64,000 nucleotides of DNA, from the NCBI GenBank assembly GCA_030590485.1, contig JAUUYL010000001.1:21760-85759 (forward strand), given 5' to 3'. This document shows, one piece after another, positions 1 through 64,000 of this stretch (positions within the stretch are counted from its first letter, which is position 1; each line of letters begins with the position of its first letter). This DNA comes from Lentisphaerota bacterium. Its GTDB lineage: Bacteria > Verrucomicrobiota > Kiritimatiellia > UBA8416 > JAUUYL01. Made by a program: the position numbers and the translations under genes. The notes beneath the pieces were generated by a model. The model had not been told where the DNA came from and did not search any database. It was given only the letters and a program-made list of their open reading frames with translations.

Positions 1-150
1 ATCAAAATGATGATATCTGCTAAATTCTTTTTTACCGAATTCATCAAGAATGTAACTCTTCCCCACTTGACGCGCCCCGCGTAATATCAACGGCTTACGG
101 ACAGGAGCACGCTTCCAGGCAAGCAAATCCTTATATATCTTCCGTTTCAT
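1..150 (-). CDS. AAA+ ATPase (AAA_14/DUF4143-type), N-terminal 50 codons only; gene runs off the window start
   Basis: Reverse-strand translation from ATG (complement of 148..150): MKRKIYKDLLAWKRAPVRKPLILRGARQVGKSYILDEFGKKEF..., with P-loop-like GARQVGKS. Absent from the ORF track because it is truncated by the window edge. Confidence 0.55.
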   Translation of the reverse strand, partial: MKRKIYKDLLAWKRAPVRKPLILRGARQVGKSYILDEFGKKEFSRYHHFD

Positions 151-449
151 AGAACAAATCAATCATCATTCTTGACTTTTTGCAAGCAATAAATACGATT
201 TACGATACTTTTTGCAAGCATTTATTCAGGACAAATGATCCTGAACAGCTAATCGATACACCTATCCCAACCTTAAAAAAAGCCCGTTCTGAAAATGCGA
301 TAATCGTTCACGAAGATAACAATGGAAAGGAAGGGGAATTGCGGATCCCACAAGTCTTAATCTGACCCGCATCATCTGCGAAGATCTAGTCCGTCAGCTG
401 ACGGACGGGCGGGCAAAACTCTCCCTATTCATCATTACCCGACTTTCAC

Positions 450-1928
450 TTGCATGACATGTTTAATAAGCATAATGTTTGTCATACATATTACGGAATA
501 AAAGGTTCAATAATGCGCAAGCTGACAATAATCTCAACAGTCCTTCTCGTCTGGATTGCATTCGCCATAACGCGAGAACAGCTGGTTCCATTTAATGCAG
601 ACGACCACAGAAAAACCATTCTGCTCACAGGTGATGAACCCGAATACTTGCTGGCCGCAACAAGTGTTGCCCTCGATTTCGACATGAACCTGCGCAACAA
701 CCTCAAAGAAAAAGACTACACCATATTTCAAAGGAACAAACCGTGCGGGTACGGACATGCCAACCTGAGATATTTCCTGCGAGTTTCGCCGGCCATGACT
801 AATGCATCGCCAGAGGCATGGCTGGACAAACAACTTCTTGTGCACCGTCCGGCGACCAGCGTACTCATTGCTCCAGCAACATGGGCAGGCAACAAGATGC
901 GATGGACATCTTATCTTATTATTTCAACATTCATATGCGCAGCAATGTTCCTCATTCTTTATACAGCCACAAAAGCAGGCGTGTCGCCACCCCTTGCATG
1001 TATAGTCGTTGCTCTAACCGGGTTATGCCCCCCGAGCTTTTACTACGCCAACCAGGCTTATCCAGAATTGCCGGCAGCAATGATCCTTGCATGCACTTTC
1101 GCTCTACTGCTAGTTCCGTCTAGCGCATCACTGACTCTGGCATCACTGCTAATAGCGCTGGTACCATGGTTTTCAGATCGAGCAATTCCGGCGGCCGCCT
1201 GCGCCGCCATAGCGGTTCTATTGATCTGCAAAGACAAAAAAACACTGATTTCTATATTGTCCATTTTTATTATAGGTGCGATTCTACTTGCCGCATACTA
1301 TTTCCGCCGATTCCACGTACCTTTCCCCGTTCATCATAACCCCAGATACGATTCATCACTCACGCTGATCCCGACCGGCCTGCCCCGCGCATTAATAGAC
1401 CGGGGCAGAGGATTGATATGGATGTATCCCGTAATAATCCTCTTGCCTGTGGCATTCACCAAATGGTGGAAATCCAGAGAGCATCAAACATTATGCCTTC
1501 TATCCGTAGCTTCCTTCACACTTACACTACTAGTCATCTCGGCCTTTCCCGACTGGCAAGGCGGCACCTGCCCCGCTGGCCGCTATGGCGTTATCCTACA
1601 ATGGCTCGCTTTGCCAGCGTTCTTAATGTGGATGAAGCTTGGTCTTTCTAGCATCCAGAAGATAATGCTTGCCCTGCCGTTGCTTTACGGCGCAGGTCAA
1701 AGCCTGATTCTATACAGCCATCCAAACTGGTGGTACAGAACATACAACCCCTTATTTGCGCAACCCCTCATACAGCGTTGTTACCCGCTTCTGCCAAATT
1801 TCAAGGAATTCAACAGCACATCAATACTAACAGCTTGTGTATGGGTTGCCGTTTTCGCCATTTATGCATGGCTTGCTTACAACCCAGAGGGCACCATCAG
1901 GAGAATGGAAGAGAAGATCAAAGGCTGA
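450..1928 (+). CDS. polytopic membrane protein, putative GT-C-fold glycosyltransferase (ArnT/PMT-like); the true start may be the ATG at 513 (MRKLTIIS...)
   Basis: 492-aa ORF with many hydrophobic helices. It ends convergently at the stop of the 1929..3566 gene. Confidence 0.45.
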   Translation: MHDMFNKHNVCHTYYGIKGSIMRKLTIISTVLLVWIAFAITREQLVPFNADDHRKTILLTGDEPEYLLAATSVALDFDMNLRNNLKEKDYTIFQRNKPCGYGHANLRYFLRVSPAMTNASPEAWLDKQLLVHRPATSVLIAPATWAGNKMRWTSYLIISTFICAAMFLILYTATKAGVSPPLACIVVALTGLCPPSFYYANQAYPELPAAMILACTFALLLVPSSASLTLASLLIALVPWFSDRAIPAAACAAIAVLLICKDKKTLISILSIFIIGAILLAAYYFRRFHVPFPVHHNPRYDSSLTLIPTGLPRALIDRGRGLIWMYPVIILLPVAFTKWWKSREHQTLCLLSVASFTLTLLVISAFPDWQGGTCPAGRYGVILQWLALPAFLMWMKLGLSSIQKIMLALPLLYGAGQSLILYSHPNWWYRTYNPLFAQPLIQRCYPLLPNFKEFNSTSILTACVWVAVFAIYAWLAYNPEGTIRRMEEKIKG

Positions 1929-3566
1929 TTAGCGCATCGATTCGGGGGCCTTCTTTCGAATCGGCGCCATGAGCGCTTTAGGTATAATAACAAACGCCGG
2001 AAGCAAGAGACACATACTGGTAAACGCATAAAAGAGATGCTGACCCAATGCCATCATTGCGATAGCCGCAAAGTAATAAAGCCACAGCCTGTTCGCCACC
2101 CCGAATACCGCTATCTTGAAAACAGCGATTGACCACAAGACATAAAACAGAAGCATTGGCAAAACTCCATACTCAAAAATCAGATCTAGATACGTGTTAT
2201 GCATATGAGCATAATAAGGCCCGTATGGACGAGGCTGATCCCTGTGATACATCGCCCACTTCCCGGCTCCAGCCCCCTTAAACATATAGTCTTTCCTGCT
2301 TTTATTGACGGCTAATTTCCACATATGCCACCTGACAGGATCCATTTCCCTCAACTTCGCAGCCAGAGCAGAGCTATCTTTGTCCTGAGCAGATTTTGAC
2401 TTCTTTATGCTTTTCACCTTGTTTTTGCTTACTAAAGCTTCTTTAGCTTTCTTTGATCGAGGTGTCGGGCGCTGCTCATCAGGTTGAGATAATGAAAGTT
2501 CGATCAAATGCCTCTTTAACACCCGCCTCAGAAGCGATTTTCGAATAAGAATATCGTTATTCAGAAACCACACCGCAGACAGCGACAACGTGACAACAAT
2601 AATCAAAAACTTAACCCGAAAAAACCCTCGATATAAAGAATGCCATATTCGTGTCTGCCGACATGTCTTTCGAAAACAGCTTATAGCGGCAAAAAATGCG
2701 CCAAGAAGAAGAAACGATATAATTCCCAGAAAAAGTGCCTTCTGAGTCAACGCTACCAAGGGTAAAAGAATTGGGATCCAACACCATTTGTGAACATTCA
2801 ACGCCCTTCCACACCCTATGAAATACCACGGAATACCAATTAACATTACAAATACGGTGTAGGTGACATTAAACCCTGTTCCATGAAACAGTCGGCCGCC
2901 ATACTCTCCAGCATTTGTTGTTCCAAGAAAACGATGTGACTCCTGCCACGGCAGAACATTGATAAGAAGAGTTGCACAGGCAAGCATACACGCCGACACC
3001 CAGAATGCATTCCATATTTTTCGGCTACTGAAGTATCTCCCGCAAATCAACAAAGCCGCAACAACTAACCCTATCAAGGCCCTATCCACACAGTGCCGAA
3101 AAGGAAATATCGACCACACTGCATGCGGACCAATCCAATAGCCAAAGAGCTTCGCTCGGTCATACTGCGCCGTCCTGAAGAATAAATATCCAGCGTCCTC
3201 AGGCCACGACATAAAGAACACCACAGTTCCCGCGAGTGCAATCATCAGGTACTGCCGAAAAGTGAATTTATTAGTAAGTAAAATACGGAAGAAGAACAAC
3301 CACATCATCACCGGCTGCACCCACGCCCATGCTCTGCGGTTTTCGCACATGAATGCAGGGCAAGAAAGAATAATAAGAGGCAAGCACATAGTCGGGCGCA
3401 CGATTAGAATTCCCAACCACAAACAGATGGCTGCAAACCATTCAAGCGGACGAGACTCAACATTCAACAGGCACTGCCCGACAAACAGCGAGCATAACCA
3501 AAGCACAACGACAAGACTATCACGCTGCCTCCATCTCTGTAATCCCATCATGCGCATTTTTGTCAT
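1929..3566 (-). CDS. O-antigen ligase (Wzy_C)-domain membrane protein, WaaL/Wzy-like, with a lysine-rich linker (KKAKEALVSKNKVKSIKKSKSAQDKD)
   Basis: 545 aa and multi-TM. C-terminal motif region GAGAGKWAMYHRDQ...AHMHNTYLDLIFEYGVLPMLLF resembles the Wzy_C periplasmic loop. Confidence 0.6.
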   Translation of the reverse strand: MTKMRMMGLQRWRQRDSLVVVLWLCSLFVGQCLLNVESRPLEWFAAICLWLGILIVRPTMCLPLIILSCPAFMCENRRAWAWVQPVMMWLFFFRILLTNKFTFRQYLMIALAGTVVFFMSWPEDAGYLFFRTAQYDRAKLFGYWIGPHAVWSIFPFRHCVDRALIGLVVAALLICGRYFSSRKIWNAFWVSACMLACATLLINVLPWQESHRFLGTTNAGEYGGRLFHGTGFNVTYTVFVMLIGIPWYFIGCGRALNVHKWCWIPILLPLVALTQKALFLGIISFLLLGAFFAAISCFRKTCRQTRIWHSLYRGFFRVKFLIIVVTLSLSAVWFLNNDILIRKSLLRRVLKRHLIELSLSQPDEQRPTPRSKKAKEALVSKNKVKSIKKSKSAQDKDSSALAAKLREMDPVRWHMWKLAVNKSRKDYMFKGAGAGKWAMYHRDQPRPYGPYYAHMHNTYLDLIFEYGVLPMLLFYVLWSIAVFKIAVFGVANRLWLYYFAAIAMMALGQHLFYAFTSMCLLLPAFVIIPKALMAPIRKKAPESMR

Positions 3567-3632
3567 AATCCCAGTATTGCAAATTACAATATTCTCTGGA
3601 CTAAAGCCCCTCTTTCCCCTACTTTACCCCCT

Positions 3633-4484
3633 ATGGATGATTTATCAATAGCTAATTTCCTCGATATACTCTATCAAAAAAGAAAGACTCTTATAATTGC
3701 TATCCTTTCTCTGGCCACAGTATCATCGGTTCTATACTTCGCCACAACCCAGACCCATTCAGCCTCATGCACTATTAGAAAAGCAGGAAATCACTCACCG
3801 ATTCCCCAGTCAAATCTCTTTTACCGGATTAGAAAACGTGTCATTTCTGAGCGATTAACGCTCACGGTCGTCGCTATCGAAAAACAACTCCATATGATTG
3901 CCAAGCAACTCAATAATGAGACCGATAAAGAATTCTCTATGGCAGCGAAAATCAAGGAGAAAACTTCAATATCCATATCAATCAGCACAAACGCCGAGGA
4001 CGACCGCCCCTTTGAGACGATCAACATGATCGCTAAAATCTATAATAAGCTTGAAAAAGAACACCTCGCCCAAATACTGACTCAGTTAATACAAACAGAA
4101 ATACAATCGATACAATACTCAATTAATCTTTCGACCAAACTGATAGAGGCATTACAATCATCCCCTGATGACGATTTGTCTTCCTCCAAAATCGAGACAG
4201 CACAACTGCGTACATTTGAATATAAACTACAAATATCAGCATATGAAGACTTCCTGAAATCTTTAGACAAAATTAACAGCCAAGCAGAAGCAGGCACAAG
4301 CTCAACTTTTATGGGTACGATTGCAACTGCAGCACTTGAACCAAACTATACCTTCTCGGAGCCATACTTTCCCGAAAAAAGCAATCCATACGTTATTTTA
4401 ATGCTGATACTTTTTGCCTCAAGCTTTATCGGTTCGCTTGTAGTTGTCGCGTCAACGATTCTATCGAATGGCCCCGACGAGTAG
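3633..4484 (+). CDS. Wzz/PCP-like polysaccharide chain-length determinant (N- and C-terminal TM helices flanking a coiled-coil periplasmic domain)
   Basis: N-terminus LDILYQKRKTLIIAILSLATVSSVLYF (Wzz-like start plus TM helix). The middle is hydrophilic and helical. C-terminal TM PYVILMLILFASSFIGSLVVVAS. Confidence 0.5.
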   Translation: MDDLSIANFLDILYQKRKTLIIAILSLATVSSVLYFATTQTHSASCTIRKAGNHSPIPQSNLFYRIRKRVISERLTLTVVAIEKQLHMIAKQLNNETDKEFSMAAKIKEKTSISISISTNAEDDRPFETINMIAKIYNKLEKEHLAQILTQLIQTEIQSIQYSINLSTKLIEALQSSPDDDLSSSKIETAQLRTFEYKLQISAYEDFLKSLDKINSQAEAGTSSTFMGTIATAALEPNYTFSEPYFPEKSNPYVILMLILFASSFIGSLVVVASTILSNGPDE

Positions 4485-4500
4485 ACATTTCTCACCCTAC

Positions 4501-5802
4501 TCAGCCACCCCCAGCCTTATTCTTTTTGCTCAGCGCCAGGCTTCCCACACCTGAAAAAAGCCCCACAAACAGCATCATGCTTCTATCTCTGTGAGCTCTG
4601 TTATGAACCATAAAAAACATTACCGACGCCAAAAAGCAGGCATAAATCACATAAGATATCTGTCGCTTCTTCACTTTGCAATAATTAGTCCATAAGGAAA
4701 GCGAGTCAAGTAGAAGAGCAAAAAAGGCAATTACCCCAAAAATCCCAAGCTCATAAGACAGCGCTATATATGCGTTATGAAACTCTGTCCCTTTGTTGAG
4801 CAAGCGTCCAGCACCCACACCCAGACCCAACGGAAACCAATCGCCAAATGACGCCACAGCAACTTTAAACTGCATAAATGGGAAACTATCCGGATTCGCC
4901 AACAGCCGGGTAAAATGGTCAAATCTGCGCATCGCAAAAAACGCTCGGTCCGATCCGCAGGAAAGAAGCGCCGCCATCGAAATAACAATAGCCAACACCG
5001 CACATCCAATATGCAATCGGTACTTTGGGTTCTTCGCTATAGCAAACACGACCAAACACAAAGCCCAAATCAGAACCGCAAGAAGTGCTGTGCGCCGTGA
5101 TGAAGCAAAAACCATAAAAACAGAGGATAACGCTCCCGCCACAAACAATATGTTAATATACTTTTTACGGAGATAATATCCTGAAAAGGTGGCCGTTAAC
5201 CCAAACATGGCAAACGCATAACAGCCCAACTGCCCATTGCGACGAAAAGTGCCTCGAACTCTGAATAGATGACGATCAATGAACCACTTACTATTCGCAA
5301 ACACATAATCATGAAAGACAACAACAAACTCCACAAACATGCTTAGCACGAGTCCTAACAACATGAATCGAAAACACCGTGTCGAGCGTCCCGCATTATA
5401 ACCAACAACCCAATACAAACCAGCCACAACGAGCGCCACACACTCGAGCGCACATAACTGCAAAGCATCCTGAGTATAGGCATGCCTTACAGTAGCCACC
5501 AACATGGAGAATACTATAGCCAGCAGGTAAAACAACCAGGAGAGTCGAATCCGCAGTGTTTTCGCGACAAGAAAAACAAGAAGGGTCAGCAGAACCAGTA
5601 TATCACAAGGAACCATTCTCACCCCTATACCACCTTCAACCGCACCAAATGCCGACTTCATACAGATAAGAGGAAGCGTCAACCCTATGGCAAAACTTAA
5701 TAATACAGATATTGAGTCAACGACAGGCCGCCACCGCGTGGCTGAAAAGAGATTTCGTGCCGATTGACTTGCGGCTCCATTATCTACACCTGCACTGCTC
5801 AT
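4501..5802 (-). CDS. O-antigen ligase/polymerase family membrane protein (Wzy-like)
   Basis: 433 aa and multi-TM. Motif region GTEFHNAYIALSYELGIFGVIAF is typical of the Wzy_C domain. Confidence 0.6.
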   Translation of the reverse strand: MSSAGVDNGAASQSARNLFSATRWRPVVDSISVLLSFAIGLTLPLICMKSAFGAVEGGIGVRMVPCDILVLLTLLVFLVAKTLRIRLSWLFYLLAIVFSMLVATVRHAYTQDALQLCALECVALVVAGLYWVVGYNAGRSTRCFRFMLLGLVLSMFVEFVVVFHDYVFANSKWFIDRHLFRVRGTFRRNGQLGCYAFAMFGLTATFSGYYLRKKYINILFVAGALSSVFMVFASSRRTALLAVLIWALCLVVFAIAKNPKYRLHIGCAVLAIVISMAALLSCGSDRAFFAMRRFDHFTRLLANPDSFPFMQFKVAVASFGDWFPLGLGVGAGRLLNKGTEFHNAYIALSYELGIFGVIAFFALLLDSLSLWTNYCKVKKRQISYVIYACFLASVMFFMVHNRAHRDRSMMLFVGLFSGVGSLALSKKNKAGGG

Positions 5803-5847
5803 ATTCCCACCTTATAAAACACGCAGACACTATGCAACAAAACACTT

Positions 5848-6423
5848 CTAATGGGCAACATCCCTGCGGCACACCACATTGGCAAACGTCAACCATATGA
5901 TCTTGAGATCCAAAAGCAGGCCACGATTATTGAGATAGTACATATCCAAATCTACTTTCTCTGGTATACTTATTTCGTCCCGCCCATGGGTCTGCGCCCA
6001 TCCTGTTATCCCCGGAACAAGAAGATGGACACCGGCCCCTATCCTACCCGCCACGAGATCGTCCTGATTGAACAAAGCAGGCCGAGGCCCGACAAATGAC
6101 ATATCCCGCTTAATGATGTTAAAAAGTTGCGGCAGTTCATCTAAACTTGTTTTACGAAGAAAGGATCCGACGGACGTTAGATGTAAACCTGGATCTTTCA
6201 TCAGGTGTGTAGCTAATTGAGGCGTATTCTGCTTCATGGTTCTATATTTATACATTTTGAAGATTTTGTTATTACGCCCGACTCGATCCGACACAAACAA
6301 GATCGACCCGCGCGACGAGATTTTAACCATAATTGCAACAAGTCCTAATACAGGCAAAACAAGCACACACAAAACGCATGCACACAACACATCCGACATG
6401 CCCTTCAAATATTTGTTATACAT
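5848..6423 (-). CDS. undecaprenyl-phosphate sugar phosphotransferase (Bac_transf domain; small PglC/WbaP-C-terminus-type initiating transferase)
   Basis: Motifs ISSRGSILFVSDRVGRNNKIFKMYKYRTM, DELPQLFNIIKRDMSFVGPRP and GITGWAQ. Start moved to the internal ATG (complement of 6421..6423, MYNKYLKG...) to match the family's length and remove the 98-nt overlap of track ORF 5848..6540. Confidence 0.8.
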   Translation of the reverse strand: MYNKYLKGMSDVLCACVLCVLVLPVLGLVAIMVKISSRGSILFVSDRVGRNNKIFKMYKYRTMKQNTPQLATHLMKDPGLHLTSVGSFLRKTSLDELPQLFNIIKRDMSFVGPRPALFNQDDLVAGRIGAGVHLLVPGITGWAQTHGRDEISIPEKVDLDMYYLNNRGLLLDLKIIWLTFANVVCRRDVAH

Positions 6424-6442
6424 AGAAATCCTCCAAGAAAAG

Positions 6443-7560
6443 TTAAGACAACCCAAGCACGCTTGTGATTTTATCGTTAACTTTATAAACATCATATCGT
6501 TTCTCTGCAATCTCGCGAGAGCAAGAACCCATTGTAGCAATTATTTCCGGCTTAAGAACAAATTCCTCCATTGCGGCGGCCAAAGCACGCGCGTCTCTAG
6601 CGGGAACCAAAAAACCGTTGCGCCCAGCCTCAACCGTCTCCCTACACCCAGGAACATCCGTTGTTACAATGGGTTTAGCCATAGCCATAGCCTCTAAAAC
6701 AGAGCGTGGTGTTCCCTCTCTATACGAAGGAAACACATAAACTGAAGCAGCAAGAATATGAGGCGTGACATCTATCCCTGACCCAAGATAATCTATGACA
6801 TCATGTTGGCGCCACGCATCCAAATCCTTTTCTAAGAACGATGAAGGATTATCATCAAGTGGACCCATCAGTTTAAACGACACATTGTCATACTTCTTTT
6901 TGAGAATTTCCGCTGCTGACACATACTCCTGAACCCCCTTGTCTTTCAACAGACGACTGATCAAAAGAAAGCTAACCTCATCTCCCGACACTTCGCAATC
7001 CGCAGGAGCAAACTTCGCAAGATTGATGCCTGAACCATTGATGAGACACGTCTGCTCGGCCTTAACCAATCTATAATTGATAAATAATTTCATGTCGTCT
7101 TGATTCTGGAAAAAGACCTTTTTGTTATATCTGAAGGCAATCCTATAAAGAAATTTTAGACAGCCCCGCAAGATAAAGCGCTTTAGCGTCTTACCTGTAA
7201 AAACATACCCCAACCCTGTTACATTAGAATAAACATTCTCTACACCGGCTGCATGAGCGCCGAGAGAGCCGTACACAGAGGGCTTTACAGTATAGTTCAG
7301 AACTATATCCGGATGAACTTCGCCAACAATACTTTTAAGCTGCTTGTAGGTCTTGTACTCCTTAAAAGGATTGATTCCGTTTCTTTCCAGAGAATAGTTG
7401 TAACAACTCACACCCAGACTCTCAAGTGAGACGCTCTGATCAAACGACCATTTAGTGTCAGAGAAAGCGGCATACACCTCACAGCCTTTATCCATCAGGA
7501 GCTCTATAAACTCCCTCCGGAACTGCGTAAGAGTAAACTCCACATTTGCAACCAATAATA
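6443..7560 (-). CDS. glycosyltransferase family 4 (GT-B fold)
   Basis: C-terminal EGTPRSVLEAMAMAKPIVTTDVPGCRETVEAGRNGFLV (EX7E-type motif). Likely GTG start at complement 7558..7560 (VKRILLVANV...). The track ORF extends to 7663 and overlaps its neighbour. Confidence 0.8.
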
Positions 7561-7589
7561 TTCTCTTCACGCAGGCACACCTTCGTTCA

Positions 7590-8888
7590 TCATTCACTCC
7601 TACTTTCTTTAGCGCAAGAACTGTTTTTTCGCCTACGTGCAGCAAGAATCGAAACACTCGCACCTGAGGTCAAGCCCAACATCAACATGAATCCGCGGCT
7701 CCTATGAACCCGGTTATGCCCCATATAAACCACAGCAGATAGCAAAAAACAGAGTAGCATACACGAAACCTGATACCTTCCTTTCGCCCGCCATGCTCTC
7801 CACCACGACAAACCCGCATCTATAAAAAGCCAAGAGAACATGGCAAATCCAAACAGCCCCATCTCGACCAGCAATGCCAGGTAAGCGCTATGAAACTCAC
7901 GTCCATCAGCTATAGCCCCCCCTCTTCCAACACCCAAACCAAAGGGAAACCACAGGGAAATATTTTTGCCCGCAGCCCTGAGCTGATGACAGAAAAACCC
8001 ATTCGGATCAGTCAAATCTCTGTAAAAAGCAAAACTGCGTTGGACAAGGTAACTTTGGCTATCGAAACCCATCAGAAGAACCAAGCCGACTAACGAAACT
8101 AAAAGACCAAGCAAGAGCTTCCAGCGATGCTGTTTCTCGATCCAAAAGAACAAGCAACAAATACTAAGTACAGCCCATATGGCGAGCGCCAGCAATCCCG
8201 ATCGTCTCGATGACGCAAAAACGATAAAACATGACAACAAGCCCATAATCACCGAAAACACTTTCATCGTACGCCTCCGAAAAAGCGCCACAGCAACAGA
8301 GAGCATTATACCCGCACAGGACACCCCGTATATTCCCAACTGCCCGCTCCCTCGAAATGTGCCACGAACTCGGCTCGGATTCTTGTCGACAAACCACCGC
8401 CCCATAGGCAAGTAATAGTCATGAAGGACTATTACTCCCTCCCACAAAACGCCAACAGCTATACCAGCAAGATAAATACGCATCAGATACGGCCAACGGC
8501 TGATATTGAAACCCAGGAGCCAATACAAGAATGACATCAGCAGTGCAGCAAACGCTACCCCGCTGTCATTTGCGACAGACACCGACCAGCCACCACGATA
8601 GAAGGCCATAAAGAATGACATCAAAAGCGCAATGCAATAGAACGCGCCCGAGCGCTTAAGCTTGATTCCTCGCGCCATTGCCATCATTGCCAGAGCCATT
8701 ACCACCAGAACATCACCAGGCGCAATACGATTAAGTATAGACGTCGTATACTCAACCGGACCCGAGGCAAAACATACCCCAGGCAAAGATGCGCCGAGAA
8801 GGAACACGACTGCATCCATAAAACAAGAAAGAATAGCCATCCCTCTTGAAGACTCAAATGACACATTACTGTTAAGCTCGTCGTTCAT
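7590..8888 (-). CDS. O-antigen ligase/polymerase family membrane protein (Wzy-like), paralog of 4501..5802
   Basis: Multi-TM. Motif GREFHSAYLALLVEMGLFGFAMF. Start uncertain; the track ORF begins at 8930, and the internal ATG ending at 8888 avoids a 41-nt overlap with the upstream gene. Confidence 0.55.
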   Translation of the reverse strand: MNDELNSNVSFESSRGMAILSCFMDAVVFLLGASLPGVCFASGPVEYTTSILNRIAPGDVLVVMALAMMAMARGIKLKRSGAFYCIALLMSFFMAFYRGGWSVSVANDSGVAFAALLMSFLYWLLGFNISRWPYLMRIYLAGIAVGVLWEGVIVLHDYYLPMGRWFVDKNPSRVRGTFRGSGQLGIYGVSCAGIMLSVAVALFRRRTMKVFSVIMGLLSCFIVFASSRRSGLLALAIWAVLSICCLFFWIEKQHRWKLLLGLLVSLVGLVLLMGFDSQSYLVQRSFAFYRDLTDPNGFFCHQLRAAGKNISLWFPFGLGVGRGGAIADGREFHSAYLALLVEMGLFGFAMFSWLFIDAGLSWWRAWRAKGRYQVSCMLLCFLLSAVVYMGHNRVHRSRGFMLMLGLTSGASVSILAARRRKNSSCAKESRSE

Positions 8889-8889
8889 A

Positions 8890-10137
8890 TCACCGCCCGC
8901 AGGCGCCATGCACCCGATCCAAAAGTTCACCCAGTCGACCCGCCTGATGTTTGCGTGTATATCGGGACACCACCTCTGTCTTGCCGTTATACTTCAAAGT
9001 TCCGCAATCCCGCCATTCAGAAATCCACTTACTGAGAATCGACTTAATCTCATCTGCCGTCCTACCTGCAACTCCACCGCCTGTTTCTCGCAAAACTATA
9101 TCAGTAACCCCGCCATCTCCAGGCACAGATAACACAGGGCGCCCTGCGCCAAGATACTCAAACAATTTTGAACTCATTATGCCTTGAGCATGAGGATATG
9201 CAAGAAATAACAAGGCTTGCGCATTCATCTGCGCCACAATGCTTTCCTCAAAAGATACCCTCCTTTTTAACTTCACAAGCCGGGAGCAAGACCTGTCTCT
9301 AAGCAAGGCCGACAACAGCTTTTTGTTAGATCCGTAAAAAGACAAAGAGAAATTATCTAACATCGATGAATCAGACTCCAAAATATCATCCAGCGCATCA
9401 AACAACAACACCGGACTCGTGCCACCCGCAACACTTCCGCAAAAAACCATGTGGAAGTGGTCCTTGTCTGGCTCAGTATCATCGCTATAATTATCTTCAT
9501 CAAAGCCATTATATATAATCTGCACAGGTTTCTTAGGGTGCCAACTTCTCAATTCATCCCCCAGCGGCTCACTTACCGTAATTAGCGCAGAAGCTGACCT
9601 GCAGGTTGCCATCTGCATACGCATCAACCACCTCAACTCAGTAAATATATTCCGCCCATCAGAACACTCCCCTGGCAAATCCCTCATGTCAGCGACCCAC
9701 GGAACTCCATACTTCCGAGAAAGATAATCGGCAATAATTAGAGAGAAATGGACGGGACTGCTTGCCAGAATCACATCAATATCTCCTTTCCGAATACGCG
9801 CCTCTGCAGCTTTCTTCATTTTTAGGTAAGGTCCACCAGGAAGAAGCTGAGGAAACACATACATCAACACCCTGTAAACAAAGCCCCAAAGACTCCTCTT
9901 GGGAGGCATCACCAGAGGAACGCGAATCATCTCGCACGTATCTTTTCCCTCTAATCCTGGGTCGTAAAACGCAAAACTGTTTCCGGGCGTCGCGTCAACA
10001 CAAGCAACAACAGGCTCCCAGTCAGACTCAGGCAGGTATGTCGCCATCTTTGCCATTCTATGAGCACCTGGGCCACCATGAGGATAAAAGTGCTGATTAA
10101 TCATCAGCACCCTACGTTTACTCTTCTCTACTCCCAC
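8890..10137 (-). CDS. glycosyltransferase (GT-B fold, GT4/GT1-like)
   Basis: 415 aa. C-terminal SKLFEYLGAGRPVLSVPGDGGVTDIV resembles the Glycos_transf_1 nucleotide-sugar binding region. Confidence 0.7.
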   Translation of the reverse strand: MGVEKSKRRVLMINQHFYPHGGPGAHRMAKMATYLPESDWEPVVACVDATPGNSFAFYDPGLEGKDTCEMIRVPLVMPPKRSLWGFVYRVLMYVFPQLLPGGPYLKMKKAAEARIRKGDIDVILASSPVHFSLIIADYLSRKYGVPWVADMRDLPGECSDGRNIFTELRWLMRMQMATCRSASALITVSEPLGDELRSWHPKKPVQIIYNGFDEDNYSDDTEPDKDHFHMVFCGSVAGGTSPVLLFDALDDILESDSSMLDNFSLSFYGSNKKLLSALLRDRSCSRLVKLKRRVSFEESIVAQMNAQALLFLAYPHAQGIMSSKLFEYLGAGRPVLSVPGDGGVTDIVLRETGGGVAGRTADEIKSILSKWISEWRDCGTLKYNGKTEVVSRYTRKHQAGRLGELLDRVHGACGR

Positions 10138-11510
10138 TAGACCTTCTCCACAGGGGTATACCCCATAACACTATAATAAATATGCTTATAATCCTTCCAT
10201 CGCCACGAATCAAACCCTGAATTGTGCCACAGAACCGTAAATTCACCACGGTAACGTTTAGTAATATCATGCAACATCCTGAAACGCTTCTCAAAAGCCT
10301 GCACATCTAGTCCTTCGTAGTCACGCAAAGTAGAATCCATCACAATCAGAGGCCGCTCATACAAATCTAATTTCTCGCGAGTTAGCACATTGAAAACCGG
10401 ATACGAACAACAAATGCCACATCTAAATCCGGCTATGTCTGCGTAAGACATACTACTTTCCCATTCAAATCCGTGGTCAGCCCACAATTGCCATGTGTCA
10501 GGCACCTTGAATTCGAGATAATGCTGTCTCCCGGACACAAGAGGTTCTCTACATACGGACTGAAGCCTTTTCAATTCATCACCCCACAAATCCTTGTTCC
10601 CCGCCGTGCCAGCTCCAGGGTGATACCCCACTTCGTGCCCACGGTCATAGATATTGTCTATCGTCTCCTTTAAAAAAGGATTATCATAATCATACGTGCA
10701 ACTCCGACTGGATGATCCTGCGCCCATAAAAAAGAACCTAGATTTAACTCCCGTCTCCTCTGAGACATCCATTATATTGTCGTAAACAATATACTCATCC
10801 CGCGCGCCCCAAACTCGGCTACCTAAATAATTCCTTGTGTCGGACATAACCCCACGCAGTGATCTTTCAATCAGCAAGTCTCGCGCAATAGCTTTCGGGT
10901 AGCTGAGCATATTACTCCAACGCATTAAGTGATCAACATCATGAGTAGGCACCAACGAAAAACTGATCTTTTTCCTCTCTTGCTCAAGCCCAAGAGCCTT
11001 AAGCATATTGTAAAGCGTATCCGCATACTCGTTGACAACCGGTCTATCCAGAAAACCGCTACGGCAGGCCAAACTGGCCGCCCCAGGAAAACGCCCATAA
11101 ACATCACCAGCCGACACAGCAACCTCTTCCCACCGCGTCAACATGAAGAAAGACGAGGAAAAGATATCAACTCCGCACAATATCTTTTTAAGGCCAGAAT
11201 CTTCAATAAGTTCGATCTTGCTGTCTCCAAATATAACCACCAAATCATCTTCGGGGGAAAATTCGCTCGTAGCGTACTTTGCTTTCGCAGGAATATTCGC
11301 CTCATCAATATATCCATCTGCCTCCGAAAAAAGTGAAAAGAAAGAATCCTGAATCTCGATCTCATTGCCATTTTTAAGCAGTATTCGACAACATTCAGCA
11401 TTTCCCCCTACATCAACGACATATTCCAACCCCAGCAAATCACCAAAAATCACATCGCATGTATACTTTCGCTCTGCCTCAAAACTATTTGAAATAACAA
11501 TCTTCAGCAT
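10137..11510 (-). CDS. hypothetical protein with CE4 (NodB)-like polysaccharide deacetylase motifs
   Basis: VPTHDVDH (TFDDG-like) and GHEVGYHPG (H-x-x-x-H metal motif). 457 aa. Confidence 0.4.
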   Translation of the reverse strand: MLKIVISNSFEAERKYTCDVIFGDLLGLEYVVDVGGNAECCRILLKNGNEIEIQDSFFSLFSEADGYIDEANIPAKAKYATSEFSPEDDLVVIFGDSKIELIEDSGLKKILCGVDIFSSSFFMLTRWEEVAVSAGDVYGRFPGAASLACRSGFLDRPVVNEYADTLYNMLKALGLEQERKKISFSLVPTHDVDHLMRWSNMLSYPKAIARDLLIERSLRGVMSDTRNYLGSRVWGARDEYIVYDNIMDVSEETGVKSRFFFMGAGSSSRSCTYDYDNPFLKETIDNIYDRGHEVGYHPGAGTAGNKDLWGDELKRLQSVCREPLVSGRQHYLEFKVPDTWQLWADHGFEWESSMSYADIAGFRCGICCSYPVFNVLTREKLDLYERPLIVMDSTLRDYEGLDVQAFEKRFRMLHDITKRYRGEFTVLWHNSGFDSWRWKDYKHIYYSVMGYTPVEKV

Positions 11511-11516
11511 ATCTAA

Positions 11517-12500
11517 TTACCTATTGCGGAGAAATTGACGCAAATCACGGAGAATGTGCTTAATGTAGGGAAGCCAGGCATTGTACTTCTCTACCTTGAA
11601 ATACGTCTTCTGAACTGCGCCAAAGCCCCTGAAGAAACGTTCTACCGACTCAATCATAGAACCCTCAAAGTCGAATGTCTTCGTTACAGTAGATGAAAAA
11701 CGTATTGCATCCCAAAGACACAAACTTGAGGCGCCGCTATTGCGCAACTCCGGATCAGCGCCTCCAACCAGATAATACGCAGAACATTGATCCCAAACCA
11801 CAAAAGCCACAGCATGGGTTCGTCCCGCTGAATCGACAGCAAAGAACATCTTGCCTGCACCTTTCTCCCTGCAGGCTAAATACAGTTTCTCAAAAAACGC
11901 CAAAGTATAAGGCATGCGTTTCCCTTGTCGCTTAAACGTCAATTCAGCCACTCGATAAAACTCCTCCACAGAAAGATTATTGACGACCTCCAGCTGTTTT
12001 TCTGCCTTTCGGACATCGCTCTTTATATTGTCCTTAAAACCCGACCAAACATCATCAAGGTTCTCTAGCTCTTCAATAACATACGTATATCTTGTGTTTT
12101 GCGAATAGCCCTTCCAAAAAAAAGGTAGCCAGTTTGTTATTGAGTAGTGAAAGTTCTGACCGAAATAATCATGTTTAGGAAGCTGCCCCATCAACCCCTG
12201 CATAATATCTTTCTGCTGAGCTAACTGCTTTGCATATTTAGCTGTCGAAGGCGCAATCCACGGCCCCAAAGTCTGCGTCAACAGAGGCTGCACTATCGAA
12301 GAAGAACCACATTCCGATTTAACATAGTAAGGCAGAGCCCCTAGCACTCTGCCGCTCTTCTCCTCGAGTGCAACATCCCAATTAGCTTCGCCACAAACGA
12401 CATCCAGCCACCACGCCTGAGAAAACAATCGTATAGCATTACATTCGCCACACAACTCCATATACTTGGCTTTATTCTTTGAACTCATCATTTGTTCCAA
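11517..12500 (-). CDS. FemAB/GNAT-fold acyltransferase-like protein (peptidoglycan-bridge-formation-like)
   Basis: 327 aa. Weak resemblance to the FemAB/BioF2-like acetyltransferase family that recurs in EPS loci. No strong motif. Confidence 0.35.
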   Translation of the reverse strand: MEQMMSSKNKAKYMELCGECNAIRLFSQAWWLDVVCGEANWDVALEEKSGRVLGALPYYVKSECGSSSIVQPLLTQTLGPWIAPSTAKYAKQLAQQKDIMQGLMGQLPKHDYFGQNFHYSITNWLPFFWKGYSQNTRYTYVIEELENLDDVWSGFKDNIKSDVRKAEKQLEVVNNLSVEEFYRVAELTFKRQGKRMPYTLAFFEKLYLACREKGAGKMFFAVDSAGRTHAVAFVVWDQCSAYYLVGGADPELRNSGASSLCLWDAIRFSSTVTKTFDFEGSMIESVERFFRGFGAVQKTYFKVEKYNAWLPYIKHILRDLRQFLRNR

Positions 12501-13429
12501 TCTAATTTATCAATCTCTTCATTTATGATGCTGCATACCTCGTCATCCAACGCCCTTTCGTTTGTAAACGAAAATCTGGAAACCTCGAGACGCTGCTTCT
12601 CTCTTGCACCAATAAACTTAATTAACTCAGGTATCTTGCTAGCAATATCAGCATAGCCTACCCTTGCAATGTTCTCGGCTGGAAACAGTTGCAAATCCTC
12701 ATCTATCTGCCTCTCAATTGAATACACCTGATTGACAATCTTAGCATAAAGCGGCAAAGATTGAATCCCCTCATAATCTTTTGGCATAACGCTCCACCAA
12801 GATGAATCAGCCACACCCAATGCCCTGCGTGCCTTTATAATGGACTGCACCGTATAGAACGGATTGCGCTTAAGATAAATAAAGCGAGCATCTGGACATA
12901 CATCCTTCAACAATCGCAACCTCTGTCCGGCATTGAGATTCTTGAACAAAAATGGCTTTTGGTGGTGTTCAATTATACTGTAAATAATATTCCTTATTTC
13001 GCAAACTGACGCATCAGAGATCTCGCCTACATCGACAAAATGATGATCACGAGGAAGCCATCGATACCAGAAACCAGGACATTCACTTGGAGCGTGCCAC
13101 CCTTTGGATACACCATTCTCCGACACAAAGACGTCATGCCCCCGATCCTTATATATCGCCTGAGATAAATTAACACCCGCATAAAGGTTTTTGCAGAGTA
13201 TATCCGCTAAATTATCAACATACAGAACATCACTGATATGCGTCAGAATCTGACAAAGTATTGTAGATCCTGTTCTAGGCGCACCTATTATAAAGATCGG
13301 GCTCAAACCAGAAGACAAACCCGACACATTCGCCCCTCTCTCATAAATCAACTTTATGAGAGGTGCATTAATGTACGTCAGATGCCTAAGTCCACTAACC
13401 GCCAACTGGCTTATTGCCCTCATATTCAC
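12488..13429 (-). CDS. sulfotransferase (PAPS-dependent)
   Basis: 5'-PSB P-loop IFIIGAPRTGSTILCQIL. Length 313 aa. Confidence 0.7.
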   Translation of the reverse strand: MNMRAISQLAVSGLRHLTYINAPLIKLIYERGANVSGLSSGLSPIFIIGAPRTGSTILCQILTHISDVLYVDNLADILCKNLYAGVNLSQAIYKDRGHDVFVSENGVSKGWHAPSECPGFWYRWLPRDHHFVDVGEISDASVCEIRNIIYSIIEHHQKPFLFKNLNAGQRLRLLKDVCPDARFIYLKRNPFYTVQSIIKARRALGVADSSWWSVMPKDYEGIQSLPLYAKIVNQVYSIERQIDEDLQLFPAENIARVGYADIASKIPELIKFIGAREKQRLEVSRFSFTNERALDDEVCSIINEEIDKLDWNK

Positions 13430-13961
13430 CTATTTCTTTAATAATTCGCGCAGGGTTACCAGCAATCAAAATATTGCCGTCTGGGAAACTTTTTGTCACC
13501 ACACTTCCTGCGGCAACTATTGTATGTGCCCCCAACTCTACCGACGGTAAAATGATTGCATTTGCCCCAATCCAACAATTGTCTTCAATAACAATGGGTT
13601 TAGCACTTGTATATTGGCTATAATCACAGAGATCATGATTCCGACTTATTATAGACACTCGCGGCCCAACCCACACATTCTTCTTGAAAACAATTCCATT
13701 TCTGCCATCAAGATAGCAATATGGCGACAAGCCCGGACAACGCGTGCCAGGATTAATCTTGCTTGAAGCGTGAATTACAGAGCTATGATGTACAGGCCAA
13801 GCGGTAGCCCTGTTGACGCCAAATATTCTCTGAACAACACCTCGCTTCAAGAGAATTAGAGGCGAAAACAGAGACGCATTCTTTCTGCAGTTAAAATAAA
13901 ATATGAACGCTAACGCCAGAGAGAAGGCCACATATATCTTACGAATCATTTTGACGGCCAT
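13395..13961 (-). CDS. hexapeptide-repeat (LbH) O-acetyltransferase
   Basis: NCWIGANAIILPSVELGAHTIVAAGSVVTKSFPDGNILIAGNPARIIK hexapeptide repeats. Confidence 0.75.
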   Translation of the reverse strand: MAVKMIRKIYVAFSLALAFIFYFNCRKNASLFSPLILLKRGVVQRIFGVNRATAWPVHHSSVIHASSKINPGTRCPGLSPYCYLDGRNGIVFKKNVWVGPRVSIISRNHDLCDYSQYTSAKPIVIEDNCWIGANAIILPSVELGAHTIVAAGSVVTKSFPDGNILIAGNPARIIKEIGEYEGNKPVGG

Positions 13962-14962
13962 TATTTCAACCTTTTTAGTAGTTTTGATCTTTCTTTACGA
14001 ATGCGCCAGTCATAATCTGATTTCTTCAGCGACGCAAACACACGCATAAACCGCGACACTATCTCGCCACTCACAACATCGTACATCTTTATGCGCCCGG
14101 ATAAAGAAGGGCGGTGGCGGCTTTCCGCCTGATAACCCAATTCTTTCATTACGTCCCAGCATATGCTCTCAATAATCCTGATGTCTCTTGCCGACATCTC
14201 ATTCCTGTATTTATTACTGTTCCCAGCGATTGTCGGTTTATCCAGGTTTGCCCATTCTTCAGCCATGCCCCGACCTTCTTTAGCTGCCTCCTGCTTGAGC
14301 CTGCCCGATTCTTTGACACCAAGATATTGCAGTATGCCTTCCAACGCTACATCCTCATTTTCAATAAAATGCTCATATGAAACAGAAAATACCGAGTCAG
14401 CAGAAAGATGGGATCTTAGCGCTATACACGACTCCTGCTCCCTCCGCCACATCTCGCTTATACGCACAACACTGCCGGTCATCAATGTGCGCTTCAGCTG
14501 GCTCAAGACAACATCCCGAGGATCTCGATGCAAATAAACGAAGCGAGCGTCCGGGATGCACCGCCGTATCACATGCGCATATTCAAACAAATGATTATCC
14601 TTACAGAAATAGCTCCGAAAACCTTTTTCCTGCGCATATCTCATTTGCAGATAATGAGACAAAAGAACTGAGTTGCGTAGTTCAAATTGAAGCGTGTAAT
14701 CATCATATACTTCTTCTGCCGTTACTTTCATGCCCCACGGAGAGAAATGGACATAACATAATGACAAGGCATCATTTATCATATCAATAAAATTCTCTTT
14801 CTCAAACAAATCACCATACACATACTCACGATGGTACAAGTGTTTCAAAAAATGAGCGGGGGAAGGACCAAAATAGATATCCTGGCGTTCAGAAATCCTA
14901 CGTCGCAATAGATTTGTACCACTACGTTCTGAGGCCAGAAGAAATACAGGAGGATATTTCAT
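13961..14962 (-). CDS. sulfotransferase (PAPS-dependent)
   Basis: PVFLLASERSGTNLLRRRI (5'-PSB) and VYLHRDPRDVVLSQ (3'-PB). Start probably MKYPPVF...; the track ORF extends to 14995. Confidence 0.7.
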   Translation of the reverse strand: MKYPPVFLLASERSGTNLLRRRISERQDIYFGPSPAHFLKHLYHREYVYGDLFEKENFIDMINDALSLCYVHFSPWGMKVTAEEVYDDYTLQFELRNSVLLSHYLQMRYAQEKGFRSYFCKDNHLFEYAHVIRRCIPDARFVYLHRDPRDVVLSQLKRTLMTGSVVRISEMWRREQESCIALRSHLSADSVFSVSYEHFIENEDVALEGILQYLGVKESGRLKQEAAKEGRGMAEEWANLDKPTIAGNSNKYRNEMSARDIRIIESICWDVMKELGYQAESRHRPSLSGRIKMYDVVSGEIVSRFMRVFASLKKSDYDWRIRKERSKLLKRLK

Positions 14963-14967
14963 GTCAT

Positions 14968-16221
14968 TCACTTTAGTCTCCTTGAATATATACAACTCAA
15001 ATAAACACTTATTAAAACCTGCACTACAGCAACAACACTCATGATTACAGAATACAACAACAGCACAGAGCTGAACTCATCGAAATACATGCTTCCAAAA
15101 TATATAGATGCAAATGAAGCCACAAGTAATGCACCCTGAAAATAGAGTCCCACTTCCTGTCGCTCATACATAGCAAAGCCACCAAGGCACTTTGACACAA
15201 AGGAAAACAGAAGGTAAATACAAAGAATAGCGACATACCCCTGGACCGGCTCCCACTTATCGCCAAGGATAAACACAAAACAGTTATATTTAGACAGAAG
15301 ATAAAAACATGTGGAAATAAAAACCGAGAGAATACTCATCAGCAAACAGATGCGCAAGACATCCCGAAATACTGGTTGCTTGTTCGCAATTTTCTTAGTC
15401 ACTCTCTGAGATATCACCTGCCTCATGCTTTGCGACAGAAGGTTAAGAGGCACTAACACCAGGCGCCTTGACATAAAAAACCATCCGAGAACCCCTTCGC
15501 CCCAAAAATGACGAATCAAAAAACTTGGCAAGTGATTTCCTCCCATATTAAGAAATGCCGCGGGAGTCGAATATATCGGAAATTTTCGATAGCGCCAGAA
15601 GGCATACTTCAAATATCTGAACGAAACAGATGACTCAAAAAAGAATGCTCGAGCAGCAACCAACATGCACCCTGCAGCAAGAAGAAATATCAAATTAGCT
15701 GACACATAACCAATAACAAGACCGCCTTCACGACCGACCAAACTCATCTGCAAAAGCAACACCGTCAACGGTTTACATACGGTCAACCCCGCACACAAGC
15801 CAAATGCCTCTTTTTTCAGAAGGTAGTTATAAAACGCAAGGTAATAGGTAGTGGCAACAGCACAAACTACAGCCTGCCACGGCTCCACGCCTGCAAATAC
15901 CTTTGAAAACACACCCTGCAAAACACAAAAGAGCCCATAACATACCGGAGACAAGACAACAGGAAGCAACAACGATAAGACAAACATATGGCAAGTCAAA
16001 ACCTTTAACTTGGGCAGCATGACACCAAACTCATATCGCAACCCCAAAAGAACAGACAACAGAGCAGAAGAGGACATCATTATGCTCAACACACCAAACT
16101 GGTGCGAAGAATAAGCTCGAGAAAGAAAAGGGATAAACAGAAATGTTAAAAACTGAACCAAGACATTGCCCGTGACAATCATCCCGTAATCTCTCAGTAA
16201 TCTAGTCTTCAAAAACATCAA
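14968..16221 (-). CDS. Wzx-type polysaccharide flippase (MOP superfamily)
   Basis: 417 aa with ~12 TM helices. Positioned inside the glycan locus. Confidence 0.65.
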   Translation of the reverse strand: MMFLKTRLLRDYGMIVTGNVLVQFLTFLFIPFLSRAYSSHQFGVLSIMMSSSALLSVLLGLRYEFGVMLPKLKVLTCHMFVLSLLLPVVLSPVCYGLFCVLQGVFSKVFAGVEPWQAVVCAVATTYYLAFYNYLLKKEAFGLCAGLTVCKPLTVLLLQMSLVGREGGLVIGYVSANLIFLLAAGCMLVAARAFFFESSVSFRYLKYAFWRYRKFPIYSTPAAFLNMGGNHLPSFLIRHFWGEGVLGWFFMSRRLVLVPLNLLSQSMRQVISQRVTKKIANKQPVFRDVLRICLLMSILSVFISTCFYLLSKYNCFVFILGDKWEPVQGYVAILCIYLLFSFVSKCLGGFAMYERQEVGLYFQGALLVASFASIYFGSMYFDEFSSVLLLYSVIMSVVAVVQVLISVYLSCIYSRRLK

Positions 16222-16241
16222 GCCTTCCTCTGAAAATCAAC

Positions 16242-17327
16242 TCAGCCACGAGTACAGGCGACAATATCAGCAACAAGGGACGATGCATCACCTTCTCCAT
16301 AGCTGGCAATAATGCGCCCCTCTGACCCCATCATACTCGAGACGGCATCGCCCATCGCAGCTGGCTCCGCATCTACAAGAATATTCCACCCCGCATCTAC
16401 AAGTTCGACCCACTCAGTCGAAGGCCTTACCGTCACGCAGGGTGTAGCATTGAAATAGGCTTCTTTCTGAACTCCGCCGCTGTCAGTTATGATGAGCCGT
16501 GCGCCCTGCTCCAAACGCAACATATCAATGTAGCCGACAGGATCTATCAACTTCAAATTCCCGGCAGAATCAACCGCAGACATCAGCCCAAGCACATCAA
16601 GTTGCTTGACAAGACGCGGATGCGCAGGCAACACAACAATCATATCCAATCCAATAAAGCCCTCTACAATACCTCTAAGCCTAGTGACGTTATCCGTATT
16701 AAAATCCCTGTGAATTGTAGCGAGAACATACCCAGCGTCTTCAAGCGAAAGGAGAGCTAGAACATCACTGTTTTCTCTCGCCATTTCGCCAAAATGCAAC
16801 GTGGCGTCATACATAACGTCACCAACCAAATGAACATTCTCAATCAGGCCTTCTCCCTCAAGATTAGATACCGATGTCTCCGTGGGACAGAACAACAGGC
16901 TGGACAGGTGATCGACCACTACCCGATTAACCTCCTCCGGCATAGATCTGTCAAAACTACGCAAACCAGCTTCAACATGAGCAACAGGAACGCCCAGCTT
17001 CGAAGCAACAAGCGCCCCAGCTAAAGTGGCATTGGTGTCTCCATATACTAGAACCACATCAGGTCGATGATCAATACACACCTCCTCTATACGTATCATA
17101 GCCTCGCCAGTCTGATACGCATGCCCTCCGGAACCAATACCGAGATTAATATCCGGTCTGCCAATTCCCATCTCGTCAAAGAATACCTTCGACATATTCT
17201 CATCATAATGCTGCCCCGTATGCACCAATGTCTCCTCGATAGACAAATGCTTAAAGGCCCTGGAAACCATGGCGGCCTTAACAAATTGAGGGCGGGCCCC
17301 AACAACAGATAACACTGATATCGACAT
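16242..17327 (-). CDS. wecB: UDP-N-acetylglucosamine 2-epimerase (non-hydrolysing)
   Basis: VVGARPQFVKAA, HTGQHYD, DVVLVYGDTNATLAGALVASKLGVPVAHVEAGLRSF... is the canonical WecB/MnaA signature. Confidence 0.9.
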   Translation of the reverse strand: MSISVLSVVGARPQFVKAAMVSRAFKHLSIEETLVHTGQHYDENMSKVFFDEMGIGRPDINLGIGSGGHAYQTGEAMIRIEEVCIDHRPDVVLVYGDTNATLAGALVASKLGVPVAHVEAGLRSFDRSMPEEVNRVVVDHLSSLLFCPTETSVSNLEGEGLIENVHLVGDVMYDATLHFGEMARENSDVLALLSLEDAGYVLATIHRDFNTDNVTRLRGIVEGFIGLDMIVVLPAHPRLVKQLDVLGLMSAVDSAGNLKLIDPVGYIDMLRLEQGARLIITDSGGVQKEAYFNATPCVTVRPSTEWVELVDAGWNILVDAEPAAMGDAVSSMMGSEGRIIASYGEGDASSLVADIVACTRG

Positions 17328-17457
17328 ATTAATCTACAATCTTCTTAGTCTGCGCTTAATGAATTGGGCGAATATCAAGGCATTATCATAATCAAACCAT
17401 GCTTTAATGTGAACTCTTTTCTTGATATGTGCGTGTATTACAATATTCTATTGACGG

Positions 17458-19341
17458 ATGAGTAACCTAACTACCAAACTAACCAAAACTGTCCGATCAA
17501 ATACAGTTTTGCGTAAAGTCATTATTCTTGTGTGGCACATTACAGGAATATCTCTGGCCTACTACCTCGCGTTTCTCCTTCGCTTTGACGGTCATATACC
17601 AGCCCAATTTATCGGAAAACTCACAGGAACCATCCCCTATCTACTTGTCATCAATATCGTTGTATTCTCTCTTTTCAGCCTTTATTCAGGGATATGGGCT
17701 TACTTCAGCATACACGACCTCCTGCGCATCCTACGAGCCCTCGCAGTGTCCTTCGGCCTCTTTCTTTTCACTATTTACTTTGCAATGGGTTGCTCGTTTG
17801 CCGGATACCCAAGGTCTGTCAGTCTAGTGACATTCCTGATTCTGACTGCATGGCTGACAGGAGGCCGTCTTCTAATCAGGTGCGCTAGGGAAGCCTACGC
17901 CAACAATCAAACCAATGGCAATGACGCAAAAAAACAAACACTCGTAGTCGGCAACCTGTCGGATATTAACAGCCTTATTCACAGCATGCCTCAATCTATG
18001 GCCATTGTCGGAATAGTGACAGACGAAAAAGAGCGCCACAAACTTACTATGCGAGGAATCAAGGTTCACGGCCCCACAAGCAAAACAGGCGCAATAGCGA
18101 AGAAAATTGACATCAATCACATTCTGCTTCTTCCCCCATACACACAACCAAAGCACATGAACGAAATAGTAACGCAGTGCGAAAAAGCAGAAGTAACATG
18201 CACATTCCAGATGATACCATCCATAGCTGAGCTGACAGCCGGCAACATCGAGTTTTCCAGCATTAGAAAAGTTGAACTGGAGGATTTACTAGGAAGGCCG
18301 GAACTCACATTCGACAGGGATCCAGTCACAGAAATGATAGAAGGCAAGAATATCCTTGTGACAGGAGCAGGCGGCAGTATTGGTTCTGAACTCGTCAGGC
18401 AAATAGCACACTATAAGCCATCCAAACTCGTCCTCCTAGATAACAGCGAATACAACCTTTACACCATCGATATGGAGATAAATGCATCCAAAAACAATAT
18501 TGCCTCCATACCTATTGCGGGAGACATCAAGGATAAAGATTTGATAAGGCAAGTCATGAGCGATCACAACATTAACATCGTTCTGCATGCGGCCGCATAC
18601 AAACACGTCAACATGATGGAACTGAATGTGCCGGCCTGCATACAAAACAACACGCTGGGAACATCTTGCATTGCAACAGAGGCCGAATTCGCCGGAGTCG
18701 AAAAATTCATACTTGTCTCTACAGACAAAGCCGTTCGACCTACTAGTGTGATGGGCGCAAGCAAAAGACTTGCTGAACGAATACTTGAAGACCGACCGCC
18801 CTCAAACACCACATTCGTAACCGTACGCTTCGGAAACGTACTCGGCTCCAGCGGCAGTGTGATTCCTCTGTTCAAGAAACAAATCGCAGCCGGAGGCCCA
18901 CTCACCGTCACCAGCGACAAAGCGACACGTTTTTTCATGTCAATCCCAGAAGCGGTTGATCTCATCCTGCAAGCTGGCACCATTGGCAAGGATAGAGAAA
19001 TAATGGTTCTCGAAATGGGTGAACCAATAAAAGTTATTGATATGGCGAAACGTCTGATTGAGCTTTCCGGTCTGCGGGCAGAAGATGACATCAAAATAAA
19101 GATTACAGGGCTCAGACCAGGAGAAAAAGAGTACGAAGAAATTATGACCGACAACGAAGACGTGGTCAGAACTCCCTACGACAAGATCTGGGTGATGAAG
19201 AACAACAACGAATCCCACCCTCCGGCTATCGATACCCCCCGTCTGAATATGCTTATCGGCAAGCAGGATGAATCGGGACTGCGGAAAGAAATAGCCAGGC
19301 TCATTCCAGAAGCCATGCCTGACATTACAGTCATCAGATAA
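17458..19341 (+). CDS. capD: membrane-anchored UDP-GlcNAc 4,6-dehydratase / polysaccharide biosynthesis protein CapD (PglF/WbpM family)
   Basis: N-terminal TM segments. ILVTGAGGSIGSEL Rossmann motif, STDKAVRPTSVMGASKRLAE and RFGNVLGSSGSVIPLF. This is the only plus-strand gene inside the locus. Confidence 0.85.
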   Translation: MSNLTTKLTKTVRSNTVLRKVIILVWHITGISLAYYLAFLLRFDGHIPAQFIGKLTGTIPYLLVINIVVFSLFSLYSGIWAYFSIHDLLRILRALAVSFGLFLFTIYFAMGCSFAGYPRSVSLVTFLILTAWLTGGRLLIRCAREAYANNQTNGNDAKKQTLVVGNLSDINSLIHSMPQSMAIVGIVTDEKERHKLTMRGIKVHGPTSKTGAIAKKIDINHILLLPPYTQPKHMNEIVTQCEKAEVTCTFQMIPSIAELTAGNIEFSSIRKVELEDLLGRPELTFDRDPVTEMIEGKNILVTGAGGSIGSELVRQIAHYKPSKLVLLDNSEYNLYTIDMEINASKNNIASIPIAGDIKDKDLIRQVMSDHNINIVLHAAAYKHVNMMELNVPACIQNNTLGTSCIATEAEFAGVEKFILVSTDKAVRPTSVMGASKRLAERILEDRPPSNTTFVTVRFGNVLGSSGSVIPLFKKQIAAGGPLTVTSDKATRFFMSIPEAVDLILQAGTIGKDREIMVLEMGEPIKVIDMAKRLIELSGLRAEDDIKIKITGLRPGEKEYEEIMTDNEDVVRTPYDKIWVMKNNNESHPPAIDTPRLNMLIGKQDESGLRKEIARLIPEAMPDITVIR

Positions 19342-19401
19342 CCAACATTGCCAGCATCCTCGACAGCGCAGTTCACGCCCAACAATCAACATTCGAGCGC
19401 A

Positions 19402-20571
19402 TCACAACGAAAGAACCGAAGAATACGTATCGTACAGACTGTCCGTGGCGATATCCAACGAGAATCGCTCTTCAACCCTTTGCAATCCAGCCTGACCAAT
19501 CTGCACAGCCGCGCTTGCATCTCGCAATAACGATAGTACTGACTCCGACATTCCCTCTACATCATACGATGCGTGTAATATTGCCCCTCTACCATTCTCA
19601 GCTGCTTCATTCAAACCAGAAACGTCAGATGCCACAAGAGGCAACCCCGTCGCACCCGCCTCAATTGCAACCCGGCCAAATCCTTCAAAATGTGAGGGTA
19701 AAAGCATTAGGTTAGAAACTTGCATAAGATCAAAGACATCTGTTCTTCGCCCTAAAAGAAGAACCCTCCCCGACAGACCCAGTTTATCAATGCTCATTCT
19801 TATTTTATGCTCCAACGGACCCGAACCAACAAGCAACATTTTGACAGAAGGAAACGATGCATAAACTTTTTTAAAGATCTTCAGCAAGCCTTCGTGATTC
19901 TTTTGTCGTTTAAACGATCCGACGTGCAAGATAACACTTTCACCATCCTTGACACCTACGCTTTCCCTCAATTCGACTTTGGACTGGGCGCTCAGCAAAG
20001 CGGGACTCCGAACTCCATAATAAAGAACTTTCGAAGGCGACGCAATGGAACCGTAATCCTTCTCCAATGCTTCCAAGACACCCCGAGAACACCCCGTCAC
20101 CAAGGAAGAATATTGAAGGGCATAACGGATACTGCGGTTGCTATAATAGCCTCTCAATTGCTTCAATACTGGCGCCCGCAGCCATGTCTGCGCAGGAAAG
20201 ACAGTGTTATGGAAAGATGTGATTACCGGAACATTCAGCGACTTACATATCCAGACAGGCAATCCGCTGTACGCTTCAAGATGATTATGCACCACATCAT
20301 AGTTACGAGATCTAACCAACTTTTTAAGATCACGGACAAAACCTATGTGTAGCGGGGTCAATGGGCTCACAAACACCGAGCCTCCAGCATTTCGAATTTC
20401 ATCGGCCATGTCACCCTCATGCGTCCCCTTGCAGCAAACATCCATACTGCATTTCTTGCTCGGAATGGCATTGGACATAGAAACTATCCACTTTTCTATC
20501 CCACCAGGATCAAGTGTTGTCAGAAGATGCAATACTTTCATATCAAATTCCCCGCAGACAGATTGCGTCAT
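19402..20571 (-). CDS. glycosyltransferase family 4
   Basis: EGFGRVAIEAGATGLPLVASDVSGLNE (GT1 C-terminal domain). Confidence 0.8.
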   Translation of the reverse strand: MTQSVCGEFDMKVLHLLTTLDPGGIEKWIVSMSNAIPSKKCSMDVCCKGTHEGDMADEIRNAGGSVFVSPLTPLHIGFVRDLKKLVRSRNYDVVHNHLEAYSGLPVWICKSLNVPVITSFHNTVFPAQTWLRAPVLKQLRGYYSNRSIRYALQYSSLVTGCSRGVLEALEKDYGSIASPSKVLYYGVRSPALLSAQSKVELRESVGVKDGESVILHVGSFKRQKNHEGLLKIFKKVYASFPSVKMLLVGSGPLEHKIRMSIDKLGLSGRVLLLGRRTDVFDLMQVSNLMLLPSHFEGFGRVAIEAGATGLPLVASDVSGLNEAAENGRGAILHASYDVEGMSESVLSLLRDASAAVQIGQAGLQRVEERFSLDIATDSLYDTYSSVLSL

Positions 20572-21359
20572 ATATTATGAGGCAAATCGTCAATTCCTAA
20601 AACTCTCGGATCGTATTGATTTGTATATTCGGTTGGCGTTATAATCGAGAACCTTTTTTCAGCACACTGTTTCGTATATTCTGATATTTCATTAAGAAAT
20701 CTTGTCTGGTACTCCTGGCTTTTCAAGTAGTGTTGTTTGAATTCGGGCGTTGATCTATCATGCTTTGGCTTTGAGTCATTACAATGCAGATTCTCCCCAT
20801 GATCAATCAGTTTTGACCAACCATCAATTCCAGCAGCATATACGTTTTTTCCGCCCATCACAAAAGCAACTCCACACCCCAATACAGCAACACTCTTACA
20901 GGATGCTTGGATAACACCGTTCTTTATATCAAAGGCGTTGTCATTATCCCCTTTGTACATAATATACTCATACTCCCTACTTATCCTTTTTTCTATTTCA
21001 TAGCGAGGATAATGAACACTGAGCAAAAGCCTTGCACTGCATGTATTTAATCGATCACTAAACTGATCAAAGCGATTATGACTTGTAAACATTACATAAT
21101 CGTACTTCGGTAATATGTCAAAACAGTTATTAACACCTATAACTATAGGGTTTCTCTCTTTGATAAATGCGAGAATCTTCTCTCGATACTTTTTTACAGA
21201 TGGACCTGCAGCTATAATTAATATGTCTCGCCCCTCATGACGATTGTAATAGCTGGGTTTTCTATACCAGACCCATCGGCGTTTTCTCGGTCGCAGTAGC
21301 TTTTTCAGCCTTCGTCCAATAGCATAAAGTTTCTGATCCGGATAGCTCATACCATTCAC
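20568..21359 (-). CDS. DUF115 / MptE-like domain protein (Maf-type; putative nonulosonic-acid or Kdo transferase)
   Basis: ILIIAAGPSVKK...IGVNNCFDILPKYDYVMFTSHNRF fits the GxGPS ... PDY pattern of the MAF_flag10/MptE-like domain. Confidence 0.45.
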   Translation of the reverse strand: MNGMSYPDQKLYAIGRRLKKLLRPRKRRWVWYRKPSYYNRHEGRDILIIAAGPSVKKYREKILAFIKERNPIVIGVNNCFDILPKYDYVMFTSHNRFDQFSDRLNTCSARLLLSVHYPRYEIEKRISREYEYIMYKGDNDNAFDIKNGVIQASCKSVAVLGCGVAFVMGGKNVYAAGIDGWSKLIDHGENLHCNDSKPKHDRSTPEFKQHYLKSQEYQTRFLNEISEYTKQCAEKRFSIITPTEYTNQYDPRVLGIDDLPHNI

Positions 21360-22888
21360 CCTAAATGAGAAAACTTCTCGGAAAATTCTTTTGAAAGCTT
21401 AGCGAACATTTCATTTCCTCGGTCATCAAATTTTTCGGCGATTTCTATATCGCAAAACCTATCTTCAGGGAACCGTAAGTAAAAATGAAAAGTCCGCTGC
21501 AACCCATTTAATTCCTCTTTTGTTATCTGCGGCAGATCGAGAACGCTCTCCATTCTAACCCCGCCATCTCCCACAACTTTTTCAGGATCATACAGCTTAT
21601 TGCTGATGCAATAATCATATATTTCGGTGCCCTTAAAAGGATAGAGCATATTAACATTTGCGGCATCTGGTTCACATGCTCGATTCAACATGATTGTCTC
21701 AAAAATCTGGCTTCTATCCTCTGTTGGATTACCAATAATATTCGATGTTGAGACTCTCAATCCATATTTCTTTGCCGTCTTGAATGCTTCTATAATTTTT
21801 TCGTTTGTGAAATCTCTATTAAAAACAGTTTTTCTTATTTCGGGACTTCCGCTTTCAATTGACATAGATAAGTTTATACAGCCAGCATCAACTATCGTTT
21901 TAATTGAAAAATCTGACACCGTGTTGGCGTGGGTAACAATCGAGAATGGCAGGTCTATTTCCTTTTTATATTTATCCATCAAATCAGTTATGAATTTCTT
22001 AGGAGCTAACAAAAAGTTCTCATCATGAAATTGAATCATGTTTAGCTCATACTTTTCCTTGAAATACTTTACCTCCCCAATAATCCTATCCACAGAAAAC
22101 CGTCGAAGATATCGCCCGTGATCTTTATACAGATTCATTAAGTGATTATTCACACAAAATGTACATCTATTCGGGCAACCTTTACTTATCAAAAAGTTTC
22201 CTGTGCGATAAACCTTCCCTCCTAATGGCCTCCAGATATGCTTATCGCTGAAAAGCCCCCAATCCTGATAGGGCATTTCATCTAATTGTATCAATGCCCG
22301 AAGTCTGTTTTTGTGTATTACTCCTGTGGAATCTTTTACCCACAAATTCTCTATATCGTCAACAGGTTTATTGCTGCTTAAGTTTTTAAGAAGATCAGAT
22401 AAAGCCCCTTCACCTTCACCAACACAGACGACATCAACCCAGTCGTAATTTATAATTTCTTCAGGCACTGTCGTAGGCAGAATCCCACCAGCGACAACCG
22501 GGATATCTCTTTCTTTAGCATGAGGCAACAGTTTTCTAGACAAGGGAAGCATGTTTTCAGTTAAACTGACAGCAATCAAATCAGGCTTCTCAATATCTAA
22601 AGACGCCTCAAATGCCTGCTCAATCGACACCTTTTCCCAATCGGCCCCATACTCAGATAAGTCAGCCTTTTTTACCTGGAAAGTTTCATACCTCCTGTCG
22701 TCATCTGATAGCTCATCACCTTCTTTCATAAAAGTCGTATCAAACAAGCAAACATCCCACTCTGCTTTTTTCGCAACTGAAACTAAATACCCCAAGCTTA
22801 GTGGTATCCGACTACACATCAACACATTGGGGTATAAAAACATTATCTTCATATAATACTTCTCATTCCACACCTCACGACCAGTCAA
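21356..22888 (-). CDS. B12-binding-domain radical SAM enzyme (class B; candidate sugar C-methyltransferase or epimerase)
   Basis: N-terminal cobalamin-binding Rossmann region followed by FLISKGCPNRCTFCVNN (CX3CX2C). Confidence 0.8.
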   Translation of the reverse strand: MTGREVWNEKYYMKIMFLYPNVLMCSRIPLSLGYLVSVAKKAEWDVCLFDTTFMKEGDELSDDDRRYETFQVKKADLSEYGADWEKVSIEQAFEASLDIEKPDLIAVSLTENMLPLSRKLLPHAKERDIPVVAGGILPTTVPEEIINYDWVDVVCVGEGEGALSDLLKNLSSNKPVDDIENLWVKDSTGVIHKNRLRALIQLDEMPYQDWGLFSDKHIWRPLGGKVYRTGNFLISKGCPNRCTFCVNNHLMNLYKDHGRYLRRFSVDRIIGEVKYFKEKYELNMIQFHDENFLLAPKKFITDLMDKYKKEIDLPFSIVTHANTVSDFSIKTIVDAGCINLSMSIESGSPEIRKTVFNRDFTNEKIIEAFKTAKKYGLRVSTSNIIGNPTEDRSQIFETIMLNRACEPDAANVNMLYPFKGTEIYDYCISNKLYDPEKVVGDGGVRMESVLDLPQITKEELNGLQRTFHFYLRFPEDRFCDIEIAEKFDDRGNEMFAKLSKEFSEKFSHLG

Positions 22889-22890
22889 AC

Positions 22891-24507
22891 TTACGCATCA
22901 AACAGCTCTAACAACCCCTCAATTGCAGCCCACCCCATATTCTTTATAGCTCGGTTACTGCTTCCTGCAATATGACAGGTTGTCAAAACATTATCTAATG
23001 AGTTTAATTCGCTATTTACATCAGGCTCTTGCTCATAAACATCTAAGGCCGCTCCTGCCAGCCTACCTTGTCGAAGCGCGTCAACCAAGGCAGCCTCGTC
23101 AACGATTTCCCCTCGAGCTGTATTAATCAAATAAGCCTCTTTCTTCAATTCTCCAAGAAAATCGGAATCAACGTAGTGGTTGTTTCTAGCTTCCCCGGAG
23201 ATATGCAGTGAAATTATATCGGAATTATGCTGAAGATATTTAAGCGTAACAAACTCTGCTTCTGGATGAAGCTCAGTATCCACCAAATCATTCACGAGGA
23301 TTCGTTCGGCTCCAAGAGCTGCAAATTTATCAACAACAACTGGGCCGACATGTCCATACCCAATAATACCGATTGTCATTTCAGATAATTCTTTCCCTGG
23401 AAGTTTAGACCATTTTTTTGTTCTATACCCGACCATTGATTGGTCAATACGCCGTATAAGCATCAATGCAAAAGCCAAAGTCAATTCTGCAACACTATCT
23501 GAATTCACTCCCTTGCGATAGACAAGCTCAACGTCATTCTGTTTAACTGCATCAAAATCGATATTATTGAGTCCGACCCCATATTTTGACACATACCTCA
23601 GATAAGGCAGGGATTCTATAATATCTTTAGAGAACTGCTCTGTGCCTAAAATAACACCATCTGCATCTGCAAGAAAATCAATTAACGCTTGCCCTTTTAG
23701 TTTGCCATTATGACTGTTAACAACAGCATCGGGAAAATACCTCTCAAGCTCCTTTACCAAATACTCATCTTGCGAGAAAGTCTTTGATGTTACAGCAATT
23801 TTGTAATTACCCGTTGCAGATTGGAACCTAACTTTCGGAAGAGACTTTAAAGAACTATATTCTCCCGCAGCATTATAAATACTAATTCCATGACCCAGCA
23901 GTAAAAGCTTAACCTTCATCAACCAATTCTCAAGGTCAGGGTAGCAATATTCTTGATTTAGCTCTATCTGACGCGCACTCAAATGGATGCTTTCGTCAAA
24001 ATATGGATTATCAAGATCTACCAATTCTCCATCAACACCAAGGACGTAAATTCTTTTGCATCCCATCCAAACAGCAAGCTGTATCTCAAACGCCAGAGAG
24101 TCTTCCACATAAACACACTCTGCCAGGTCAAATGAGAAAAATTTAGAATGTTCCGGCGAAGCAAACCTCAAATCAACCTGAATGATGCGCCCTTCCAACT
24201 TTTCCTCAATTCCCTTGTTTTCTTTCAGAACAGCTTCAGGAACCAAATACGACGCATGCGCATATTTATCTAACTCATCCTTAAATGCATCGAAACGCTT
24301 ATTACTCTGAAAACAAATATAGTCCAAATTGTATTTATCTGAAGAGTGCAATAGCTGATTACAGGCGATAGTGACCTTATCTTTCAGTAACTCCAAATTC
24401 AATTCATTTAAGTGAGGAGCGGTTCCCAGACAAAATGCATCTTTACCTTGATGCTTACCTTTTAATTCCTGTATATTCATCGCACTACATCCTCCTTGAT
24501 GACACAT
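22891..24507 (-). CDS. fusion protein: N-terminal DUF115/MptE-like domain plus C-terminal D-isomer-specific 2-hydroxyacid dehydrogenase
   Basis: N-terminus FCLGTAPHLN...VTIACNQ...NLDYICFQSNKRF is MptE-like. C-terminus IGIIGYGHVGPVVVDKF (NAD-binding GxGxxG), LINTARGEIVDEAALVDAL and CHIAGSS is the 2-Hacid_dh_C catalytic region. Confidence 0.75.
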   Translation of the reverse strand: MCHQGGCSAMNIQELKGKHQGKDAFCLGTAPHLNELNLELLKDKVTIACNQLLHSSDKYNLDYICFQSNKRFDAFKDELDKYAHASYLVPEAVLKENKGIEEKLEGRIIQVDLRFASPEHSKFFSFDLAECVYVEDSLAFEIQLAVWMGCKRIYVLGVDGELVDLDNPYFDESIHLSARQIELNQEYCYPDLENWLMKVKLLLLGHGISIYNAAGEYSSLKSLPKVRFQSATGNYKIAVTSKTFSQDEYLVKELERYFPDAVVNSHNGKLKGQALIDFLADADGVILGTEQFSKDIIESLPYLRYVSKYGVGLNNIDFDAVKQNDVELVYRKGVNSDSVAELTLAFALMLIRRIDQSMVGYRTKKWSKLPGKELSEMTIGIIGYGHVGPVVVDKFAALGAERILVNDLVDTELHPEAEFVTLKYLQHNSDIISLHISGEARNNHYVDSDFLGELKKEAYLINTARGEIVDEAALVDALRQGRLAGAALDVYEQEPDVNSELNSLDNVLTTCHIAGSSNRAIKNMGWAAIEGLLELFDA

Positions 24508-25362
24508 CTTCTAAACACTCAACAATTCCCTGCCCTAGATCAAAGAAACTGCACGAAGCCAGTTTACGCGCAACTGTAGGACGAAAGGAATATGGGGTAT
24601 ACAAATAGTGACCTTTATCGATAGAACTTGTATATTCAATGTCGATAGAATCTTCCAGTATTTCATTGATCATTTTAAATAAGTCTTCTTGAGTGATAGG
24701 CTCAAGCCCTGTCAAAGTGAATGTATTATTATGAAATTCTACATCTTCTATTATGTCAACACTCAGTTTAGCGGCATCTCTTGTATGGATATATTCCCTA
24801 ACTTCCTGCCCTGTCCCTTCATGTGAAATTTTTCCTTTAAGCGCCTGCTTCAAAAGCCGGCACATGCCGTTCGATTCATCCGCTCCGGAACCATAAAGGG
24901 ATCCATACCTCACCACTATGTAATTAATTCCACATTTTTGGTTATATTCTTCCATTATTTTCTCAGATGTAAACTTACTGATTCCATAAAAAGACCCTTT
25001 TGTACCGCAGGCATACACACTACTTGCATAGACGACAAGTTCTACGCCGGCACTCTTACTCGCTTCCAGAATATTTATATTGGCAATAACATTCAACTGC
25101 ATTGATTCAAGCGGTAGATCCTTAGCTTTATTCAAATCAGCCAAACCGGCAAAATTATACACAATTTCAACACCAGTATCCATTACAGCAGAAACATCAT
25201 CTGGATTCATAATATCACAATAGACAAACTTACACTTTTGATTAGCTTGTGAAGGTTCATCTAAATCAGCGATGACAACTTGGTATCCGCGCTCTATTAG
25301 TTCACAAACAATACTGCTCCCAACATACCAGAACCGCCAAAAACAGCAACCAACTTACTCAT
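24485..25362 (-). pseudogene. NAD-dependent epimerase/dehydratase (SDR) disrupted by a -1 frameshift near 25319..25321
   Basis: ATG at complement 25360..25362 encodes MSKLVAVFGGSGMLG (GxxGxxG), then hits TAA after 21 codons. The +2 frame continues SSIVCELIERGYQVVIADLDEP... into track ORF 24485..25210, which carries the YxxxK-type motifs. One missing G in a GGG run would restore the frame. Confidence 0.6.
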
Positions 25363-25422
25363 TGCATTAAACCCTTCTTTTCTATGATGCTTGTTTAGCT
25401 GCCAATCATATTACAGCTTTTT

Positions 25423-26121
25423 TCACAGACCTTCAATAAATGTTAAAATATTTTGCGCACGCTTATCCCATGTATACTCCTGAACATCCTCTCGTGCCTG
25501 TTTGCCAAGTTCAGTCGACAATTCCGGTTTATCCAATAATGATTGAATGGAATCAGCTAGCTTATCAACATTGCCAGCTTCAGATAATAGTGCATTCTTA
25601 TTACTTGTAAGGATTTCACCAAGGGACGGAAGATCACTAGCGACAATTGGCACTCCTGAAGCCATGTATTCAAATAATTTCATTGGAGAGCAATAATAAG
25701 CCATATGCTGACTCCAAGGAAATGGAATTGCAACCACATCACATGCTTTCTGCCAATATTTCACTTCATTATTTGGAACCCGATCAAGGAATTTCATATG
25801 TTCATGTGATACGCCATACTCGTCGGCGGTTCTCAAATAATTGTCCACAAGCTCCATTGGTCCTCCAACGCAGAGCAACAGAGGCGGATTCTCGGGATTA
25901 TTAGCAACTAAATGTTTCATTGACTTAACAAGCTCAGGAACTCCCTTTTCCATACCCATAGTTTGAAATCGTCCGATATAACCAACGATACTTTTTTCGA
26001 CAGGAAGATCTAATTTCTCGCGAAGTTCAATTTTTGATTCCGACACGACAAATTCGTCTAGATCAACGGCATCATGCGCTACAAGGATTTTTGCTTCAGG
26101 AAATCCGTTTTCGACAAACAA
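25423..26121 (-). CDS. glycosyltransferase family 4, C-terminal (Glycos_transf_1) half; in the same frame as 26149..26634 across a TAG
   Basis: CSPMKLFEYMASGVPIVASDLPSLGEIL. The track start is a TTG. Upstream in-frame codons read DCITENLKRL back to the TAG at 26149..26151. Confidence 0.7.
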   Translation of the reverse strand: MFVENGFPEAKILVAHDAVDLDEFVVSESKIELREKLDLPVEKSIVGYIGRFQTMGMEKGVPELVKSMKHLVANNPENPPLLLCVGGPMELVDNYLRTADEYGVSHEHMKFLDRVPNNEVKYWQKACDVVAIPFPWSQHMAYYCSPMKLFEYMASGVPIVASDLPSLGEILTSNKNALLSEAGNVDKLADSIQSLLDKPELSTELGKQAREDVQEYTWDKRAQNILTFIEGL

Positions 26122-26148
26122 TCGCTTGAGATTCTCTGTTATACAGTC

Positions 26149-26634
26149 CTAGCCTTCATGTTTTCTGATTCGTTTTATTATTTTCTCCGCTCTAGATTCT
26201 GGAAAGCGATGTGACTCAAATACGATTTTCCCTCGTATGAAGGGCCTGAACAACAACAGGCTATAGGCTATAAACAAGTCCCTGCTAAAAAAAACGATGT
26301 CTTTTCTACTCCATTGCGGCAATGTCAACAGCAAAGTCATTAGGGCATTACAAAAAGATTGAAGAAGAAAACCATACTTCTCCAGCTTTGGATGAATTCG
26401 AGAAAACATCCGCAACCAATCAATAGCAAAAAAACGCCTTATGCAGAAACTCCTGTCTATTTGGTAATAATCAAACGGATCCTTATCCAATTGCTCTTCC
26501 TGCTGGCGATAAGGATAGGTAAGACTTACTTCGCATCCCTTTTTTGAGAAAGCCTGACAGGTTTTCACAATCTGATAACCATTGGCTTTCTCTGTCGGCA
26601 GTCTAGAGTTTGTTAAATATAATATCTGTTTCAT
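26149..26634 (-). CDS. glycosyltransferase family 4, N-terminal (Glyco_trans_4-like) half, terminated by an in-frame TAG
   Basis: MKQILYLTNSRLPTEKANGYQIVKTCQAFSKKGCEVSL is a typical GT4 N-terminal domain. It ends at a TAG in frame with 25423..26121. Confidence 0.7.
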   Translation of the reverse strand: MKQILYLTNSRLPTEKANGYQIVKTCQAFSKKGCEVSLTYPYRQQEEQLDKDPFDYYQIDRSFCIRRFFAIDWLRMFSRIHPKLEKYGFLLQSFCNALMTLLLTLPQWSRKDIVFFSRDLFIAYSLLLFRPFIRGKIVFESHRFPESRAEKIIKRIRKHEG

Positions 26635-27303
26635 CTAATATTTTTCCGCACAAACTAAAAGATAATGCCCTAACCTATTTCTCCCCGGTACAGGAAGGCA
26701 CTTTAATGGGATTCTAAACAAAGCTCCTTTGGCCGTAGAAAACGACAAGATTTTAAAACGAAACTCCAGAAGCAATGCGGCAAGCGATGCTGGAGTAAAT
26801 ATAATTTTATGGTCTTCGTGTTGAGTTGAATTCCTTCCGCGAAAACTCCAATTACCTATCGAACCTATCGAAAGGGCGTTAGGAGTTGATAAAATTAGTT
26901 TTCCTCCAGGCTTTAAAACTCTATGTGTTTCTTTTATTACAGAATGAGCGTCCCAAATATGTTCAATAACTTCACCCAAATGAATGACATCAAATAAATC
27001 ATCCTCAAAGGGCATACTCATAACATTACCTTGGAAATACTCAACTGCATTTGAATTCTCAAATGACGCAGGTATTTTTAGATCCAAGCCATAAACCTTC
27101 CCACCTGAAGCCGAGACATGCGATATGATTTCTGAGTGAAAAGAACTTCCTTCCCCGACAAATCCTATATCTAAGAAACGACTGACAGCACCATCAAGAT
27201 GTGAAAATAGATAGTCTTTTCTTGAATGATGTAGTCTATTAAAAAAGTGCTTCAAGCAAGATCCGTTCTCTGTAGTGACCGATCGTTTATTCACTAACTC
27301 CAT
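26635..27303 (-). CDS. class I SAM-dependent methyltransferase (Methyltransf_11-like)
   Basis: FLDIGFVGEGSS (motif I) and VLKPGGKLILSTPN (motif post-II). Confidence 0.8.
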   Translation of the reverse strand: MELVNKRSVTTENGSCLKHFFNRLHHSRKDYLFSHLDGAVSRFLDIGFVGEGSSFHSEIISHVSASGGKVYGLDLKIPASFENSNAVEYFQGNVMSMPFEDDLFDVIHLGEVIEHIWDAHSVIKETHRVLKPGGKLILSTPNALSIGSIGNWSFRGRNSTQHEDHKIIFTPASLAALLLEFRFKILSFSTAKGALFRIPLKCLPVPGRNRLGHYLLVCAEKY

Positions 27304-27311
27304 ACCGCTCC

Positions 27312-28373
27312 TTATTGACTACTTTCATTGCCCAGCAAAAGACTTATCTTTTCAGAAACTTTTTCTAAGCTATGCATTTTCTCTGTATTGCTTCTCAAGA
27401 ATTGAGCTATTTCTCTTTTTTCATTAATTTCAAGCCTAAAAAACTCAGTTATTTTCTCAGCTAAGCCCCTCGCATTCTTGCATTCGAAAAAGAGTTCTGA
27501 ATGCATTTCGCCAGTCGTAGATTCAAAATTCTTATTGCAGTACAAAGACGGGCACCCGCAGTTAAATGCTTCAAGAACGGCCTTATCTAGAGCTCCGTCA
27601 GGACACAAATTAATATGCACAGACGATTCATGATACAAGCTAACAAGGTCGTCCCCGTAAACATTTCCTGCCAAATGTATTTGACCGCCAAGGCCAAGCT
27701 CATTGACCTTATTCTTAACTTTGTCCTCAAATTCTTCACCACCAGAAGGACAACTCCCAGCCCATGTAACATTTACTATGGCGCCACCTTTTTTCAGCAT
27801 ATCCATAGCTTCAATCAGTGTTAATGGATCTTTGATAGGAGAGATTCTCCCAACGACTAGAATTTCATTCTTTAAAAAATCTCTCTCATTAAAAGAAAAA
27901 TAATCGGAATCGATGCCATGCCCTAATTCAATAAACTTATCATGTTTGTACGGGAAAGCCCCTTTATTAATAGATACAACGTGCTTTGAGAAAAAGTAAG
28001 CTAACTTCAACTTTAACGTTAACTGGCGATGAGCATACCAAGTTACGAGTGGTATTTTTTTTATAAGTAAAATCGGCCCTGCCATTGCAGAAAATAACGG
28101 CATCATATGTGAAAAACAGCCATCATATTTATTTTTATATAATAGCCTAAATAGAATTCTATAAAACTCAAAGAATCGACGAAGTTCGCTGTAACCACTT
28201 TCCTTGCCGACCGAATACACAGAAACATTCCCTCTAACATCAATGCATCCCGCTTGCATAGTGATCACATCTATAGATTCATATTTCTTTGCTAAAGCAT
28301 TTATCCATTTTGTTGTAAAACCTAAAAATGGGTCTTTAATATCTGTAGCCAAATTAAACAATAAGAGTTTCAT
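27312..28373 (-). CDS. glycosyltransferase (GT-B, GT4/GT1-like)
   Basis: 353 aa. C-terminal GT1-like region IHLAGNVYGDDLVSLYHESSVHINLCPDGALDKAVLEAFNCGCP. Confidence 0.65.
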   Translation of the reverse strand: MKLLLFNLATDIKDPFLGFTTKWINALAKKYESIDVITMQAGCIDVRGNVSVYSVGKESGYSELRRFFEFYRILFRLLYKNKYDGCFSHMMPLFSAMAGPILLIKKIPLVTWYAHRQLTLKLKLAYFFSKHVVSINKGAFPYKHDKFIELGHGIDSDYFSFNERDFLKNEILVVGRISPIKDPLTLIEAMDMLKKGGAIVNVTWAGSCPSGGEEFEDKVKNKVNELGLGGQIHLAGNVYGDDLVSLYHESSVHINLCPDGALDKAVLEAFNCGCPSLYCNKNFESTTGEMHSELFFECKNARGLAEKITEFFRLEINEKREIAQFLRSNTEKMHSLEKVSEKISLLLGNESSQ

Positions 28374-29542
28374 TCAACATGCTCCCACATAGCGATCATT
28401 TTATCAGCTAAAGAATCTACAAGGAATCTATTAGTCAGTTGCATTTTGCCTTCTTTTGCATAGCGCGAGCTAAGTTTTTTATCGGCAAGTAGTTTTGTAA
28501 CCCCATCGCATAGTTTCAGCTTGTCTCCACAATTCGCGATGATTCCTGTTTTATCACAATCGATAAGTTCGACTGACCCACTTGTGGAAGTTGACACCAC
28601 CGGAACCCCGCTTAAATAAGATTCGAGAACAACCCGCCCAAAGCTCTCGTGATCTGATGTTAACAAAAAGACATCTGCGGCTGCATATACTTGAGGCAAC
28701 TTGTCATGTGCGACTGCCCCAAGTAAAGTAAACCTATCCTTTAGCCCTTTCTCATCAATATATTTTTTTGCTTCATCAAACATCACGCCATCACCAGCCA
28801 TCACAAAGTGAACATTATTTACATTTAATGCTATTCGTTCTGCTACTTCTATCCATAAAGGCAGGTTTTTGGGTGGATAAAAGTTACCGACAAACAAAAC
28901 AACACGCTTGCGTTTGATAGCAGGATCTATCAAACGCTTATAATATTCTTTATTCTCGTGGTCTGAGACTGGCATGAAGTTGGCGCCGACAGGAACAACA
29001 TGCAACCTCTGGAGAGAGATTCCCAAAACACTATTAACTTCGTTTTTAAGGTATTCAGAAACAACACGAACTCCATCAGAATGCCTTAGCAAATGACTTG
29101 CTACTCGATAACGCCACTGATTAAGTATATGCTCTTTCCGCCAACCTCTCGAAAAAAGATCAAAGTGCAATTGAGGAAGATACTTTGCCTTCACGAGCCG
29201 GCTGTAAAGGTAACCGACAGTACCTTCTTCCCATGGAGTCTGTACTGTCACCAGATCAGGCCGCCAGTTTTTTAAAGCAAATACAATAATACGTATCACA
29301 TCAAACAAGTAGAATATTCTGAATAATGAATTAGTCGGATAAAGGGCTAAACCGTCATCAAGAGTTTGTACACCGTACTCCTCGCTCTTTAAACTATAAC
29401 CAATAAGTCTTATTTCACTATCATTGCCGTATTTTTCACGAAGCATTGACGCATACAGCTGGTGTCGCTTACGAGTGTCACTTGTAATATTGTTTGCGGT
29501 CGAAAAAACAGACCTGTCTTTGCTCAAGATCAGAACCTTCAT
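28370..29542 (-). CDS. glycosyltransferase family 4
   Basis: HESFGRVVLESYLSGVPVVSTSTSGSVELI. Confidence 0.8.
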   Translation of the reverse strand: MKVLILSKDRSVFSTANNITSDTRKRHQLYASMLREKYGNDSEIRLIGYSLKSEEYGVQTLDDGLALYPTNSLFRIFYLFDVIRIIVFALKNWRPDLVTVQTPWEEGTVGYLYSRLVKAKYLPQLHFDLFSRGWRKEHILNQWRYRVASHLLRHSDGVRVVSEYLKNEVNSVLGISLQRLHVVPVGANFMPVSDHENKEYYKRLIDPAIKRKRVVLFVGNFYPPKNLPLWIEVAERIALNVNNVHFVMAGDGVMFDEAKKYIDEKGLKDRFTLLGAVAHDKLPQVYAAADVFLLTSDHESFGRVVLESYLSGVPVVSTSTSGSVELIDCDKTGIIANCGDKLKLCDGVTKLLADKKLSSRYAKEGKMQLTNRFLVDSLADKMIAMWEHVE

Positions 29543-30669
29543 TTAACCTCTTCTTTCAGCAAACTATCAGTCTCATCAACCATTCTGCTAAATTTAAAAG
29601 TTTTTTGGCAATATTCCAGAGCTTGCTCAACGAGCTGCTCTCTGCGAGACTGATTGTCTAAAGTAGATACCACGGCCTTTTCCAATTCGCCCAGTTCTCC
29701 AAATGGGATCAGGCACCCCGTTTTGCCATCTATGACAGCTTCACCTGTTCCTCCAACATCCGTTGCTATTACGGGAACACCAGCTAACATCGCTTCGAGA
29801 GCAACATGCGGAAGCCCTTCGTATGAAGAGTTCAAGATAAATAGATCCGATTGGAATAACAAATTTGACACTTTTTGCTTCGTTATATTTCCGGTAAAGA
29901 TAACTCGATCATTTAGCCCCTGCCTCTCCACTTGAAGATCAAGCTCTTGCCTTAAAGGTCCATCACCAACAATAACTAAACGGCAGTTATTTAACCTCTC
30001 TAATGCATCAATGATAGAAGCAACACCTTTCCAGGGAGTAAGCCGACACACTGTGATTAAAGTATTACCATTAAACTCTGGCAATGCATCGTCGCCTTCG
30101 ATAGCCTCGGGCAACTCTACTGCGTTATAAACAACCTGGATTTTTTCACTAGGAATTTTCCATGCACTAACGATTCTTTTCAAATAGTTACTTGGGGTTA
30201 TGACCTTTGCTGCATGCCTGAGTGGTGTTGTTCTAATAAAGTCCAGTATCTTTAAGACAATACCTTTAGAAGCACTTTGGTACTCATCAATAGTCCCAGT
30301 GAAAAGACCTTTGTTTCGGGCCCGCTCCCAGGCATAATCGCCCACTATCTTATGCACTGCAGGTTTTCTGGTTATAAAGGAAGCCAGCATAGATTCAAAG
30401 CCTAAGCCATTAACATAAATTAAATCTGCATTTTTCGCATACCTGACAATTACTGCAACAGTCTTCATCCAGCGCAAAGGCTTAAACACAGTACGAGCTA
30501 CTCTTATCAGAGCAAAGTTATAATGATCATCATGTTCAAGATTGTCACTAAGGGTAATAACCGAAACCCTATGCCCTCTATCAATAAACTCTGCCGCGAC
30601 CTTCGAAACATATGACGCAGGACCGCCAATATCTGGAGGGAAAATACCTGTTACTATGACAATATTCAT
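29539..30669 (-). CDS. glycosyltransferase family 4
   Basis: YEGLPHVALEAMLAGVPVIATDVGGTGEAV. Confidence 0.8.
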   Translation of the reverse strand: MNIVIVTGIFPPDIGGPASYVSKVAAEFIDRGHRVSVITLSDNLEHDDHYNFALIRVARTVFKPLRWMKTVAVIVRYAKNADLIYVNGLGFESMLASFITRKPAVHKIVGDYAWERARNKGLFTGTIDEYQSASKGIVLKILDFIRTTPLRHAAKVITPSNYLKRIVSAWKIPSEKIQVVYNAVELPEAIEGDDALPEFNGNTLITVCRLTPWKGVASIIDALERLNNCRLVIVGDGPLRQELDLQVERQGLNDRVIFTGNITKQKVSNLLFQSDLFILNSSYEGLPHVALEAMLAGVPVIATDVGGTGEAVIDGKTGCLIPFGELGELEKAVVSTLDNQSRREQLVEQALEYCQKTFKFSRMVDETDSLLKEEVK

Positions 30670-31433
30670 TGTGAAATATCTTTCCAGGGAATGTCTCGAT
30701 CTAACAGCTTCTCTAACCCACTTTTTTGATGGGCAACTACAGGCGCCAAATATTCAATCACGCATTGAGGTATTTTCTGCGCACTTGAAGACGCATGCAC
30801 TTTTTTTGCACCCTGACTCACGTCCATAACTTTTCGCGGGTCAAGATCAAGGAATAGATATAAAGACTCCAACTCTTTGTCCGGTTGGGCCACTATATCT
30901 TCCAGAAACATATAGTGTATCTGCTTTCCTGAGTAGCACTGCCTCCAATTTGCGATACAAGTTATATAATCATTTCGAAGACTTACAACATTCTGTTTAC
31001 AAAAATCAATCAATTCACTTTCTGTTGCATTGCAAAGCTTTCTTTTGTACATCTCTGAAAAATCTTTTTTCGCATGAGACCACGTCCTGTCAATCGGATT
31101 TCTCATTACATAAATAATTTTCTGATCTGGCATCCATTTATTTATAAGAGCAATGGTATCTTGTGATTGAACAGCATAGGCAGGAGTTATCTCTCCAACT
31201 TTCTTGCCAAGGATCTTGCCGGGCAAGAACAAGGCTAAATACCGTAACTTCTGCAAGAATGAATCGGGTCTCATTTTGTCAATTCGACGATCAAAGAAAT
31301 GCTTTTCTTTCGAGGTTGTTTTCCAGACATCAGGGTGACTGGTGATATTTTCCCACAACCATGAGGAACCTGCGCGGGCTGCGCCAATACCAATAAAATC
31401 AGGCTGGAACTTTTTCATAAAACTAATATTCAT
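30666..31433 (-). CDS. sulfotransferase (Sulfotransfer_3-like)
   Basis: FIGIGAARAGSSWLWENITSHPDV...KEKHFF and YVMRNPIDRTWS. Confidence 0.7.
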   Translation of the reverse strand: MNISFMKKFQPDFIGIGAARAGSSWLWENITSHPDVWKTTSKEKHFFDRRIDKMRPDSFLQKLRYLALFLPGKILGKKVGEITPAYAVQSQDTIALINKWMPDQKIIYVMRNPIDRTWSHAKKDFSEMYKRKLCNATESELIDFCKQNVVSLRNDYITCIANWRQCYSGKQIHYMFLEDIVAQPDKELESLYLFLDLDPRKVMDVSQGAKKVHASSSAQKIPQCVIEYLAPVVAHQKSGLEKLLDRDIPWKDISQ

Positions 31434-32281
31434 TTGTTAGTCCAAATCCGGTAGCCGTAAATTCGATTAAGCCAGCTACCACATATTAAAAATTTAAGTT
31501 TTTCCTTCCAAGGTAGCTCGCATTTCCATCCCTCATCCACACGAATCGTTGCTACGCGCTGCGACCTCATACGGTTCCCTCCAATACCCAGGTCAGCATG
31601 CGCTCTAAAGTCCAGCATAGCACTCTCAAATGCTATACCAATAAAAGAACATATCGCCTTAAGCTCTTCTGTCGGGTCTGCGGTTAACTTTTCATACCCG
31701 ACCTGCAACCAATTTGAATCAAGGAATTTGTTCTTTAATAAAAGAGCCCGCACCCCACTTGACAACCATCGTAAAAAGCCAACTCTAAAGGAACCGTATT
31801 TTACATGATATGAATTAACTATTGCTCGGCCATCTCTCACTAAATGAATCACTTTCAGAGAAACGTCGTTACTTTCAGCAAGAAGCAGAAGTCTCTGCCA
31901 TGATTTAGACGAATCAACTAAAATTATTTTTCCTGAAACTGCCCTAATTGAACGGAAAAGACACCCATTATGCTTCATGTATATATTTCTCTCAGCGGCG
32001 GTCCACTTCCTTAACTCAGAGGCAGAGGGGTGTTTAAAACGAGCCAGCTCAACAGTCTCCCCTAAGTCAGAAACATACTGCTCACGAACCTGATGCCAGA
32101 ATTCTGCTGCAGACTTATTATCAGACTGACTCAATCGCTCAAAGTTAATTGTATCGATTTCACTCAAGCCCAGAACTTTAGAGTGCCCATTCAACAGCAT
32201 ATTTAGCAATGTTGATCCACAGTGGCCTGCACCAAGAATGTATACGACCTCAACGGCTTTATTGTTAATAGAACTATTCAT
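31430..32281 (-). CDS. sulfotransferase
   Basis: VVYILGAGHCGSTLLNMLL P-loop-like PAPS motif. Confidence 0.65.
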   Translation of the reverse strand: MNSSINNKAVEVVYILGAGHCGSTLLNMLLNGHSKVLGLSEIDTINFERLSQSDNKSAAEFWHQVREQYVSDLGETVELARFKHPSASELRKWTAAERNIYMKHNGCLFRSIRAVSGKIILVDSSKSWQRLLLLAESNDVSLKVIHLVRDGRAIVNSYHVKYGSFRVGFLRWLSSGVRALLLKNKFLDSNWLQVGYEKLTADPTEELKAICSFIGIAFESAMLDFRAHADLGIGGNRMRSQRVATIRVDEGWKCELPWKEKLKFLICGSWLNRIYGYRIWTNK

Positions 32282-33260
32282 TTGTTAATAAATGAAATGA
32301 CTTTTTAAAAAACTTCACATTATCTTTCCATTGCCAGTTTAGTTCGATATCTGATCTAATTGATCGAGACAATGATTCTTGTTTCACCAAGTCATTATTC
32401 AAAATCTCTTTTTCAAAGAGATTAACAATCGAATCAATTGTTGGTTCAATAAAATATCCATTGACGCCATGCTTGATTAGCTCTCGCATATTCCCAACTA
32501 AAGTGGTGATAATGGGAGTACCGCATGCTCCCGCCTCTAGAGCAGGATTGGGAGTTCCTTCATTCATGCTAGTGCATATGTAGTAGTCTAAGCATTGGTA
32601 ATACTCTCTCATTTGTTGAGCATTTTTGTGCTTATCTTTTGCGGAAGTTACTATCAATGGTACAGCTTTAATATCATATTGCTTTTCCAAAACTTGCATC
32701 GCTTCTTTAAATAATGTGAAGTTTTTTGCCTCTCTAATTTTTCCGACCCAACCGACTTTTATAGTGGAATCAGGTAGTGGCGCTGTATCTATAGGTTGGT
32801 AAAAACCTGAGTCAACGCCATTAGGACAATAGAAGATCTCCGGCAAATCTTGACTAACTAATTCTTTAAGGATAAGTGAGTTGACCGTAACAACAGTAAA
32901 TTGTTTTAGATACGCTATAGATGCTTGATATACCGCTTCAGGCTCAGCTCCTAAAGGAATTGGATTCAAAGGATCAAGCCCGCCACCAATATTAGTGTGA
33001 CTTGTGATAGCCACGCCAAAGTTTTTGTAATCTGATTCTTTAAATGTTAGACGCCCGGCCTCAAGTCCTCGGGAAATTCGCCAGGTAGAAAAGAAAACTT
33101 TTTTACCTTTTAGAACTCCAAGTATCCACAGCACTTTAAATTGTCTTTTTGTTAATACAGTAAACTTTATATCATTTATATATTGCCTGAAATAATCGAC
33201 TTTTTTGTAGTGAACCCAATCTTTAGAGCCAACGACATAGTAGATCCGCTTTTTTCTCAT
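32274..33260 (-). CDS. glycosyltransferase (GT1-like C-terminal domain)
   Basis: YICTSMNEGTPNPALEAGACGTPIITTLVGNMRELI. Confidence 0.7.
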   Translation of the reverse strand: MRKKRIYYVVGSKDWVHYKKVDYFRQYINDIKFTVLTKRQFKVLWILGVLKGKKVFFSTWRISRGLEAGRLTFKESDYKNFGVAITSHTNIGGGLDPLNPIPLGAEPEAVYQASIAYLKQFTVVTVNSLILKELVSQDLPEIFYCPNGVDSGFYQPIDTAPLPDSTIKVGWVGKIREAKNFTLFKEAMQVLEKQYDIKAVPLIVTSAKDKHKNAQQMREYYQCLDYYICTSMNEGTPNPALEAGACGTPIITTLVGNMRELIKHGVNGYFIEPTIDSIVNLFEKEILNNDLVKQESLSRSIRSDIELNWQWKDNVKFFKKSFHLLTNE

Positions 33261-35179
33261 ACATCTGCTTCCGTAGCATTCTGAGCCATATTAAGACTAT
33301 AATAAAGTCCCTTTCTTTCCAGGAGTTCATCATGCTTTCCAACCTCAACAACTCGTCCCTTGTCAAAAACCACAATCTGGTCGAAGCCTTTAATAGCACT
33401 AAGTCGGTGAGCTGCGACAATAATGATCTTATCATCTTTCATTTTTCTCAAACTATTGTATACAAAAGCCTCATTCTCGTAATCAAGGGCATTTGTCCCT
33501 TCATCAATAAGCATAATATTCGAGTCTTGCAAAAACATTCTTGCAAGTCCAACGCGTTGCCTCTCCCCGCCGGAAATAGTTAGACCTCTTTCGCCCAGTC
33601 CTGTCTCCAGCCCATCAGGTAACTCTTTTAAAAATTGAGTGGCAGAAGCAAATTCAACTGCTTTATCGATTTCTTCCGGCGATGCATTCTCATTGAAAAA
33701 TGAAATGTTATTCTTTAATGTGTCATGAAATACAATTGGCTCCTGATTCATATATCCAATTGCAGCTTTATATGACAAATAATGCCTTCTTTCTTTAACA
33801 CTGTTTCCATCTATACAAAGGTCTCCTTCATCAAAACGACGAACCCCAGACAGAATATCCAATAATGTTGACTTTCCCGACCCGGAAAACCCTACTAACG
33901 CCGTTAGAGTTCCTTGTTTAAACTGTAAGGTTATTTCATCTAAGGCAGGCTTATCTGACGAAACATATGAGAATCTACCACCCGATACATCTAGTGATTT
34001 AGGTTCTGCTGGTATAACATAGCTTAATTCTTCACGAGAGTCCGTATCTGGCGGTAATGACTCTATCAACTCAATAACTCTCACTAATGGGGCATAAGTA
34101 GACAAGATTGAAGAACGTGTTTTTTGCAGAACAGAACCGCTTGAAGCGAGCTTCAGCAAAACAAATGCGTAGCTAACCAGATAAATAGACTTTCCATCGG
34201 CTCCAAATAAGTCAGGCTGATTAATTATCAGGAAACCTCCCATCCCCAAAAAAAGTAAAATCATAAAAAAATCTTGGCTAACCTGCGATAATCCAATCAG
34301 ACTATATAACTTGATACTGTTCTTTTCATATTTTCGATGAATATCCATATAATTAGATTTTTCACGATTTTCCAGCCCTCCGACTTTAATCATCTTAATT
34401 CCATAAACAATTTGCTGGAATACATGCATAACATTAGAGGCCAATGCATTATTTTTCCAACTATACGTTTTCAATTTACGGTCTATGACTAAATGTATAA
34501 GAAAATAAAATCCCCCAAGGCCAAGAACCATAAACGTCATCGAGCTATTCATCGAGAAGAGGATGGCTGTATAAATCAGAACTTGCACAGATGATGTTAA
34601 AAATGATGATAATTGATTGACCATCGAGCTAAAACGAGCTGCTTCCGAGTTCAAAAGAAAAATCAACTCGCCGCTACGAGATTCATTAAAATAGTCGATA
34701 TCTTGAAGCATCAGGCTCGAAAGAGCTTTGCCACGTGTTATCCGCAATAACGAGAATCTTATTATCTGATTTAGAAATATTTGCCCAAGCTTTAGCGCGA
34801 TTGAGAGGAATGCAAATAAAACAAAACAAAGAAAAACAGTAAGCAAGACATCCTCTTTAGTTTCAATTTTCACTATTGACGATAAAGAAAAGGAGGCCCC
34901 CCAGACAGAGAAGTCTAACATGCTTTCAGGGGTATCCCCAATGTAGGATATGCCCTTAATTAAGCCGACAATGCATCCGCTTTTCAGTCCCTCTACACAG
35001 CCTACAACAACACCAATAAGAGTAAGAATAATTAACTTCACCTTATTACCATGCAATAGGCCATAAAGAGCAAGGTACTCTTTTGATGAGAATATAGTTA
35101 GTAATCCTATATTTTTCTTGTAAAAATTGACTCGGTGATTACTTGCGTTCTCATTTCGTATAAAACTATCTTTTTTCAT
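33257..35179 (-). CDS. ABC transporter, fused permease/ATPase exporter (MsbA/KpsMT-like polysaccharide or lipid exporter)
   Basis: N-terminal 6-TM domain. Walker A GFSGSGKSTLLDIL, signature LSGGERQRVGLAR, Walker B IMLIDEGTNALD. Confidence 0.85.
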   Translation of the reverse strand: MKKDSFIRNENASNHRVNFYKKNIGLLTIFSSKEYLALYGLLHGNKVKLIILTLIGVVVGCVEGLKSGCIVGLIKGISYIGDTPESMLDFSVWGASFSLSSIVKIETKEDVLLTVFLCFVLFAFLSIALKLGQIFLNQIIRFSLLRITRGKALSSLMLQDIDYFNESRSGELIFLLNSEAARFSSMVNQLSSFLTSSVQVLIYTAILFSMNSSMTFMVLGLGGFYFLIHLVIDRKLKTYSWKNNALASNVMHVFQQIVYGIKMIKVGGLENREKSNYMDIHRKYEKNSIKLYSLIGLSQVSQDFFMILLFLGMGGFLIINQPDLFGADGKSIYLVSYAFVLLKLASSGSVLQKTRSSILSTYAPLVRVIELIESLPPDTDSREELSYVIPAEPKSLDVSGGRFSYVSSDKPALDEITLQFKQGTLTALVGFSGSGKSTLLDILSGVRRFDEGDLCIDGNSVKERRHYLSYKAAIGYMNQEPIVFHDTLKNNISFFNENASPEEIDKAVEFASATQFLKELPDGLETGLGERGLTISGGERQRVGLARMFLQDSNIMLIDEGTNALDYENEAFVYNSLRKMKDDKIIIVAAHRLSAIKGFDQIVVFDKGRVVEVGKHDELLERKGLYYSLNMAQNATEADV

Positions 35180-35206
35180 ATTATTATAATGAGCTTTAAG
35201 CTCTAT

Positions 35207-35998
35207 CTAGTTCTCACTTTTAACGAATGATCGCTCACTATTATTCACCCTGAACAAACAGGGAAATGATACAGAACCTTCAAAATACTCATCAACAGCT
35301 TTTCTTGCGCCCTGCCAACTGCCATAGTCATCTTGTGAGAAAAAACCTTTATTGACTAATAGAGGGTACAAATAATTCAGTTCATGTTTCGTCGATTCGT
35401 AAAAATCCGTATCTAGCCTAAGAAATGCAATTTTCTCATGATTTTGATTTGGGACTGTCTCAAGAATGTCCCCCTTTATAAAATGAATTTTATTTTCAGG
35501 GTAACCTGTTGCTAAGACATTTTTCTTAACTTGATCAAGGGAACAGTAGCATCTCTGATTATAACCATCTTTCCGGCGGGCCTTCTGTCGTTTAATATTC
35601 TTTTCATATGTCAGTCCTCTATGCTCTTTGACATCATGGACGCATGGTTCTGTCATGCCTGTGAATGTATCATACAGATAGACATCCCGTGAGTCATCTC
35701 CAAATTTCAATAACGCTAACAGCATCATATTCACCATTCGCCCCTGAAACACACCACACTCAACAAAATCTCCTTCAATATTATTCTTTACAAGGTATTC
35801 CGTGCCCTTATAAGTCGTATAAATCTTGTCATTATAACCAGAACAAATGAGTTGGCTATTTCCCGAAAACAGCTGTACAAAATCCGAATCTAAATCATGC
35901 GGCAACGGCTTCTCTTTTTTGCAGTCACTTGAGTTTCTAACTATTTTATAACCTATCTTATCTAATAAATTCTTTACAACTTGTTTCATTTTATACAT
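35207..35998 (-). CDS. TylF/MycF-family (macrocin-type) sugar O-methyltransferase
   Basis: DFVECGVFQGRMVNMM...DSRDVYLYDTFTGM is characteristic of the TylF domain. Confidence 0.7.
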   Translation of the reverse strand: MYKMKQVVKNLLDKIGYKIVRNSSDCKKEKPLPHDLDSDFVQLFSGNSQLICSGYNDKIYTTYKGTEYLVKNNIEGDFVECGVFQGRMVNMMLLALLKFGDDSRDVYLYDTFTGMTEPCVHDVKEHRGLTYEKNIKRQKARRKDGYNQRCYCSLDQVKKNVLATGYPENKIHFIKGDILETVPNQNHEKIAFLRLDTDFYESTKHELNYLYPLLVNKGFFSQDDYGSWQGARKAVDEYFEGSVSFPCLFRVNNSERSFVKSEN

Positions 35999-36067
35999 CC
36001 ATTTTTATTATCAGATATCTGCCATCAAGACTTTTGTTATTCTGACAACACTATTCATCAAAACGAT

Positions 36068-37108
36068 CTAATCACTCTTCTCAATCTCCGTAATACTTTT
36101 CTTGTTTTCAACATACCTTTTCTCTGCAATCATAAGCTCTCCGAGCACAGATTCTGCTACACCAGTATTAATCTTATTAGGCGTAGTTGCTTTAGGTGCT
36201 AATTTAAAAATAGCGTATATATCTTCATTACCCTCAACCATTTCAAAACCGACTTTCTCAAACAACGATTTAAGATTGGCCAAATGAAAAATTGAGACGT
36301 GCTCAATGACAAAATATTTCATGAGATCAAAATCGTATTTTCCATCGTTGACTGCCAATAATCCAGGCACCTCTACATAAAGCAACCCATCTGGTCTAAG
36401 CATCTTCTTAAGACCACATATAAACCCCTTTGGATCAAGAATGTGTTCTAAAACATGACGCAAGATCATGGCATCATACAGAACCTCCGGCTGTTCAGGT
36501 GCAAGTGAATTTATTAAAGGGAGCTCATATTTGTCAACACCGTACTTCAAATAAGTGTTGTCTGTATCATAGCCAACAATGGAGTAGCCATGATCAGCAA
36601 ATACAGAGACAATCCCCCCACCGCCACAGCCAACTTCAATAAGCTTACACTCTTCAACATTCTTTAAATGACCCGATAGCCGCTTAAAAACCTTGCGACC
36701 ATTTCTGACTTGTCTTTTAAAGCGTCGGGAAAAGCCCTTCTCCTCTTCTAAACCTTCTTGAAGAGACCTGTAATAGTTTGAGTAAAAACAGCTCATTGAC
36801 TCTGAATCGAAGTTAGGTGTAGTCTGCACCAAAGCACAATTGCGACAGAGCAACTGATCAACAGAGAATCCATATCTATCGTAAGCTGCAATACGAGAAA
36901 AGCGCCTACCTCCACAAATGTGGCACTTTTCCAATGGGACAGTCGTCAGCTGGCCGTTTCTTATTTTCGCCTGTAACTCTTTAATTGTTTTGCTGCGTAT
37001 GCCAAACATATTTCCAAAATTAAACTTCTGTCTATCACGAAAAAAGCGCTTAGAAATCACATAATCTTCAATTTCGATTCCATTTTCCATAGTATGTGTA
37101 ACCTTCAA
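36068..37108 (-). CDS. class I SAM-dependent methyltransferase with N-terminal Cys4 zinc ribbon (sugar C/O-methyltransferase-like)
   Basis: CHICGGRRF...CRNCALVQT, then IEVGCGGGGIVSVFADHG and LRPDGLLYVEVP. Confidence 0.7.
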   Translation of the reverse strand: MKVTHTMENGIEIEDYVISKRFFRDRQKFNFGNMFGIRSKTIKELQAKIRNGQLTTVPLEKCHICGGRRFSRIAAYDRYGFSVDQLLCRNCALVQTTPNFDSESMSCFYSNYYRSLQEGLEEEKGFSRRFKRQVRNGRKVFKRLSGHLKNVEECKLIEVGCGGGGIVSVFADHGYSIVGYDTDNTYLKYGVDKYELPLINSLAPEQPEVLYDAMILRHVLEHILDPKGFICGLKKMLRPDGLLYVEVPGLLAVNDGKYDFDLMKYFVIEHVSIFHLANLKSLFEKVGFEMVEGNEDIYAIFKLAPKATTPNKINTGVAESVLGELMIAEKRYVENKKSITEIEKSD

Positions 37109-37167
37109 ACCATATCACTCTGTCTTGATCTATATTTCCTCACGACTTATTACAAGACGAGACCACG

Positions 37168-38229
37168 TTATAACACCTTCAATGCTAGAGAGATAAAGTC
37201 ATACCACTTATCGACTTGTTTGCTCCAGCTATATTCTTTCTCGATAATATATCTATTTTGCTTCCCAAGCTTATCCAACAATTGCGGATGATTGACAAAG
37301 TGAGTAATTTTATCTGCAAACGCATCGACAGAACGATTTACAATAAATCCATTCTCGCCATCTCTAACAATTTCCTCACAACCGCTGACATTAGTTGATA
37401 TCACAGGACAGCCACAAGCCGAGGCTTCAAGCACACTCAAAGACATTCCTTCTGAAGTCGAAGCACATAAATAAACGTCAATATCATTATAGAACTCAGG
37501 CATTTTATCCAATGGTATCTGCTGGCCATTTGCAGGTGTTGCCTTTTTCAGAACCACTCCTGCCTTCTTGCAACTGGGTTCAATTATCTCAGTTATTCCC
37601 TTACGCCAATCATGCTTGACCGTACCAGAATAGCCCGCAACAATTTTATTTGATCTCGTTCTATTCTCATCTGGTTTGAACAAGTCCGTGTCAACTCCAT
37701 TGGGAGTATATACAACATTATGCAGACCAGCTTCGTGAAAGATATTTGTCAGCCTCTTACTTACAGCGTTCACTCCTTGAAGTTTTTTAAATTCCTTGAT
37801 AAGCCATCTGGGCGGTTTGACATCCTTGTCCGGCATTGTTCTTCGCTTATCCCAAGAATGATGAGAATGTATTCCCGTTATGATTTTTGAGTTTGGAATG
37901 AAAGTAAACCTTCGCTTCTGCGTCCACCCAAATAGACTGCGTTTCTTTTTAAAAAGAGTTTGCCAGCCGATAAAGAAGATCAAATCATAGTCAGCGTGAA
38001 CCTGCTCCAGCAGCCCCCTTTCTCCCTTAATATAAAGAGTGTCTAGAATACAATTTTCATCAGCATTAAATTTAATCAAATTCTGCGCAATAGAATCATA
38101 TGCCCAATTCTTCTGATCACAAATAAGTAATACTTTACAATTTTTCGTCATTCTGGTCCTGCAATAATTAGATCTATCTCTTTGCATCCCAAATAAGCTA
38201 ACGAGGCAGCTCTGTGATGACCGCTCCAA
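37168..38229 (-). CDS. glycosyltransferase family 4
   Basis: ASTSEGMSLSVLEASACGCPVISTNVSGCEEIV. Confidence 0.8.
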   Translation of the reverse strand: MERSSQSCLVSLFGMQRDRSNYCRTRMTKNCKVLLICDQKNWAYDSIAQNLIKFNADENCILDTLYIKGERGLLEQVHADYDLIFFIGWQTLFKKKRSLFGWTQKRRFTFIPNSKIITGIHSHHSWDKRRTMPDKDVKPPRWLIKEFKKLQGVNAVSKRLTNIFHEAGLHNVVYTPNGVDTDLFKPDENRTRSNKIVAGYSGTVKHDWRKGITEIIEPSCKKAGVVLKKATPANGQQIPLDKMPEFYNDIDVYLCASTSEGMSLSVLEASACGCPVISTNVSGCEEIVRDGENGFIVNRSVDAFADKITHFVNHPQLLDKLGKQNRYIIEKEYSWSKQVDKWYDFISLALKVL

Positions 38230-38717
38230 ATCTCATATCCAAGACACTCATGGTCATACCCATACTTCATATTCTCAAAAGGTTTCTCCAGTACTATGAC
38301 AAATCTATTCGCATAGTCCTCTGAAAGATATCCATTCTCCTTAATTGAGTTATACGTTTTTATGAAGCTTCTAATTTTTTTAAGAATCCTTTTATAAGAA
38401 TATGATACAGCAACTTTCTTGTTTGCATTGAACCAATCGTATTTATAACCGATTGCATCAACATCCCTCCAGAACTTTACATAATCCGAATTCCAAAGAC
38501 AAAACATCCCCCAAACAGAGCGCTTTATTGTTTTATTTTCCCAATCTTGGATGAGACGTAAAAATGGCGAATCAAAAATATTTAAAGGAATACATTTCAT
38601 TGGCGTTTTTTTTTCTTTATGCAGCGGCCATTCATGCCTTACCTGCATATGTAAATCCTTCAGCAAAACTTTTTGTTGAGCTAGAACCTTTAGGCCTGCA
38701 AGATTTAAGAACAGCAA
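38148..38717 (-). CDS. hypothetical protein (start uncertain; track ORF overlaps the downstream GT by 82 nt)
   Basis: 189-aa ORF in operon orientation. No recognisable motif. Confidence 0.35.
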   Translation of the reverse strand: MLFLNLAGLKVLAQQKVLLKDLHMQVRHEWPLHKEKKTPMKCIPLNIFDSPFLRLIQDWENKTIKRSVWGMFCLWNSDYVKFWRDVDAIGYKYDWFNANKKVAVSYSYKRILKKIRSFIKTYNSIKENGYLSEDYANRFVIVLEKPFENMKYGYDHECLGYEIWSGHHRAASLAYLGCKEIDLIIAGPE

Positions 38718-38813
38718 ATCTTTTTCGTCTAATATAATAATTCACCTCCTACAGCATCATAGTACAGCCGTGAATTCATAAGAAAAACAGGCAACAAGAA
38801 CAGTATCTTCATA

Positions 38814-39698
38814 TTACTTCTTATACCCCAATATTCTGTTAAGTTCCCCAACGGAATGAGTAACTAAATCTAATTCCTCTCCAGTCAATTCACTCTTCCA
38901 TCTCTCATCATAAAAAAAGTTTTGAGTCTGCTTTATATACCAATCAATATCTTTTCGGCCTTTATTCAAACTTTGTTTTTGCACCATATTTACTCTGGTA
39001 CGTGCCCCCGCATTTCCTCCAACGATATGCTGAGGGAGACTAGGGTAATCAAGCATTTCTTTTACGAAGCCAATGTTTAAGAACGAGCATATTGAACTTA
39101 AAGCTGCTTGAGGATCACAAGCCAGGTCTTCGTATTTGATATTAACATAATCCTTAGGGTCTAATTCCTTTTTAAAAACAATAATGCTCGCAACTGTCTT
39201 TTTCCACTGCCGTATCACATCAGAGAGAGGCTTATCACTGTTCTTTCGTTTCCAGGAATTAATGCACGATCTACCATCTCGAGACAGGAATATATATTTG
39301 ACATCTAACTCGCGTCGGTGCCATCGAGTCAAGCTACGAGCCCACCTAATTGATTTTGAACTGTCAACAAGCCAACGAGCCTCTGTCTTTTCATAAATTG
39401 ATGTCACGAATTTTGAATGAAATAATATACTTTTTGCCCTACGGAGATATTTATTTTTTGCATAATATAGCTGTTCAATTTCACTAATCTCTGCCTTCGT
39501 ATGAACCTCACAGTCAGCATCGCAAAAAGAACATAAACCATGACGTTCTCCAGAGATGATTTGCTCTGCTCGCCTGGCAAGTGTTGAAAACTCTCCAAAG
39601 ACGCTCAAGTGAGGATGTGCATTTAAGCACATCGCAAGCAGCGTGCTACCTGAATGTCCCGGACAAACAATTACAACATATGGGATTCTTTTTCTCAT
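38814..39698 (-). CDS. sulfotransferase
   Basis: VVIVCPGHSGSTLLAMCL PAPS P-loop-like motif. Confidence 0.65.
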   Translation of the reverse strand: MRKRIPYVVIVCPGHSGSTLLAMCLNAHPHLSVFGEFSTLARRAEQIISGERHGLCSFCDADCEVHTKAEISEIEQLYYAKNKYLRRAKSILFHSKFVTSIYEKTEARWLVDSSKSIRWARSLTRWHRRELDVKYIFLSRDGRSCINSWKRKNSDKPLSDVIRQWKKTVASIIVFKKELDPKDYVNIKYEDLACDPQAALSSICSFLNIGFVKEMLDYPSLPQHIVGGNAGARTRVNMVQKQSLNKGRKDIDWYIKQTQNFFYDERWKSELTGEELDLVTHSVGELNRILGYKK

Positions 39699-39718
39699 TT
39701 TTAAATAGCCCTTTCAAA

Positions 39719-40459
39719 CTAAGGCCTTAGTTTAAGTTTTAAAAAACTGTGTACACCTGACAAGTGACTATGCAGTTCAATTTGACCACCAAGCTCCTCC
39801 ACTGTAGCATTAACCAGAGAATATGAGTGCACCCAACTTGTTAAATTCGTTTTTTGAGTGACAGAGCTTTGCTTGTAAGTGATATACGCAACACCTGATG
39901 GCGACAACAATGAAATAATATTCGCAAAAAATTCTTTTAATTCATTTGGAGGAATGTGCATCAAAACACCTATCGAAATTATATAAGCAGGCAATGATTT
40001 TTTACAATTTAAAATAGCACTATCACTTATTACATAAAACTCCGGGCTCTTCGTAGTAACTGTTTCTTGTTTGACAGTGTTAAGCCCTAACTTATAAAAG
40101 CGGTCTGTGATATCGAACCCAATATATCTCCCGGGGTCAAGGAACTCAATCAACTTGCTCCCTATCCTCAAGCTACCACATCCATAATCAACAAGTTTAT
40201 CTGATTTTTTCAGCCCTTGTTCCACTAGAAACTTAAATATCATCTCTCTATTTTGCAATTGCTTCGCGTCATTTTCCCACGCTCCACCTAATGTAGGGTG
40301 CTTACTCTTATCTGATAAAGTTTTTTTTGCCCTCGATATGTAGAAGTTCTTGAATCCTATTCTGTTACATAAATATAAATTGTATTTTGTTAAAATACCT
40401 TGCTTAATCAGTTGACATATTCTACTGATCATTCTTTTCCTTTTTAGCGATCCCCTCAC
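39719..40459 (-). CDS. class I SAM-dependent methyltransferase
   Basis: LVDYGCGSLRIGSKLIEF (motif I). Confidence 0.7.
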   Translation of the reverse strand: MRGSLKRKRMISRICQLIKQGILTKYNLYLCNRIGFKNFYISRAKKTLSDKSKHPTLGGAWENDAKQLQNREMIFKFLVEQGLKKSDKLVDYGCGSLRIGSKLIEFLDPGRYIGFDITDRFYKLGLNTVKQETVTTKSPEFYVISDSAILNCKKSLPAYIISIGVLMHIPPNELKEFFANIISLLSPSGVAYITYKQSSVTQKTNLTSWVHSYSLVNATVEELGGQIELHSHLSGVHSFLKLKLRP

Positions 40460-40555
40460 TTATAACCGTCTAAGTCAAGCGGGTGCGCCAGACTCTTTAG
40501 CGTTTAATGAAAAGCCCTGATTCTCTTTAGTTTATACTATCTGCAATGGCTGCAA

Positions 40556-41536
40556 TTAACGAATTACTTTGTGGATCAACTTTTTAAACGGTATAGCTTT
40601 TCGTATCGGCTTTTCAGCGCGACTTATCAAAGGAGTGACAACCTTCTCTTCCGGATAAAATGGTACCCCCATTTTATTCATAAGAATCCGAATTTTGAGG
40701 TTAGAAAATATTTGATCTGTTGGCGTAAGCGTAGGAAAGTATGCTTTTACTACATCTGAAAGTCCGCTCCCAGCCTCACAAATATTAAAAGCATTACACC
40801 CTTCAAAGTCAGCTAAAAGAATGGCCTTTAGTGAACTTTTAAGAATAGTATCTGTGGTCATACCAGCAACACCAAAAAGCCTTTGCTTCCGCAAATCTGC
40901 AATTCCTTTTTTTGAATCTCTTTTCATTCGTTCTAAATCTTTAATGTATCTTTCATGTTTCGTCGAAAAACCGGCCAACCTCATTGACACAAATGAAAAC
41001 CCAAGCTGACCAATTGTTTCTGCTGCATATTTCTCGACTTTTGCCTTACTCATGCCATAATACTTCCCATTATAGTCAGAAAGCTTGTCGCAATCATTTA
41101 CCAGGATAGACGGATGTTCTTCATCAATTGGTAAATATTTAGGTATAGCAACATCATCCCCCGTCACTGGCCCTGTTTCTTGTCTGTCGCGCATCCATGC
41201 ATCGCAACCGTAATACGAAAATGAACTGAAAAAGATAAACTTTTTAATTTTTGCTCTAGCAGCAACATCCATCACATTAATACTTCCATTTGTATTAACT
41301 TTCTCAAACATCTTATAGTCATTAGTTTTAGTCGGACCCGGCACAGCTGCAGCATGAATCACTGTGTCGATATTATTATTTAGCAATTTACTTTCAAGAG
41401 ATTTAATATACAGTAAATCATCTCCAATCACGGTGTCAAAACCAATAATCTCAACGTCGCCCATTTCTTCAAGCATAGGCTTTAATGTGCTAGTAGCTAA
41501 TCGTCCTTCACTGCCTGTCAACAATATCCTCTTCAT
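40556..41536 (-). CDS. NAD-dependent epimerase/dehydratase (extended SDR)
   Basis: ILLTGSEGRLA (GxxGxxA variant) and YYGMSKAKVEKY (YxxxK). Confidence 0.7.
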   Translation of the reverse strand: MKRILLTGSEGRLATSTLKPMLEEMGDVEIIGFDTVIGDDLLYIKSLESKLLNNNIDTVIHAAAVPGPTKTNDYKMFEKVNTNGSINVMDVAARAKIKKFIFFSSFSYYGCDAWMRDRQETGPVTGDDVAIPKYLPIDEEHPSILVNDCDKLSDYNGKYYGMSKAKVEKYAAETIGQLGFSFVSMRLAGFSTKHERYIKDLERMKRDSKKGIADLRKQRLFGVAGMTTDTILKSSLKAILLADFEGCNAFNICEAGSGLSDVVKAYFPTLTPTDQIFSNLKIRILMNKMGVPFYPEEKVVTPLISRAEKPIRKAIPFKKLIHKVIR

Positions 41537-41539
41537 GGT

Positions 41540-42295
41540 CTATCCTTGCAATATTTGCTTAATTTCATCTGCATTTAATATTTCATCTTGTTGTCCTGAC
41601 TGCTCCCAGTATTCAGAGAAGTCAAGATCTAGTTGTGTATGAAAGTCACGGCCTGTTACCCAATTTCTTATGATCGGGAAGCTGTTTTTCCCCATCCACC
41701 ACCAGGGATTAGGGCCTTCACCTTTGAAAACACACTCCTTTCTAAAAGTCCATACTCCTTGGTCATAATAATAGACTTTAGGATAAAACTGCCTAGATGT
41801 TCCTGATTGAACATCAGAATACGCCTCTAAGTATCCACCTTCACCTATCCTTAAAGCTCTGTATGGATGGTCATCTTGCGCGAGCCAAACACTCATAACA
41901 CTGTCGATATCTTTTTTCTTATTTAAGATCTCAATCGACATATCAATCAAAGCAGAGCTTGTCATTATCGTATTACCCAACAAAACGGTAACGTTATCTA
42001 GACAGCCAACATTCTTCTCTATTTCAAACACACCATGCTTGATCACATCACCGTGATTACTATCTGGCTGAGCCAACTCTACGGGGCGATCAATAATAGT
42101 GCATTCAAATTTCTCAGAAAGTTCTCGAATACGATCATCTTCGGTGGAAACAAACACTTTCCCAATGTTTTTGGCGTTAACTGCCGCCTCAATGACATAC
42201 TGTAAAGAGGGCTTCCCCGCTATTGGTATCAGGTTCTTATCTGGTAAACTTTCATTGTTACCCTTAGCTGTTATTAGCACACATGATACTGCCAT
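41540..42295 (-). CDS. CMP-sugar cytidylyltransferase (acylneuraminate/Kdo cytidylyltransferase family, CTP_transf_3)
   Basis: VLITAKGNNESLPDKNLIPIAGKPSLQYVIEAA...KVFVSTEDDRI. Confidence 0.8.
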   Translation of the reverse strand: MAVSCVLITAKGNNESLPDKNLIPIAGKPSLQYVIEAAVNAKNIGKVFVSTEDDRIRELSEKFECTIIDRPVELAQPDSNHGDVIKHGVFEIEKNVGCLDNVTVLLGNTIMTSSALIDMSIEILNKKKDIDSVMSVWLAQDDHPYRALRIGEGGYLEAYSDVQSGTSRQFYPKVYYYDQGVWTFRKECVFKGEGPNPWWWMGKNSFPIIRNWVTGRDFHTQLDLDFSEYWEQSGQQDEILNADEIKQILQG

Positions 42296-42307
42296 ACTAT
42301 TTTACCT

Positions 42308-42817
42308 TTACTTTCTAAACTTAGATGACAAGAGCGACAAGAATGGACTGTCCATAATCTTATTCACCTTGCGACACACACTCTCCGCTCTATTAACACG
42401 GCGCAACATGTATGAAACATCGGGATCATTCTCTACTTCAGACAACCTTTTAAGCTCTCTGCCCCCTTGATCCATCTCCATGTTTACAGTCTTCAACCTT
42501 TGAGCGATCATCGACGTAACTCTACCCTGAAGAGCCAAGCCCACATGATCAACCATGCGATAATAGCTTTTTCTATCACCCCGCTTCCACACCCTCTGTA
42601 CGAGGCCCAGACTTTCCAGATGCCTCGCAGCAAGACTCACAGACGCCTTACTCAAGCCAAGATCGTTAGCCACATCATCCTGTGAAGACTCCTCCTTACT
42701 TAAGTACAGATACATACCAATCTGGCCGACTATCCTACCCATCCCAAAGTCCTGACTTATCCGCCCAACAGCATCAACTAAGTCCATTTTTATGTTTTGC
42801 ACGCTTTTCTCTGTCAT
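42308..42817 (-). CDS. winged-helix transcriptional regulator, GbsR/MarR-like
   Basis: ANDLGLSKASVSLAARHLESLGLVQRVWKRGDRKSYY. It is the first gene of the minus-strand locus. Confidence 0.6.
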   Translation of the reverse strand: MTEKSVQNIKMDLVDAVGRISQDFGMGRIVGQIGMYLYLSKEESSQDDVANDLGLSKASVSLAARHLESLGLVQRVWKRGDRKSYYRMVDHVGLALQGRVTSMIAQRLKTVNMEMDQGGRELKRLSEVENDPDVSYMLRRVNRAESVCRKVNKIMDSPFLSLLSSKFRK

Positions 42818-42995
42818 TTTACAACTTTTAGTGTTTTGTAAATCTTCTAAATGATAGACCTCTGACCCTATTAAATCAAGTAGAATAATGAATTTTTGAC
42901 TCTAAATGAGCCAGAACAGGAAAAACCCAACAAATACACCTATTTTGCAACAGAAAAGATACTCAGACAGCGCCCTCCACCGCCTGAAGGTCCTA

Positions 42996-43229
<234 letters not shown>

Positions 43230-43356
43230 TCAACATTCAACATTACCTTTCTAAGCTCCTCTACTTTCTTCGCTAGGAGCTTATCAGTAGTCACTCTCTT
43301 GTCAAATCGTTTAAGCATTACCGAGACGGCAGCGCAATCCCTGCCGGTCTTCTCGC

Positions 43357-43900
43357 CTATCTCCAGCCAGCAGTTCTCATTTTGACATCCGGTTGCCCTC
43401 TACTGAAAGGATCATGACACCATGTAAGCATCATAGGTTTCGCGATCACCCAGGTGGTGTTATTATGTTCGGAAGTAACGATACACTCCTCTTCGAACTT
43501 TGATCGTTTTCTGTATGCGTTCTTAACGTTTTCGATAATTTCGTTAATTCCTTCTTCATGGATTCTGGCCAGGTCGGTTTCATCGTTTAGATTGAGGCTC
43601 TGAGTCAGGCGTTTTGTATCGAGGAGGCGATCTTTTCCTTTGCCCAGTGAGCTCGTCATACCCGCACCAACGCCAATTATCCGGATGCTCAATGGCGCCG
43701 GCACGAACCATGTTGAGATCAATATATCTGAGGCAATTCAGGAGATGGACATCGTTCTGGATGATTGTGCATTGGTACGGGTGTTCCCACACTGAGCCCT
43801 CATGACCCTTGCGCTTGTTTAGATGGGTGGCCATGGCGGACGAAGGTAATTGCATCATTCTGGCAAGATCTGATCTAACAAGATGGGCCCTAGGTGGTTA
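43357..43900 (-). pseudogene. Y1/HUH (IS200/IS605- or RAYT-like) transposase, C-terminal remnant, frameshifted and lacking its N-terminus
   Basis: GSVWEHPYQCTIIQNDVHLLNCLRYIDLNMVRAGAIEHPDNWRWCGY matches the conserved W-x-x-Y...RYI-x-N-P/M-V-R-A-G...W-x-W-x-x-Y C-terminal block of Y1 transposases. It is split over two frames (track ORFs 43580..43858 and 43357..43722). Confidence 0.5.
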
Positions 43901-43929
43901 GTGTGGCGAATCCAAAATACCAACGTTGT

Positions 43930-44754
43930 TCAATGCGGACGCATGTTCCTGATATTTGCGATTCTTTCAGATGGTTCAATGAATGACATCCGTGCAGATT
44001 CACTTGGGAGATGAAGTTGATGAACCCTCTTCCGGAGATCCAGCTCATGCACTCGCTCACACAGGAGCCGTTCGAGTTCCTCATGAGTCAGGTTTGGCAT
44101 ACGAAGTCGGGTTCTCACTACCTCCAGATCGTACCGTACACCGCGATTGATATACATATCGAGGTCATAGAGATCCCGCAGTTGCTTACGGAGCAGTACG
44201 GCTGCAGCTTTACGAGCCATATGTGATGAATCTTCCAGAACAAGTATTTGCAGCGAGCGGTCCGTAATGGGAGAGGAAACCTGCACGCGCTCACCCGGCA
44301 GCAAGGCATCAATATCAATATTAAAATTAATGTCACCTGGGTGATCCACGAAAAGCCGGGGGAACATCTCTTTCAAAGTGTTCGCCTTAAAGCAAAGCTT
44401 CATGCCAATATCGCCCCTGTGCCATTGTTCCCGAACGCAATTGATTTTGATTCCGACATTACCCAGTTCGCGGATTACAGGGTCGAGAGCATGATGCACC
44501 ATAACCTCACGGTCTTTTTTCTGAATGTTAAGAAAATTGCTCAATGAGAAATCCATGTCCATAGAGTAGCGGGGCGATCCATCAATATAGCGCATCTTGC
44601 ACCCCCCGTGCAGAATGAGTCCGCGCATTTCTTGAGCACTAATAATTCGAAGAATCTCAAGGTGCAGAAACTCACGCACCGAATCTGAGGACTCATCTCG
44701 GCCCGTTCGGCGAACAAATTCTCTATATCGAATCTGTGCAGCGAATTCACTCAT
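43930..44754 (-). CDS. abiEii: AbiEii/AbiGii-family nucleotidyltransferase toxin (type IV TA / abortive infection)
   Basis: LHGGCKMRYIDGSPRYSMDMDFS nucleotidyltransferase motif. 274 aa. 8-nt overlap with the upstream antitoxin. Confidence 0.75.
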   Translation of the reverse strand: MSEFAAQIRYREFVRRTGRDESSDSVREFLHLEILRIISAQEMRGLILHGGCKMRYIDGSPRYSMDMDFSLSNFLNIQKKDREVMVHHALDPVIRELGNVGIKINCVREQWHRGDIGMKLCFKANTLKEMFPRLFVDHPGDINFNIDIDALLPGERVQVSSPITDRSLQILVLEDSSHMARKAAAVLLRKQLRDLYDLDMYINRGVRYDLEVVRTRLRMPNLTHEELERLLCERVHELDLRKRVHQLHLPSESARMSFIEPSERIANIRNMRPH

Positions 44755-45352
44755 GACAATACTCCTTTAACAGACGACTGAACCTCTTCACCTTTGGCGA
44801 CCGGGCAGCCAATTCGGCAAAACGATCTGCATTCAATGCGTCGGGCTGTAATCCCATATCCTCAAAATATGTGTATTCAGGAATGGCGGCCCGATCCAGG
44901 TAGATTCGATCAAGCAACGCTTTCTCTGCCGTTGCGACCCGGATAGAACCATGCTGAGACTCTTCCACCTCCCACCCCCAGTACAGGCTCGGAGGAATCT
45001 TAGACACCACAACTTCCGTACTTCTTAAATTAAATCCTCTGACACGACGTACGCATGCAAGATCGAGCCGGTAGATCCGATCCAACAGCATACCATGATA
45101 AGACATCGCCGACTCAAGACTGATATAGCCGTCAGGCACTAGCGAGCAGGCAGCTACCGGCGCGTTAACCTCGATATCCCTTACCAGGTATGCACCTCGC
45201 GTCACTCGCTCCAGCAATCCCTGCTTCTGCCAACGACTAATACTGACAAGGACCGACGACCATACTAATCCGTTACTAATCGCAAAGGCCTTGAAATCGC
45301 AGGTGCGAACCAGCCCTCCTCGATGAACCTTATATATATCCGCCATATTCAT
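44747..45352 (-). CDS. abiEi: AbiEi-family antitoxin/transcriptional regulator
   Basis: 201 aa. GYISLESAMSYHGML is the typical AbiEi_4 block. Overlaps abiEii. Confidence 0.7.
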   Translation of the reverse strand: MNMADIYKVHRGGLVRTCDFKAFAISNGLVWSSVLVSISRWQKQGLLERVTRGAYLVRDIEVNAPVAACSLVPDGYISLESAMSYHGMLLDRIYRLDLACVRRVRGFNLRSTEVVVSKIPPSLYWGWEVEESQHGSIRVATAEKALLDRIYLDRAAIPEYTYFEDMGLQPDALNADRFAELAARSPKVKRFSRLLKEYCHE

Positions 45353-45403
45353 ACAACCAAATATACATTAATATATAGTTGGATGCAACTATAAAGCGGG
45401 TAT

Positions 45404-45562
45404 ATTTACTGGATTACATTCTGGCTTCGCCAGCGTAACATGCTGCGCATCAGTTTACACAGACGTTCCTTCTCATTGTCATTGAGCAGAAACTGCCGGT
45501 CAACAATACGTGTCATACAATGATAATAGCCCCGCCCCTCTTCCTTCAGTCTTGCTGTTCGC
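45404..45562 (-). pseudogene. Y1/RAYT-like transposase N-terminal fragment (52 codons, ATG to TAA)
   Basis: Reverse-strand translation MRTARLKEEGRGYYHCMTRIVDRQFLLNDNEKERLCKLMRSMLRWRSQNVIQ resembles the RAYT N-terminal block (G-Y-x-H-H/C-V/M-T-x-R...F...D-x-D...L). Too short for the ORF track. Confidence 0.4.
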
Positions 45563-45605
45563 ATATTGCTCTCCCTTTTTCTAACTCAGGATCTGTTCCA
45601 GATAT

Positions 45606-46490
45606 TCACCTCAGCACCATCCGGTCTGTCACGCTTAGTTGTCCGAAAAAGGGACTGAGATCCATTATGAGCTTCATGTCGTATTCGCGCCGTTCTTTCA
45701 GGCGTTTCCAAGGGTAGAACGTGAATTCAGTATAAGCACCACGTGGATCATCCCTGAAGCTTCTTGTCATCTTTAGCTTTTTCGAATCCTTTTCATAGAT
45801 ATTCAGCCTGGCTTTGTCACTTATGCCTGATTCTGGAATCAACCCCAGCTTCCCGACCGAGATTTTACCTCTAACGTGAGGTGGGTCACTCCGGTGATCC
45901 CATCGCCCCTTCAAGACCGGAGGCTGCAATAGGTGCACAACCTCAATATACACGGCGTCATTCATCGTCACATCCAAACTCCCTTTAAGCACAAATTTTG
46001 ATTTTTGAGCTTTCTTCAAATCTTTTAAAATACAAGAAATCTCGACATCTACATCAAGATCCAAGTCGTCCCACAGGGAACGTGCCTTTATATCAATATC
46101 GGTCGACAGATCGACCTCACCATATTTCGATCTGAGAGAAACCGAGGGGAACACATACACACCAGCCCTTTTCCGACCCTTCAGACGAACAGGTTTGCCG
46201 TATCTGGCATGCTCCGGAATATATACATAGACATAGTCATGATGAGATAGCTTCTTGACGGAATCAAACACCAGATAGACGACTTCAGATGCTTTGCTCC
46301 CATATTGCAGTGCAGAATAACAGGCGTATTCCTTGGCCCTTAAATCTTTGATTGGCAAATCCATTCCTCGGGTTTTCTCAACTGCCTCATACTTCAACCA
46401 ATCAACTTCTTCCCCCTGACAAATGGACAAAAAGGTGATTTGGCTGACAATCATCAATACCAGAAGTCTCTTCGCTCTCATAATCATCAT
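45606..46490 (-). CDS. hypothetical secreted protein (N-terminal signal peptide)
   Basis: MMIMRAKRLLVLMIVSQITFLSICQG signal-like N-terminus. 294 aa. No recognised domain. Confidence 0.5.
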   Translation of the reverse strand: MMIMRAKRLLVLMIVSQITFLSICQGEEVDWLKYEAVEKTRGMDLPIKDLRAKEYACYSALQYGSKASEVVYLVFDSVKKLSHHDYVYVYIPEHARYGKPVRLKGRKRAGVYVFPSVSLRSKYGEVDLSTDIDIKARSLWDDLDLDVDVEISCILKDLKKAQKSKFVLKGSLDVTMNDAVYIEVVHLLQPPVLKGRWDHRSDPPHVRGKISVGKLGLIPESGISDKARLNIYEKDSKKLKMTRSFRDDPRGAYTEFTFYPWKRLKERREYDMKLIMDLSPFFGQLSVTDRMVLR

Positions 46491-46523
46491 TCAGCACTCA
46501 TAATTCATCAATTCTCTTTTCTC

Positions 46524-48062
46524 CTACCTCCACAAATCCCGATCCAGAGTTCTATATTGGATAGCTTCAGCTATATGCTCACTCTTAATTTCTTCGCAAG
46601 CATCAAGATCAGCCATTGTGCGCGCAACTTTCAAAATCCTGTCGTAAGCTCTGGCACTGAAATGTAAGTCCGCCATAGCCGTACGAAGCAGCCCTTGAGC
46701 GTCGCCTTTGAGAAGGCAATATTTCTGGAGATCTTTAGAACTCATGCCGGAATTGCAATGTATATTTTTACGGTTCTTAAATCTCGCACTCTGTATCTTC
46801 CTGCATTGAACAACACGTGCCCGGACAACGCTCGAAGGCTCACCCTTCTCAAGTGATGAGAGCTCTCTGTACTCTATCGATGGGACCTCCACGTGAATAT
46901 CTATCCTGTCCAACAGCGGTCCAGATATCTTGTTTCTGTAATTCTGTATTTCTCTCTGCGAGCACCTGCATTCCCTTTTCCTGTCGCCAAAATATCCGCA
47001 TTTACAAGGGTTCATTGCTGCGACCAGCATAAATTGGCAGGGAAACGTTACTGTCCCAGCCGCCCGAGATATGGTAACATCCCCATCTTCCAGAGGCTGA
47101 CGCATTACCTCCAGAACATTTCTGTGAAATTCGGGCAATTCGTCCAAAAACAGTACACCTCGATGAGCAAGACTAACCTCTCCTGGCACAGGATGAGCAC
47201 CACCCCCAAGAAGTCCCGCATCCGATATAGTATGGTGTGGCGCGCGAAATGCCCTCTTAACAATCAACGCCTGGCGCGCCTTCAATACTCCCGCAATGCT
47301 GTGGATCTTTGTGGCCTCAAGAGCCTCTTCCAGCGGCATCTCTGGCAGAATAGAAACTATCCTCTTCGCAAGCATTGTTTTACCTGTTCCTGGGCTTCCT
47401 ATCATGAGCATATTATGACCGCCTGCTACAGCAACCTCCATGGCTCTCTTTGCCTGTTCCTGCCCCTTTACATCAGAGAAATCATGCTCATAGTCACGAT
47501 GAGACTCATAAAAGTCATTAACATCAATCTTATATGGTTTCTGATGCAATTCACCACTCACAAAATCAATCGCCTGTCGCAACGTTCTTACTGGATAGAC
47601 ATCAATGCCATCAACAACAGCCGCTTCAGCCGCATTGTCTGCAGGCACAATGATTCCTCGAATTCCTCTCTTGCGAGCGCATAAGGTTATTGGAAGAACA
47701 CCCTTCACCCGTCGTACCTCACCACTCAACGCCAATTCACCCGTCATAGCTATTTCATTAAGCATAGACGCTTCACCATTCGCTCCTGTTGCGGCAATCA
47801 TGCCTACGGCTATTGGCAAATCAAAACTGGGCCCCTCTTTCTTAATATCAGCCGGCGCAAGATTTATTGTTGTTCGACCTATACCCGGCCTGAATCCGGA
47901 ATTTACAATCGCAGTATACACCCTGTCCTTGCTTTCTTTTACCGCCGCATCAGGCAGCCCAACTATCACAATAGCCGGATCTCCATGCCCTGCATTCACT
48001 TCAATCTCCACCATATAGGCATCCACCCCATACACTGCTCCGGAAAAAACGGTCTTTAGCAT
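46524..48062 (-). CDS. yifB: YifB/ComM-family Mg-chelatase-like AAA+ ATPase
   Basis: MLKTVFSGAVYGVDAYMVEIEVNAGHGDPAIVIVGLPDAAVKESKDRV. Walker A GSPGTGKTMLAKR. C-terminal Mg_chelatase_C. Confidence 0.9.
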   Translation of the reverse strand: MLKTVFSGAVYGVDAYMVEIEVNAGHGDPAIVIVGLPDAAVKESKDRVYTAIVNSGFRPGIGRTTINLAPADIKKEGPSFDLPIAVGMIAATGANGEASMLNEIAMTGELALSGEVRRVKGVLPITLCARKRGIRGIIVPADNAAEAAVVDGIDVYPVRTLRQAIDFVSGELHQKPYKIDVNDFYESHRDYEHDFSDVKGQEQAKRAMEVAVAGGHNMLMIGSPGTGKTMLAKRIVSILPEMPLEEALEATKIHSIAGVLKARQALIVKRAFRAPHHTISDAGLLGGGAHPVPGEVSLAHRGVLFLDELPEFHRNVLEVMRQPLEDGDVTISRAAGTVTFPCQFMLVAAMNPCKCGYFGDRKRECRCSQREIQNYRNKISGPLLDRIDIHVEVPSIEYRELSSLEKGEPSSVVRARVVQCRKIQSARFKNRKNIHCNSGMSSKDLQKYCLLKGDAQGLLRTAMADLHFSARAYDRILKVARTMADLDACEEIKSEHIAEAIQYRTLDRDLWR

Positions 48063-48472
48063 GATGTTTCCCCCGGCCCAGGACTATTGACTATGGACGG
48101 TGGACGGTGGAAAGAAGTCCGTGATTCAATACTGTTAATCAGACCGTATAGCGGCGCAAAGGTTCCATCAATTTGCTTTGTCAGTTCCTCAAAAGAATTT
48201 GCAGTGATATAAGCAAGATCTCTGGCAAGCAGCAAAAAGTATTCAGCCTCCTTGAGTGATGAATACGCTATATTGAGAAACTTTAAATAATCCCTAGGTG
48301 TCGACCTTGCGGACCCTTCCACAATATTTGATGGAACACTATATGCGGCTCTCCGAATCTGACTTGTCAGAGCAAATCGTTCGTCATCGGGGAATGATCT
48401 CGTAATGCCATAAATAGCAATTGCCAAATCATGCCCTCTCTGCCATGCAACTATCTTCTTATACCGTCTCAT
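48056..48472 (-). CDS. four-helix-bundle protein (23S rRNA intervening-sequence protein family)
   Basis: MRRYKKIVAWQRGHDLAIAIYGITRSFPDDERFALTSQIRRAAYSVPSNIVEG...EAEYFLLLARDL is the canonical family sequence. Start taken at the ATG ending 48472, not the GTG of track ORF 48056..48517. Its stop overlaps the yifB ATG (ATGCTAA). Confidence 0.85.
   Translation of the reverse strand: MRRYKKIVAWQRGHDLAIAIYGITRSFPDDERFALTSQIRRAAYSVPSNIVEGSARSTPRDYLKFLNIAYSSLKEAEYFLLLARDLAYITANSFEELTKQIDGTFAPLYGLINSIESRTSFHRPPSIVNSPGPGETSC
48081..48110. repeat. left arm of a ~30-bp imperfect inverted repeat (GGACTATTGACTATGGACGGTGGACGGTGG); partner at 48492..48524
   Basis: Reverse complement of 48492..48524 is GGACTGTGGACTGTGGGACGGTGGGACGGTTGG. 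Each arm is built from doubled 7-8-mers (GGACTRT x2, GGACGGT x2). Confidence 0.6.
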
Positions 48473-48491
48473 ACTTCTCCCTCTCGTAGCC

Positions 48492-48524
48492 AACCGTCCC
48501 ACCGTCCCACAGTCCACAGTCCAT
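48492..48524. repeat. right arm of the inverted repeat flanking the four-helix-bundle gene
   Basis: CCAACCGTCCCACCGTCCCACAGTCCACAGTCC, read directly from the sequence. Confidence 0.6.
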
Positions 48525-48559
48525 TAAATCTCATCATTCATCACTCCTAATTCATCACT

Positions 48560-48588
48560 TGGGTAAAGATTCTAGCAGAATCTTTACC
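48560..48588. repeat. perfect palindrome GGGTAAAGATTCT-AGC-AGAATCTTTACCC (13-bp stem) between tonB and the four-helix-bundle gene; two further 6-bp-stem hairpins at 48621..48637 and 48668..48686
   Basis: Read directly from the sequence. Function unknown (operator or RNA structure). Confidence 0.5.
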
Positions 48589-48709
48589 CATCTGTCTGTC
48601 GGGGTAACCCTGATTTTTTCTGTAGGGATTTCCCCTACAAAGGCGTAAGGTTTTGGCTTAGGGAATGTGTAAGGTTTCACCTTACAGAGGGAGTAACGGA
48701 CGCGGCATG

Positions 48710-49297
48710 TTAGTCTTTCAACTGAAAACGAAATGTGTATTCAACATCTTCCCCACCGACAGGAGCACCGGACTGAGAAATGAAAATCGCTTTATTCATC
48801 GCCTTTACAGCCGCCCTGTCCAGGGCATGATAACCGCTGGACTCAGCAATCAACACGTCGAGAGCATGACCGGAATCGCCCAAGACCGCCGTCACGACTA
48901 CCACACCTTCTTCGCCCCTGATTCTCGACCCATATGGATATTGCGGCCTTATCGTACTTTGCGCCACCAGTTTACTATCAACACCCTTCTCAAGAAAATC
49001 CGCATTACGCTCCTCTTCCGGGGGCGGCTTGAGATGAACAATCTCTTCGATCAGCTTTAAAGGATACAATGCTTCAGCAGGCAACGGCAACACCGGCTCT
49101 TGAATCTCAGGCTCCACTTTTTTTACAACTGGAGGAAGAAGCGTGAGCTCAACGCTCGATTCACCCGTCTGAAAAACTGGCTGAACCAGACCGACCTTCA
49201 TTCTGAAAAAACTGCCAGCACAGTAGCCTGCTGCCACATGAAGCAACAAAGCCAGAAGAAACGCTCGAATGAAATCTGATGTCCTGTTTCTTTTCAC
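48710..49297 (-). CDS. tonB: TonB-family energy transducer (TonB_C domain; could function as TolA-like)
   Basis: N-terminal TM helix, Pro/Glu-rich spacer, C-terminal PQYPYGSRIRGEEGVVVVTAVLGDSGHALDVLIAESSGYHALDRAAVKAM. Confidence 0.8.
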   Translation of the reverse strand: MKRNRTSDFIRAFLLALLLHVAAGYCAGSFFRMKVGLVQPVFQTGESSVELTLLPPVVKKVEPEIQEPVLPLPAEALYPLKLIEEIVHLKPPPEEERNADFLEKGVDSKLVAQSTIRPQYPYGSRIRGEEGVVVVTAVLGDSGHALDVLIAESSGYHALDRAAVKAMNKAIFISQSGAPVGGEDVEYTFRFQLKD

Positions 49298-49300
49298 ACG

Positions 49301-49708
49301 CTATTCCGCTGCTTCATTCCTTACCTGAAAAGAAACCGTATTAATATCCGCCCCCCGTAGAGCTGAAAGCAATTCTATCGCGACACCAAGATCGGCAGCC
49401 TTATCACCACTTATCAGCACAGGATAATCCATTTCTTTTACACGCTCAGCCGCCCTGACGACAGCCTCCCTGATATCAACAACGTCACCATCAATAGAGA
49501 TTTCGTTTTCTGCAGACACCGCGATAATAATAGTCCTTAAATTCTCCGTAACACCAGCCGCAGACGGAAGATTTACCCTCACGCCCCTATACATAACCAT
49601 TGAAAGCATGACGTAAACGAAAAAGACCAGAAGCAGGAAGACAACATCGATTAACGGAACAATCTCTATCCTGGCCCTTCGATTTTCGAATCCTGTCGTG
49701 ACCTGCAT
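49301..49708 (-). CDS. exbD: ExbD/TolR biopolymer transport protein
   Basis: IVPLIDVVFLLLVFF TM helix. 135 aa. Confidence 0.85.
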   Translation of the reverse strand: MQVTTGFENRRARIEIVPLIDVVFLLLVFFVYVMLSMVMYRGVRVNLPSAAGVTENLRTIIIAVSAENEISIDGDVVDIREAVVRAAERVKEMDYPVLISGDKAADLGVAIELLSALRGADINTVSFQVRNEAAE

Positions 49709-49717
49709 ATCGCGTTC

Positions 49718-50365
49718 CTAACTACGCCTGACGGCACTTTTCCTGTAGACTATCTCGAGCTCACTTCCAATTGCCTCAAGCAACTTAGCCGCACTCTGAA
49801 CACGAGACACAAAGTAATTGTATGGCATCAACGTTACAAGAGCTATAGAGAGACCCGTGGCAGTTGTAATCAAAGCCTGCGCAATACCTCCCGTTACAGC
49901 TGCTGGATCTTCGATCCCACTGGCTCCAAGCAAATCAAACGATTCAATAATGCCAATTACCGTGCCCAATATTCCAAGCAAGGGTGCCATCGTGATTATC
50001 GTATCAAGAACCGTCAGACCTGATTTCATTTTCTCCACTTCTCGATTGGCAGCCAACTGCATCACATCGCTCAGACCATGCTCCCTGTGCTTAAGCCCCT
50101 CACCGACTACACGCATGATATAATTCTTATCTTCGGAACAGTTCTTAATAGCTGACAGATAATCACCTGACTCAGCAAGATCCAGCGTGTCAGTTATAAA
50201 TCTTGCGCTATCCCTGTCACGCTCCCTGAACCAGAAACAAAATCGCTCAAGTGCAATTGTCACTGAAAGCAGTGAGCACACAAATAAAGGCCACATCACA
50301 AGGCCACCCCGTTCAAAAAGCCCAAAAACAAATTCCATCATAACCTCGCATTCCACTCTTATCAT
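49718..50365 (-). CDS. exbB: MotA/TolQ/ExbB proton channel
   Basis: 3 TM helices. GILGTVIGIIESF. Confidence 0.85.
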   Translation of the reverse strand: MIRVECEVMMEFVFGLFERGGLVMWPLFVCSLLSVTIALERFCFWFRERDRDSARFITDTLDLAESGDYLSAIKNCSEDKNYIMRVVGEGLKHREHGLSDVMQLAANREVEKMKSGLTVLDTIITMAPLLGILGTVIGIIESFDLLGASGIEDPAAVTGGIAQALITTATGLSIALVTLMPYNYFVSRVQSAAKLLEAIGSELEIVYRKSAVRRS

Positions 50366-50377
50366 ACATCTGCCACG

Positions 50378-51520
50378 CTAAAACCTGCGCATCTTATCTT
50401 TTATCGGCCTTGTATGCCTATCTGTTTGTCGCTCTCCACAATGACTGGCGATATTCAGAAGCACACCTACACATGCCATCGACATCAGCAAGCTTGACCC
50501 GCCATAACTTATAAAGGGCAATGCAATCCCCTTCGTGGGCGCACTACCCGTTACAACCGCTATGTTTATGAACGCCTGCGTGACGATCAACATTGTAAAC
50601 CCAAACGCAGTAAGCTTGCCAAACAAATCGGGAGCCTTCAAGCTGATTAGCATACCACAGATCAAAAAACCCACATATATCAGTACAACCGCCAGAGATG
50701 CTATAAAACCAAGCTCTTCTCCAATTATCGCGAATATGAAGTCGGTATGCGCTTCAGGAAGATACAACTGCTTCTGAATGCTGTTCCCAAGCCCTACCCC
50801 CGACCAACCCCCATTGATGAATGCTATTTTAGCCTGATTCAATTGGTGCGCTTTCTCAATATACGCAGGATCCTCAGGATGAAGAAACGCCATTATTCTC
50901 GACCATCGAAGCTCATTCTGCATCACATATAAAAGGCCGAGGAATACACCTATGAGCGACGTAGGTAGCAGATAACTCAGTCTTGTTCCCGCAGCAAACA
51001 TCATTGTAGCGCACACAACGCAAATCAGAACCGACGTCCCAAGATCCGTCTCGGCAAAAATCAGACCAACAAAAACAAGCATACCTAAAATAGGCATCAC
51101 CAGACCTTCTACAAAATAATCGGCTTTTCGGCCCACATAGCTGAGCCATGCCGCCATGCCGACTACTATGGAAAACTTTGCAACCTCGGAAGACTGAAGA
51201 GTAAGCGGCCCCAGATGAATCCATCTGCTACTTCCCCCGACCCGAAGCCCTACCCCTGGAACAAATACTGCAATAAGAAGGAGGACTGACAGAATACCCA
51301 ACGCAGGTGCTAAACGTTTCCAGTAATGATAATCAAATCGGGCACATGCAAGGCCCGCCAAAAGAGAAACCACTAACCAGCCAAGTTGTTTGTTAAGGAA
51401 ATACTGAGGATTACCGAACGTCGCGGAGCCCTTGACGCTGCTGGTGCTGGCAAGTATGACTATACCCAGCGACAACAACACCACGACCAGACCAATCAGC
51501 GCACTTGACGTTTTCCGCAT
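50378..51520 (-). CDS. ftsW: FtsW/RodA/SpoVE (SEDS) peptidoglycan glycosyltransferase; FtsW by dcw context
   Basis: 380 aa with 10 TM helices. SEDS family motifs. Lies immediately after murD-LysM. Confidence 0.85.
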   Translation of the reverse strand: MRKTSSALIGLVVVLLSLGIVILASTSSVKGSATFGNPQYFLNKQLGWLVVSLLAGLACARFDYHYWKRLAPALGILSVLLLIAVFVPGVGLRVGGSSRWIHLGPLTLQSSEVAKFSIVVGMAAWLSYVGRKADYFVEGLVMPILGMLVFVGLIFAETDLGTSVLICVVCATMMFAAGTRLSYLLPTSLIGVFLGLLYVMQNELRWSRIMAFLHPEDPAYIEKAHQLNQAKIAFINGGWSGVGLGNSIQKQLYLPEAHTDFIFAIIGEELGFIASLAVVLIYVGFLICGMLISLKAPDLFGKLTAFGFTMLIVTQAFINIAVVTGSAPTKGIALPFISYGGSSLLMSMACVGVLLNIASHCGERQTDRHTRPIKDKMRRF

Positions 51521-51522
51521 AT

Positions 51523-52404
51523 CTACTCAGATAGAGGAATCAGCAGAACCTGTCCAGGCTTCAACTCCCCGCCGGCAACATTGTTAAACTCACGGATTTT
51601 CTCTTCACTGACAAGCCATTGCATGGAAATACGCCTTAAATCCTCACCCTTCTGGACAACATGTTTTTCAGTGATGACCGCCCTCGTTTTGTTGGATACA
51701 GGTTCCTTTGCAGTTACAGATACGGCCTGAACCGACGCCGCGGCTGAACCGACCGGAAGAGCACCTACTGTCTTTATTGTCTTAACGGGAGCCATTGTGA
51801 TTTCTTTCGCAGAACTTTTCTTCGCCAGTTGCGCAACATTCACTCCGGGAATAATCAGTTTCTGTCCGACTACAATCCGCTCACCCTTGACCCCGTTTGC
51901 CTGTCGAATGTCATCAACCTTAACACCGTACTTCTGCGCAATGACACCAAGACAATCACCAGGCCGCACAACATACGAGCCACCAGGCGTAGCCGATTTC
52001 TTAGCAACTGACTTTCTTGAAGAAGTCGCCTTCTTAGAAGCGGCACTCACGCTCACCTTACCCGGCAAAACAAGTCGCTGCCCTACTCTGATGATATTCT
52101 TATTGCTTATCCCATTAAGAGAAACTATTTCAGACACCGACACACCATATCTGTAAGCTATGCTGGATATAGAATCTCCAGACTTAACAGTATAGGGTGT
52201 TGTCTCGGACGGCCAAACTATTGCAGCAGGTTTTATCGTAGGCTTTACATCTTCGACACCTACTCTAGTCGGGGGCATCATTGGCGAAGCAATGTCTGTC
52301 GATCTCTGCGGTCTCGTTGTACCGCAACCCTGAATCAAAACGATACCTCCAATCGCAAGACAATGTGCAAGTACAACAATTCCGAAAATGGCTGATGTTT
52401 TCAT
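51523..52404 (-). CDS. secreted protein with three LysM peptidoglycan-binding domains
   Basis: Signal peptide [20 protein letters not shown]. LysM repeats [56 protein letters not shown] and [28 protein letters not shown]. Confidence 0.8.
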
Positions 52405-52408
52405 AATA

Positions 52409-53743
52409 TCAAGTCTCCTTCTGTATTATTTGCTTAAATTTACGGCCTCTGTCCTTATAATTCTCAAACTGATCAAAACTGGCACAACCAGGGGAGAGCA
52501 ATATAATTTCGCCTTCAGACGAATCACTGTGCGCCATGCGAAGCGCATTTCTCAAGTCGCCGCATTCCCTGCAATCAACGGCATCACTCCAAGCCTCGTT
52601 CAGTTCTGCAGAAGCTTCACCGATAAGATATATGGTCTTTACCCTTTTGGCTAGTACTTCTTTAACTTTATCAGAACTTTTTTCCTTCAACTGCCCTCCC
52701 GCGATAAGCAGGACGCCCTTCCCCGCCATTTCCAGGCCTGCCAGCATCGCCGTAAGATTAGTTGCCTTGGAATCATCCACGAATCGAACACCGTCAAAAG
52801 TCCCCACATTCTCCATCCTATGAGGCAATGGCTCGAAATTCATGATCGAATCGGCAATATCATCAGCCTCTATTGCGCATTCCTTAAGTACTGCAGCGCC
52901 CGCAGCTGCCGTAAGTCCTAAAATTGAATTGTCAAAATAGCTCCCCGCTATGTCTATTTCTTTCATCTGCCCGTTCTGTGCCCAACTGATTTTCCCTGCA
53001 TCAAATCCAAAATCTACCTCGCCGTCCAATCCAAAGGAGACCCATTTGTTCTCTCCGGAAGACAACGTCTTGACAGCCTCCAATTCGGACGACAAGACTA
53101 TTCCTGTTCCATCCTCCTGCATACCGCTAAACAAACGCGCCTTCATAGCCATATAAGTCTCCATATCGCCATGTCTATCCAGATGATCAGGCTGAACATT
53201 TAACAGCACTCCTATCCTGGGACTGAATGCATCCACCTTCTCAAGCTGAAAAGAGCTTACCTCCAATACAATAACATCAAGATTCGTCGTGTCCTTAGCT
53301 ACCGCACAAACCGGGGTCCCATAATTTCCCGCAACTACAGTCCTGAGACCAGACCGCCCCAGCGCATCACCGCACAACTTAACCATTGTGCTTTTCCCGT
53401 TCGTCCCCGTCACAGCCACTATCGGGCACTCGCAACGGCTCGCACCCAACTCCAATTCAGAAATCACAGGCATACGCCTTTCCGCTGTCTCGACCCATTC
53501 GGCGCTCGCCGATATTCCCGGACTCACGACGCAAAGGTCAAAATTCCCCGACGGCAACTCATCGCAACCAAGCTGAACCTCTGCACCCGCATCCAACAAT
53601 TCTCTTTTTCTTTCATCAAGAACAGCACTCATCGAGGCGTCCACCGCCATCACTTCAGTGCCCTCAGACAAAAGCAGTTTCGTGGCTTCGACGCCGCTTA
53701 CACCAAGCCCCAGCACCAACGCTTTGTTATAACCATCAAGCAT
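52409..53743 (-). CDS. murD: UDP-N-acetylmuramoylalanine--D-glutamate ligase
   Basis: [15 protein letters not shown] and Mur ligase middle/C domains. Position mraY-murD. Confidence 0.9.
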
Positions 53744-53776
53744 ACAACCATTAACCCTTTCAGCCGTAGGCTGAAG

Positions 53777-54886
53777 CTATCTCATCTTCAATGTCAAAAT
53801 CCCAAGCAATGCAAAGATAATCGAAAGTATCCAGAATCTCACTACCACCTGAGTCTCACTCCATTTCTTAAGTTCAAAATGATGATGAAGAGGCGCCATT
53901 GCAAATATTCGTTTTCCTGTCAGCTTAAACGACATTACCTGCAGTATCACACTCATGGCCTCAATCACAAATACACCGCCTACGATCACCAGCACTACTT
54001 CCTGCTTTATCAATACTGCAACCATGGCTATGGACCCTCCAAGAGCAAGACTGCCTGTGTCCCCCATAAACACCTGTGCGGGATGACAATTGAACCACAA
54101 GAATCCCAGACACGAGCCCATGAGACATCCGCAAAAGACAGCCAATTCACCCGATCCCGGCACATACGGAACATTCAGATAACCCGAAAAAATTGCATGC
54201 CCCGCAACATATGACATAATCAAATAGGACAGGGCTACCGAACTACTGCACCCTATTGCCAACCCATCAAGCCCATCAGTCAGATTAACCGCATTTGAAC
54301 ACCCGACAATAACACCTACCATAAAAATAAAAGTGACAATCAAGCCCATATCGTTCACCAAAGGCTCCTTGAGAAATGGAACCATGAGCTGGCGCAAGAG
54401 AACCCTGGACTCCGGCATGGAGTTCAGTGCATATACTATAACTCCCGTCCAAATCAGTTGAAGCGCAAGCTTGACCCGTGACCGTAAGCCCTTTGATCTT
54501 TTTTTTGATATCGACCTGTAGTCATCCCAGAACCCAACAAGCCCCATATAAAAGAGTGTAAGAAGAACCAGCCATGTATTTATATTGTTCAGCGCCCCCC
54601 AGAGAAGCATGGAAAGTGTTATTGACGCTATTATAATTATCCCGCCCATGGTCGGCGTCCCCTCTTTATTCGCGTGCATCTCATACAATGCGGGTGCCTC
54701 AGCATTGCGAATAATCTGCCCCATCTTGAATCTTTTTAATGCCGCAATAAGGTACGGTCCTATTATCACACTTATAATAAATGCCGTGCCCGCACCGGCA
54801 ACCGTTCGCACGGTGACATACTTCAACACCCTCAAAGGTGTTAACGACCAAGCCAGTTCGTTTATCTGGTATAAATAATAAATCAT
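53777..54886 (-). CDS. mraY: phospho-N-acetylmuramoyl-pentapeptide transferase
   Basis: NAVNLTDGLDGLA and GDTGSLALGG. Confidence 0.95.
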   Translation of the reverse strand: MIYYLYQINELAWSLTPLRVLKYVTVRTVAGAGTAFIISVIIGPYLIAALKRFKMGQIIRNAEAPALYEMHANKEGTPTMGGIIIIASITLSMLLWGALNNINTWLVLLTLFYMGLVGFWDDYRSISKKRSKGLRSRVKLALQLIWTGVIVYALNSMPESRVLLRQLMVPFLKEPLVNDMGLIVTFIFMVGVIVGCSNAVNLTDGLDGLAIGCSSSVALSYLIMSYVAGHAIFSGYLNVPYVPGSGELAVFCGCLMGSCLGFLWFNCHPAQVFMGDTGSLALGGSIAMVAVLIKQEVVLVIVGGVFVIEAMSVILQVMSFKLTGKRIFAMAPLHHHFELKKWSETQVVVRFWILSIIFALLGILTLKMR

Positions 54887-54903
54887 CTACCTACTCCACC
54901 TGA

Positions 54904-55107
54904 TTATTCATCGCCCCAAAGCATCAGACTCGGAGGGTCGCCATTAGGCACAACCTCTTTATTCAGACTCCGTATATTCCTGACATTCTGTTCCTCATAT
55001 GCTTTTTGAAGCTTCTCCATGCTTCGTACTACCCCTCGGCCACTTGTTTCCATGTCGCCATTCTGATATTCAGAGTTGATCTTAACCATTGTGTCACCTC
55101 CTGACAA
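54904..55107 (-). CDS. small hydrophilic hypothetical protein (61-67 aa) between murF and mraY
   Basis: ORF with 17-nt spacers to both neighbours, in operon orientation. No TM segment and no known motif. Confidence 0.35.
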   Translation of the reverse strand: MSGGDTMVKINSEYQNGDMETSGRGVVRSMEKLQKAYEEQNVRNIRSLNKEVVPNGDPPSLMLWGDE

Positions 55108-55124
55108 ATAGGATTACTCACACT

Positions 55125-56624
55125 TTATTCCAAATGCATCTGCACCGTCTCCATTATTTCCTCCAACTTCATGCTCCTGGATGCTTTCAGCAAAACTGCG
55201 TCACCATTATCAATATTCTTTTCGAGAACTTCAGCAGCTTCAGCATTATTCACACACATGTATATTCTATCGGAATCATAGCCAGTTGTTTCGATACCCC
55301 TGGATATCATATCGCCAAATCCGCCTATCAGAACGACCCCACCCCAATTCCCTTCTCCAACATATTCACCCAATCGCACATGCTCACTAGACTGCATCCG
55401 GCCGAGCTCGCTCATCCCGGCAAGGACAAGCCATTTATCGCCATCAACAGCCTCATCCTCAAATGCGCTGATTGAAGCGCGCATACTTAAAGGGTTCGCA
55501 TTATATGCATCATTAATCATCGTGATATCACCCATTTTTACTTTCTCCCATCTCATTGACATTGGTTTATAGTTTTCAAGAGCTGCTTTAATCCGTTTCC
55601 ATCCAACGTTCTGCCCTCTAGCAATAGCCACCGCCATCAGCGCATTAATAATATTATGACGTCCGGGTACAACCGGAGAAAACAACATCTCTTCGCCTGA
55701 AAATACTTCTTTTACCAGGACCTTTCCCGTCCCCTCGATAATCACATAGTTATAGTCTGTGTTCTTCGATTCCGAAACCGTGATCACCTTTTCTGTCGCC
55801 GCCTGCTTAACCAGATCATAATAATCATCATCCGCGTTCAAAACAGAAACGCCATCCTCTGGTAAAGAACGAAGCAAGTCGCTCTTTTCATCCGCAATCG
55901 CTTCAACCGAATCAAAGAACTCTATATGGACAGGCCCGACATTCGTCACCACCCCCCAATCGGGCTTCAGTATAGAACATAAATCAGCGATCTCACCCGG
56001 ATGATTAGTTCCTAATTCAAAAACCCCCCTCTCTGTAGCTCGATCCATCTTCAGAATGCTCATCGGCAACCCTATATCGTTGTTCCAATTTCCCAAAGTG
56101 CTAGCCGTCTCAAAAGAACTTTCAAGGATTTGAGCAGTCATCTCCTTGACAGTTGACTTACCGGCACTTCCCGTGACAGCTATTATGTCAGGATCGACCT
56201 TTTCCCTATATCCTCTGGCGATATCAAGCAACGCTGCCCTAGTATCATCCACAACAAGCAAAGGTGAACCCCTAAGCTTAACATCCGACTGATCTCCCGA
56301 TTCCGAATCCAGCGATGCTTGAAACCACGCTCTATTGACTATCGCGCCGCAGGCTCTCTTGCGTAGAGCATCACCAACAAAATCATGCCCATCATATTTC
56401 TCTCCCTGTATCGCAACATACAGATCATTCTTATTGAGCGTACGCGTATCCTTTGAAAACCCCACAACTCGAGGCGGCTGCAAGCTTACCCACTCGCCGC
56501 CACTCCAAAGCGCCAGATCACCCGCTGTATATCTAATATCCATTCTCTCGCTCTCTTGTCGCGGCAGAGTGCTTGCATCCCGAACTTGATTCGGGGCCGA
56601 AGGCGACGCCGGATCACTCTTCAC
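55125..56624 (-). CDS. murF: UDP-MurNAc-tripeptide--D-alanyl-D-alanine ligase
   Basis: AVTGSAGKSTVKEM and DAYNANPLSM. ATGA overlap with the murE stop; an internal start MDIRYTAGDL is also possible. Confidence 0.9.
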   Translation of the reverse strand: MKSDPASPSAPNQVRDASTLPRQESERMDIRYTAGDLALWSGGEWVSLQPPRVVGFSKDTRTLNKNDLYVAIQGEKYDGHDFVGDALRKRACGAIVNRAWFQASLDSESGDQSDVKLRGSPLLVVDDTRAALLDIARGYREKVDPDIIAVTGSAGKSTVKEMTAQILESSFETASTLGNWNNDIGLPMSILKMDRATERGVFELGTNHPGEIADLCSILKPDWGVVTNVGPVHIEFFDSVEAIADEKSDLLRSLPEDGVSVLNADDDYYDLVKQAATEKVITVSESKNTDYNYVIIEGTGKVLVKEVFSGEEMLFSPVVPGRHNIINALMAVAIARGQNVGWKRIKAALENYKPMSMRWEKVKMGDITMINDAYNANPLSMRASISAFEDEAVDGDKWLVLAGMSELGRMQSSEHVRLGEYVGEGNWGGVVLIGGFGDMISRGIETTGYDSDRIYMCVNNAEAAEVLEKNIDNGDAVLLKASRSMKLEEIMETVQMHLE

Positions 56625-58063
56625 TCCCCAATTGCCTCTTGAGCCACCTGCCTGTCATCAAACGGCACTGTTGTATTCAACATTTCCTGAAAACGCTCAT
56701 GACCCTTCCCCGCTATCAGAAGGACATCACCCTCCTGAGCCATACCAACACCCTTGATGATTGCATCACGCCTATCCTCAATAATCTCGTAATTGCAAAA
56801 CCCGTTAAATCCTGACTTAATTTCATCCAAAATTACCGATGGATCTTCTCCTCTAGAATTATCTGACGTAAGAAACGTATAATCCGCAATCGAACCCGCA
56901 ATCTTACCCATAGCCGGCCTCTTACTACGGTCTCTGTTCCCTCCACATCCAAAGACAACTATCAGTCTGTTTTCTGTAATCTCTCTGAGCGTAAGTAAAA
57001 CTTTCTCAAGAGCATCATCCGTATGAGCGTAATCCACGAACACCTGAAAGCCACCGCGATCTGCCCTGATTACTTCAAGCCGGCCTGGAATATTAGCTAC
57101 TGACGACAAAACCTCCGCAATCAGATCAAGGTCTATACCCGCAGCACCACAAACCGACGCAACAGCCAGCATATTACTGACATTGTACCTGCCAAGCAGA
57201 TTGGACTGAATACTCGCCTCGCCCCATGGCGACTGTATGACGAACCCCGTACCCTGCGCTGACAACCGAATCTCTGCTGCCGTAACTTCCGCCGTTTCCT
57301 CCAGCCCGTAGGAAATCTTCTCTGCAGTAATATCTTCACAGGCAAGCAATTCTCTACCACGAGAATCATCAGCATTAATAATGGCAACAGAACTTTTCGC
57401 CCCCCTGCCGAGCCCGAGAAACAGCTTCTTTTTCGCTTCGAAATACTCATCCATTGTGCCGTGATAATCCAAATGATCCCTGCTTAGGTTAGTAAAGACC
57501 GCTATGTCATAATCCACAAACGCCACCCGCTTCTGATCAATTGCATGGGACGAGACCTCCATCACCACACTCTTGCATCCAGATTTTAGCATTTCTGCCA
57601 ACATTGCCTGAAGATCAGGGGCGTCCAACGTCGTTCTCACCGCGGGAATCACACGTTCTCCCACTCGATACTCAACGGTTGTCATTAAACCTGGATTCAT
57701 ATCTGCCGCCTGGAAAATACTATGAACAAGGTAAGCTATGGTTGTCTTGCCATTCGTGCCGGTAATGCCGGTCATCTGCATTGAGTCCGCGGGGCTTCCG
57801 TAGTATTTGCACGATATTTCGGCGAGAGCCTGCCGTGCATCCTCAACGACAACCTCAAGACCTCCCGTCGTCTTGCCACCCGCAGCCCCCTCTCTGACAA
57901 CCGCAACAGCACCTCGGTTCACAGCCTCTTCCACGAAATCAACGCCATCGTCCCTGCTACCACGAATCGCCACATATATGCAACCAGGCTTTACCTTTCT
58001 GGAATCGTTGGTCACGCCAGATATTCTCTCACCCAAACTCAAAAACATTTCTTCAATATTCAC
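56621..58063 (-). CDS. murE: UDP-MurNAc-L-Ala-D-Glu--2,6-diaminopimelate ligase (DNPR position reads DNSR)
   Basis: ITGTNGKTTIAYLV, Mur ligase domains, LTSDNSRGEDP. Confidence 0.9.
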   Translation of the reverse strand: MNIEEMFLSLGERISGVTNDSRKVKPGCIYVAIRGSRDDGVDFVEEAVNRGAVAVVREGAAGGKTTGGLEVVVEDARQALAEISCKYYGSPADSMQMTGITGTNGKTTIAYLVHSIFQAADMNPGLMTTVEYRVGERVIPAVRTTLDAPDLQAMLAEMLKSGCKSVVMEVSSHAIDQKRVAFVDYDIAVFTNLSRDHLDYHGTMDEYFEAKKKLFLGLGRGAKSSVAIINADDSRGRELLACEDITAEKISYGLEETAEVTAAEIRLSAQGTGFVIQSPWGEASIQSNLLGRYNVSNMLAVASVCGAAGIDLDLIAEVLSSVANIPGRLEVIRADRGGFQVFVDYAHTDDALEKVLLTLREITENRLIVVFGCGGNRDRSKRPAMGKIAGSIADYTFLTSDNSRGEDPSVILDEIKSGFNGFCNYEIIEDRRDAIIKGVGMAQEGDVLLIAGKGHERFQEMLNTTVPFDDRQVAQEAIGE

Positions 58064-58070
58064 AATACGC

Positions 58071-59774
58071 TTACCTTTGCGCTACTTCTGTCCATGTTGC
58101 CGGCTGTATGTCGAAATAACTTACCGTCTGATCAACAATTTCACGGAATGCGGGTGCCGCCACCACTCCACCGGCATGAACACCTTCAGGTTCATCAACA
58201 ACAACAATCACGCCTATCTGCGGATTCTCAGCCGGAACAAAACCAACAAACGACCCCACCCAGGCAGAATAAGTTCCGTCCTTTACTTTCTGAGCAGTCC
58301 CAGTCTTACCCGCCACCGTAAATCCATCAATCCTTGCCCTTCTTCCCGTACCCCCGTTTTCAGTGACCGTAGCCAGGATCTTTGCCATCTCGTTTGCTGC
58401 AGTAACTCCAATAGGCCTGTTGACGACTTTCGGTCCTCCGCGATAAATAACTTCGCCATCACCACTGGTAATCTGTTTGACCAGATAAGGCTTCATCCTG
58501 TAGCCGTTGTTGGCTATCGTGCAGAATGTATTGAGCACCTGTAGCGCTGTTACGGAATATGCCTGCCCGAACGCAATGCGTGTGGGACAGATTTTGGACC
58601 ATCTCTTTATAGGCGCAAGAACACCAGCCTCTTCACCGGGCAACTCTATCCCCATCCTGTCACCAACACCAAATTGCTTCATGTAGTCGTACTGTAGCTT
58701 CCGCCCCATCATCAACGCAATCTTAGCTGTCCCAATATTGCTCGACTTCTTGATGATGTCCGCCACACTCATAATGCCATACGAGTGACCTCCATCCGTA
58801 AGCACCCTTCCCCCATAGAACCACTGCCCATTCTCACAATCAATCATCGTAGACGGCGTGATGACACCTGCGTTCAGTGCTGCGGCAATAGTCAAAGCCT
58901 TCATGGTTGAGCCTGGCTCAAAGTTGACTCCTATCGCCCTGTTTAATTTAAGATCGGAGTCCGCAGTACGAAAATCATTAAGATTGAACGACGGACGACT
59001 CGCCATTCCAAGTATTTCACCAGTTTCTATTCTTTGGACAATAGCCCATGCACCTTTGGGATTGTGTTTTGCGACCACCTCATCCAATGCCTTTTCCACC
59101 ATGTACTGAATATTTTGATCAATCGTCAATGTAACATCAGCACCTTCCATGGCCGGAATATATGTGCCTCGCTTCGTGTACAGCTCGCGCCGCCGAGCAT
59201 CGACCTTACTCTCAAGCAATCCAGGCGACCCCCGGAGATAACTGTCAACCCTTTGCTCCACTCCAAGACTGCCCACGCCCTCATAATTAACAAATCCGAG
59301 AACATGACTCATAAAATTGCCCTGAGGATAATACCGAACCGTCTTGTCCTGCATAAACACGCCATCAACCTTAAGCTCCTGTATGTTCGCAATCCTGTCT
59401 TCATGAACATATCTCTCTACATACGCAAACTCCTTTACAGAGCGTTTTCTTATGTTCTGAGCAATCTTATTGGCATCTTTCCCAAGGTTTCTTGCGAGCA
59501 ATGCAGAAACCTCATCTACAGTTTCATTTTCGACAAGTGTCTTAGGACTGACACAAACATCTTTTACACCAAGATTCATCGCAAGAATATTATCCCCACC
59601 CTTACAATCAAATATGTAACCACGCCCCGCGATTATCGTACGCTCAATCGCCCGTTTTGACTGCTGGTGACCACCTAAATGCAAAAAGGCCAGGCGAAAG
59701 CCCAGCCCTCCAAGTGCCACCAAAAGCATGGTCGCGCTCACAAATGCACGTATATAGAACCCACGGCTACTCAT
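58071..59774 (-). CDS. ftsI: penicillin-binding protein 3 / peptidoglycan D,D-transpeptidase FtsI
   Basis: N-terminal TM. STMK (SxxK), SSN and KTGT motifs. Confidence 0.9.
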   Translation of the reverse strand: MSSRGFYIRAFVSATMLLVALGGLGFRLAFLHLGGHQQSKRAIERTIIAGRGYIFDCKGGDNILAMNLGVKDVCVSPKTLVENETVDEVSALLARNLGKDANKIAQNIRKRSVKEFAYVERYVHEDRIANIQELKVDGVFMQDKTVRYYPQGNFMSHVLGFVNYEGVGSLGVEQRVDSYLRGSPGLLESKVDARRRELYTKRGTYIPAMEGADVTLTIDQNIQYMVEKALDEVVAKHNPKGAWAIVQRIETGEILGMASRPSFNLNDFRTADSDLKLNRAIGVNFEPGSTMKALTIAAALNAGVITPSTMIDCENGQWFYGGRVLTDGGHSYGIMSVADIIKKSSNIGTAKIALMMGRKLQYDYMKQFGVGDRMGIELPGEEAGVLAPIKRWSKICPTRIAFGQAYSVTALQVLNTFCTIANNGYRMKPYLVKQITSGDGEVIYRGGPKVVNRPIGVTAANEMAKILATVTENGGTGRRARIDGFTVAGKTGTAQKVKDGTYSAWVGSFVGFVPAENPQIGVIVVVDEPEGVHAGGVVAAPAFREIVDQTVSYFDIQPATWTEVAQR

Positions 59775-60129
59775 TCATCACAACCCTATCCAGTTTGGCA
59801 TATCCATTACGATACTCACTGTTATCATACAATCGAACAATCTGGTCGCGGCGAGGCCAACTCATCACCATTCCATTCTGATTAAGTACACGCTCCAGAT
59901 TTCTCGGTGATTTCATTCGACTCCACCGGTACTCTTCATTTAGATATCTCTTTACCAGAATCTTTTTCTTTCCCTCTTCCTTCTTTATCTCACGACCCAG
60001 CATCTCACAACGAGAGCCCAACCAGAGATAAGCCAAAGCAAACACAGAAACTATCACCACGAACCCTGCGAAAGGTGCCGGAAACACAAACCCATCAACC
60101 TTCTTTTTGTTGCGCTTTCTCCTTGCCAT
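59767..60129 (-). CDS. ftsL: cell-division protein FtsL-like (single TM plus coiled coil)
   Basis: Basic N-terminus MARRKRNKKK, TM helix FAGFVVIVSVFALAYLWL, short periplasmic helix. Sits in the rsmH-ftsI slot. Confidence 0.6.
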   Translation of the reverse strand: MARRKRNKKKVDGFVFPAPFAGFVVIVSVFALAYLWLGSRCEMLGREIKKEEGKKKILVKRYLNEEYRWSRMKSPRNLERVLNQNGMVMSWPRRDQIVRLYDNSEYRNGYAKLDRVVMNE

Positions 60130-60146
60130 TCTTAAAGCCTTTCTCT

Positions 60147-61067
60147 TTACACTCGTTCAGCGACTCTCAGCTTTGCCGATCTCGCCCTTGAATTTCTTTC
60201 AATCTCTTCGGAAGACGGTTTTACAAACTTTCTTGTGACAAGCTTGACTACAGGCTCTTCGCCAACCCAAGCACTGCCGCCAGCCTGTAACGATTCCCAT
60301 CTTCCCACATGCTTCTTAAAAAACTGTTTTACTATCCTGTCCTCCAGGCTGTGATAACTGATCACCGCAAATCGCCCGCCCGACGGCAACAGGCCAAGAC
60401 CAGAAGCCAAACCACTTTCCAGCACCTCCAACTCCTTGTTTACATATATTCTCAGTGCCTGAAAAACCCGTGTAGCGGGATGAATCCTTCCGCGCCGCCC
60501 ACCAAATACCTTCTCAACAAGCTCGGCCAACTGGCCCGTAGTCCGAATCGGCCCATTCTTCCTCTCACGCACAATCGCCCTGGCAACAGGCATTGAACGT
60601 CGTTCTTCACCGTATTTTCTAAATATATCAGCCAGTTCCATCACATCCGCAGTATTAACTATGCTTTCAGCCGACATATCTTCCTCCATATTCATCCGCA
60701 TATCCAACGGACCATCATTTCTGATGCTGAATCCTCGCCCCCCAACATCCAACTGCTCCGAAGAAACGCCCAGATCCAGCAAAATTCCATCAACACGATC
60801 CAACCCGTTCGCCCGCGCCTTCTCCCCTATCTCCGAGAAATTCCCATGTACGACCTTTACCCTGTCGCCAAACTCATCCAATCTTTTGCTTGTCCGCTCA
60901 ACCGCTTCCGTATCCCTGTCTATCGCAAGAACAAAGGACCCTTCCTCCGCCTTTAACATTGCCGCAGAGTGACCACCGCTTCCTGCCGTTCCGTCGACAT
61001 AGACCCCGCCATCCTTCACATCAAGAAGCTCAAGCACTTCACTCACTAATACCGGAACATGCGCCAT
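60147..61067 (-). CDS. rsmH: 16S rRNA (cytosine1402-N4)-methyltransferase
   Basis: MAHVPVLVSEVLELL...VDGTAGSGGHS. Confidence 0.9.
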   Translation of the reverse strand: MAHVPVLVSEVLELLDVKDGGVYVDGTAGSGGHSAAMLKAEEGSFVLAIDRDTEAVERTSKRLDEFGDRVKVVHGNFSEIGEKARANGLDRVDGILLDLGVSSEQLDVGGRGFSIRNDGPLDMRMNMEEDMSAESIVNTADVMELADIFRKYGEERRSMPVARAIVRERKNGPIRTTGQLAELVEKVFGGRRGRIHPATRVFQALRIYVNKELEVLESGLASGLGLLPSGGRFAVISYHSLEDRIVKQFFKKHVGRWESLQAGGSAWVGEEPVVKLVTRKFVKPSSEEIERNSRARSAKLRVAERV

Positions 61068-61071
61068 ACAA

Positions 61072-61103
61072 CCTACTGCCTACTGCCTATTGCCTATTGC
61101 CTA
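61072..61103. repeat. heptanucleotide tandem repeat (CCTACTG x2, CCTATTG x2, CCTA) filling the mraZ-rsmH intergenic spacer
   Basis: Direct reading. On the coding (minus) strand it is TAGGCAA TAGGCAA TAGGCAG TAGGCAG TAGG, ending 4 nt before the rsmH ATG. Confidence 0.6.
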
Positions 61104-61105
61104 AA

Positions 61106-61585
61106 TTAGAAATCTATATATCTGCCTGCCTCCGCAAGCTGAGCCTGATCAATCTCACCAGTATCAGGACGGTTTTCAGGCTTCCACAACTGAAACTTCG
61201 CCATGGCACCAACCATCAACACCTGATCCTCTAAACCCGCAAATTCCAACAACCTGTCCTTAACCCTGATTCGCCCCTGCCCATCCCACGAAACCAAGTC
61301 AGACGCCGAACCTAAAATTCTCGCAAACTCCATCGCCTTCCTGTCAGACATGGAGTGCTTGCGCATCTTCTCCATCTTCTCCGCCATCACAGCCGCAGGG
61401 AAAACGTTCAAACACTTATGATAAAAATCAGGAAGCACAAAAAGCCCCTGCGGACCACTTACCTGCGTCCGCCATTCGGAAGGTATTGTCAGCCGTTTCT
61501 TAGGATCCAACGAATGCTGAAACTCCCCGAAAAACACACCTAACCCACTGGCTACACTATGCACATTACTGTCAGAACTGCCCAT
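61106..61585 (-). CDS. mraZ: transcriptional regulator MraZ
   Basis: FFGEFQHSLDPKKRLTIPSEWR and a second MraZ repeat. Start set at the internal ATG (MGSSDS...); track ORF 61106..61615 carries an atypical N-terminal extension. Confidence 0.8.
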   Translation of the reverse strand: MGSSDSNVHSVASGLGVFFGEFQHSLDPKKRLTIPSEWRTQVSGPQGLFVLPDFYHKCLNVFPAAVMAEKMEKMRKHSMSDRKAMEFARILGSASDLVSWDGQGRIRVKDRLLEFAGLEDQVLMVGAMAKFQLWKPENRPDTGEIDQAQLAEAGRYIDF

Positions 61586-61724
61586 CTTAACCCCTTTCTT
61601 GACACAATACACCACATTGACCCACCGATGTCAAACTATTTTTGAGGTTTTTCTGCTTTTTTTGATAACTAGAGCGTTTTAGCACCTTGCCTTTTAGGCT
61701 CATTTAAGGCATATTGCTCCACTT

Positions 61725-63401
61725 ATGAGCAAAAAACGCAAAATCACGCTTACAGCAGCCCTTCCGTACGCGAACGGAGAAATCCATATTGGACATTTGG
61801 TGGAATATCTCCAGGCTGACTTCTGGACTCGGTTTCAGAAATTGCGCGGTCACGAATGCCTCTATTTCTGCGCCGACGATACTCACGGGACACCCATTAT
61901 GATGAGAGCCCGCCAAGAGGGCATCACCCCAGAAGAGCTGATTGAACGCAACCACAAACAACATGTCCTCGACTTCACTGATTTCGGAGTGGATTTCGAC
62001 AACTATTTCACAACCCACTCGGATATCAACAGGGAGTTCTGCAGCGTTCTATACGAACATATAGAAAAGAACGGACATGCCGACATAAGATCTATCAATC
62101 AAACATACTGTAATCATGACAATATCTTCCTGCCAGACCGCTTTGTCAAAGGCACATGCCCAAATTGCAAGGCCAACAACCAATACGGCGACTCATGCGA
62201 CAGCTGCGGCTCGACTTACGCCCCTTCCGAACTAATCGACCCCGCTTGCTCAATCTGCGGCAACACACCAACCACAAAGGAATCTGAACATATATTCTTC
62301 AAACTTAATGACTTTAAAGAGTACCTTACCAATTGGCTTCCCACACACACACCAAAGGAAACCGCGAATAAACTGATGGAATGGTTCGATGAAGACCTCA
62401 AGGACTGGGACATTTCCAGAGATGCACCGTATTTCGGATTTGAAATACCTGGCCATCCGGGAAAATTCTTTTACGTATGGCTCGACGCGCCCGTCGGCTA
62501 CATGGCGTCAGCCAAGGACTGGTGTGATAAAAACAACCGGACTTTCGAGGAAATATGGAATGCAGATGACAGAGAACTCTATCACTTCATAGGCAAGGAT
62601 ATTGTCCGCTTCCATTGCCTGTTCTGGCCATCTATTCTCGATAACGCCGGATTTAAAACCCCGGACCAGGTGTTCGTACACGGATTTCTTACCGTTAATG
62701 GCGAGAAGATGAGCAAGTCTAAAGGAACTTTCATTAATGCACGCACATACCTGAACCACCTGGACCCGCTGTACCTGAGATTTTATTACGCGTGCAAATT
62801 AAACTCATCTTCGGATGATATCGACCTTAACTTCGACGATTTTATCGCGCGCGTAAATTCAGACCTTGTAGGCAAGATAACCAATCTAGCGTCCAGAGGC
62901 GCCCAGATGCTTAACAAGCACCTGGAGGGTAGAATAGGTGATTTGGATGAAGACGGAAAAGCCCTGGTCGATAACGCCCGGGCAAAGTCCGAAGAAATAG
63001 CCGCACATTATGAAGCACGCGATTTCAGCAAGGCTCTGGTAATCATTCGAGATATTGCAGATGAAGCGAACAGATATTTTGACGAAAAGGAGCCATGGAA
63101 GGCAATCAAAGCGGACCCGGAATCCGCACGCCCTATCCTCTCCGCAACCTTAAACCTTTTCAGACTTATCGCAATATACCTTAAACCGATATTGCCGGAG
63201 TACGCGGAAAAGACAGAAACACTGTTTAACGAATCCGCCTTCAACTGGCAATCGGCCCAAACTGTTATCACAAACCACCAGATTGAAAAATACGAATATC
63301 TGGCGTCGAGGATAGACCCCAAACAGGTCGACAAGATTATTGAAGAAACAAAGCACGAACTTGCGGCGGACAAAAAGATCAAAACCCAGCCACAACAGTG
63401 A
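61725..63401 (+). CDS. metG: methionine--tRNA ligase (short form, no C-terminal tRNA-binding domain)
   Basis: PYANGEIHIGHLVEY (HIGH), KMSKSKGT (KMSKS), zinc knuckles CPNCKA...CDSCG...CSICG. Confidence 0.95.
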   Translation: MSKKRKITLTAALPYANGEIHIGHLVEYLQADFWTRFQKLRGHECLYFCADDTHGTPIMMRARQEGITPEELIERNHKQHVLDFTDFGVDFDNYFTTHSDINREFCSVLYEHIEKNGHADIRSINQTYCNHDNIFLPDRFVKGTCPNCKANNQYGDSCDSCGSTYAPSELIDPACSICGNTPTTKESEHIFFKLNDFKEYLTNWLPTHTPKETANKLMEWFDEDLKDWDISRDAPYFGFEIPGHPGKFFYVWLDAPVGYMASAKDWCDKNNRTFEEIWNADDRELYHFIGKDIVRFHCLFWPSILDNAGFKTPDQVFVHGFLTVNGEKMSKSKGTFINARTYLNHLDPLYLRFYYACKLNSSSDDIDLNFDDFIARVNSDLVGKITNLASRGAQMLNKHLEGRIGDLDEDGKALVDNARAKSEEIAAHYEARDFSKALVIIRDIADEANRYFDEKEPWKAIKADPESARPILSATLNLFRLIAIYLKPILPEYAEKTETLFNESAFNWQSAQTVITNHQIEKYEYLASRIDPKQVDKIIEETKHELAADKKIKTQPQQ

Positions 63402-64000
63402 AAACAGACAAACTAACCAAAGAACGCGCCGTCCAAATCATCCTCAATGCCTTCCACAATGTAGAAGCAATATGGAATGACTCAAACTCACGAAAGCAAC
63501 AACTGCGGGAACTCCGAAGTCTATTGTCGCAAATGAACAGCGAGAAGGACCTCAACATCCCGTTTCTCACACGGCTCCACAAACACATTGACGAGAACAT
63601 ATCTCTAGAACAACTCTGGACATTGATGGTGCCCGTTGAACGAGAACATTCCAGAACCAATATTGTCGACGAGGATTTTCTCATCACCACCGACGACAGC
63701 ACATCAAAACACTCACACATGCCTGTTTCCGTAGTGCTGGACAACATCAGATCCTCTTTCAATATTGGCGGCATCTTCCGAACAGCAGATTGCGCGGGAC
63801 TCGAAAAGGTTTACCTGTGCGGTTATTCTGCAACACCCGACCAGCCCAAGGTCCAGAAGTCTTCGATGGGAACCCACAATTCCATGCAATGGGAAAAACA
63901 ACAGAACATTCTGAATCTAATTAAGCAGATGAAGATGAATTCAATCCAGGTCGTTGCGCTCGAGACAGTATCGTCGGCAACAGCGCCAGAAGACGCCGAC
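63398..64000 (+). CDS. TrmH/SpoU-family RNA 2'-O-methyltransferase, 5' part (runs off the window end); probable GTG start overlapping the metG stop (GTGA)
   Basis: Open frame to the window end. VVLDNIRSSFNIGGIFRTADCAGLEKVYLCGYS matches SpoU_methylase motif 1. Not in the ORF track (no stop, non-ATG start). Confidence 0.55.
   Translation, partial: MKTDKLTKERAVQIILNAFHNVEAIWNDSNSRKQQLRELRSLLSQMNSEKDLNIPFLTRLHKHIDENISLEQLWTLMVPVEREHSRTNIVDEDFLITTDDSTSKHSHMPVSVVLDNIRSSFNIGGIFRTADCAGLEKVYLCGYSATPDQPKVQKSSMGTHNSMQWEKQQNILNLIKQMKMNSIQVVALETVSSATAPEDAD

Follow-up and report, generated by a model that had tools for sequence, protein, structure and literature searches.

The question raised by this locus is whether five sulfotransferase genes in one 42-kb chromosomal stretch serve one glycan or several. 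In the window (the whole 64-kb piece of DNA that was analyzed) the initial annotation had seen a single co-oriented gene block predicted to make one methylated and heavily sulfated heteropolysaccharide whose repeat unit would have about 8–10 sugars; that one locus might instead give rise to several glycans was only its fallback. It is the fallback that is favoured here. With moderate confidence we regard the region as a composite of two adjoining surface-glycan assembly lines, between which the five sulfotransferases are divided, and not as one pathway.

Gene domains were assigned by Pfam and NCBIfam profile searches (Table 1). The enzyme repertoire described initially was recovered at the positions given for it, namely nine GT4-type genes (the split gene 25423/26149 counted once), four SAM methyltransferases including TylF, the B12-radical-SAM enzyme, an acetyltransferase, a deacetylase, WecB, CapD, two SDRs, a CMP-sugar-type cytidylyltransferase and the GbsR/MarR-like regulator. 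Cluster A (about 450–19,400) is of the Wzx/Wzy type; it contains two sulfotransferases, whereas methyltransferases are absent. Cluster B (20,568–42,295), which depends on a fused ABC exporter, accounts for all four methyltransferases, the other three sulfotransferases and the CMP-sugar branch. Its GC and GC3 amount to 0.36–0.42 and 0.30–0.42, respectively, versus 0.42–0.49 in cluster A and the flanks; both values fall sharply at 20,568 and return at 42,308. Cluster B is probably a horizontally acquired low-GC cassette.

Table 1. Genes of the sulfated-glycan region with the matches on which their assignment is based.
Feature	Coordinates	Strand	Evidence
Polytopic membrane protein, 8+ hydrophobic segments	450..1928	+	hydropathy; 'GDEPEY' loop; no family match in Pfam, NCBIfam or PDB
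Wzy_C-domain membrane protein, 545 aa, about 10 TM	1929..3566	-	Wzy_C 37.8 bits (cutoff 31.7)
Wzz-like chain-length-regulator candidate	3633..4484	+	N- and C-terminal TM around polar, helix-rich middle; no Pfam or NCBIfam match
Second Wzy-like polytopic membrane protein, 10 TM	4501..5802	-	paralogue of 7590..8930 (33% identity, full length, E 1e-66)
Initiating polyprenyl-phosphate sugar-phosphate transferase, small PglC/WbaP-C type	5848..6540	-	Bac_transf 189.8 bits; EPS_sugtrans (NCBIfam) 218.6, under its cutoff
GT4 glycosyltransferase	6443..7663	-	Glyco_trans_1_4 98.7, Glycos_transf_1 94.3 bits
Wzy-like polymerase candidate, 11 TM	7590..8930	-	Wzy_C 26.8 bits, under cutoff 31.7
GT4 glycosyltransferase	8890..10137	-	Glyco_transf_4 42.4 bits
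DUF7033/VimE-like sugar N-deacetylase	10137..11510	-	DUF7033 97 bits; VimE (NCBIfam) 166.8, under cutoff 440
GNAT (Acetyltransf_6/FemAB-like) acyltransferase	11517..12500	-	Acetyltransf_6 48.4 bits
ST1 sulfotransferase	12488..13429	-	Sulfotransfer_3 65.6 bits; PAPS motifs
Hexapeptide-repeat (LbH) acetyltransferase	13395..13961	-	Hexapep 48.2 bits; WbbJ/WcaF/maltose O-acetyltransferase-like
ST2 sulfotransferase	13961..14995	-	Sulfotransfer_3 83.4 bits
Wzx-like (MOP) flippase candidate, 8+ TM	14968..16221	-	Polysacc_synt_3 21.5 bits, just under cutoff 23
WecB-type UDP-GlcNAc 2-epimerase	16242..17327	-	Epimerase_2 324.1 bits
CapD/PglF-type UDP-HexNAc 4,6-dehydratase, membrane-anchored	17458..19341	+	Polysacc_synt_2 364.4 bits; 4 N-terminal TM
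GT4 glycosyltransferase, A/B junction	19402..20571	-	Glycos_transf_1 111.3 bits
MptE-like (Maf/CstII-fold) protein	20568..21359	-	MptE-like (Pfam) 26 bits, under cutoff
B12-binding radical SAM enzyme	21356..22888	-	Radical_SAM 76.2, B12-binding 47.5 bits
MptE-like N-terminal domain + D-2-hydroxyacid dehydrogenase fusion	22891..24507	-	2-Hacid_dh_C 155.2 bits
SDR epimerase/dehydratase, frameshifted	24485..~25380	-	Epimerase 86.5 bits, match begins at profile position 52
GT4 glycosyltransferase, split	25423..26634	-	C-terminal half Glycos_transf_1 91.1 bits
Class I SAM methyltransferase	26635..27303	-	Methyltransf_11 56.5 bits
GT4 glycosyltransferase	27312..28373	-	Glycos_transf_1 55 bits
GT4 glycosyltransferase	28370..29542	-	Glycos_transf_1 116.6 bits
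GT4 glycosyltransferase	29539..30669	-	Glycos_transf_1 132.9 bits
ST3 sulfotransferase	30666..31433	-	Sulfotransfer_3 49.9, Sulfotransfer_1 49.5 bits
ST4 sulfotransferase	31430..32281	-	Sulfotransfer_3 53.2 bits; alignment
GT4-type glycosyltransferase	32274..33260	-	Glycos_transf_1 67.6 bits
Fused TMD-NBD ABC exporter, HepA/MsbA/PglK type	33257..35179	-	ABC_membrane 69.4, ABC_tran 92.4 bits; HepA_fam 271.7, MsbA 267.1 (NCBIfam), both under cutoff
TylF-type O-methyltransferase	35207..35998	-	TylF 107.5 bits
Class I SAM methyltransferase, N-terminal Cys-rich segment	36068..37108	-	Methyltransf_23 74.4 bits
GT4-type glycosyltransferase, conserved ST5 neighbour	37168..38229	-	Glycos_transf_1 79.3 bits
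Conserved protein, 189 aa	38148..38717	-	33% identity over 72 aa to L010 gene; no Pfam or NCBIfam match
ST5 sulfotransferase	38814..39698	-	Sulfotransfer_3 66.7 bits
Class I SAM methyltransferase, weak match	39719..40459	-	Methyltransf_23 26.6 bits, just under cutoff 27
SDR epimerase/dehydratase, CMP-sugar branch	40556..41536	-	Epimerase 49 bits
CMP-ulosonate-type cytidylyltransferase, PseF/KdsB-like	41540..42295	-	CTP_transf_3 48.4 bits; PseF (NCBIfam) 69.4, under cutoff 205.7
MarR/GbsR(CudC)-like winged-helix regulator	42308..42817	-	first gene of minus-strand block, host-like GC 0.459; TrmB 23.8, MarR_2 24 (Pfam), CudC 46.5 bits (NCBIfam), all under cutoffs

The two clusters could share a primer and be functionally coupled, since an initiating phosphoglycosyltransferase is missing from cluster B and the junction GT4 gene, although its GC is host-like (0.46), shares four bases with the first low-GC gene. 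Against a single pathway stand two export and assembly systems (Wzx/Wzy/Wzz-like versus fused ABC exporter), the two GC regimes, the restriction of methyltransferases to cluster B, and the two plus-strand genes (the Wzz-like candidate and the CapD/PglF-type gene, divergent from WecB) that interrupt the supposedly co-oriented block. Moreover, both types of cluster are found apart in metagenomic loci: L010 and L093 are of the cluster B type without cluster A genes, and L013, L032 and L049 carry cluster-A-type modules without cluster B genes, with the gene order ST1–GNAT–deacetylase kept. Two separate assembly lines are thus the preferred reading.

Runs of 4-base gene overlaps inside each cluster, among them the three consecutive GT4 genes of 27312..30669, are compatible with operons. 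Promoter and terminator scans of the region gave chance level only, and the putative operon boundaries follow strand changes. The left end of the locus probably lies near 450 rather than at 1929; the membrane protein encoded there, an uncertain member of cluster A, is possibly a GT-C-like enzyme at its edge. In a relative with 87% DNA identity synteny is lost at 45,606, and therefore the region is variable. Part of the function of cluster B may be lost, as two of its genes are disrupted in this assembly: a −1 frameshift lies within the Rossmann GGSGxxG motif of the SDR at 24485 (N-terminal 'MSKLVAVFGGSG' is in a different frame), and an in-frame TAG between 26121 and 26149 splits the GT4 gene into two halves that share one frame. 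Judging from ComM, which adjoins the locus and is 70–79% identical to proteins from Kiritimatiellia, Verrucomicrobiota and Lentisphaerae MAGs, the host is a PVC/Kiritimatiellia-like bacterium, in line with the lineage guessed at first. Sulfated exopolymers are made by Kiritimatiellia isolates (PMC7356697).

All five sulfotransferases exceed the Pfam gathering score, possess both the 5'-PSB loop (GxxR/HxGS/T) and the 3'-PB motif (R-D/N-P/G-x5-S) and are free of hydrophobic segments. ST3 resembles carbohydrate (heparan sulfate 3-O) sulfotransferases, matching in PDB the bacterial sulfotransferase 3rnl (E 3e-8) and heparan sulfate 3-OSTs (E 1e-7). According to the alignment ST4 and ST5 form a GH[CS]GST subfamily, the profile of which matches CurM/OLS sulfotransferase domains and TPSTs. 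The AF2 model of ST5 (pLDDT 95.6) has the PAPS-type sulfotransferase fold in all of its best 50 PDB matches, and therefore the alternative of P-loop kinases fails. By motifs and, for ST5, modelled fold, these are genuine PAPS-type enzymes, as had been proposed. A custom sulfotransferase HMM found ST1–ST5 and no further match in the window; in 80 unrelated polysaccharide loci it found at most one per locus (8 matches in 834 kb), and this background, which is biased, predicts about 0.4 per 41 kb versus five observed.

The following two-line explanation is, on balance, moderately probable. In cluster A the small PglC/WbaP-type phosphoglycosyltransferase would prime undecaprenyl phosphate, probably with a sugar derived from HexNAc that the CapD/PglF-type dehydratase and WecB provide, and two GT4 enzymes would extend a short repeat unit. 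Its N- and O-acyl groups may be remodelled by the VimE-like deacetylase (more than 500 metagenomic relatives with about 40% identity), the GNAT protein and the hexapeptide acetyltransferase. Of the 63 loci that have room for one, 24 carry a GNAT homologue directly upstream of the deacetylase; by gene neighbourhood, the GNAT protein is the conserved partner of this enzyme. The soluble, PAPS-dependent ST1 and ST2 would sulfate the lipid-linked unit at the cytoplasmic face. The Wzx-like flippase, Wzy-like polymerase(s), and the Wzz-like and Wzy_C ligase-type proteins would then flip, polymerise and attach it to its final anchor (LPS, capsule or protein). Topology and context suggest the Wzz-like assignment, and the product of 1929..3566 may be an O-antigen ligase, a polymerase or an O-oligosaccharyltransferase-type enzyme.

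In cluster B seven enzymes of the GT4 type would build a longer chain in the cytoplasm, together with two MptE/Maf-like transferases. The latter would be fed by the CMP-sugar branch, i.e. cytidylyltransferase, SDRs, 2-hydroxyacid dehydrogenase and the B12-radical-SAM enzyme, which is likely of the methylase type. For one of these putative transferases (20568..21359) a model of moderate quality (pLDDT 63.5) matched SteA, archaeal MptE, Maf (5mu5) and CstII (1ro7) in Foldseek with low TM-scores, making it a candidate CMP-sugar-dependent enzyme; only one other homologue was found in a word-indexed search of 5.8e9 protein clusters. The fusion protein likewise has only one other full-length representative (P0178, 55% identity) among 1.84e9 proteins. 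After decoration by three sulfotransferases and four methyltransferases the chain would cross the inner membrane via the HepA/MsbA/PglK-type exporter.

An EPS or capsule, as suggested initially, is not established, and Wza/Wzc-type, other outer-membrane export and PAPS-synthesis genes were not found in the window. The three Wzy_C-type proteins and the one with Wzz-like topology speak for an LPS O-antigen, or for some other glycan linked to lipid or protein, no less than for an EPS or capsule.

Comparison with other loci reveals related gene sets. L010 encodes a 640-aa exporter with 39% full-length identity to that of cluster B, and downstream of it, with one unannotated gene between, a homologue (at 19053+) of the GT4 protein 32274..33260 (41% identity). 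The gene adjoining its ST5 homologue is 39% identical to GT4 37168..38229. In L091 the neighbour of a CTP_transf_3 and an MptE-like gene shows 56% identity to SDR 40556..41536. ST2 is distantly homologous to the second sulfotransferase (xssE by gene order; pSYSM 43343-44293) of the experimentally studied synechan xss cluster (PMC8205485), with an identity of 25.6% across 80% of the query (E 2e-11). To call five sulfotransferases rare was fair, but loci with two or three are published (PMC8205485, PMC11641403), and the published range is one to three versus five in this region. It thus represents an unusually rich and unusually decorated, though not unprecedented, case of bacterial sulfated-glycan synthesis.

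The glycan region is composite, probably consisting of two pathways rather than a single unit, and one polymer from one operon is unlikely. Strand, composition, two sets of machinery and the separability of both halves argue against one unit. Cluster A (about 450-19,400) carries Wzx/Wzy-type glycan genes and the low-GC cluster B (20,568-42,295) includes a fused ABC exporter. Pfam was scanned with every ORF of at least 100 aa in the glycan region and with most larger ORFs elsewhere in the window, NCBIfam with selected window ORFs. These scans confirmed the enzyme inventory of the initial annotation. Besides five sulfotransferases (ST1-ST5) above the curated Pfam cutoffs there are nine GT4-type glycosyltransferases, four class I SAM methyltransferases with one of the TylF type among them, a B12-binding radical-SAM enzyme, WecB, CapD, two SDRs, a cytidylyltransferase, an initiating transferase and a regulator. 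The announced O-acetyltransferase is a hexapeptide acetyltransferase and the deacetylase a DUF7033 protein resembling the VimE sugar deacetylase. What was not supported was the single co-oriented block making one polymer: the gene of a Wzz-like protein and capD are located on the plus strand, which leaves at least three minus-strand blocks.

Table. Coordinates of the features of the glycan region and its surroundings
Position	Feature	Score or remark
450-1928	Membrane protein, possibly of cluster A	
1929-3566	Wzy_C-type protein	Wzy_C 37.8 bits, above cutoff 31.7
3633-4484	Wzz-like protein, plus strand	Two-TM topology only
4501-5802	Wzy-type protein	Polytopic; paralogue of 7590-8930 (33% identical)
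5848-6540	Initiating transferase	Bac_transf 189.8 bits
7590-8930	Wzy-type protein	Polytopic; Wzy_C 26.8 bits, below cutoff 31.7
10137-11510	DUF7033 deacetylase	
12488-13429	ST1	
13395-13961	Hexapeptide acetyltransferase	
13961-14995	ST2	
14968-16221	Wzx (MOP)-like candidate	Polytopic; Polysacc_synt_3 21.5 bits vs cutoff 23
16242-17327	WecB	
17458-19341	CapD, plus strand	
19402-20571	GT4	Host-like GC
20568-21359	MptE-like protein	
21356-22888	B12-binding radical-SAM enzyme	
22891-24507	MptE-like/D-2-hydroxyacid dehydrogenase fusion	
24485-25210	SDR	-1 frameshift at about 25,320
25423-26634	GT4	In-frame TAG between 26121/26149
30666-31433	ST3	
31430-32281	ST4	
33257-35179	ABC exporter, 640 aa	ABC_membrane and ABC_tran domains
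35207-35998	Methyltransferase	TylF-type
38148-38717	Protein of 189 aa	No family match
38814-39698	ST5	
40556-41536	SDR	
41540-42295	Cytidylyltransferase	CTP_transf_3; PseF 69.4 bits vs cutoff 205.7
42308-42817	Regulator	MarR/GbsR(CudC)-like
42818-43929	Broken short ORFs only	1.1 kb
43930-45352	AbiEii toxin/AbiEi antitoxin	
48056-48517	23S rRNA intervening sequence protein	
51523-52404	Triple-LysM protein	

Cluster B has its own dedicated exporter, of which an ortholog with 39% identity is kept in the Logan contig L010. This protein shares the layout of a TMD-NBD half-transporter with HepA (heterocyst envelope polysaccharide), MsbA and PglK, but its NCBIfam scores for them (272, 267 and 156 bits, the first two being its best) are far under the respective cutoffs (725, 602 and 1000), hence it is no equivalog of any of the three. 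Matches to ABC2_membrane, KpsC/S or KpsD/E were not found with Pfam and NCBIfam. Judged from its domains, it is a fused type IV half-transporter that would work like an ABC-dependent pathway outside the classical Wzm/Wzt or Kps groups. Within cluster B no polymerase was detected. A longer chain or a defined oligosaccharide would be built by its seven GT4-type enzymes, of which one is broken, and by two MptE-like proteins; methylation and sulfation of this product would take place in the cytoplasm, and the fused transporter would export it. A narrower version of this proposal takes the product as a defined lipid-linked oligosaccharide, with one glycosyltransferase per sugar and with methyl or sulfate decoration, that is flipped in a PglK/MsbA-like manner and transferred by the Wzy_C enzyme of cluster A (1929-3566) to lipid A-core (LOS-like) or to proteins (PglL-type). 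This would suit the type IV fold of the exporter with no Wzm/Wzt or KpsMT pair beside it, the many different glycosyltransferases that lack a polymerase and the presence of three Wzy_C-type proteins in the region; the Wzy_C domain is common to WaaL ligases and PglL/PilO O-oligosaccharyltransferases. However, HepA-type exporters are tied to a true polysaccharide, that of the heterocyst envelope, and neither an acceptor protein nor an oligosaccharyltransferase could be assigned, so that we regard the narrower version as rather doubtful.

Two genes of cluster B are broken. The GT4 at 25423-26634 is split by its TAG codon, and the SDR at 24485 has lost one base within the GGSG(Y)VG NAD-binding motif, which places its first approximately 15 codons in another frame. 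Either true mutations or assembly errors may account for them. One could suppose that cluster B is decaying or silent and that only cluster A makes a product, in which case the effective number of sulfotransferases would be two. Both lesions lie less than 1 kb apart in the low-GC cassette, and no other broken gene was seen in the window, including cluster A and the dcw genes. Against a silent cassette it has to be considered that the other approximately 20 genes of cluster B are intact and show tight translational coupling, that consensus or sequencing errors or a strain variant could underlie the lesions in a metagenome-derived assembly, and that loss of one glycosyltransferase and one SDR could change the glycan without abolishing it. 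We consider silencing unlikely. Between its genes lies also the protein of 189 aa at 38148-38717, which has a counterpart in L010 (33% over 72 aa) and contains the stretch WSGHHRAASLAYLG, presumably resembling the GxHR motif of ParB and sulfiredoxin.

Embedded in cluster B is a recurrent uncharacterised module comprising a PseF/KdsB-like cytidylyltransferase, one or two SDRs, an MptE/Maf-like transferase candidate, a radical-SAM enzyme (B12- or SPASM-type) and a sulfotransferase; the MptE-like domain occurs here a second time, fused to a D-2-hydroxyacid dehydrogenase (2-HADH). Portions of it are seen again in at least four unrelated loci from metagenomes (L005/L010, L093 and L091). Cytidylyltransferase, SDRs, MptE-like protein, 2-hydroxyacid dehydrogenase, radical-SAM enzyme and sulfotransferase are found together in L005/L010 and L093. 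In 1.84e9 representatives a single further full-length MptE/2-HADH fusion was found, which is encoded in L093 (P0178, 55% identity), and for the MptE-like protein at 20568 a word-indexed search of 5.8e9 clusters returned one other homologue; both proteins are extremely rare in sequence space. L091 (SDBU01004499.1) shows within positions 1-6200 the order SDR, HAD/cyclase, cytidylyltransferase, SDR, MptE-like protein. Its SDR, cytidylyltransferase, second SDR and MptE-like protein are 45-56% identical to the window proteins at 24485, 41540, 40556 and 20568, respectively. In the window the counterparts of these four near-contiguous genes are split to both ends of cluster B. Phage-like genes are located beside the L091 module (DnaB-like, SLT, SNF2 helicase, NUMOD3 and N6/N4 DNA methylase) and it may be virus-borne.

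From the genomic context we infer that the MptE-like proteins are CMP-sugar transferases. In line with the MptE-like/GT42-like fold of Maf flagellin glycosyltransferases and the sialyltransferase CstII, the protein at 20568-21359 and the N-terminal half of the fusion show MptE-like motifs, and their genes sit in loci with a CMP-sugar-type cytidylyltransferase. A fold search with the model of 20568-21359 retrieved Maf (5mu5) and CMP-bound CstII (1ro7) with E values of about 1e-3. The differences are that the Pfam scores are below cutoff, that the model is of moderate quality (pLDDT 63.5) with low TM-scores (0.37-0.44), that SteA and the archaeal MptE kinase are slightly better neighbours, and that flagellar genes and a NeuB-type synthase are not nearby. 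Neither a NeuB synthase nor a DegT aminotransferase was matched in the window with Pfam and NCBIfam. In the lack of a NeuB-type synthase the CMP branch is not the standard nonulosonic-acid pathway, and with both the synthase and the aminotransferase missing from the window a Pse/Leg route was rejected. A phosphonate pathway (Fom3-like B12-radical-SAM enzyme plus cytidylyltransferase) was rejected as well, because Pfam detected a PEP-mutase domain in no ORF. We tentatively suggest, as a possibility below even chances, that the module encodes a novel route to an acidic sugar that is CMP-activated as well as C-methylated and/or sulfated, together with its dedicated transferase, in which case both the sugar and the glycosyltransferase class would not have been described yet.

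How cluster B relates to cluster A can be judged from composition, gene order and occurrence elsewhere. The genes between 20,568 and 42,295 have GC contents of 0.36-0.42 and GC3 values of 0.30-0.42, in contrast with 0.42-0.49 GC for cluster A, the regulator and the flanks. The decorating enzymes are divided as well: cluster A has two sulfotransferases plus acyl-remodelling enzymes and no methyltransferase, cluster B three sulfotransferases, all four methyltransferases and the radical-SAM enzyme. L010 is a locus of the cluster B type. In addition to the exporter it encodes homologues of ST5 (45%), the glycosyltransferase adjoining ST5 (39%), the glycosyltransferase at 32274 (41%), the 2-hydroxyacid dehydrogenase (36%), the cytidylyltransferase (31%), the MptE-like protein (29%) and the B12-radical-SAM enzyme (24%), and cluster A genes are absent from it. 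Conversely, the ST1-GNAT-deacetylase module of cluster A is found in the same order in three metagenomic loci (L013, L032 and L049) that lack cluster-B-specific genes, their sole cluster B matches being generic GT4 similarity.

The main reading of the initial annotation was one integrated pathway, in which about 40 genes under MarR/GbsR-like control act together on one polymer, a heteropolysaccharide with heavy sulfation and methylation and a repeat of 8-10 sugars. In its favour, the genes form a contiguous and largely co-oriented run, the GT4 at 19402-20571 shares 4 bases with the first gene of cluster B, a single regulator stands at the upstream end and only one initiating transferase exists in 42 kb. 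Nevertheless, two translocation systems are present (Wzx/Wzy/Wzz-like vs fused ABC exporter), both GC and GC3 change abruptly at 20,568 and 42,308, plus-strand CapD parts two minus-strand blocks, methyltransferases are confined to cluster B and either half occurs alone in other loci, all of which makes one pathway quite unlikely. Cluster B has no initiating transferase of its own and the GT4 reaching into its first low-GC gene is of host-like GC, which makes primer sharing possible; thus, the two assembly lines may have a primer in common. A promoter and terminator scan performed at chance level (45 found vs 33±5 expected, 17 vs 20±6 expected) and was not used.

In cluster A, a small phosphoglycosyltransferase, a PglF/CapD-type membrane dehydratase and WecB would provide a short HexNAc-based repeat unit, sulfated on its undecaprenyl-linked form before flipping. 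After flipping it would be polymerised by a Wzy protein and then transferred by a ligase of the Wzy_C type. Each of the three Wzy-type proteins (1929-3566, 4501-5802 and 7590-8930) may be polymerase or ligase, and the membrane proteins 450-1928 and 1929-3566 have no sequence matches in the PDB. Profile matches to Wzz, Wzc and Wza are missing in the window. The lack of an outer-membrane export protein (OPX) there argues against cluster A as a group-1-type capsule or EPS locus but is compatible with an O-antigen. Since Wza and Wzc genes are absent from the window, a glycan with an anchor, O-antigen-like or other, is no less likely than free EPS.

The deacetylase of cluster A and its GNAT neighbour may form a VimE/VimA-like pair. 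A GNAT homologue occurs in 39 of 80 metagenomic loci with a DUF7033 deacetylase; of the 63 loci that extend far enough, 24 have it directly upstream of the deacetylase. ST1 joins this module occasionally as a third member. With GNAT as its conserved partner, the deacetylase fits a sequence of deacetylation and re-acylation. It has been considered whether it could instead free an amine for N-sulfation, as a bacterial analogue of the eukaryotic N-deacetylase/N-sulfotransferase step, and yield a heparan-like polymer of N-sulfated hexosamine. The order ST1-GNAT-deacetylase kept in three unrelated loci and the richness of cluster A in HexNAc-type precursor genes (WecB, CapD) would agree with this, as would the exopolymers of Pontiella (Kiritimatiellia), which were reported to be 75-80% N-sulfated (PMC7356697). 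On the other hand, a sulfotransferase accompanies the deacetylase in only 8/80 loci, compared with the 39 having GNAT, and among the heparan sulfate enzymes of the PDB, NDST included, none is significantly similar to ST1 or ST2. The one match to heparan sulfate 3-O-sulfotransferase (E 1e-7) belongs to ST3 of cluster B, away from the deacetylase, and not to ST1 or ST2 beside it. For lack of NDST similarity and with GNAT as the partner, the NDST-like interpretation was downgraded and now appears improbable.

The five sulfotransferases score 49.9-83.4 bits against Pfam cutoffs of 27 (Sulfotransfer_3) or 22 (Sulfotransfer_1). Their aligned 5'-phosphosulfate-binding (PSB) loops read GAPRTGST, ASERSGTN, GAARAGSS, GAGHCGST and CPGHSGST, and a 3'-phosphate-binding motif (RNP, RDP or RDG, then S) is found in all of them. 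Hydrophobic segments are absent from all five, which are therefore predicted to be soluble cytoplasmic proteins as expected of PAPS-using enzymes. According to their sequences they belong to at least three subfamilies. ST1 has no significant sequence match in the PDB and ST2 weak ones to the sulfotransferase domains of CurM and olefin synthase (OLS), both being still above the Pfam cutoff. ST3 matches by sequence a bacterial sulfotransferase structure and heparan sulfate 3-O-sulfotransferases (E 3e-8 to 1e-7). A profile of ST4, ST5 and 38 relatives hits CurM and OLS sulfotransferase domains (E 1e-27) and tyrosylprotein sulfotransferases too. In an alignment of 40 ST4/ST5 relatives G-S-T and the R of RDGR vary little or not at all, and ST4 and ST5 have histidine at the PSB-loop position that is usually arginine or lysine. 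The AF2 model of ST5 (pLDDT 95.6, pTM 0.92) found in a Foldseek search of the PDB only PAPS-type sulfotransferase folds among the top 50, including TPST2 (E 1.6e-10, TM 0.61). The ST4/ST5 subfamily is further marked by a PSB loop GH[CS]GST, an invariant DSSK and two nearly invariant cysteines (C56 and C63 in ST5) that possibly form a metal or disulfide site. PAPS-synthesis genes were not found in the Pfam scan of the window.

Sulfate transfer from PAPS to glycans is the predicted activity of ST1-ST5. It is highly improbable that they are P-loop kinases, or that their substrates are not glycans but for example lipids, peptides or small molecules, with no sulfated glycan as the result: the nearest profile matches of ST4/ST5 are polyketide-associated CurM/OLS domains and protein tyrosine sulfotransferases and ST1 is without a PDB match, but all five have both PAPS motifs and exceed the Pfam gathering score, each is located among glycosyltransferases, homologues of ST5 adjoin glycosyltransferases in L005, L007 and L010, and with no kinase among the significant PDB sequence matches or the top 50 folds of ST5 the kinase part is largely refuted and kinase identity excluded. 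An HMM built from the five window proteins and 52 relatives detected exactly ST1-ST5 in the 64-kb window. Among 80 unrelated metagenomic polysaccharide loci (834 kb) 8/80 had one sulfotransferase and 0/80 had two; on this biased background, anchored on the DUF7033 deacetylase, about 0.4 would by our arithmetic be expected in 41 kb, compared with the five observed. The sulfotransferase density of the region is real and unusual.

To the right of the locus Pfam identified an AbiEi/AbiEii pair, a ComM-type ATPase, ExbB-ExbD-TonB and a complete dcw cluster. The ComM protein shows 70-79% identity to MAG proteins assigned to Kiritimatiellia/Kiritimatiellae, Verrucomicrobiota and Lentisphaerae (names as in the sources), by which the PVC-type lineage guessed in the initial annotation was borne out. 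The JGI contig L094 has 87% DNA identity to positions 45,606-48,062 and the homology ends exactly at 45,606; its genes past this breakpoint (pseudopilin, DUF3108, flavodoxin and pterin-4a dehydratase) occur nowhere in the window. In L096 (ComM 74%) ComM is again found beside dcw genes and has no adjacent glycan locus. Hence the AbiE pair and all of the glycan region, which are non-syntenic in L094, belong to a variable segment of the chromosome. L095 (ComM 78%) keeps the order dcw-ExbBD-TonB-ComM and, ending about 100 bp past ComM, is uninformative on the glycan locus. At the borders of the low-GC cassette there is no tRNA, Rfam family, flanking repeat or recognisable integrase, so that no integration mechanism can be named. 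A single genome-contig scan, run with the ABC exporter, gave only distant generic ABC proteins and no close species representative carrying cluster B.

Some further features of the flanks deserve mention. The AbiE genes form a type IV toxin-antitoxin pair of the abortive-infection type between the glycan locus and the conserved core genes. The adjacent 1.1 kb with its short broken frames had been considered a degraded IS200/RayT-type transposase, which was dropped as Pfam gave no support. The gene of the 23S rRNA intervening sequence protein (four-helix-bundle, bAvd-like) is the immediate upstream neighbour of the ComM-type ATPase gene, with which it overlaps. The triple-LysM protein is encoded in the dcw cluster between murD and ftsW, at the same position as in L095 and L096. 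All 2-kb bins of the window have a negative GC skew (-0.12 to -0.34) and the minus strand encodes nearly all genes, which fits a single replichore arm with strong gene-strand bias.

Sulfated polysaccharides are valued as biomaterials and drugs (heparin-like, antiviral or metal-binding), and the sulfating enzymes of bacterial glycans have hardly been studied. Kiritimatiellia are best known as consumers of sulfated glycans from algae, for which they have hundreds of sulfatases. That one locus encodes five distinct sulfotransferases of the carbohydrate type, belonging to at least three subfamilies, supports the view of a heavy investment of this group in making sulfated polymers too. Together with the adjoining likely glycosyltransferase partners and the four methyltransferases they represent a compact candidate set for the engineering of defined sulfation patterns. 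The locus overturns no concept and opens no long-standing question; its main value is in the candidate glycan sulfotransferases, with the recurrent CMP-sugar module as a secondary lead. For annotation it teaches that a long and dense "super-locus" can represent two pathways of different origin abutting in a strain-variable region.

Among described systems, cluster A can be compared with the synechan xss cluster on pSYSM of Synechocystis sp. PCC 6803, a Wzx/Wzy-type locus with two sulfotransferases and eight glycosyltransferases (Maeda et al. 2021, PMC8205485). In both, cytoplasmic sulfotransferases are interleaved with glycosyltransferases, and each combines a pair of sulfotransferases with a priming sugar transferase, a polymerase or Wzy-type protein, a flippase and a PCP-type protein, the last two being candidates in cluster A. 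ST2 is 25.6% identical to the second xss sulfotransferase (E 2e-11), the sole and distant homology of the region to the xss sulfotransferases, which does not amount to orthology. The two differ in phylum and in the number of glycosyltransferases (eight in xss vs two of the GT4 type in cluster A), and the deacetylase/GNAT pair, CapD and WecB of cluster A are absent from xss. Synechan is regulated by XssQ/R/S; here a MarR/GbsR-like protein is present, and STAND or two-component regulators were not found in the locus with Pfam.

In Vibrio sp. KMM 8419 an 80-gene CPS/O-antigen region contains three sulfotransferases across ABC-dependent and Wzx-dependent parts as well as the PAPS genes cysDNC, regarded by its authors as a hallmark (PMC11641403). 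As far as the locus description allows the comparison, an ABC-dependent sulfated capsule cluster is likewise joined to a Wzx-dependent O-antigen cluster, and by this analogy the two-pathway architecture of our region appears to be a close parallel. In contrast with Vibrio, the window has no PAPS genes and shows five sulfotransferases, four methyltransferases, a B12-radical-SAM enzyme, a CMP-sugar branch and a fused exporter. In Pontiella sulfatireligans F21, a member of Kiritimatiellia, sulfated and mainly N-sulfated exopolymers were shown chemically, and its putative cluster for a sulfated glycosaminoglycan-like EPS comprises one PF13469 sulfotransferase, a methyltransferase and eight glycosyltransferases (GT2/GT4) (PMC7356697). 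Going by that description, F21 apparently shares the bacterial class of our organism and the combination of GT4, methyltransferase and sulfotransferase; it differs in having one sulfotransferase instead of five and in possessing a VioA-type transaminase and enzymes of the GT2 type, neither of which occurs here. Among these systems the region is a further, unusually richly decorated example of an already described type of locus.

Follow-up and report, generated by a model that had tools for sequence, protein, structure and literature searches.

What does a bacterium make of a glycosyltransferase locus in which two open reading frames (ORFs) lie in the same frame and are separated by a single TAG: two proteins, one recoded enzyme, or no functional enzyme at all? 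This question is raised by a locus in a stretch of 64 kb of DNA, which was analyzed as a whole and is referred to below as the window. We conclude that this is a case of ordinary recent gene inactivation, or less likely of a sequence error, that involves no new mechanism. The reading that we favor, and consider probable, is a recent genuine nonsense mutation which, together with a frameshift in the neighboring gene, removed one step of a variable surface-glycan pathway. The features on which this reading is based are compiled in Table 1.

Table 1. Features of the interrupted glycosyltransferase locus and its neighbors (positions in the window)
Feature	Position	Strand	Basis or remark
SDR-family NAD-dependent sugar epimerase/dehydratase gene, frameshifted	24485..25362	-	PF01370, frame join
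Disrupted GT4-type (GT-B fold) glycosyltransferase gene	25423..26634	-	403 codons plus terminal TGA
3' fragment, 232-aa ORF, TTG (residue 172) to TGA	25423..26121	-
Nine sense codons, GAC TGT ATA ACA GAG AAT CTC AAG CGA (DCITENLKR)	26122..26148	-
Premature TAG, codon 162 of 403	26149..26151	-	Alignment column and codon usage
5' fragment, ATG initiated, 161 codons, most of the N-terminal Rossmann-like domain	26152..26634	-
Class I methyltransferase gene, intact, upstream, abutting the broken gene	26635..27303	-	PF08241, PF13489
Partner GT4 glycosyltransferase gene, intact	27312..28373	-	Pfam

Two ORFs are the parts of one GT4-type glycosyltransferase gene

Translation of the minus strand from position 26634 to 25423 gave one frame of 404 codons with a single internal stop, the premature TAG, which reads CTA on the plus strand. 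The 161 amino acids (aa) before this stop, the stop itself, and the 241 codons that follow add up to 403 residues, so that the extent, the shared frame, and the total length of ~403 aa given in the original prediction were reproduced. The ATG of the 5' fragment follows the TAG stop of the methyltransferase gene upstream without a gap. The nine codons for DCITENLKR lie between the premature TAG and the first possible restart codon, a TTG at 26121, for which the only candidate ribosome-binding site is a weak AGAG located 12 nt upstream. From the end of an N-domain helix, the coding region of the 3' fragment extends over the crossover region and the complete C-domain, which binds the nucleotide sugar.

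The C-terminal part matched the Pfam family PF00534 (Glycos_transf_1) with 90.9 bits (cutoff, 26.4 bits) over profile positions 2 to 171 of 172, and it also matched PF13692 (Glyco_trans_1_4) and PF13524 (Glyco_trans_1_2). The 161-aa N-terminal ORF alone gave no Pfam match; over its entire length, it can be aligned to the N-domains of full-length homologues in which PF13439/PF13579 is present. When the joined sequence was used as a query, 3,422 database matches were retrieved. Among the best 120 of these, 118 were uninterrupted proteins of 396 to 456 aa that covered 98 to 100% of the query, and the remaining two were the C-fragment from the window itself and a partial sequence that is truncated where its contig of 1,058 bp ends. 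The nearest full-length relatives in this set of 120 were ~51% identical, and the partial match was 56% identical.

An AlphaFold2 model of the joined protein, based on 31 sequences, had a pLDDT of 94.9 and a pTM of 0.92. When this model was submitted to Foldseek, the nearest solved structures included MshA (E = 2e-21, TM 0.75) and PimB' (E = 5e-19, TM 0.76) as well as BshA and HepE, and a profile search of PDB sequences retrieved MshA with an E value of 2e-26. None of the NCBIfam equivalogs reached its cutoff, the best being TIGR04063 with 102 bits versus the 442 needed. Residue Glu322, located in the segment FEYMA, is invariant in 31 of 31 sequences. Eight residues before it there is a tyrosine, Tyr314, which is also tyrosine in the consensus of the 31 sequences; the EX7E motif is hence only half present and can be termed EX7E-like. 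The protein thus shares with MshA (PDB 3c4q/3c48), PimB' (3oka), and BshA (5d00) the GT-B fold of two Rossmann domains and a PF00534 C-domain with the invariant Glu322. It differs from them in its sequence, with an identity of only 13 to 19% to solved structures, in Tyr314 replacing the first Glu of the EX7E motif, and in that its gene is interrupted. Taken together, the PF00534 match, the full-length homologues, the model, and the structural matches agree with the original prediction of a GT4-type GT-B enzyme of ~403 aa, and we assign the gene product as a predicted single-chain, retaining-type glycosyltransferase of this class.

The stop lies inside the N-terminal domain and most likely replaced a leucine codon

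In an alignment with 30 homologues, the column of the stop contained Leu in 20 sequences, Val in 6, Ile in 2, and Trp and Thr in 1 each, and it belongs to a hydrophobic segment, LDxLVVxT, that is conserved. In the model, the N-domain is made up of alternating strands and helices; residue 162 is situated between the helices 146-156 and 167-175, and the sole strand-like DSSP call in between is residue 164. We take the segment at the stop to be the final N-domain strand. The crossover region extends from about residue 176 to 215, and the first strand of the C-domain comprises residues 216 to 220. According to both alignment and model, the stop is therefore predicted to lie inside the N-terminal domain, ~15 residues before the linker, and the proposed location of the junction in the natural linker between the domains had to be abandoned. 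Since the break occurs inside the N-domain, the two ORFs cannot correspond to two clean domains. The 161-aa product ends before the final strand and helix of the N-domain and has none of the donor-binding C-domain, whereas a product restarted at the TTG would begin in the middle of a helix and lack the N-domain. Residues 162 to 171 are absent from both; by alignment and model, DCITENLKR accounts for the final strand of the N-domain and for helix 167-175 up to its middle.

Two of the codons that differ from TAG by one base, TTG (Leu) and TGG (Trp), specify residues that occur in the family; the others do not. With 13 of 46 Leu codons, TTG shares first place in the Leu codon usage of the gene. 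Because Leu is the most frequent residue in the column and TTG is both one step away and common in the gene, a change from TTG to TAG is the most parsimonious. The ancestral codon was thus most likely TTG (Leu162), which would correspond to an A-to-T change at position 26150 of the plus strand.

The adjacent SDR gene carries a second lesion

The next gene downstream of the transferase is the SDR gene, and the apparent gap of 212 nt between the two contains coding sequence: translation from an ATG at 25362 yields MSKLVAVFGGSGMLG, the beginning of an SDR Rossmann fold. This frame runs into TAA TAG at 25299..25294, and the remainder of the gene, listed as ORF 24485..25210, is in the -1 frame. The site of a 1-nt deletion can be placed at about 25319-25326, between ttggg and agc, which is inside the GxxGxxG NAD-binding motif (between GGSGMLG and SSIV). 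Adding one base at this site restores GGSGMLGSSIVCELIERGY, and the match to PF01370 (Epimerase) increases from 86.5 bits (profile positions 52 to 229) for the unjoined sequence to 126.3 bits (profile positions 2 to 229) for the joined one. As judged from the reading frame, the SDR gene appears to be independently inactivated by this deletion, which is 830 nt away from the TAG and was absent from the original prediction.

The locus is part of a probably variable polysaccharide region

The first 42 kb of the window are devoted to polysaccharide biosynthesis and encode Wzy-like proteins, an initiating Bac_transf transferase, a UDP-GlcNAc 2-epimerase, a PglF/WbpM-like dehydratase, many GT4 transferases, several methyltransferases, a B12/radical-SAM enzyme, MptE-like proteins, a cytidylyltransferase, and an ABC exporter. 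Of the five PF13469 sulfotransferases in the window, three are located within 19400..42300. This segment differs in base composition: its GC content is 37 to 41% (19.4 to 42.3 kb), as compared to 43 to 49% elsewhere. It contains GT4 transferases, four methyltransferases, the B12/radical-SAM enzyme, the cytidylyltransferase, which is of the CMP-sugar type, the ABC exporter, and a MarR-like regulator. Exact look-ups of five proteins of this island found each to be a singleton cluster among 15 billion sequences. The island 19400..42300 is probably strain specific and horizontally acquired and is probably dedicated to a sulfated, methylated glycan.

Two further observations concern this region. 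(i) A 538-aa ORF (22891..24507, minus strand) has a weak MptE-like (DUF115/Maf-type) N-terminal region, which is below the Pfam cutoff, and its remainder is a D-2-hydroxyacid dehydrogenase (PF02826, 155 bits; PF00389). This combination is unusual and may have a role in glycan modification. A second MptE-like protein (20568..21359, minus strand) is encoded beside the B12-binding radical SAM enzyme. (ii) A pair of AbiEii toxin and AbiEi antitoxin (type IV toxin-antitoxin system; 43930..45352, minus strand) is found ~1.6 kb from the island boundary, on its GC-rich side.

Homologues of the broken gene with 51 to 52% identity are present in the two closest related loci, L004 (1169..4312) and L005 (5396..9185). 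In both, the order is a transferase like the partner GT4 enzyme of the window, a variable modifying gene, and the homologue of the broken transferase. The gene in the middle is a deacetylase or AsnB-like gene in these loci and a methyltransferase gene in the window. These data suggest that the two transferases are a conserved pair and make up a module whose tailoring enzyme can be exchanged. Downstream of the homologue, where the window has the SDR gene, L004 has a different gene that encodes a membrane protein, and the contig of L005 ends just past the homologue.

To place the window taxonomically, we consulted the matches to its MraY. The best named ones were "bacterium E08(2017)" (75%) and "bacterium B17" (69%), followed by Verrucomicrobia, Kiritimatiellia (64%), and Lentisphaerae metagenome-assembled genomes at 64 to 66%. 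These matches place the organism loosely, as a member of the PVC superphylum that is probably close to Kiritimatiellia. The nearest relative reached via MraY, a metagenome contig (L003), has 89% nucleotide identity; it spans the cell wall gene cluster, shares with the window the gene order between mraY and tonB, and does not include the island. The cluster itself (48710..61615, minus strand) has the order mraZ-rsmH-ftsL-ftsI-murE-murF-mraY-murD, a gene for a LysM-domain protein, ftsW, and then exbB-exbD-tonB in the place of murG/murC; the identities of ftsW, exbB, exbD, tonB, mraY, and ftsI were checked, and the remaining genes were named according to their size and order.

Sulfated glycosaminoglycan-like exopolymers are known from cultured Kiritimatiellae, and a gene cluster for a putative exopolymer of this type has been described in Pontiella sulfatireligans F21 (PMC7356697). 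The window resembles this cluster in that it encodes GT4/GT2 transferases, PF13469 sulfotransferases, methyltransferases, and sugar-nucleotide enzymes; the likeness is one of gene content within the same class of bacteria (PMC7356697). The word "pseudogene" does not occur in that article (PMC7356697).

Genuine mutation or sequence artifact

Apart from its stop, the broken gene is well preserved. It retains 42 of the 42 invariant columns of the family, its mean conservation score of 2.30 is within the family range of 2.0 to 2.61, and it has no further stops or frameshifts. Its identity to its relatives (36.5% in the N-half and 51.9% in the C-half) is close to that among the relatives (38.7% and 53.6%, respectively). 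A gene that is otherwise not degraded indicates that the event is either recent or an error. The main alternative to a genuine mutation is thus that the gene is intact in the organism and that the TAG, and perhaps also the SDR deletion, is an error of base calling, polishing, or strain consensus. We consider this less likely than a genuine mutation; it carries more weight than any of the other alternatives.

A number of data are in line with such an error. (i) The rest of the gene looks functional, with its complete set of invariant columns and its family-typical divergence; however, an "otherwise perfect" gene would equally be expected after a real mutation of recent date. (ii) In the SDR gene, a single base is missing at a short run of G and A, where indel errors classically occur. 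(iii) The two lesions are clustered and sit in the island, which has a low GC content, is apparently strain specific, and is thus the kind of region in which metagenome-style assemblies are least dependable, and the singleton status of the island proteins would be compatible with a draft or metagenome-derived assembly. (iv) The stop is surrounded by an atypical cluster of second-position T-to-A differences. The seven positions KHEG-stop-DC are the most atypical segment of this length in the protein, with His in place of Leu at -3 and Asp in place of Val at +1, both of which correspond to such a change. The deviation of this segment is -2.7; intact homologues go down to -3.96, and the deviation alone is not significant.

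Other data argue against an error. The window contains no Ns, and no lesion was noticed in its other ORFs, most of which have domain matches of normal extent, while a few are without a Pfam match by which they could be judged. Of all single-base changes in the gene, 5.3% create a stop. One chance nonsense error therefore implies ~19 substitution errors, and at the error rate required many more lesions should have been left, especially frameshifts, of which a single one was seen. The number of disrupted genes is 2 of about 57 (3.5%), which is an ordinary pseudogene fraction. Two lesions in adjacent genes fit equally well with the decay of a pathway and with a locally unreliable stretch of assembly. 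Taken together, these data lead us to infer that the lesions are biological rather than errors.

Relatives of more than 56% identity were found neither in the protein database nor among genome and metagenome contigs; the best identities were 33 to 37% in species-representative genomes and 52% in JGI metagenome contigs. Exact-protein look-ups of the C-fragment and of the neighboring methyltransferase identified no other contig.

Three further scenarios were considered and rejected. A chimera or a recombination between paralogues at the stop is not compatible with the fact that both halves are nearest to the same homologues, at family-typical identity, and that there are no meaningful repeats. 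A compensating pair of frameshifts around the stop was considered since the alternative frame reads RLGL, which is vaguely similar to RLDxL; this similarity was treated as chance because the in-frame reading aligns (C164, T166, and L169-K170-R171-L172-F173). Elsewhere in the window, the ORFs 38148..38717 and 37168..38229 have the appearance of a second split gene; their overlap is due to an over-extended TTG start, and an internal ATG gives a normal glycosyltransferase of ~327 aa.

A functional split enzyme is improbable

An enzyme composed of two chains would require that the 161-aa product and a C-terminal product reinitiated at the TTG associate noncovalently, in the manner of Alg13/Alg14. 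Several features are suggestive of such an arrangement: both ORFs belong to one operon, the spacing of 27 nt between them is within what is known for termination-reinitiation in bacteria, the C-fragment holds the complete Glycos_transf_1 domain, and the source assembly calls both ORFs as separate proteins, including the 232-aa product. As in Alg13/Alg14, two adjacent ORFs jointly span the GT-B fold. However, we did not find two complete domains, which define the Alg13/Alg14 arrangement, since the stop is at residue 162, the restart at residue 172, and the crossover begins only at about residue 176. In contrast to Alg13/Alg14, the split is thus inside the N-domain, ten residues are lost from both products, and no relative has the same split. 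None of the 118 full-length relatives among the best 120 of the 3,422 matches is split, and the protein is a single chain in the closest related loci (L004 and L005). In addition, the TTG with its weak and badly spaced AGAG is a poor start. A functional split enzyme is thus very improbable.

TAG is a normal terminator in the window

A full-length enzyme, possibly at a regulated low level, would also result if the TAG was decoded by read-through, a suppressor tRNA, pyrrolysine insertion, or a reassigned code. The frame is open across all 403 codons, and basal UAG read-through is a general trait that occurs at low frequency in any bacterium. These points are outweighed by the use of TAG in the window. 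The stops of its 57 curated minus-strand genes are TGA in 22, TAG in 19, and TAA in 16 cases. The genes that end with TAG include mraY, ftsW, exbB, and exbD, with essential single-function genes among them, and in each of these cases the next gene is a separate one whose domain match is full length. No internal TAG interrupts the other ORFs of the window. TAG is hence a normal terminator in the window. The RNA that follows the premature TAG does not fold better than shuffled sequence (z = +0.61), Rfam gave nothing relevant near the stop, and the 64-kb window contains no tRNA genes. The aligned site is an ordinary buried Leu/Val position, at which no special residue is expected. The base at +4 is G, which is not known to be a leaky context. 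Decoding of the TAG is therefore the least probable of the readings considered here. Of the options that the original prediction had offered, programmed read-through is thus not upheld, and a nonsense mutation is the most likely one.

The distribution of stops at gene junctions deserves mention. At same-frame junctions with the next gene 0 to 40 nt downstream, TAG was found in 9 cases, TAA in 2, and TGA in none; at other-frame junctions, TAG was found in 2 of 9 cases, and at 4-nt overlaps, TGA was found in 9 of 9. We rejected this excess of TAG as a sign of read-through, since the downstream genes encode separate proteins (MurD, ExbB, ExbD, TonB, and others). It is probably a consequence of operon architecture and small numbers, with TGA being taken up by the numerous ATGA overlaps.

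There is also the scenario that the TAG is tolerated and that some active enzyme is made by low-level UAG read-through or by reinitiation at the TTG 27 nt downstream. We give this little credence. If true, a constitutive transferase would have been converted into a low-dose one that tunes one sugar on a sulfated surface glycan of a Kiritimatiellia-like bacterium.

Proposed loss of a sugar transfer step and its implications

We thus return to the nonsense mutation and propose the following sequence of events. In the setting of a large polysaccharide region that includes a low-GC island, in what would be a Kiritimatiellia-like bacterium of the PVC superphylum, a single base change, most simply TTG (Leu162) to TAG, would end translation after 161 residues. 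The truncated product, without the end of the acceptor-binding N-domain and without all of the nucleotide-sugar-binding C-domain, is predicted to be catalytically inactive. The adjacency of the transferase and SDR genes suggests that they are functionally linked and may represent one dispensable step, in which a sugar nucleotide is made or modified and the sugar then transferred. This step may have been lost or selected against, for example, by the pressure of phages or grazers on the surface glycan, which would have left both genes free to decay, and the cell would now make its glycan without that sugar.

Nonsense and frameshift lesions in glycosyltransferase and sugar-modifying genes of O-antigen, capsule, and exopolysaccharide loci underlie differences in serotype and rough variants of many bacteria. 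The locus described here resembles such pseudogenes in that one disabling point lesion has affected an otherwise intact transferase gene of a low-GC, strain-variable glycan cluster, and in that there is a second lesion in a neighboring sugar-nucleotide gene. It differs from them in that it is known from one sequence and belongs to a little-studied PVC lineage.

The significance of these data beyond a corrected annotation, namely, one disrupted GT4 gene and one disrupted SDR gene, is slight. In the annotation, 26149..26634 and 25423..26121 should be merged into one disrupted gene instead of appearing as two proteins, and the same holds for the SDR gene. If the lesions were errors, they would mark a locally unreliable stretch of the assembly. 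If they are real, the strain probably makes a surface polysaccharide or exopolysaccharide that lacks one sugar or modification, and the locus would illustrate, on a small scale, the diversification of variable glycan islands through gene decay in a PVC lineage that has received little study and is known for sulfated exopolymers.

Follow-up and report, generated by a model that had tools for sequence, protein, structure and literature searches.

A four-helix-bundle gene between complementary heptamer arrays in a tonB-yifB spacer: a candidate relative of rRNA intervening sequences in a protein-coding operon

Introduction

In a Kiritimatiellia-like genome, a small gene for a four-helix-bundle protein stands between tonB and yifB and is bracketed by inverted repeats of tandem 7/8-mers, which raises the question of what kind of element this is and what it may do to the genes on either side. 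The locus lies in a 64-kb stretch of DNA that was analysed as a whole (hereafter the window). A sequence-only reading of the window had suggested a small mobile cassette, like an intervening sequence (IVS) or a MITE, that landed in the yifB leader and may cause the yifB message to be processed by RNase III. Here, we follow up this suggestion by comparing the locus with its relatives, with other loci of the same protein family and with known repeat-bounded elements.

Small four-helix-bundle proteins are one of the more frequent kinds of uncharacterised protein in bacteria. IVSs were first described decades ago, and we know of no agreed origin or role for them. The STRR heptamers of cyanobacteria are one kind of intergenic heptamer repeat, and several others have been described. 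The IVS of Coxiella burnetii contains an S23p ORF, a 28-bp terminal stem and, directly before the ORF, three GACAGAT heptamers in tandem. The RNase III cut at the first of these repeats was mapped experimentally; Leptospira IVSs were described as being of the same type (Warrier et al. 2016, PMC4990558). Heptameric intergenic repeats, over-represented in many bacteria and with no role known according to the authors, include GGGAATC in Xanthomonas and GGGGAYT in Nostoc (Rehm et al. 2015, PMC4692102), as well as TAACTGA in Beggiatoaceae, cyanobacteria and Bacteroidetes, which in Beggiatoaceae most often ends 1 nt ahead of a start codon (MacGregor 2015, PMC4679880). Neither of the two papers connects the heptamer repeats to any gene.

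Results

The cassette gene and its junction with yifB

The small gene occupies 48056..48472 on the minus strand, as do all features of the locus described below, and encodes 138 aa from the ATG at 48472. Its product matched PF05635 (E=6.6e-34; 116.8 bits against a cut-off of 33.8) and TIGR02436 (E=1.6e-33; 115.2 bits against a cut-off of 24), and its nearest solved structure was 2GSC (XCC0516; E=2.6e-24), an entry of five chains with identical sequence. All 12 columns that are invariant among 25 diverse homologues (E31, Q38, R41, S45, N49, I50, E52, G53, L66, S72, E75 and L86) are kept and there is no internal stop, and the gene is an intact member of PF05635/TIGR02436. It is the only PF05635 gene within the 64-kb window, and the best other protein in the protein database shared 64% identity with its product, no close relative being found. 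A Shine-Dalgarno-like GAGGGAG, recognized by reading the sequence, is located at 48477..48483, 4 nt 5' of the ATG, in the loop between the two repeats and outside their predicted stem. The conserved domain covers roughly the first 118 residues, and residues 119-138 form a read-through tail of 20 residues that crosses the 3' repeat and the yifB ribosome-binding region.

Downstream of the cassette lies yifB (46524..48062), which encodes a yifB/comM-type Mg-chelatase-like AAA ATPase (PF01078, E=2.7e-97, together with PF13541 and PF13335), and the start of which is confirmed by orthologues (MLRTIFSG in the relative L082, MLKTVFSG here). The yifB ATG (48062-48060) and the TAA of the cassette ORF (48058-48056) overlap in the motif ATGCTAA (48056..48062), the TAA being supplied by yifB codons 2-3. 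A Shine-Dalgarno-like GGGGG of yifB, also found by reading the sequence, is located at 48070..48074, 7 nt 5' of the ATG and 6 nt 3' of the stem end; at this position L082 has GGGGAGAG. The overlap, which the sequence-only reading had connected with the insertion of the element, exists as read but is no design feature: at 55 related loci, the ORF ends ahead of the 3' arm in 37, inside it in 16 and beyond it in just two, this locus included. It is an atypical read-through, at which translational coupling is possible. Similarly, the 3' repeat does lie within the ORF, as had been noted for the gene's 3' end, but it falls in the tail beyond the conserved domain (about residue 118) and not in the conserved fold.

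The co-oriented upstream neighbour is a tonB-like gene (48710..49297), the last of exbB-exbD-tonB, and the locus as a whole contains exbB, exbD, tonB, yifB, an ORF without a family match and an AbiEi/AbiEii pair. The distance from tonB to the 5' repeat, 187 nt, is atypically wide compared with the other loci of the family, and a weak promoter-like site at 48598-48569 is atypical for the family as well. With no convincing promoter of its own, the cassette is probably co-transcribed with its neighbours. It is flanked by tonB and yifB and lies outside 23S rRNA; no Rfam family, rRNA included, was matched anywhere in the window.

Complementary heptamer arms are predicted to pair

The repeats that bracket the gene consist of a G-rich 5' arm at 48492..48524 (coding strand AT GGACTGT GGACTGT GGGACGGT GGGACGGT TG) and a C-rich 3' arm at 48081..48110 (coding strand CC ACCGTCC ACCGTCC ATAGTCA ATAGTCC; plus strand GGACTAT TGACTAT GGACGGT GGACGGT GG). 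The arms, 30-33 nt long and made of tandem 7/8-mers, enclose a loop of about 381 nt. Tandem Repeats Finder reported period 7 at 48094-48111 and 48507-48523 and period 8 at 48493-48515, and an inverted-repeat search returned a core of 18 nt between the arms with 89% complementarity, confirming the inverted repeats that the sequence-only reading had noticed. Folding, proposed earlier as a check for a long-range stem between the arms, also bore out the expectation. A stem of about 30 bp was present in the minimum-free-energy fold of 48060-48540 (z = -3.5), and the predicted arm-arm RNA duplex had an energy of -47.7 kcal/mol, compared with -22.2 ± 4.0 kcal/mol for shuffled arms. In transcripts of 481, 861 and 1601 nt, the predicted probability that bases of the 5' arm pair with the 3' arm was 0.81, with 29 of the 33 bases above 0.5.

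Within the window, the 16-mer GGACGGTGGACGGTGG was matched three times at up to three mismatches, each time within the arms, against 0.2 matches expected. An equal inverted-repeat score was reached at 3 of 419 other sliding positions, none of which consists of tandem repeats. A second long-range inverted repeat, at 29002-29626, lies in glycosyltransferase genes, was not reproduced by a separate repeat search and was set aside as chance. Directly 5' of the 5' arm, a degenerate period-7 tract (GTGATGA ATTAGGA GTGATGA ATGATGA; 48531..48557) can be aligned to 5.6 copies of CGAATAT, likewise of period 7, located ahead of yifB in L082, a relative free of the cassette.

Complementary arms recur at PF05635 loci across bacteria

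We surveyed 78 unrelated PF05635 loci from many phyla, taking 265 shifted positions as controls and an inverted-repeat score of at least 30 as the threshold. A gene-flanking inverted repeat was found at 55 of the 78 loci but at only 1 of the 265 controls (Mann-Whitney p = 2e-32), and the arms in the window are thus no chance feature. At these 55 loci, the arm period was 7 in 45 and 8 in eight, and the 5' arm contained more G than C in 50 (38% G, 11% C). Tandem arrays with a period of 6-9 occurred at 2.06 per kb beside the PF05635 gene and at 0.33 per kb elsewhere, the median array having 4.4 units. None of 40 loci checked was located in rRNA, and in 40 related loci Rfam detected no RNA family other than tRNAs and nadA motifs.

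The sequence of the repeat unit changes while the arms stay complementary. In seven other genomes with two copies of the gene, the repeat units differ between the copies, each arm being complementary to its own partner. Protein pairs with at least 70% identity have a repeat unit in common, and the inspected pairs below about 65% mostly do not. A conserved heptamer motif was sought, and merely a weak purine-G phase emerged (4.68 bits against a null of 4.16 ± 0.11); likewise, no conserved inner-junction motif that would define a smaller mobile core was found at the loci of the family. G-quadruplex formation was rejected as a general explanation, since units such as AGTAGATA, GCTGAAA and CCAGTTA are by inspection devoid of G-runs.

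The gene is co-oriented with its upstream neighbour at 48 of 52 loci (92%), compared with 65% of control gene pairs (p = 6e-6). The median gaps between cassette and neighbours are 6 and 11 nt, the latter measured between the 3' arm and the start codon that follows, and are too short to accommodate a promoter. Direct-orientation arrays were present at 11 of the 78 loci, three of them without an inverted partner, and the P0074 loci with inspected flanks also have direct arrays and no inverted partner, indicating that the stem is not universal at PF05635 loci. Solo arrays and array pairs without an ORF occur as well, so heptamer arrays can persist without the gene. Across the family, arm mismatches were G-U-compatible in 56 cases and of the A-C types in 69, and this lack of a G-U excess means that there is no direct signature of selection on a sense RNA helix. 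The gene and its complementary heptamer arrays behave as one inherited unit, mostly outside rRNA and inside operons.

The cassette is absent from the spacers of relatives

In five relatives of the genome (yifB 74-79% identical at the amino acid level), the PF05635 ORF is absent upstream of yifB, and in three of these five cassette-free relatives (L081, L082 and L088) tonB adjoins yifB. The tonB-yifB spacers of the three are 98, 157 and 533 nt long, compared with 647 nt in the window, and the window spacer aligns with theirs on either side of the cassette. Because five relatives are without the gene and three of them keep the tonB-yifB adjacency, the comparison points to entry of the cassette into this spacer within the window's lineage, in agreement with the earlier proposal of an insertion ahead of yifB.

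The likeness to a MITE, in contrast, did not hold. Like a MITE, the cassette is small, has inverted ends and sits in an intergenic spacer; unlike a MITE, it encodes a conserved protein, is present as a single copy in the 64 kb, lacks a target-site duplication, and belongs to a family whose arms are not common to the copies, as is seen in the seven two-copy genomes. Its outer flanks, ending in GATTTAAT on one side and beginning with TGGGCC on the other, share no direct repeat. A search for further copies of the arm found none in the window besides the two arms themselves, and the copy-number test therefore gives mobility no support here.

Discussion

Likeness to rRNA intervening sequences

The proposed likeness in architecture to an ORF-bearing 23S rRNA IVS fits the comparison with the Coxiella IVS (PMC4990558). 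The two have in common a PF05635-family ORF, a stem of about 28-30 bp formed from terminal inverted repeats, a loop of about 400 nt, and tandem heptamers in the 5' terminal region (GACAGAT three times in Coxiella; GGACTGT twice and GGGACGGT twice here). Like the IVS, the cassette appears to have no promoter of its own and would be transcribed within the transcript of its host. They differ in their host context, which is the mRNA spacer between tonB and yifB for the cassette and helix 45 or 25 of 23S rRNA for the IVS. In addition, cleavage by RNase III has been mapped for the Coxiella IVS, whereas for the cassette it is expected by analogy; the Shine-Dalgarno sequence of the ORF lies in the loop of the cassette and would be kept after the predicted cleavage, whereas cleavage removes it in Coxiella; and the ORF of the cassette, unlike that of the Coxiella IVS, is intact and runs on into the gene that follows.

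On balance, and with moderate confidence, we consider the element to be a promoter-less gene cassette of the IVS type that resides in the spacer of a protein-coding operon instead of in 23S rRNA. The unit would comprise the PF05635 gene, preceded by a G-rich array (about four 7/8-mers) and followed by the complementary C-rich one, and it would have entered the tonB-yifB spacer in the window's lineage, presumably by insertion. Once transcribed together with its neighbours, its arms would pair into a stem of about 30 bp, looping out the small gene and drawing the flanking host RNA together. This stem is expected, by analogy with IVSs in rRNA, to be a substrate of RNase III, the cleavage of which would free a small mRNA and create a new yifB 5' end about 20-45 nt before the ATG; a stem of the predicted length, about 30 bp, makes it plausible that RNase III processes the yifB message, as raised in the sequence-only reading. 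The ORF lacks its own stop codon and continues across the 3' arm as far as the TAA within ATGCTAA, so that ribosomes on it would open the stem and might then start again at the yifB ATG.

Alternative explanations

The presence or absence of the cassette at the tonB-yifB spacer among relatives, the tight fit of cassettes into intergenic spacers, the arms that travel with the ORF and the patchy distribution of PF05635 genes across phyla and plasmids would also suit a mobile element at the DNA level, in which the arrays serve as termini or as folded single-strand recombination sites, a recombinase acts in trans or with the four-helix-bundle protein as its cofactor, and any RNA stem is incidental. 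We regard this as unlikely. Copies within one genome have unlike arms and therefore offer neither a common end sequence for recognition nor a shared transposase-binding terminus; there is no target-site duplication at 48524/48081 and no transposase or integrase within about 4 kb; and neither the strong G/C strand asymmetry nor the upstream co-orientation is expected of a symmetric DNA site. Moreover, an identical cassette in two genomic contexts was not seen. One identical protein, P0074, was found in nine places and was considered as a case of transposition, but all nine share upstream genes and represent the same locus with a variable downstream region of the O-antigen type.

Improbable to a similar degree is a translational switch that works without cleavage, in which ribosomes bind at the purine-rich units of the 5' arm, the C-rich 3' arm sequesters these units, and the expression of both genes depends on melting of the stem or on the pentameric protein binding its arrays, which have four to five units. 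In the window, the stem contains neither of the two Shine-Dalgarno-like sequences (48477-48483 and 48070-48074). At many loci, the 5' arm reaches right up to the start codon, and the repeat units must supply the Shine-Dalgarno sequence there. The weak purine-G motif that the units have in common at a fixed phase is consistent with such a switch, as are the median array of 4.4 units beside the five chains of the 2GSC entry, the median of 11 nt that separates the 3' arm and the following start codon, and the usual end of the TAACTGA repeats of Beggiatoaceae 1 nt ahead of a start codon (PMC4679880). Against these points, the unit sequence is not conserved while the protein is, and the idea that the protein binds its own arrays is purely conjectural.

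Slightly less probable again is that the arms are a functionless by-product, with polymerase slippage expanding the heptamers and template switching between nearby inverted sequences keeping them complementary. Heptameric intergenic repeats are indeed common in many bacteria without a known role (PMC4692102; PMC4679880), the arm mismatches have no bias of G-U over A-C, arrays vary between strains in which the protein is identical, and solo arrays exist, for example at 61072-61103 in the window. Slippage, however, leaves unexplained the 6-fold clustering of arrays around one gene family, the inverted arrangement at 54 of the 78 loci against a direct one at 11, the G-rich arm on the 5' side in 50 of 55 and the upstream co-orientation at 92% of loci. 

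Both bAvd and PF05635-type proteins are four-helix bundles that form pentamers. A role of the gene as the Avd accessory protein of a diversity-generating retroelement (DGR) is highly improbable and appears refuted for the region examined, because the weak matches of its product to bAvd (PF22296, 26 bits) and to NF033474 (DivGenRetAVD, 34 bits) fall below the curated cut-offs (40 and 80 bits, respectively) and no reverse transcriptase occurs within about 4 kb of the cassette, its neighbours being those named above. Heptamer arms such as those of the cassette are not described for DGRs in PMC10053308.

A possible link to intergenic heptamer repeats

The arms of the IVS-type cassette resemble the intergenic heptameric repeats: both consist of about four 7-mers in tandem and occupy short spacers that separate genes of the same orientation, often with a G-rich coding strand, often as inverted pairs (70-75 per Xanthomonas genome) and with a length that varies between close relatives. 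They differ from them in that the arms bracket a PF05635 gene and have a unit specific to each copy, whereas the unit of the intergenic repeats is genome-wide. In the open-access literature, we found no link between PF05635 genes outside rRNA and heptamer arrays.

The locus and the comparison of 78 loci tie together IVSs, heptameric intergenic repeats and four-helix-bundle proteins. More tentatively, PF05635 genes with inverted heptamer arms might constitute a class, spread over many phyla, of promoter-less and self-looping cassettes in operon spacers, of which the ORF-bearing 23S IVSs would be the members that landed in rRNA, and of which the STRR, GGGAATC and TAACTGA repeats may, at least in part, be the arms, ORF-less derivatives or relics. 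We suggest that heptamer arrays be read in annotation as possible parts of cassettes, and we conjecture that they may be confused with G-quadruplex motifs or CRISPR arrays. Both the arms of the cassette and the solo heptamer array at 61072-61103, between mraZ and rsmH, fit the description of 7-nt units in tandem that lie in spacers of co-oriented genes and are G-rich on the coding strand.

Arms and predicted stem of the cassette gene

The minus strand of the window carries, in order, genes for a LysM protein, ftsW, exbB, exbD and tonB (48710-49297), a 647-nt spacer and yifB/comM (46524-48062), and a 138-aa minus-strand ORF (48056-48472) lies within this tonB-yifB spacer. Profile searches assigned the ORF to PF05635 (E=6.6e-34) and TIGR02436 (E=1.6e-33); it also matched the solved pentameric protein XCC0516 (2GSC, E=2.6e-24) and contains 12 of the 12 residues found invariant over 25 diverse homologues. 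On the coding strand, its 5' arm (48524 to 48492) reads AT GGACTGT GGACTGT GGGACGGT GGGACGGT TG and its 3' arm (48110 to 48081) CC ACCGTCC ACCGTCC ATAGTCA ATAGTCC, and Tandem Repeats Finder reported periods 7 and 8 in both. Profile matches, repeat periods and sequence thus confirmed what the sequence-only reading had described: a four-helix-bundle gene between inverted repeats, with a stop codon overlapping the yifB ATG in ATGCTAA.

The stem anticipated by that reading was predicted by RNA folding, with an arm-arm duplex of -47.7 kcal/mol compared to -22.2 +/- 4.0 for shuffled arms, and with a pairing probability of 0.81 in each transcript length folded (481, 861 and 1601 nt). An equal inverted-repeat score was reached at only 3 of 419 other sliding window positions, none of them built of tandem repeats. 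The further arm copies expected of a mobile cassette were not found anywhere else in the window.

Probable gain of the cassette in the tonB-yifB spacer

The yifB protein is 70-79% identical to those of Kiritimatiellia-like genomes and, judged by this protein, places the window among them. The tonB-yifB adjacency is kept in three of these relatives, L082 (79%), L081 (78%) and L088 (77%), with spacers of 157, 533 and 98 nt, respectively; yifB has other neighbours in L087 and in the L083/L089 pair. A PF05635-like ORF was present in none of the five relatives read. The window spacer can be aligned to those of L082 and L081 at a conserved pair of small palindromic hairpins and a second time at the start of yifB; the cassette, about 444 nt long, stands out cleanly as additional sequence. 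These comparisons support the earlier proposal of an insertion, and a gain in the window's lineage is the parsimonious explanation. No target-site duplication was found at the cassette edges, and the flanks are too diverged for base-exact boundaries. Immediately 5' of the 5' arm, positions 48557-48531 form a degenerate tract of period 7 that can be aligned to one in the cassette-free L082 (CGAATAT, 5.6 copies), suggesting that a heptamer tract was already at the site before the insertion.

The conserved hairpins, GTARGG-N5-CCYTAC (window 48622-48638 and 48669-48685; L082 2854-2870; L081 2860-2876), are shared by the spacers of the window and these two relatives and absent elsewhere in the window; their role may be to stabilise or terminate the exbBD-tonB message, or they may belong to the yifB leader. 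Another hairpin, a perfect one of 14 bp (TGGGTAAAGATTCT / AGAATCTTTACCCA, 3-nt loop, 48560-48590), lies a short way upstream of the cassette; it is not present in L082 and overlaps a weak promoter-like site on the minus strand, CAGACA-18-TAGAAT (48598-48569).

Complementary arms are a property of the PF05635 family

The main interest of the window locus is the family-wide arm pattern that it exposed. For the comparison we took 80 PF05635 loci out of species-representative genomes of Planctomycetota, Verrucomicrobiota, Bacteroidota, Acidobacteriota, Chloroflexota, Pseudomonadota, Patescibacteria and other phyla, of which 78 were usable, and aligned 215 nt around each gene start to the reverse complement of 320 nt around the gene end, with positions shifted by 1.2-2 kb inside the same loci as controls (n=265). 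A score of at least 30 was obtained in 55 of the 78 loci compared to 1 of the 265 controls (Mann-Whitney p = 2e-32). Of these 55 loci, 45 have an arm period of 7 and 8 a period of 8; the medians are 34 nt for the arm, 406 nt for the loop and 4.4 units for the array. Furthermore, the density of period 6-9 arrays is six-fold higher within 250 nt of a PF05635 gene than elsewhere (2.06 vs 0.33 per kb). The inverted arrangement of arrays is dominant (54/78); a direct one occurs in 11/78, 8 of which also have an inverted partner, and 21/78 showed neither at the threshold used. The arms are therefore a property of the PF05635 gene family. The same layout was found on cyanobacterial plasmids, including pNe_5 of Nostoc edaphicum (L085), where arms of TAGGGAG x8 and TCCCTAC x5 enclose a gene between the ribonucleotide reductase genes nrdB and nrdA; N. 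punctiforme has GGGTGTG-type and CACACCC-type arms.

Of the period 7/8 arrays in the sampled loci, 131 adjoin a PF05635 gene, 57 stand alone and 14 form inverted pairs without an ORF; as the loci were picked via the protein, these counts are a biased measure of the share that belongs to PF05635 genes. ORF-less inverted pairs of heptamer arrays, with units unlike those of the cassettes, lie near PF05635 cassettes in L041 (5992-6060), L048 (4224-4300), L070 (1400-1464) and L078 (6125-6336), with loops of 9-140 nt; they resemble short ORF-less intervening sequences (IVSs) and the inverted GGGAATC pairs of Xanthomonas.

Many homologues of about 143-148 aa (among P0011-P0067) share a similar hydrophobic C-terminal extension, e.g. 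...KEVGIVGRFQAILVSALFITIGRL..., suggesting a membrane-anchored subfamily; in others, heptamer arrays are translated as tails or N-terminal extensions of the protein (RANGQRLTANGQ, VTVDDRRQTVGN).

Arm units change while complementarity is kept

In seven loci with two PF05635 genes inside 6 kb, the units of the two copies are unrelated, and every 5' arm is complementary to the 3' arm of its own copy; unit sequence is thus copy-specific. Units are still common to protein pairs at 83, 80, 73 and 70% identity and mostly not to inspected pairs below about 65%, showing that arms pass down and drift together with the gene. Shared units at high identity and own-arm complementarity despite change indicate that complementarity is maintained during sequence turnover, which is the expectation of a pairing constraint and argues against a terminal sequence recognised by a protein. 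Arm mismatches showed no G-U-compatible excess over A-C types (56 vs 69), although one was expected.

In strains encoding the identical homologue P0074 (L090-L098), extensive arrays surround the gene in direct, not inverted, orientation within the flanks inspected, and the strains differ in a poly-G run (9 vs 12) and in single units. Two PF05635 genes lie there at the edge of a strain-variable, O-antigen-locus-like ABC-transporter (Wzt) region, and the array unit, TAGACTG/TGGACGG, resembles that of the window. Two Planctomycetota loci, L043 (2648-3400, arms of about 176 nt) and L079, have the window unit itself, GGACGGT / GGACAGT, with proteins only 35-40% identical, which could be due to chance or to convergent use of a favoured unit.

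Cassettes lie in tight spacers, mostly co-oriented with the upstream gene

G outnumbers C in the 5' arm at 50 of 55 loci (38% G, 11% C). With neighbours called by a crude longest-ORF heuristic, the upstream gene is co-oriented with the cassette in 48 of 52 loci compared to 65% of the remaining pairs of adjacent ORFs at these loci (p = 6e-6), and the median gap is 6 nt between upstream gene and 5' arm, and 11 nt between 3' arm and downstream gene. The L085 cassette, on the strand opposite to nrdB/nrdA, is an exception to this co-orientation. Even with this crude calling, the cassettes occupy operon spacers that leave a promoter no space, and they would therefore have to be read within the host transcript. 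The inner junctions between arm and ORF are short and lack conservation. At many loci purine-rich units directly abut the start codon and so must supply the ribosome-binding site, a role that may lie behind the weak purine-G motif common to units.

The stop codon precedes the 3' arm in 37 of the 55 loci and falls within it in 16; in the other 2 it lies beyond the arm. In the window, the ORF runs through the 3' arm to a TAA made by yifB codons 2-3; this read-through, atypical of relatives, is best seen as an accident of the window copy, and the overlap, taken earlier as a feature of the element, as incidental. Even so, it may tie the translation of yifB to that of the small ORF.

Relation to known elements and proposed working

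The closest experimentally studied system is the 23S rRNA IVS of Coxiella burnetii, which has an ORF for S23p (of the PF05635 family), a terminal stem of 28 bp and, shortly before the ORF, the heptamer GACAGAT three times in tandem. This IVS is cut by RNase III, with the 5' cut mapped by RACE to the start of the first repeat (PMC4990558). All its sequence features are found in the window cassette except residence in rRNA, and an Rfam scan placed none of 40 PF05635 loci in rRNA. Being outside rRNA, the cassette is not to be classed as an IVS, though it is most likely IVS-like in its working and, by analogy, is read here as an element of this type placed in an mRNA. Of the "IVS- or MITE-like" cassette first proposed, the IVS-like part is supported and the MITE part falls.

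The cassette also fits the description of intergenic heptameric simple-sequence repeats, which are reported as over-represented without functional explanation (PMC4692102, PMC4679880). These include GGGAATC, of which a Xanthomonas genome has 70-75 inverted pairs, GGGGAYT in Nostoc (PMC4692102), and TAACTGA in Beggiatoaceae, cyanobacteria and Bacteroidetes, whose end most often falls 1 nt ahead of a start codon (PMC4679880). Both texts lack the terms 'S23', 'helix bundle' and 'intervening', and we found no paper linking heptamer repeats to non-rRNA PF05635 genes in the open-access literature, as far as our coverage, which is incomplete, extends. Short-period arrays beside PF05635 genes might be mistaken for CRISPR arrays; '23S rRNA IVP' is among the figure-legend abbreviations on CRISPR-associated genes in a large CRISPR-discovery screen (PMC10910872). 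The cassette lacks the defining features of MITEs and, as judged by profile scores and by the genes within about 4 kb, those of DGR-Avd, the accessory protein of diversity-generating retroelements.

For the IVS-like working, we propose that the cassette would be co-transcribed with its neighbours and looped out of the transcript by the arm-arm stem. By likeness to the Coxiella IVS, the stem is probably an RNase III substrate, making the processing suggested earlier plausible, and the cut would part a small mRNA from the flanking messages. The Shine-Dalgarno-like sequences of the cassette ORF (GAGGGAG, 48483-48477) and of yifB (GGGGG, 48074-48070) are both outside the stem, so both genes could be translated after cleavage. 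The carrier could be either the tonB operon message or the yifB leader, given the weak promoter-like site and the conserved upstream hairpins.

Other sites in the window

Downstream of yifB are an AbiEi (201 aa) / AbiEii (274 aa) toxin-antitoxin pair (43930-45352) and, between it and yifB, a 294-aa ORF (45606-46490) with no Pfam match. A solo heptamer array without an inverted partner in the window (61072-61103) fills the 38-nt spacer from the mraZ stop (61106) to the rsmH ATG (61067). On the coding strand this G-rich array reads TAGGCAA x2, TAGGCAG x2 and TAGG, ends 4 nt before the ATG, and is built like the cassette arms, with 2+2 units of two variants.
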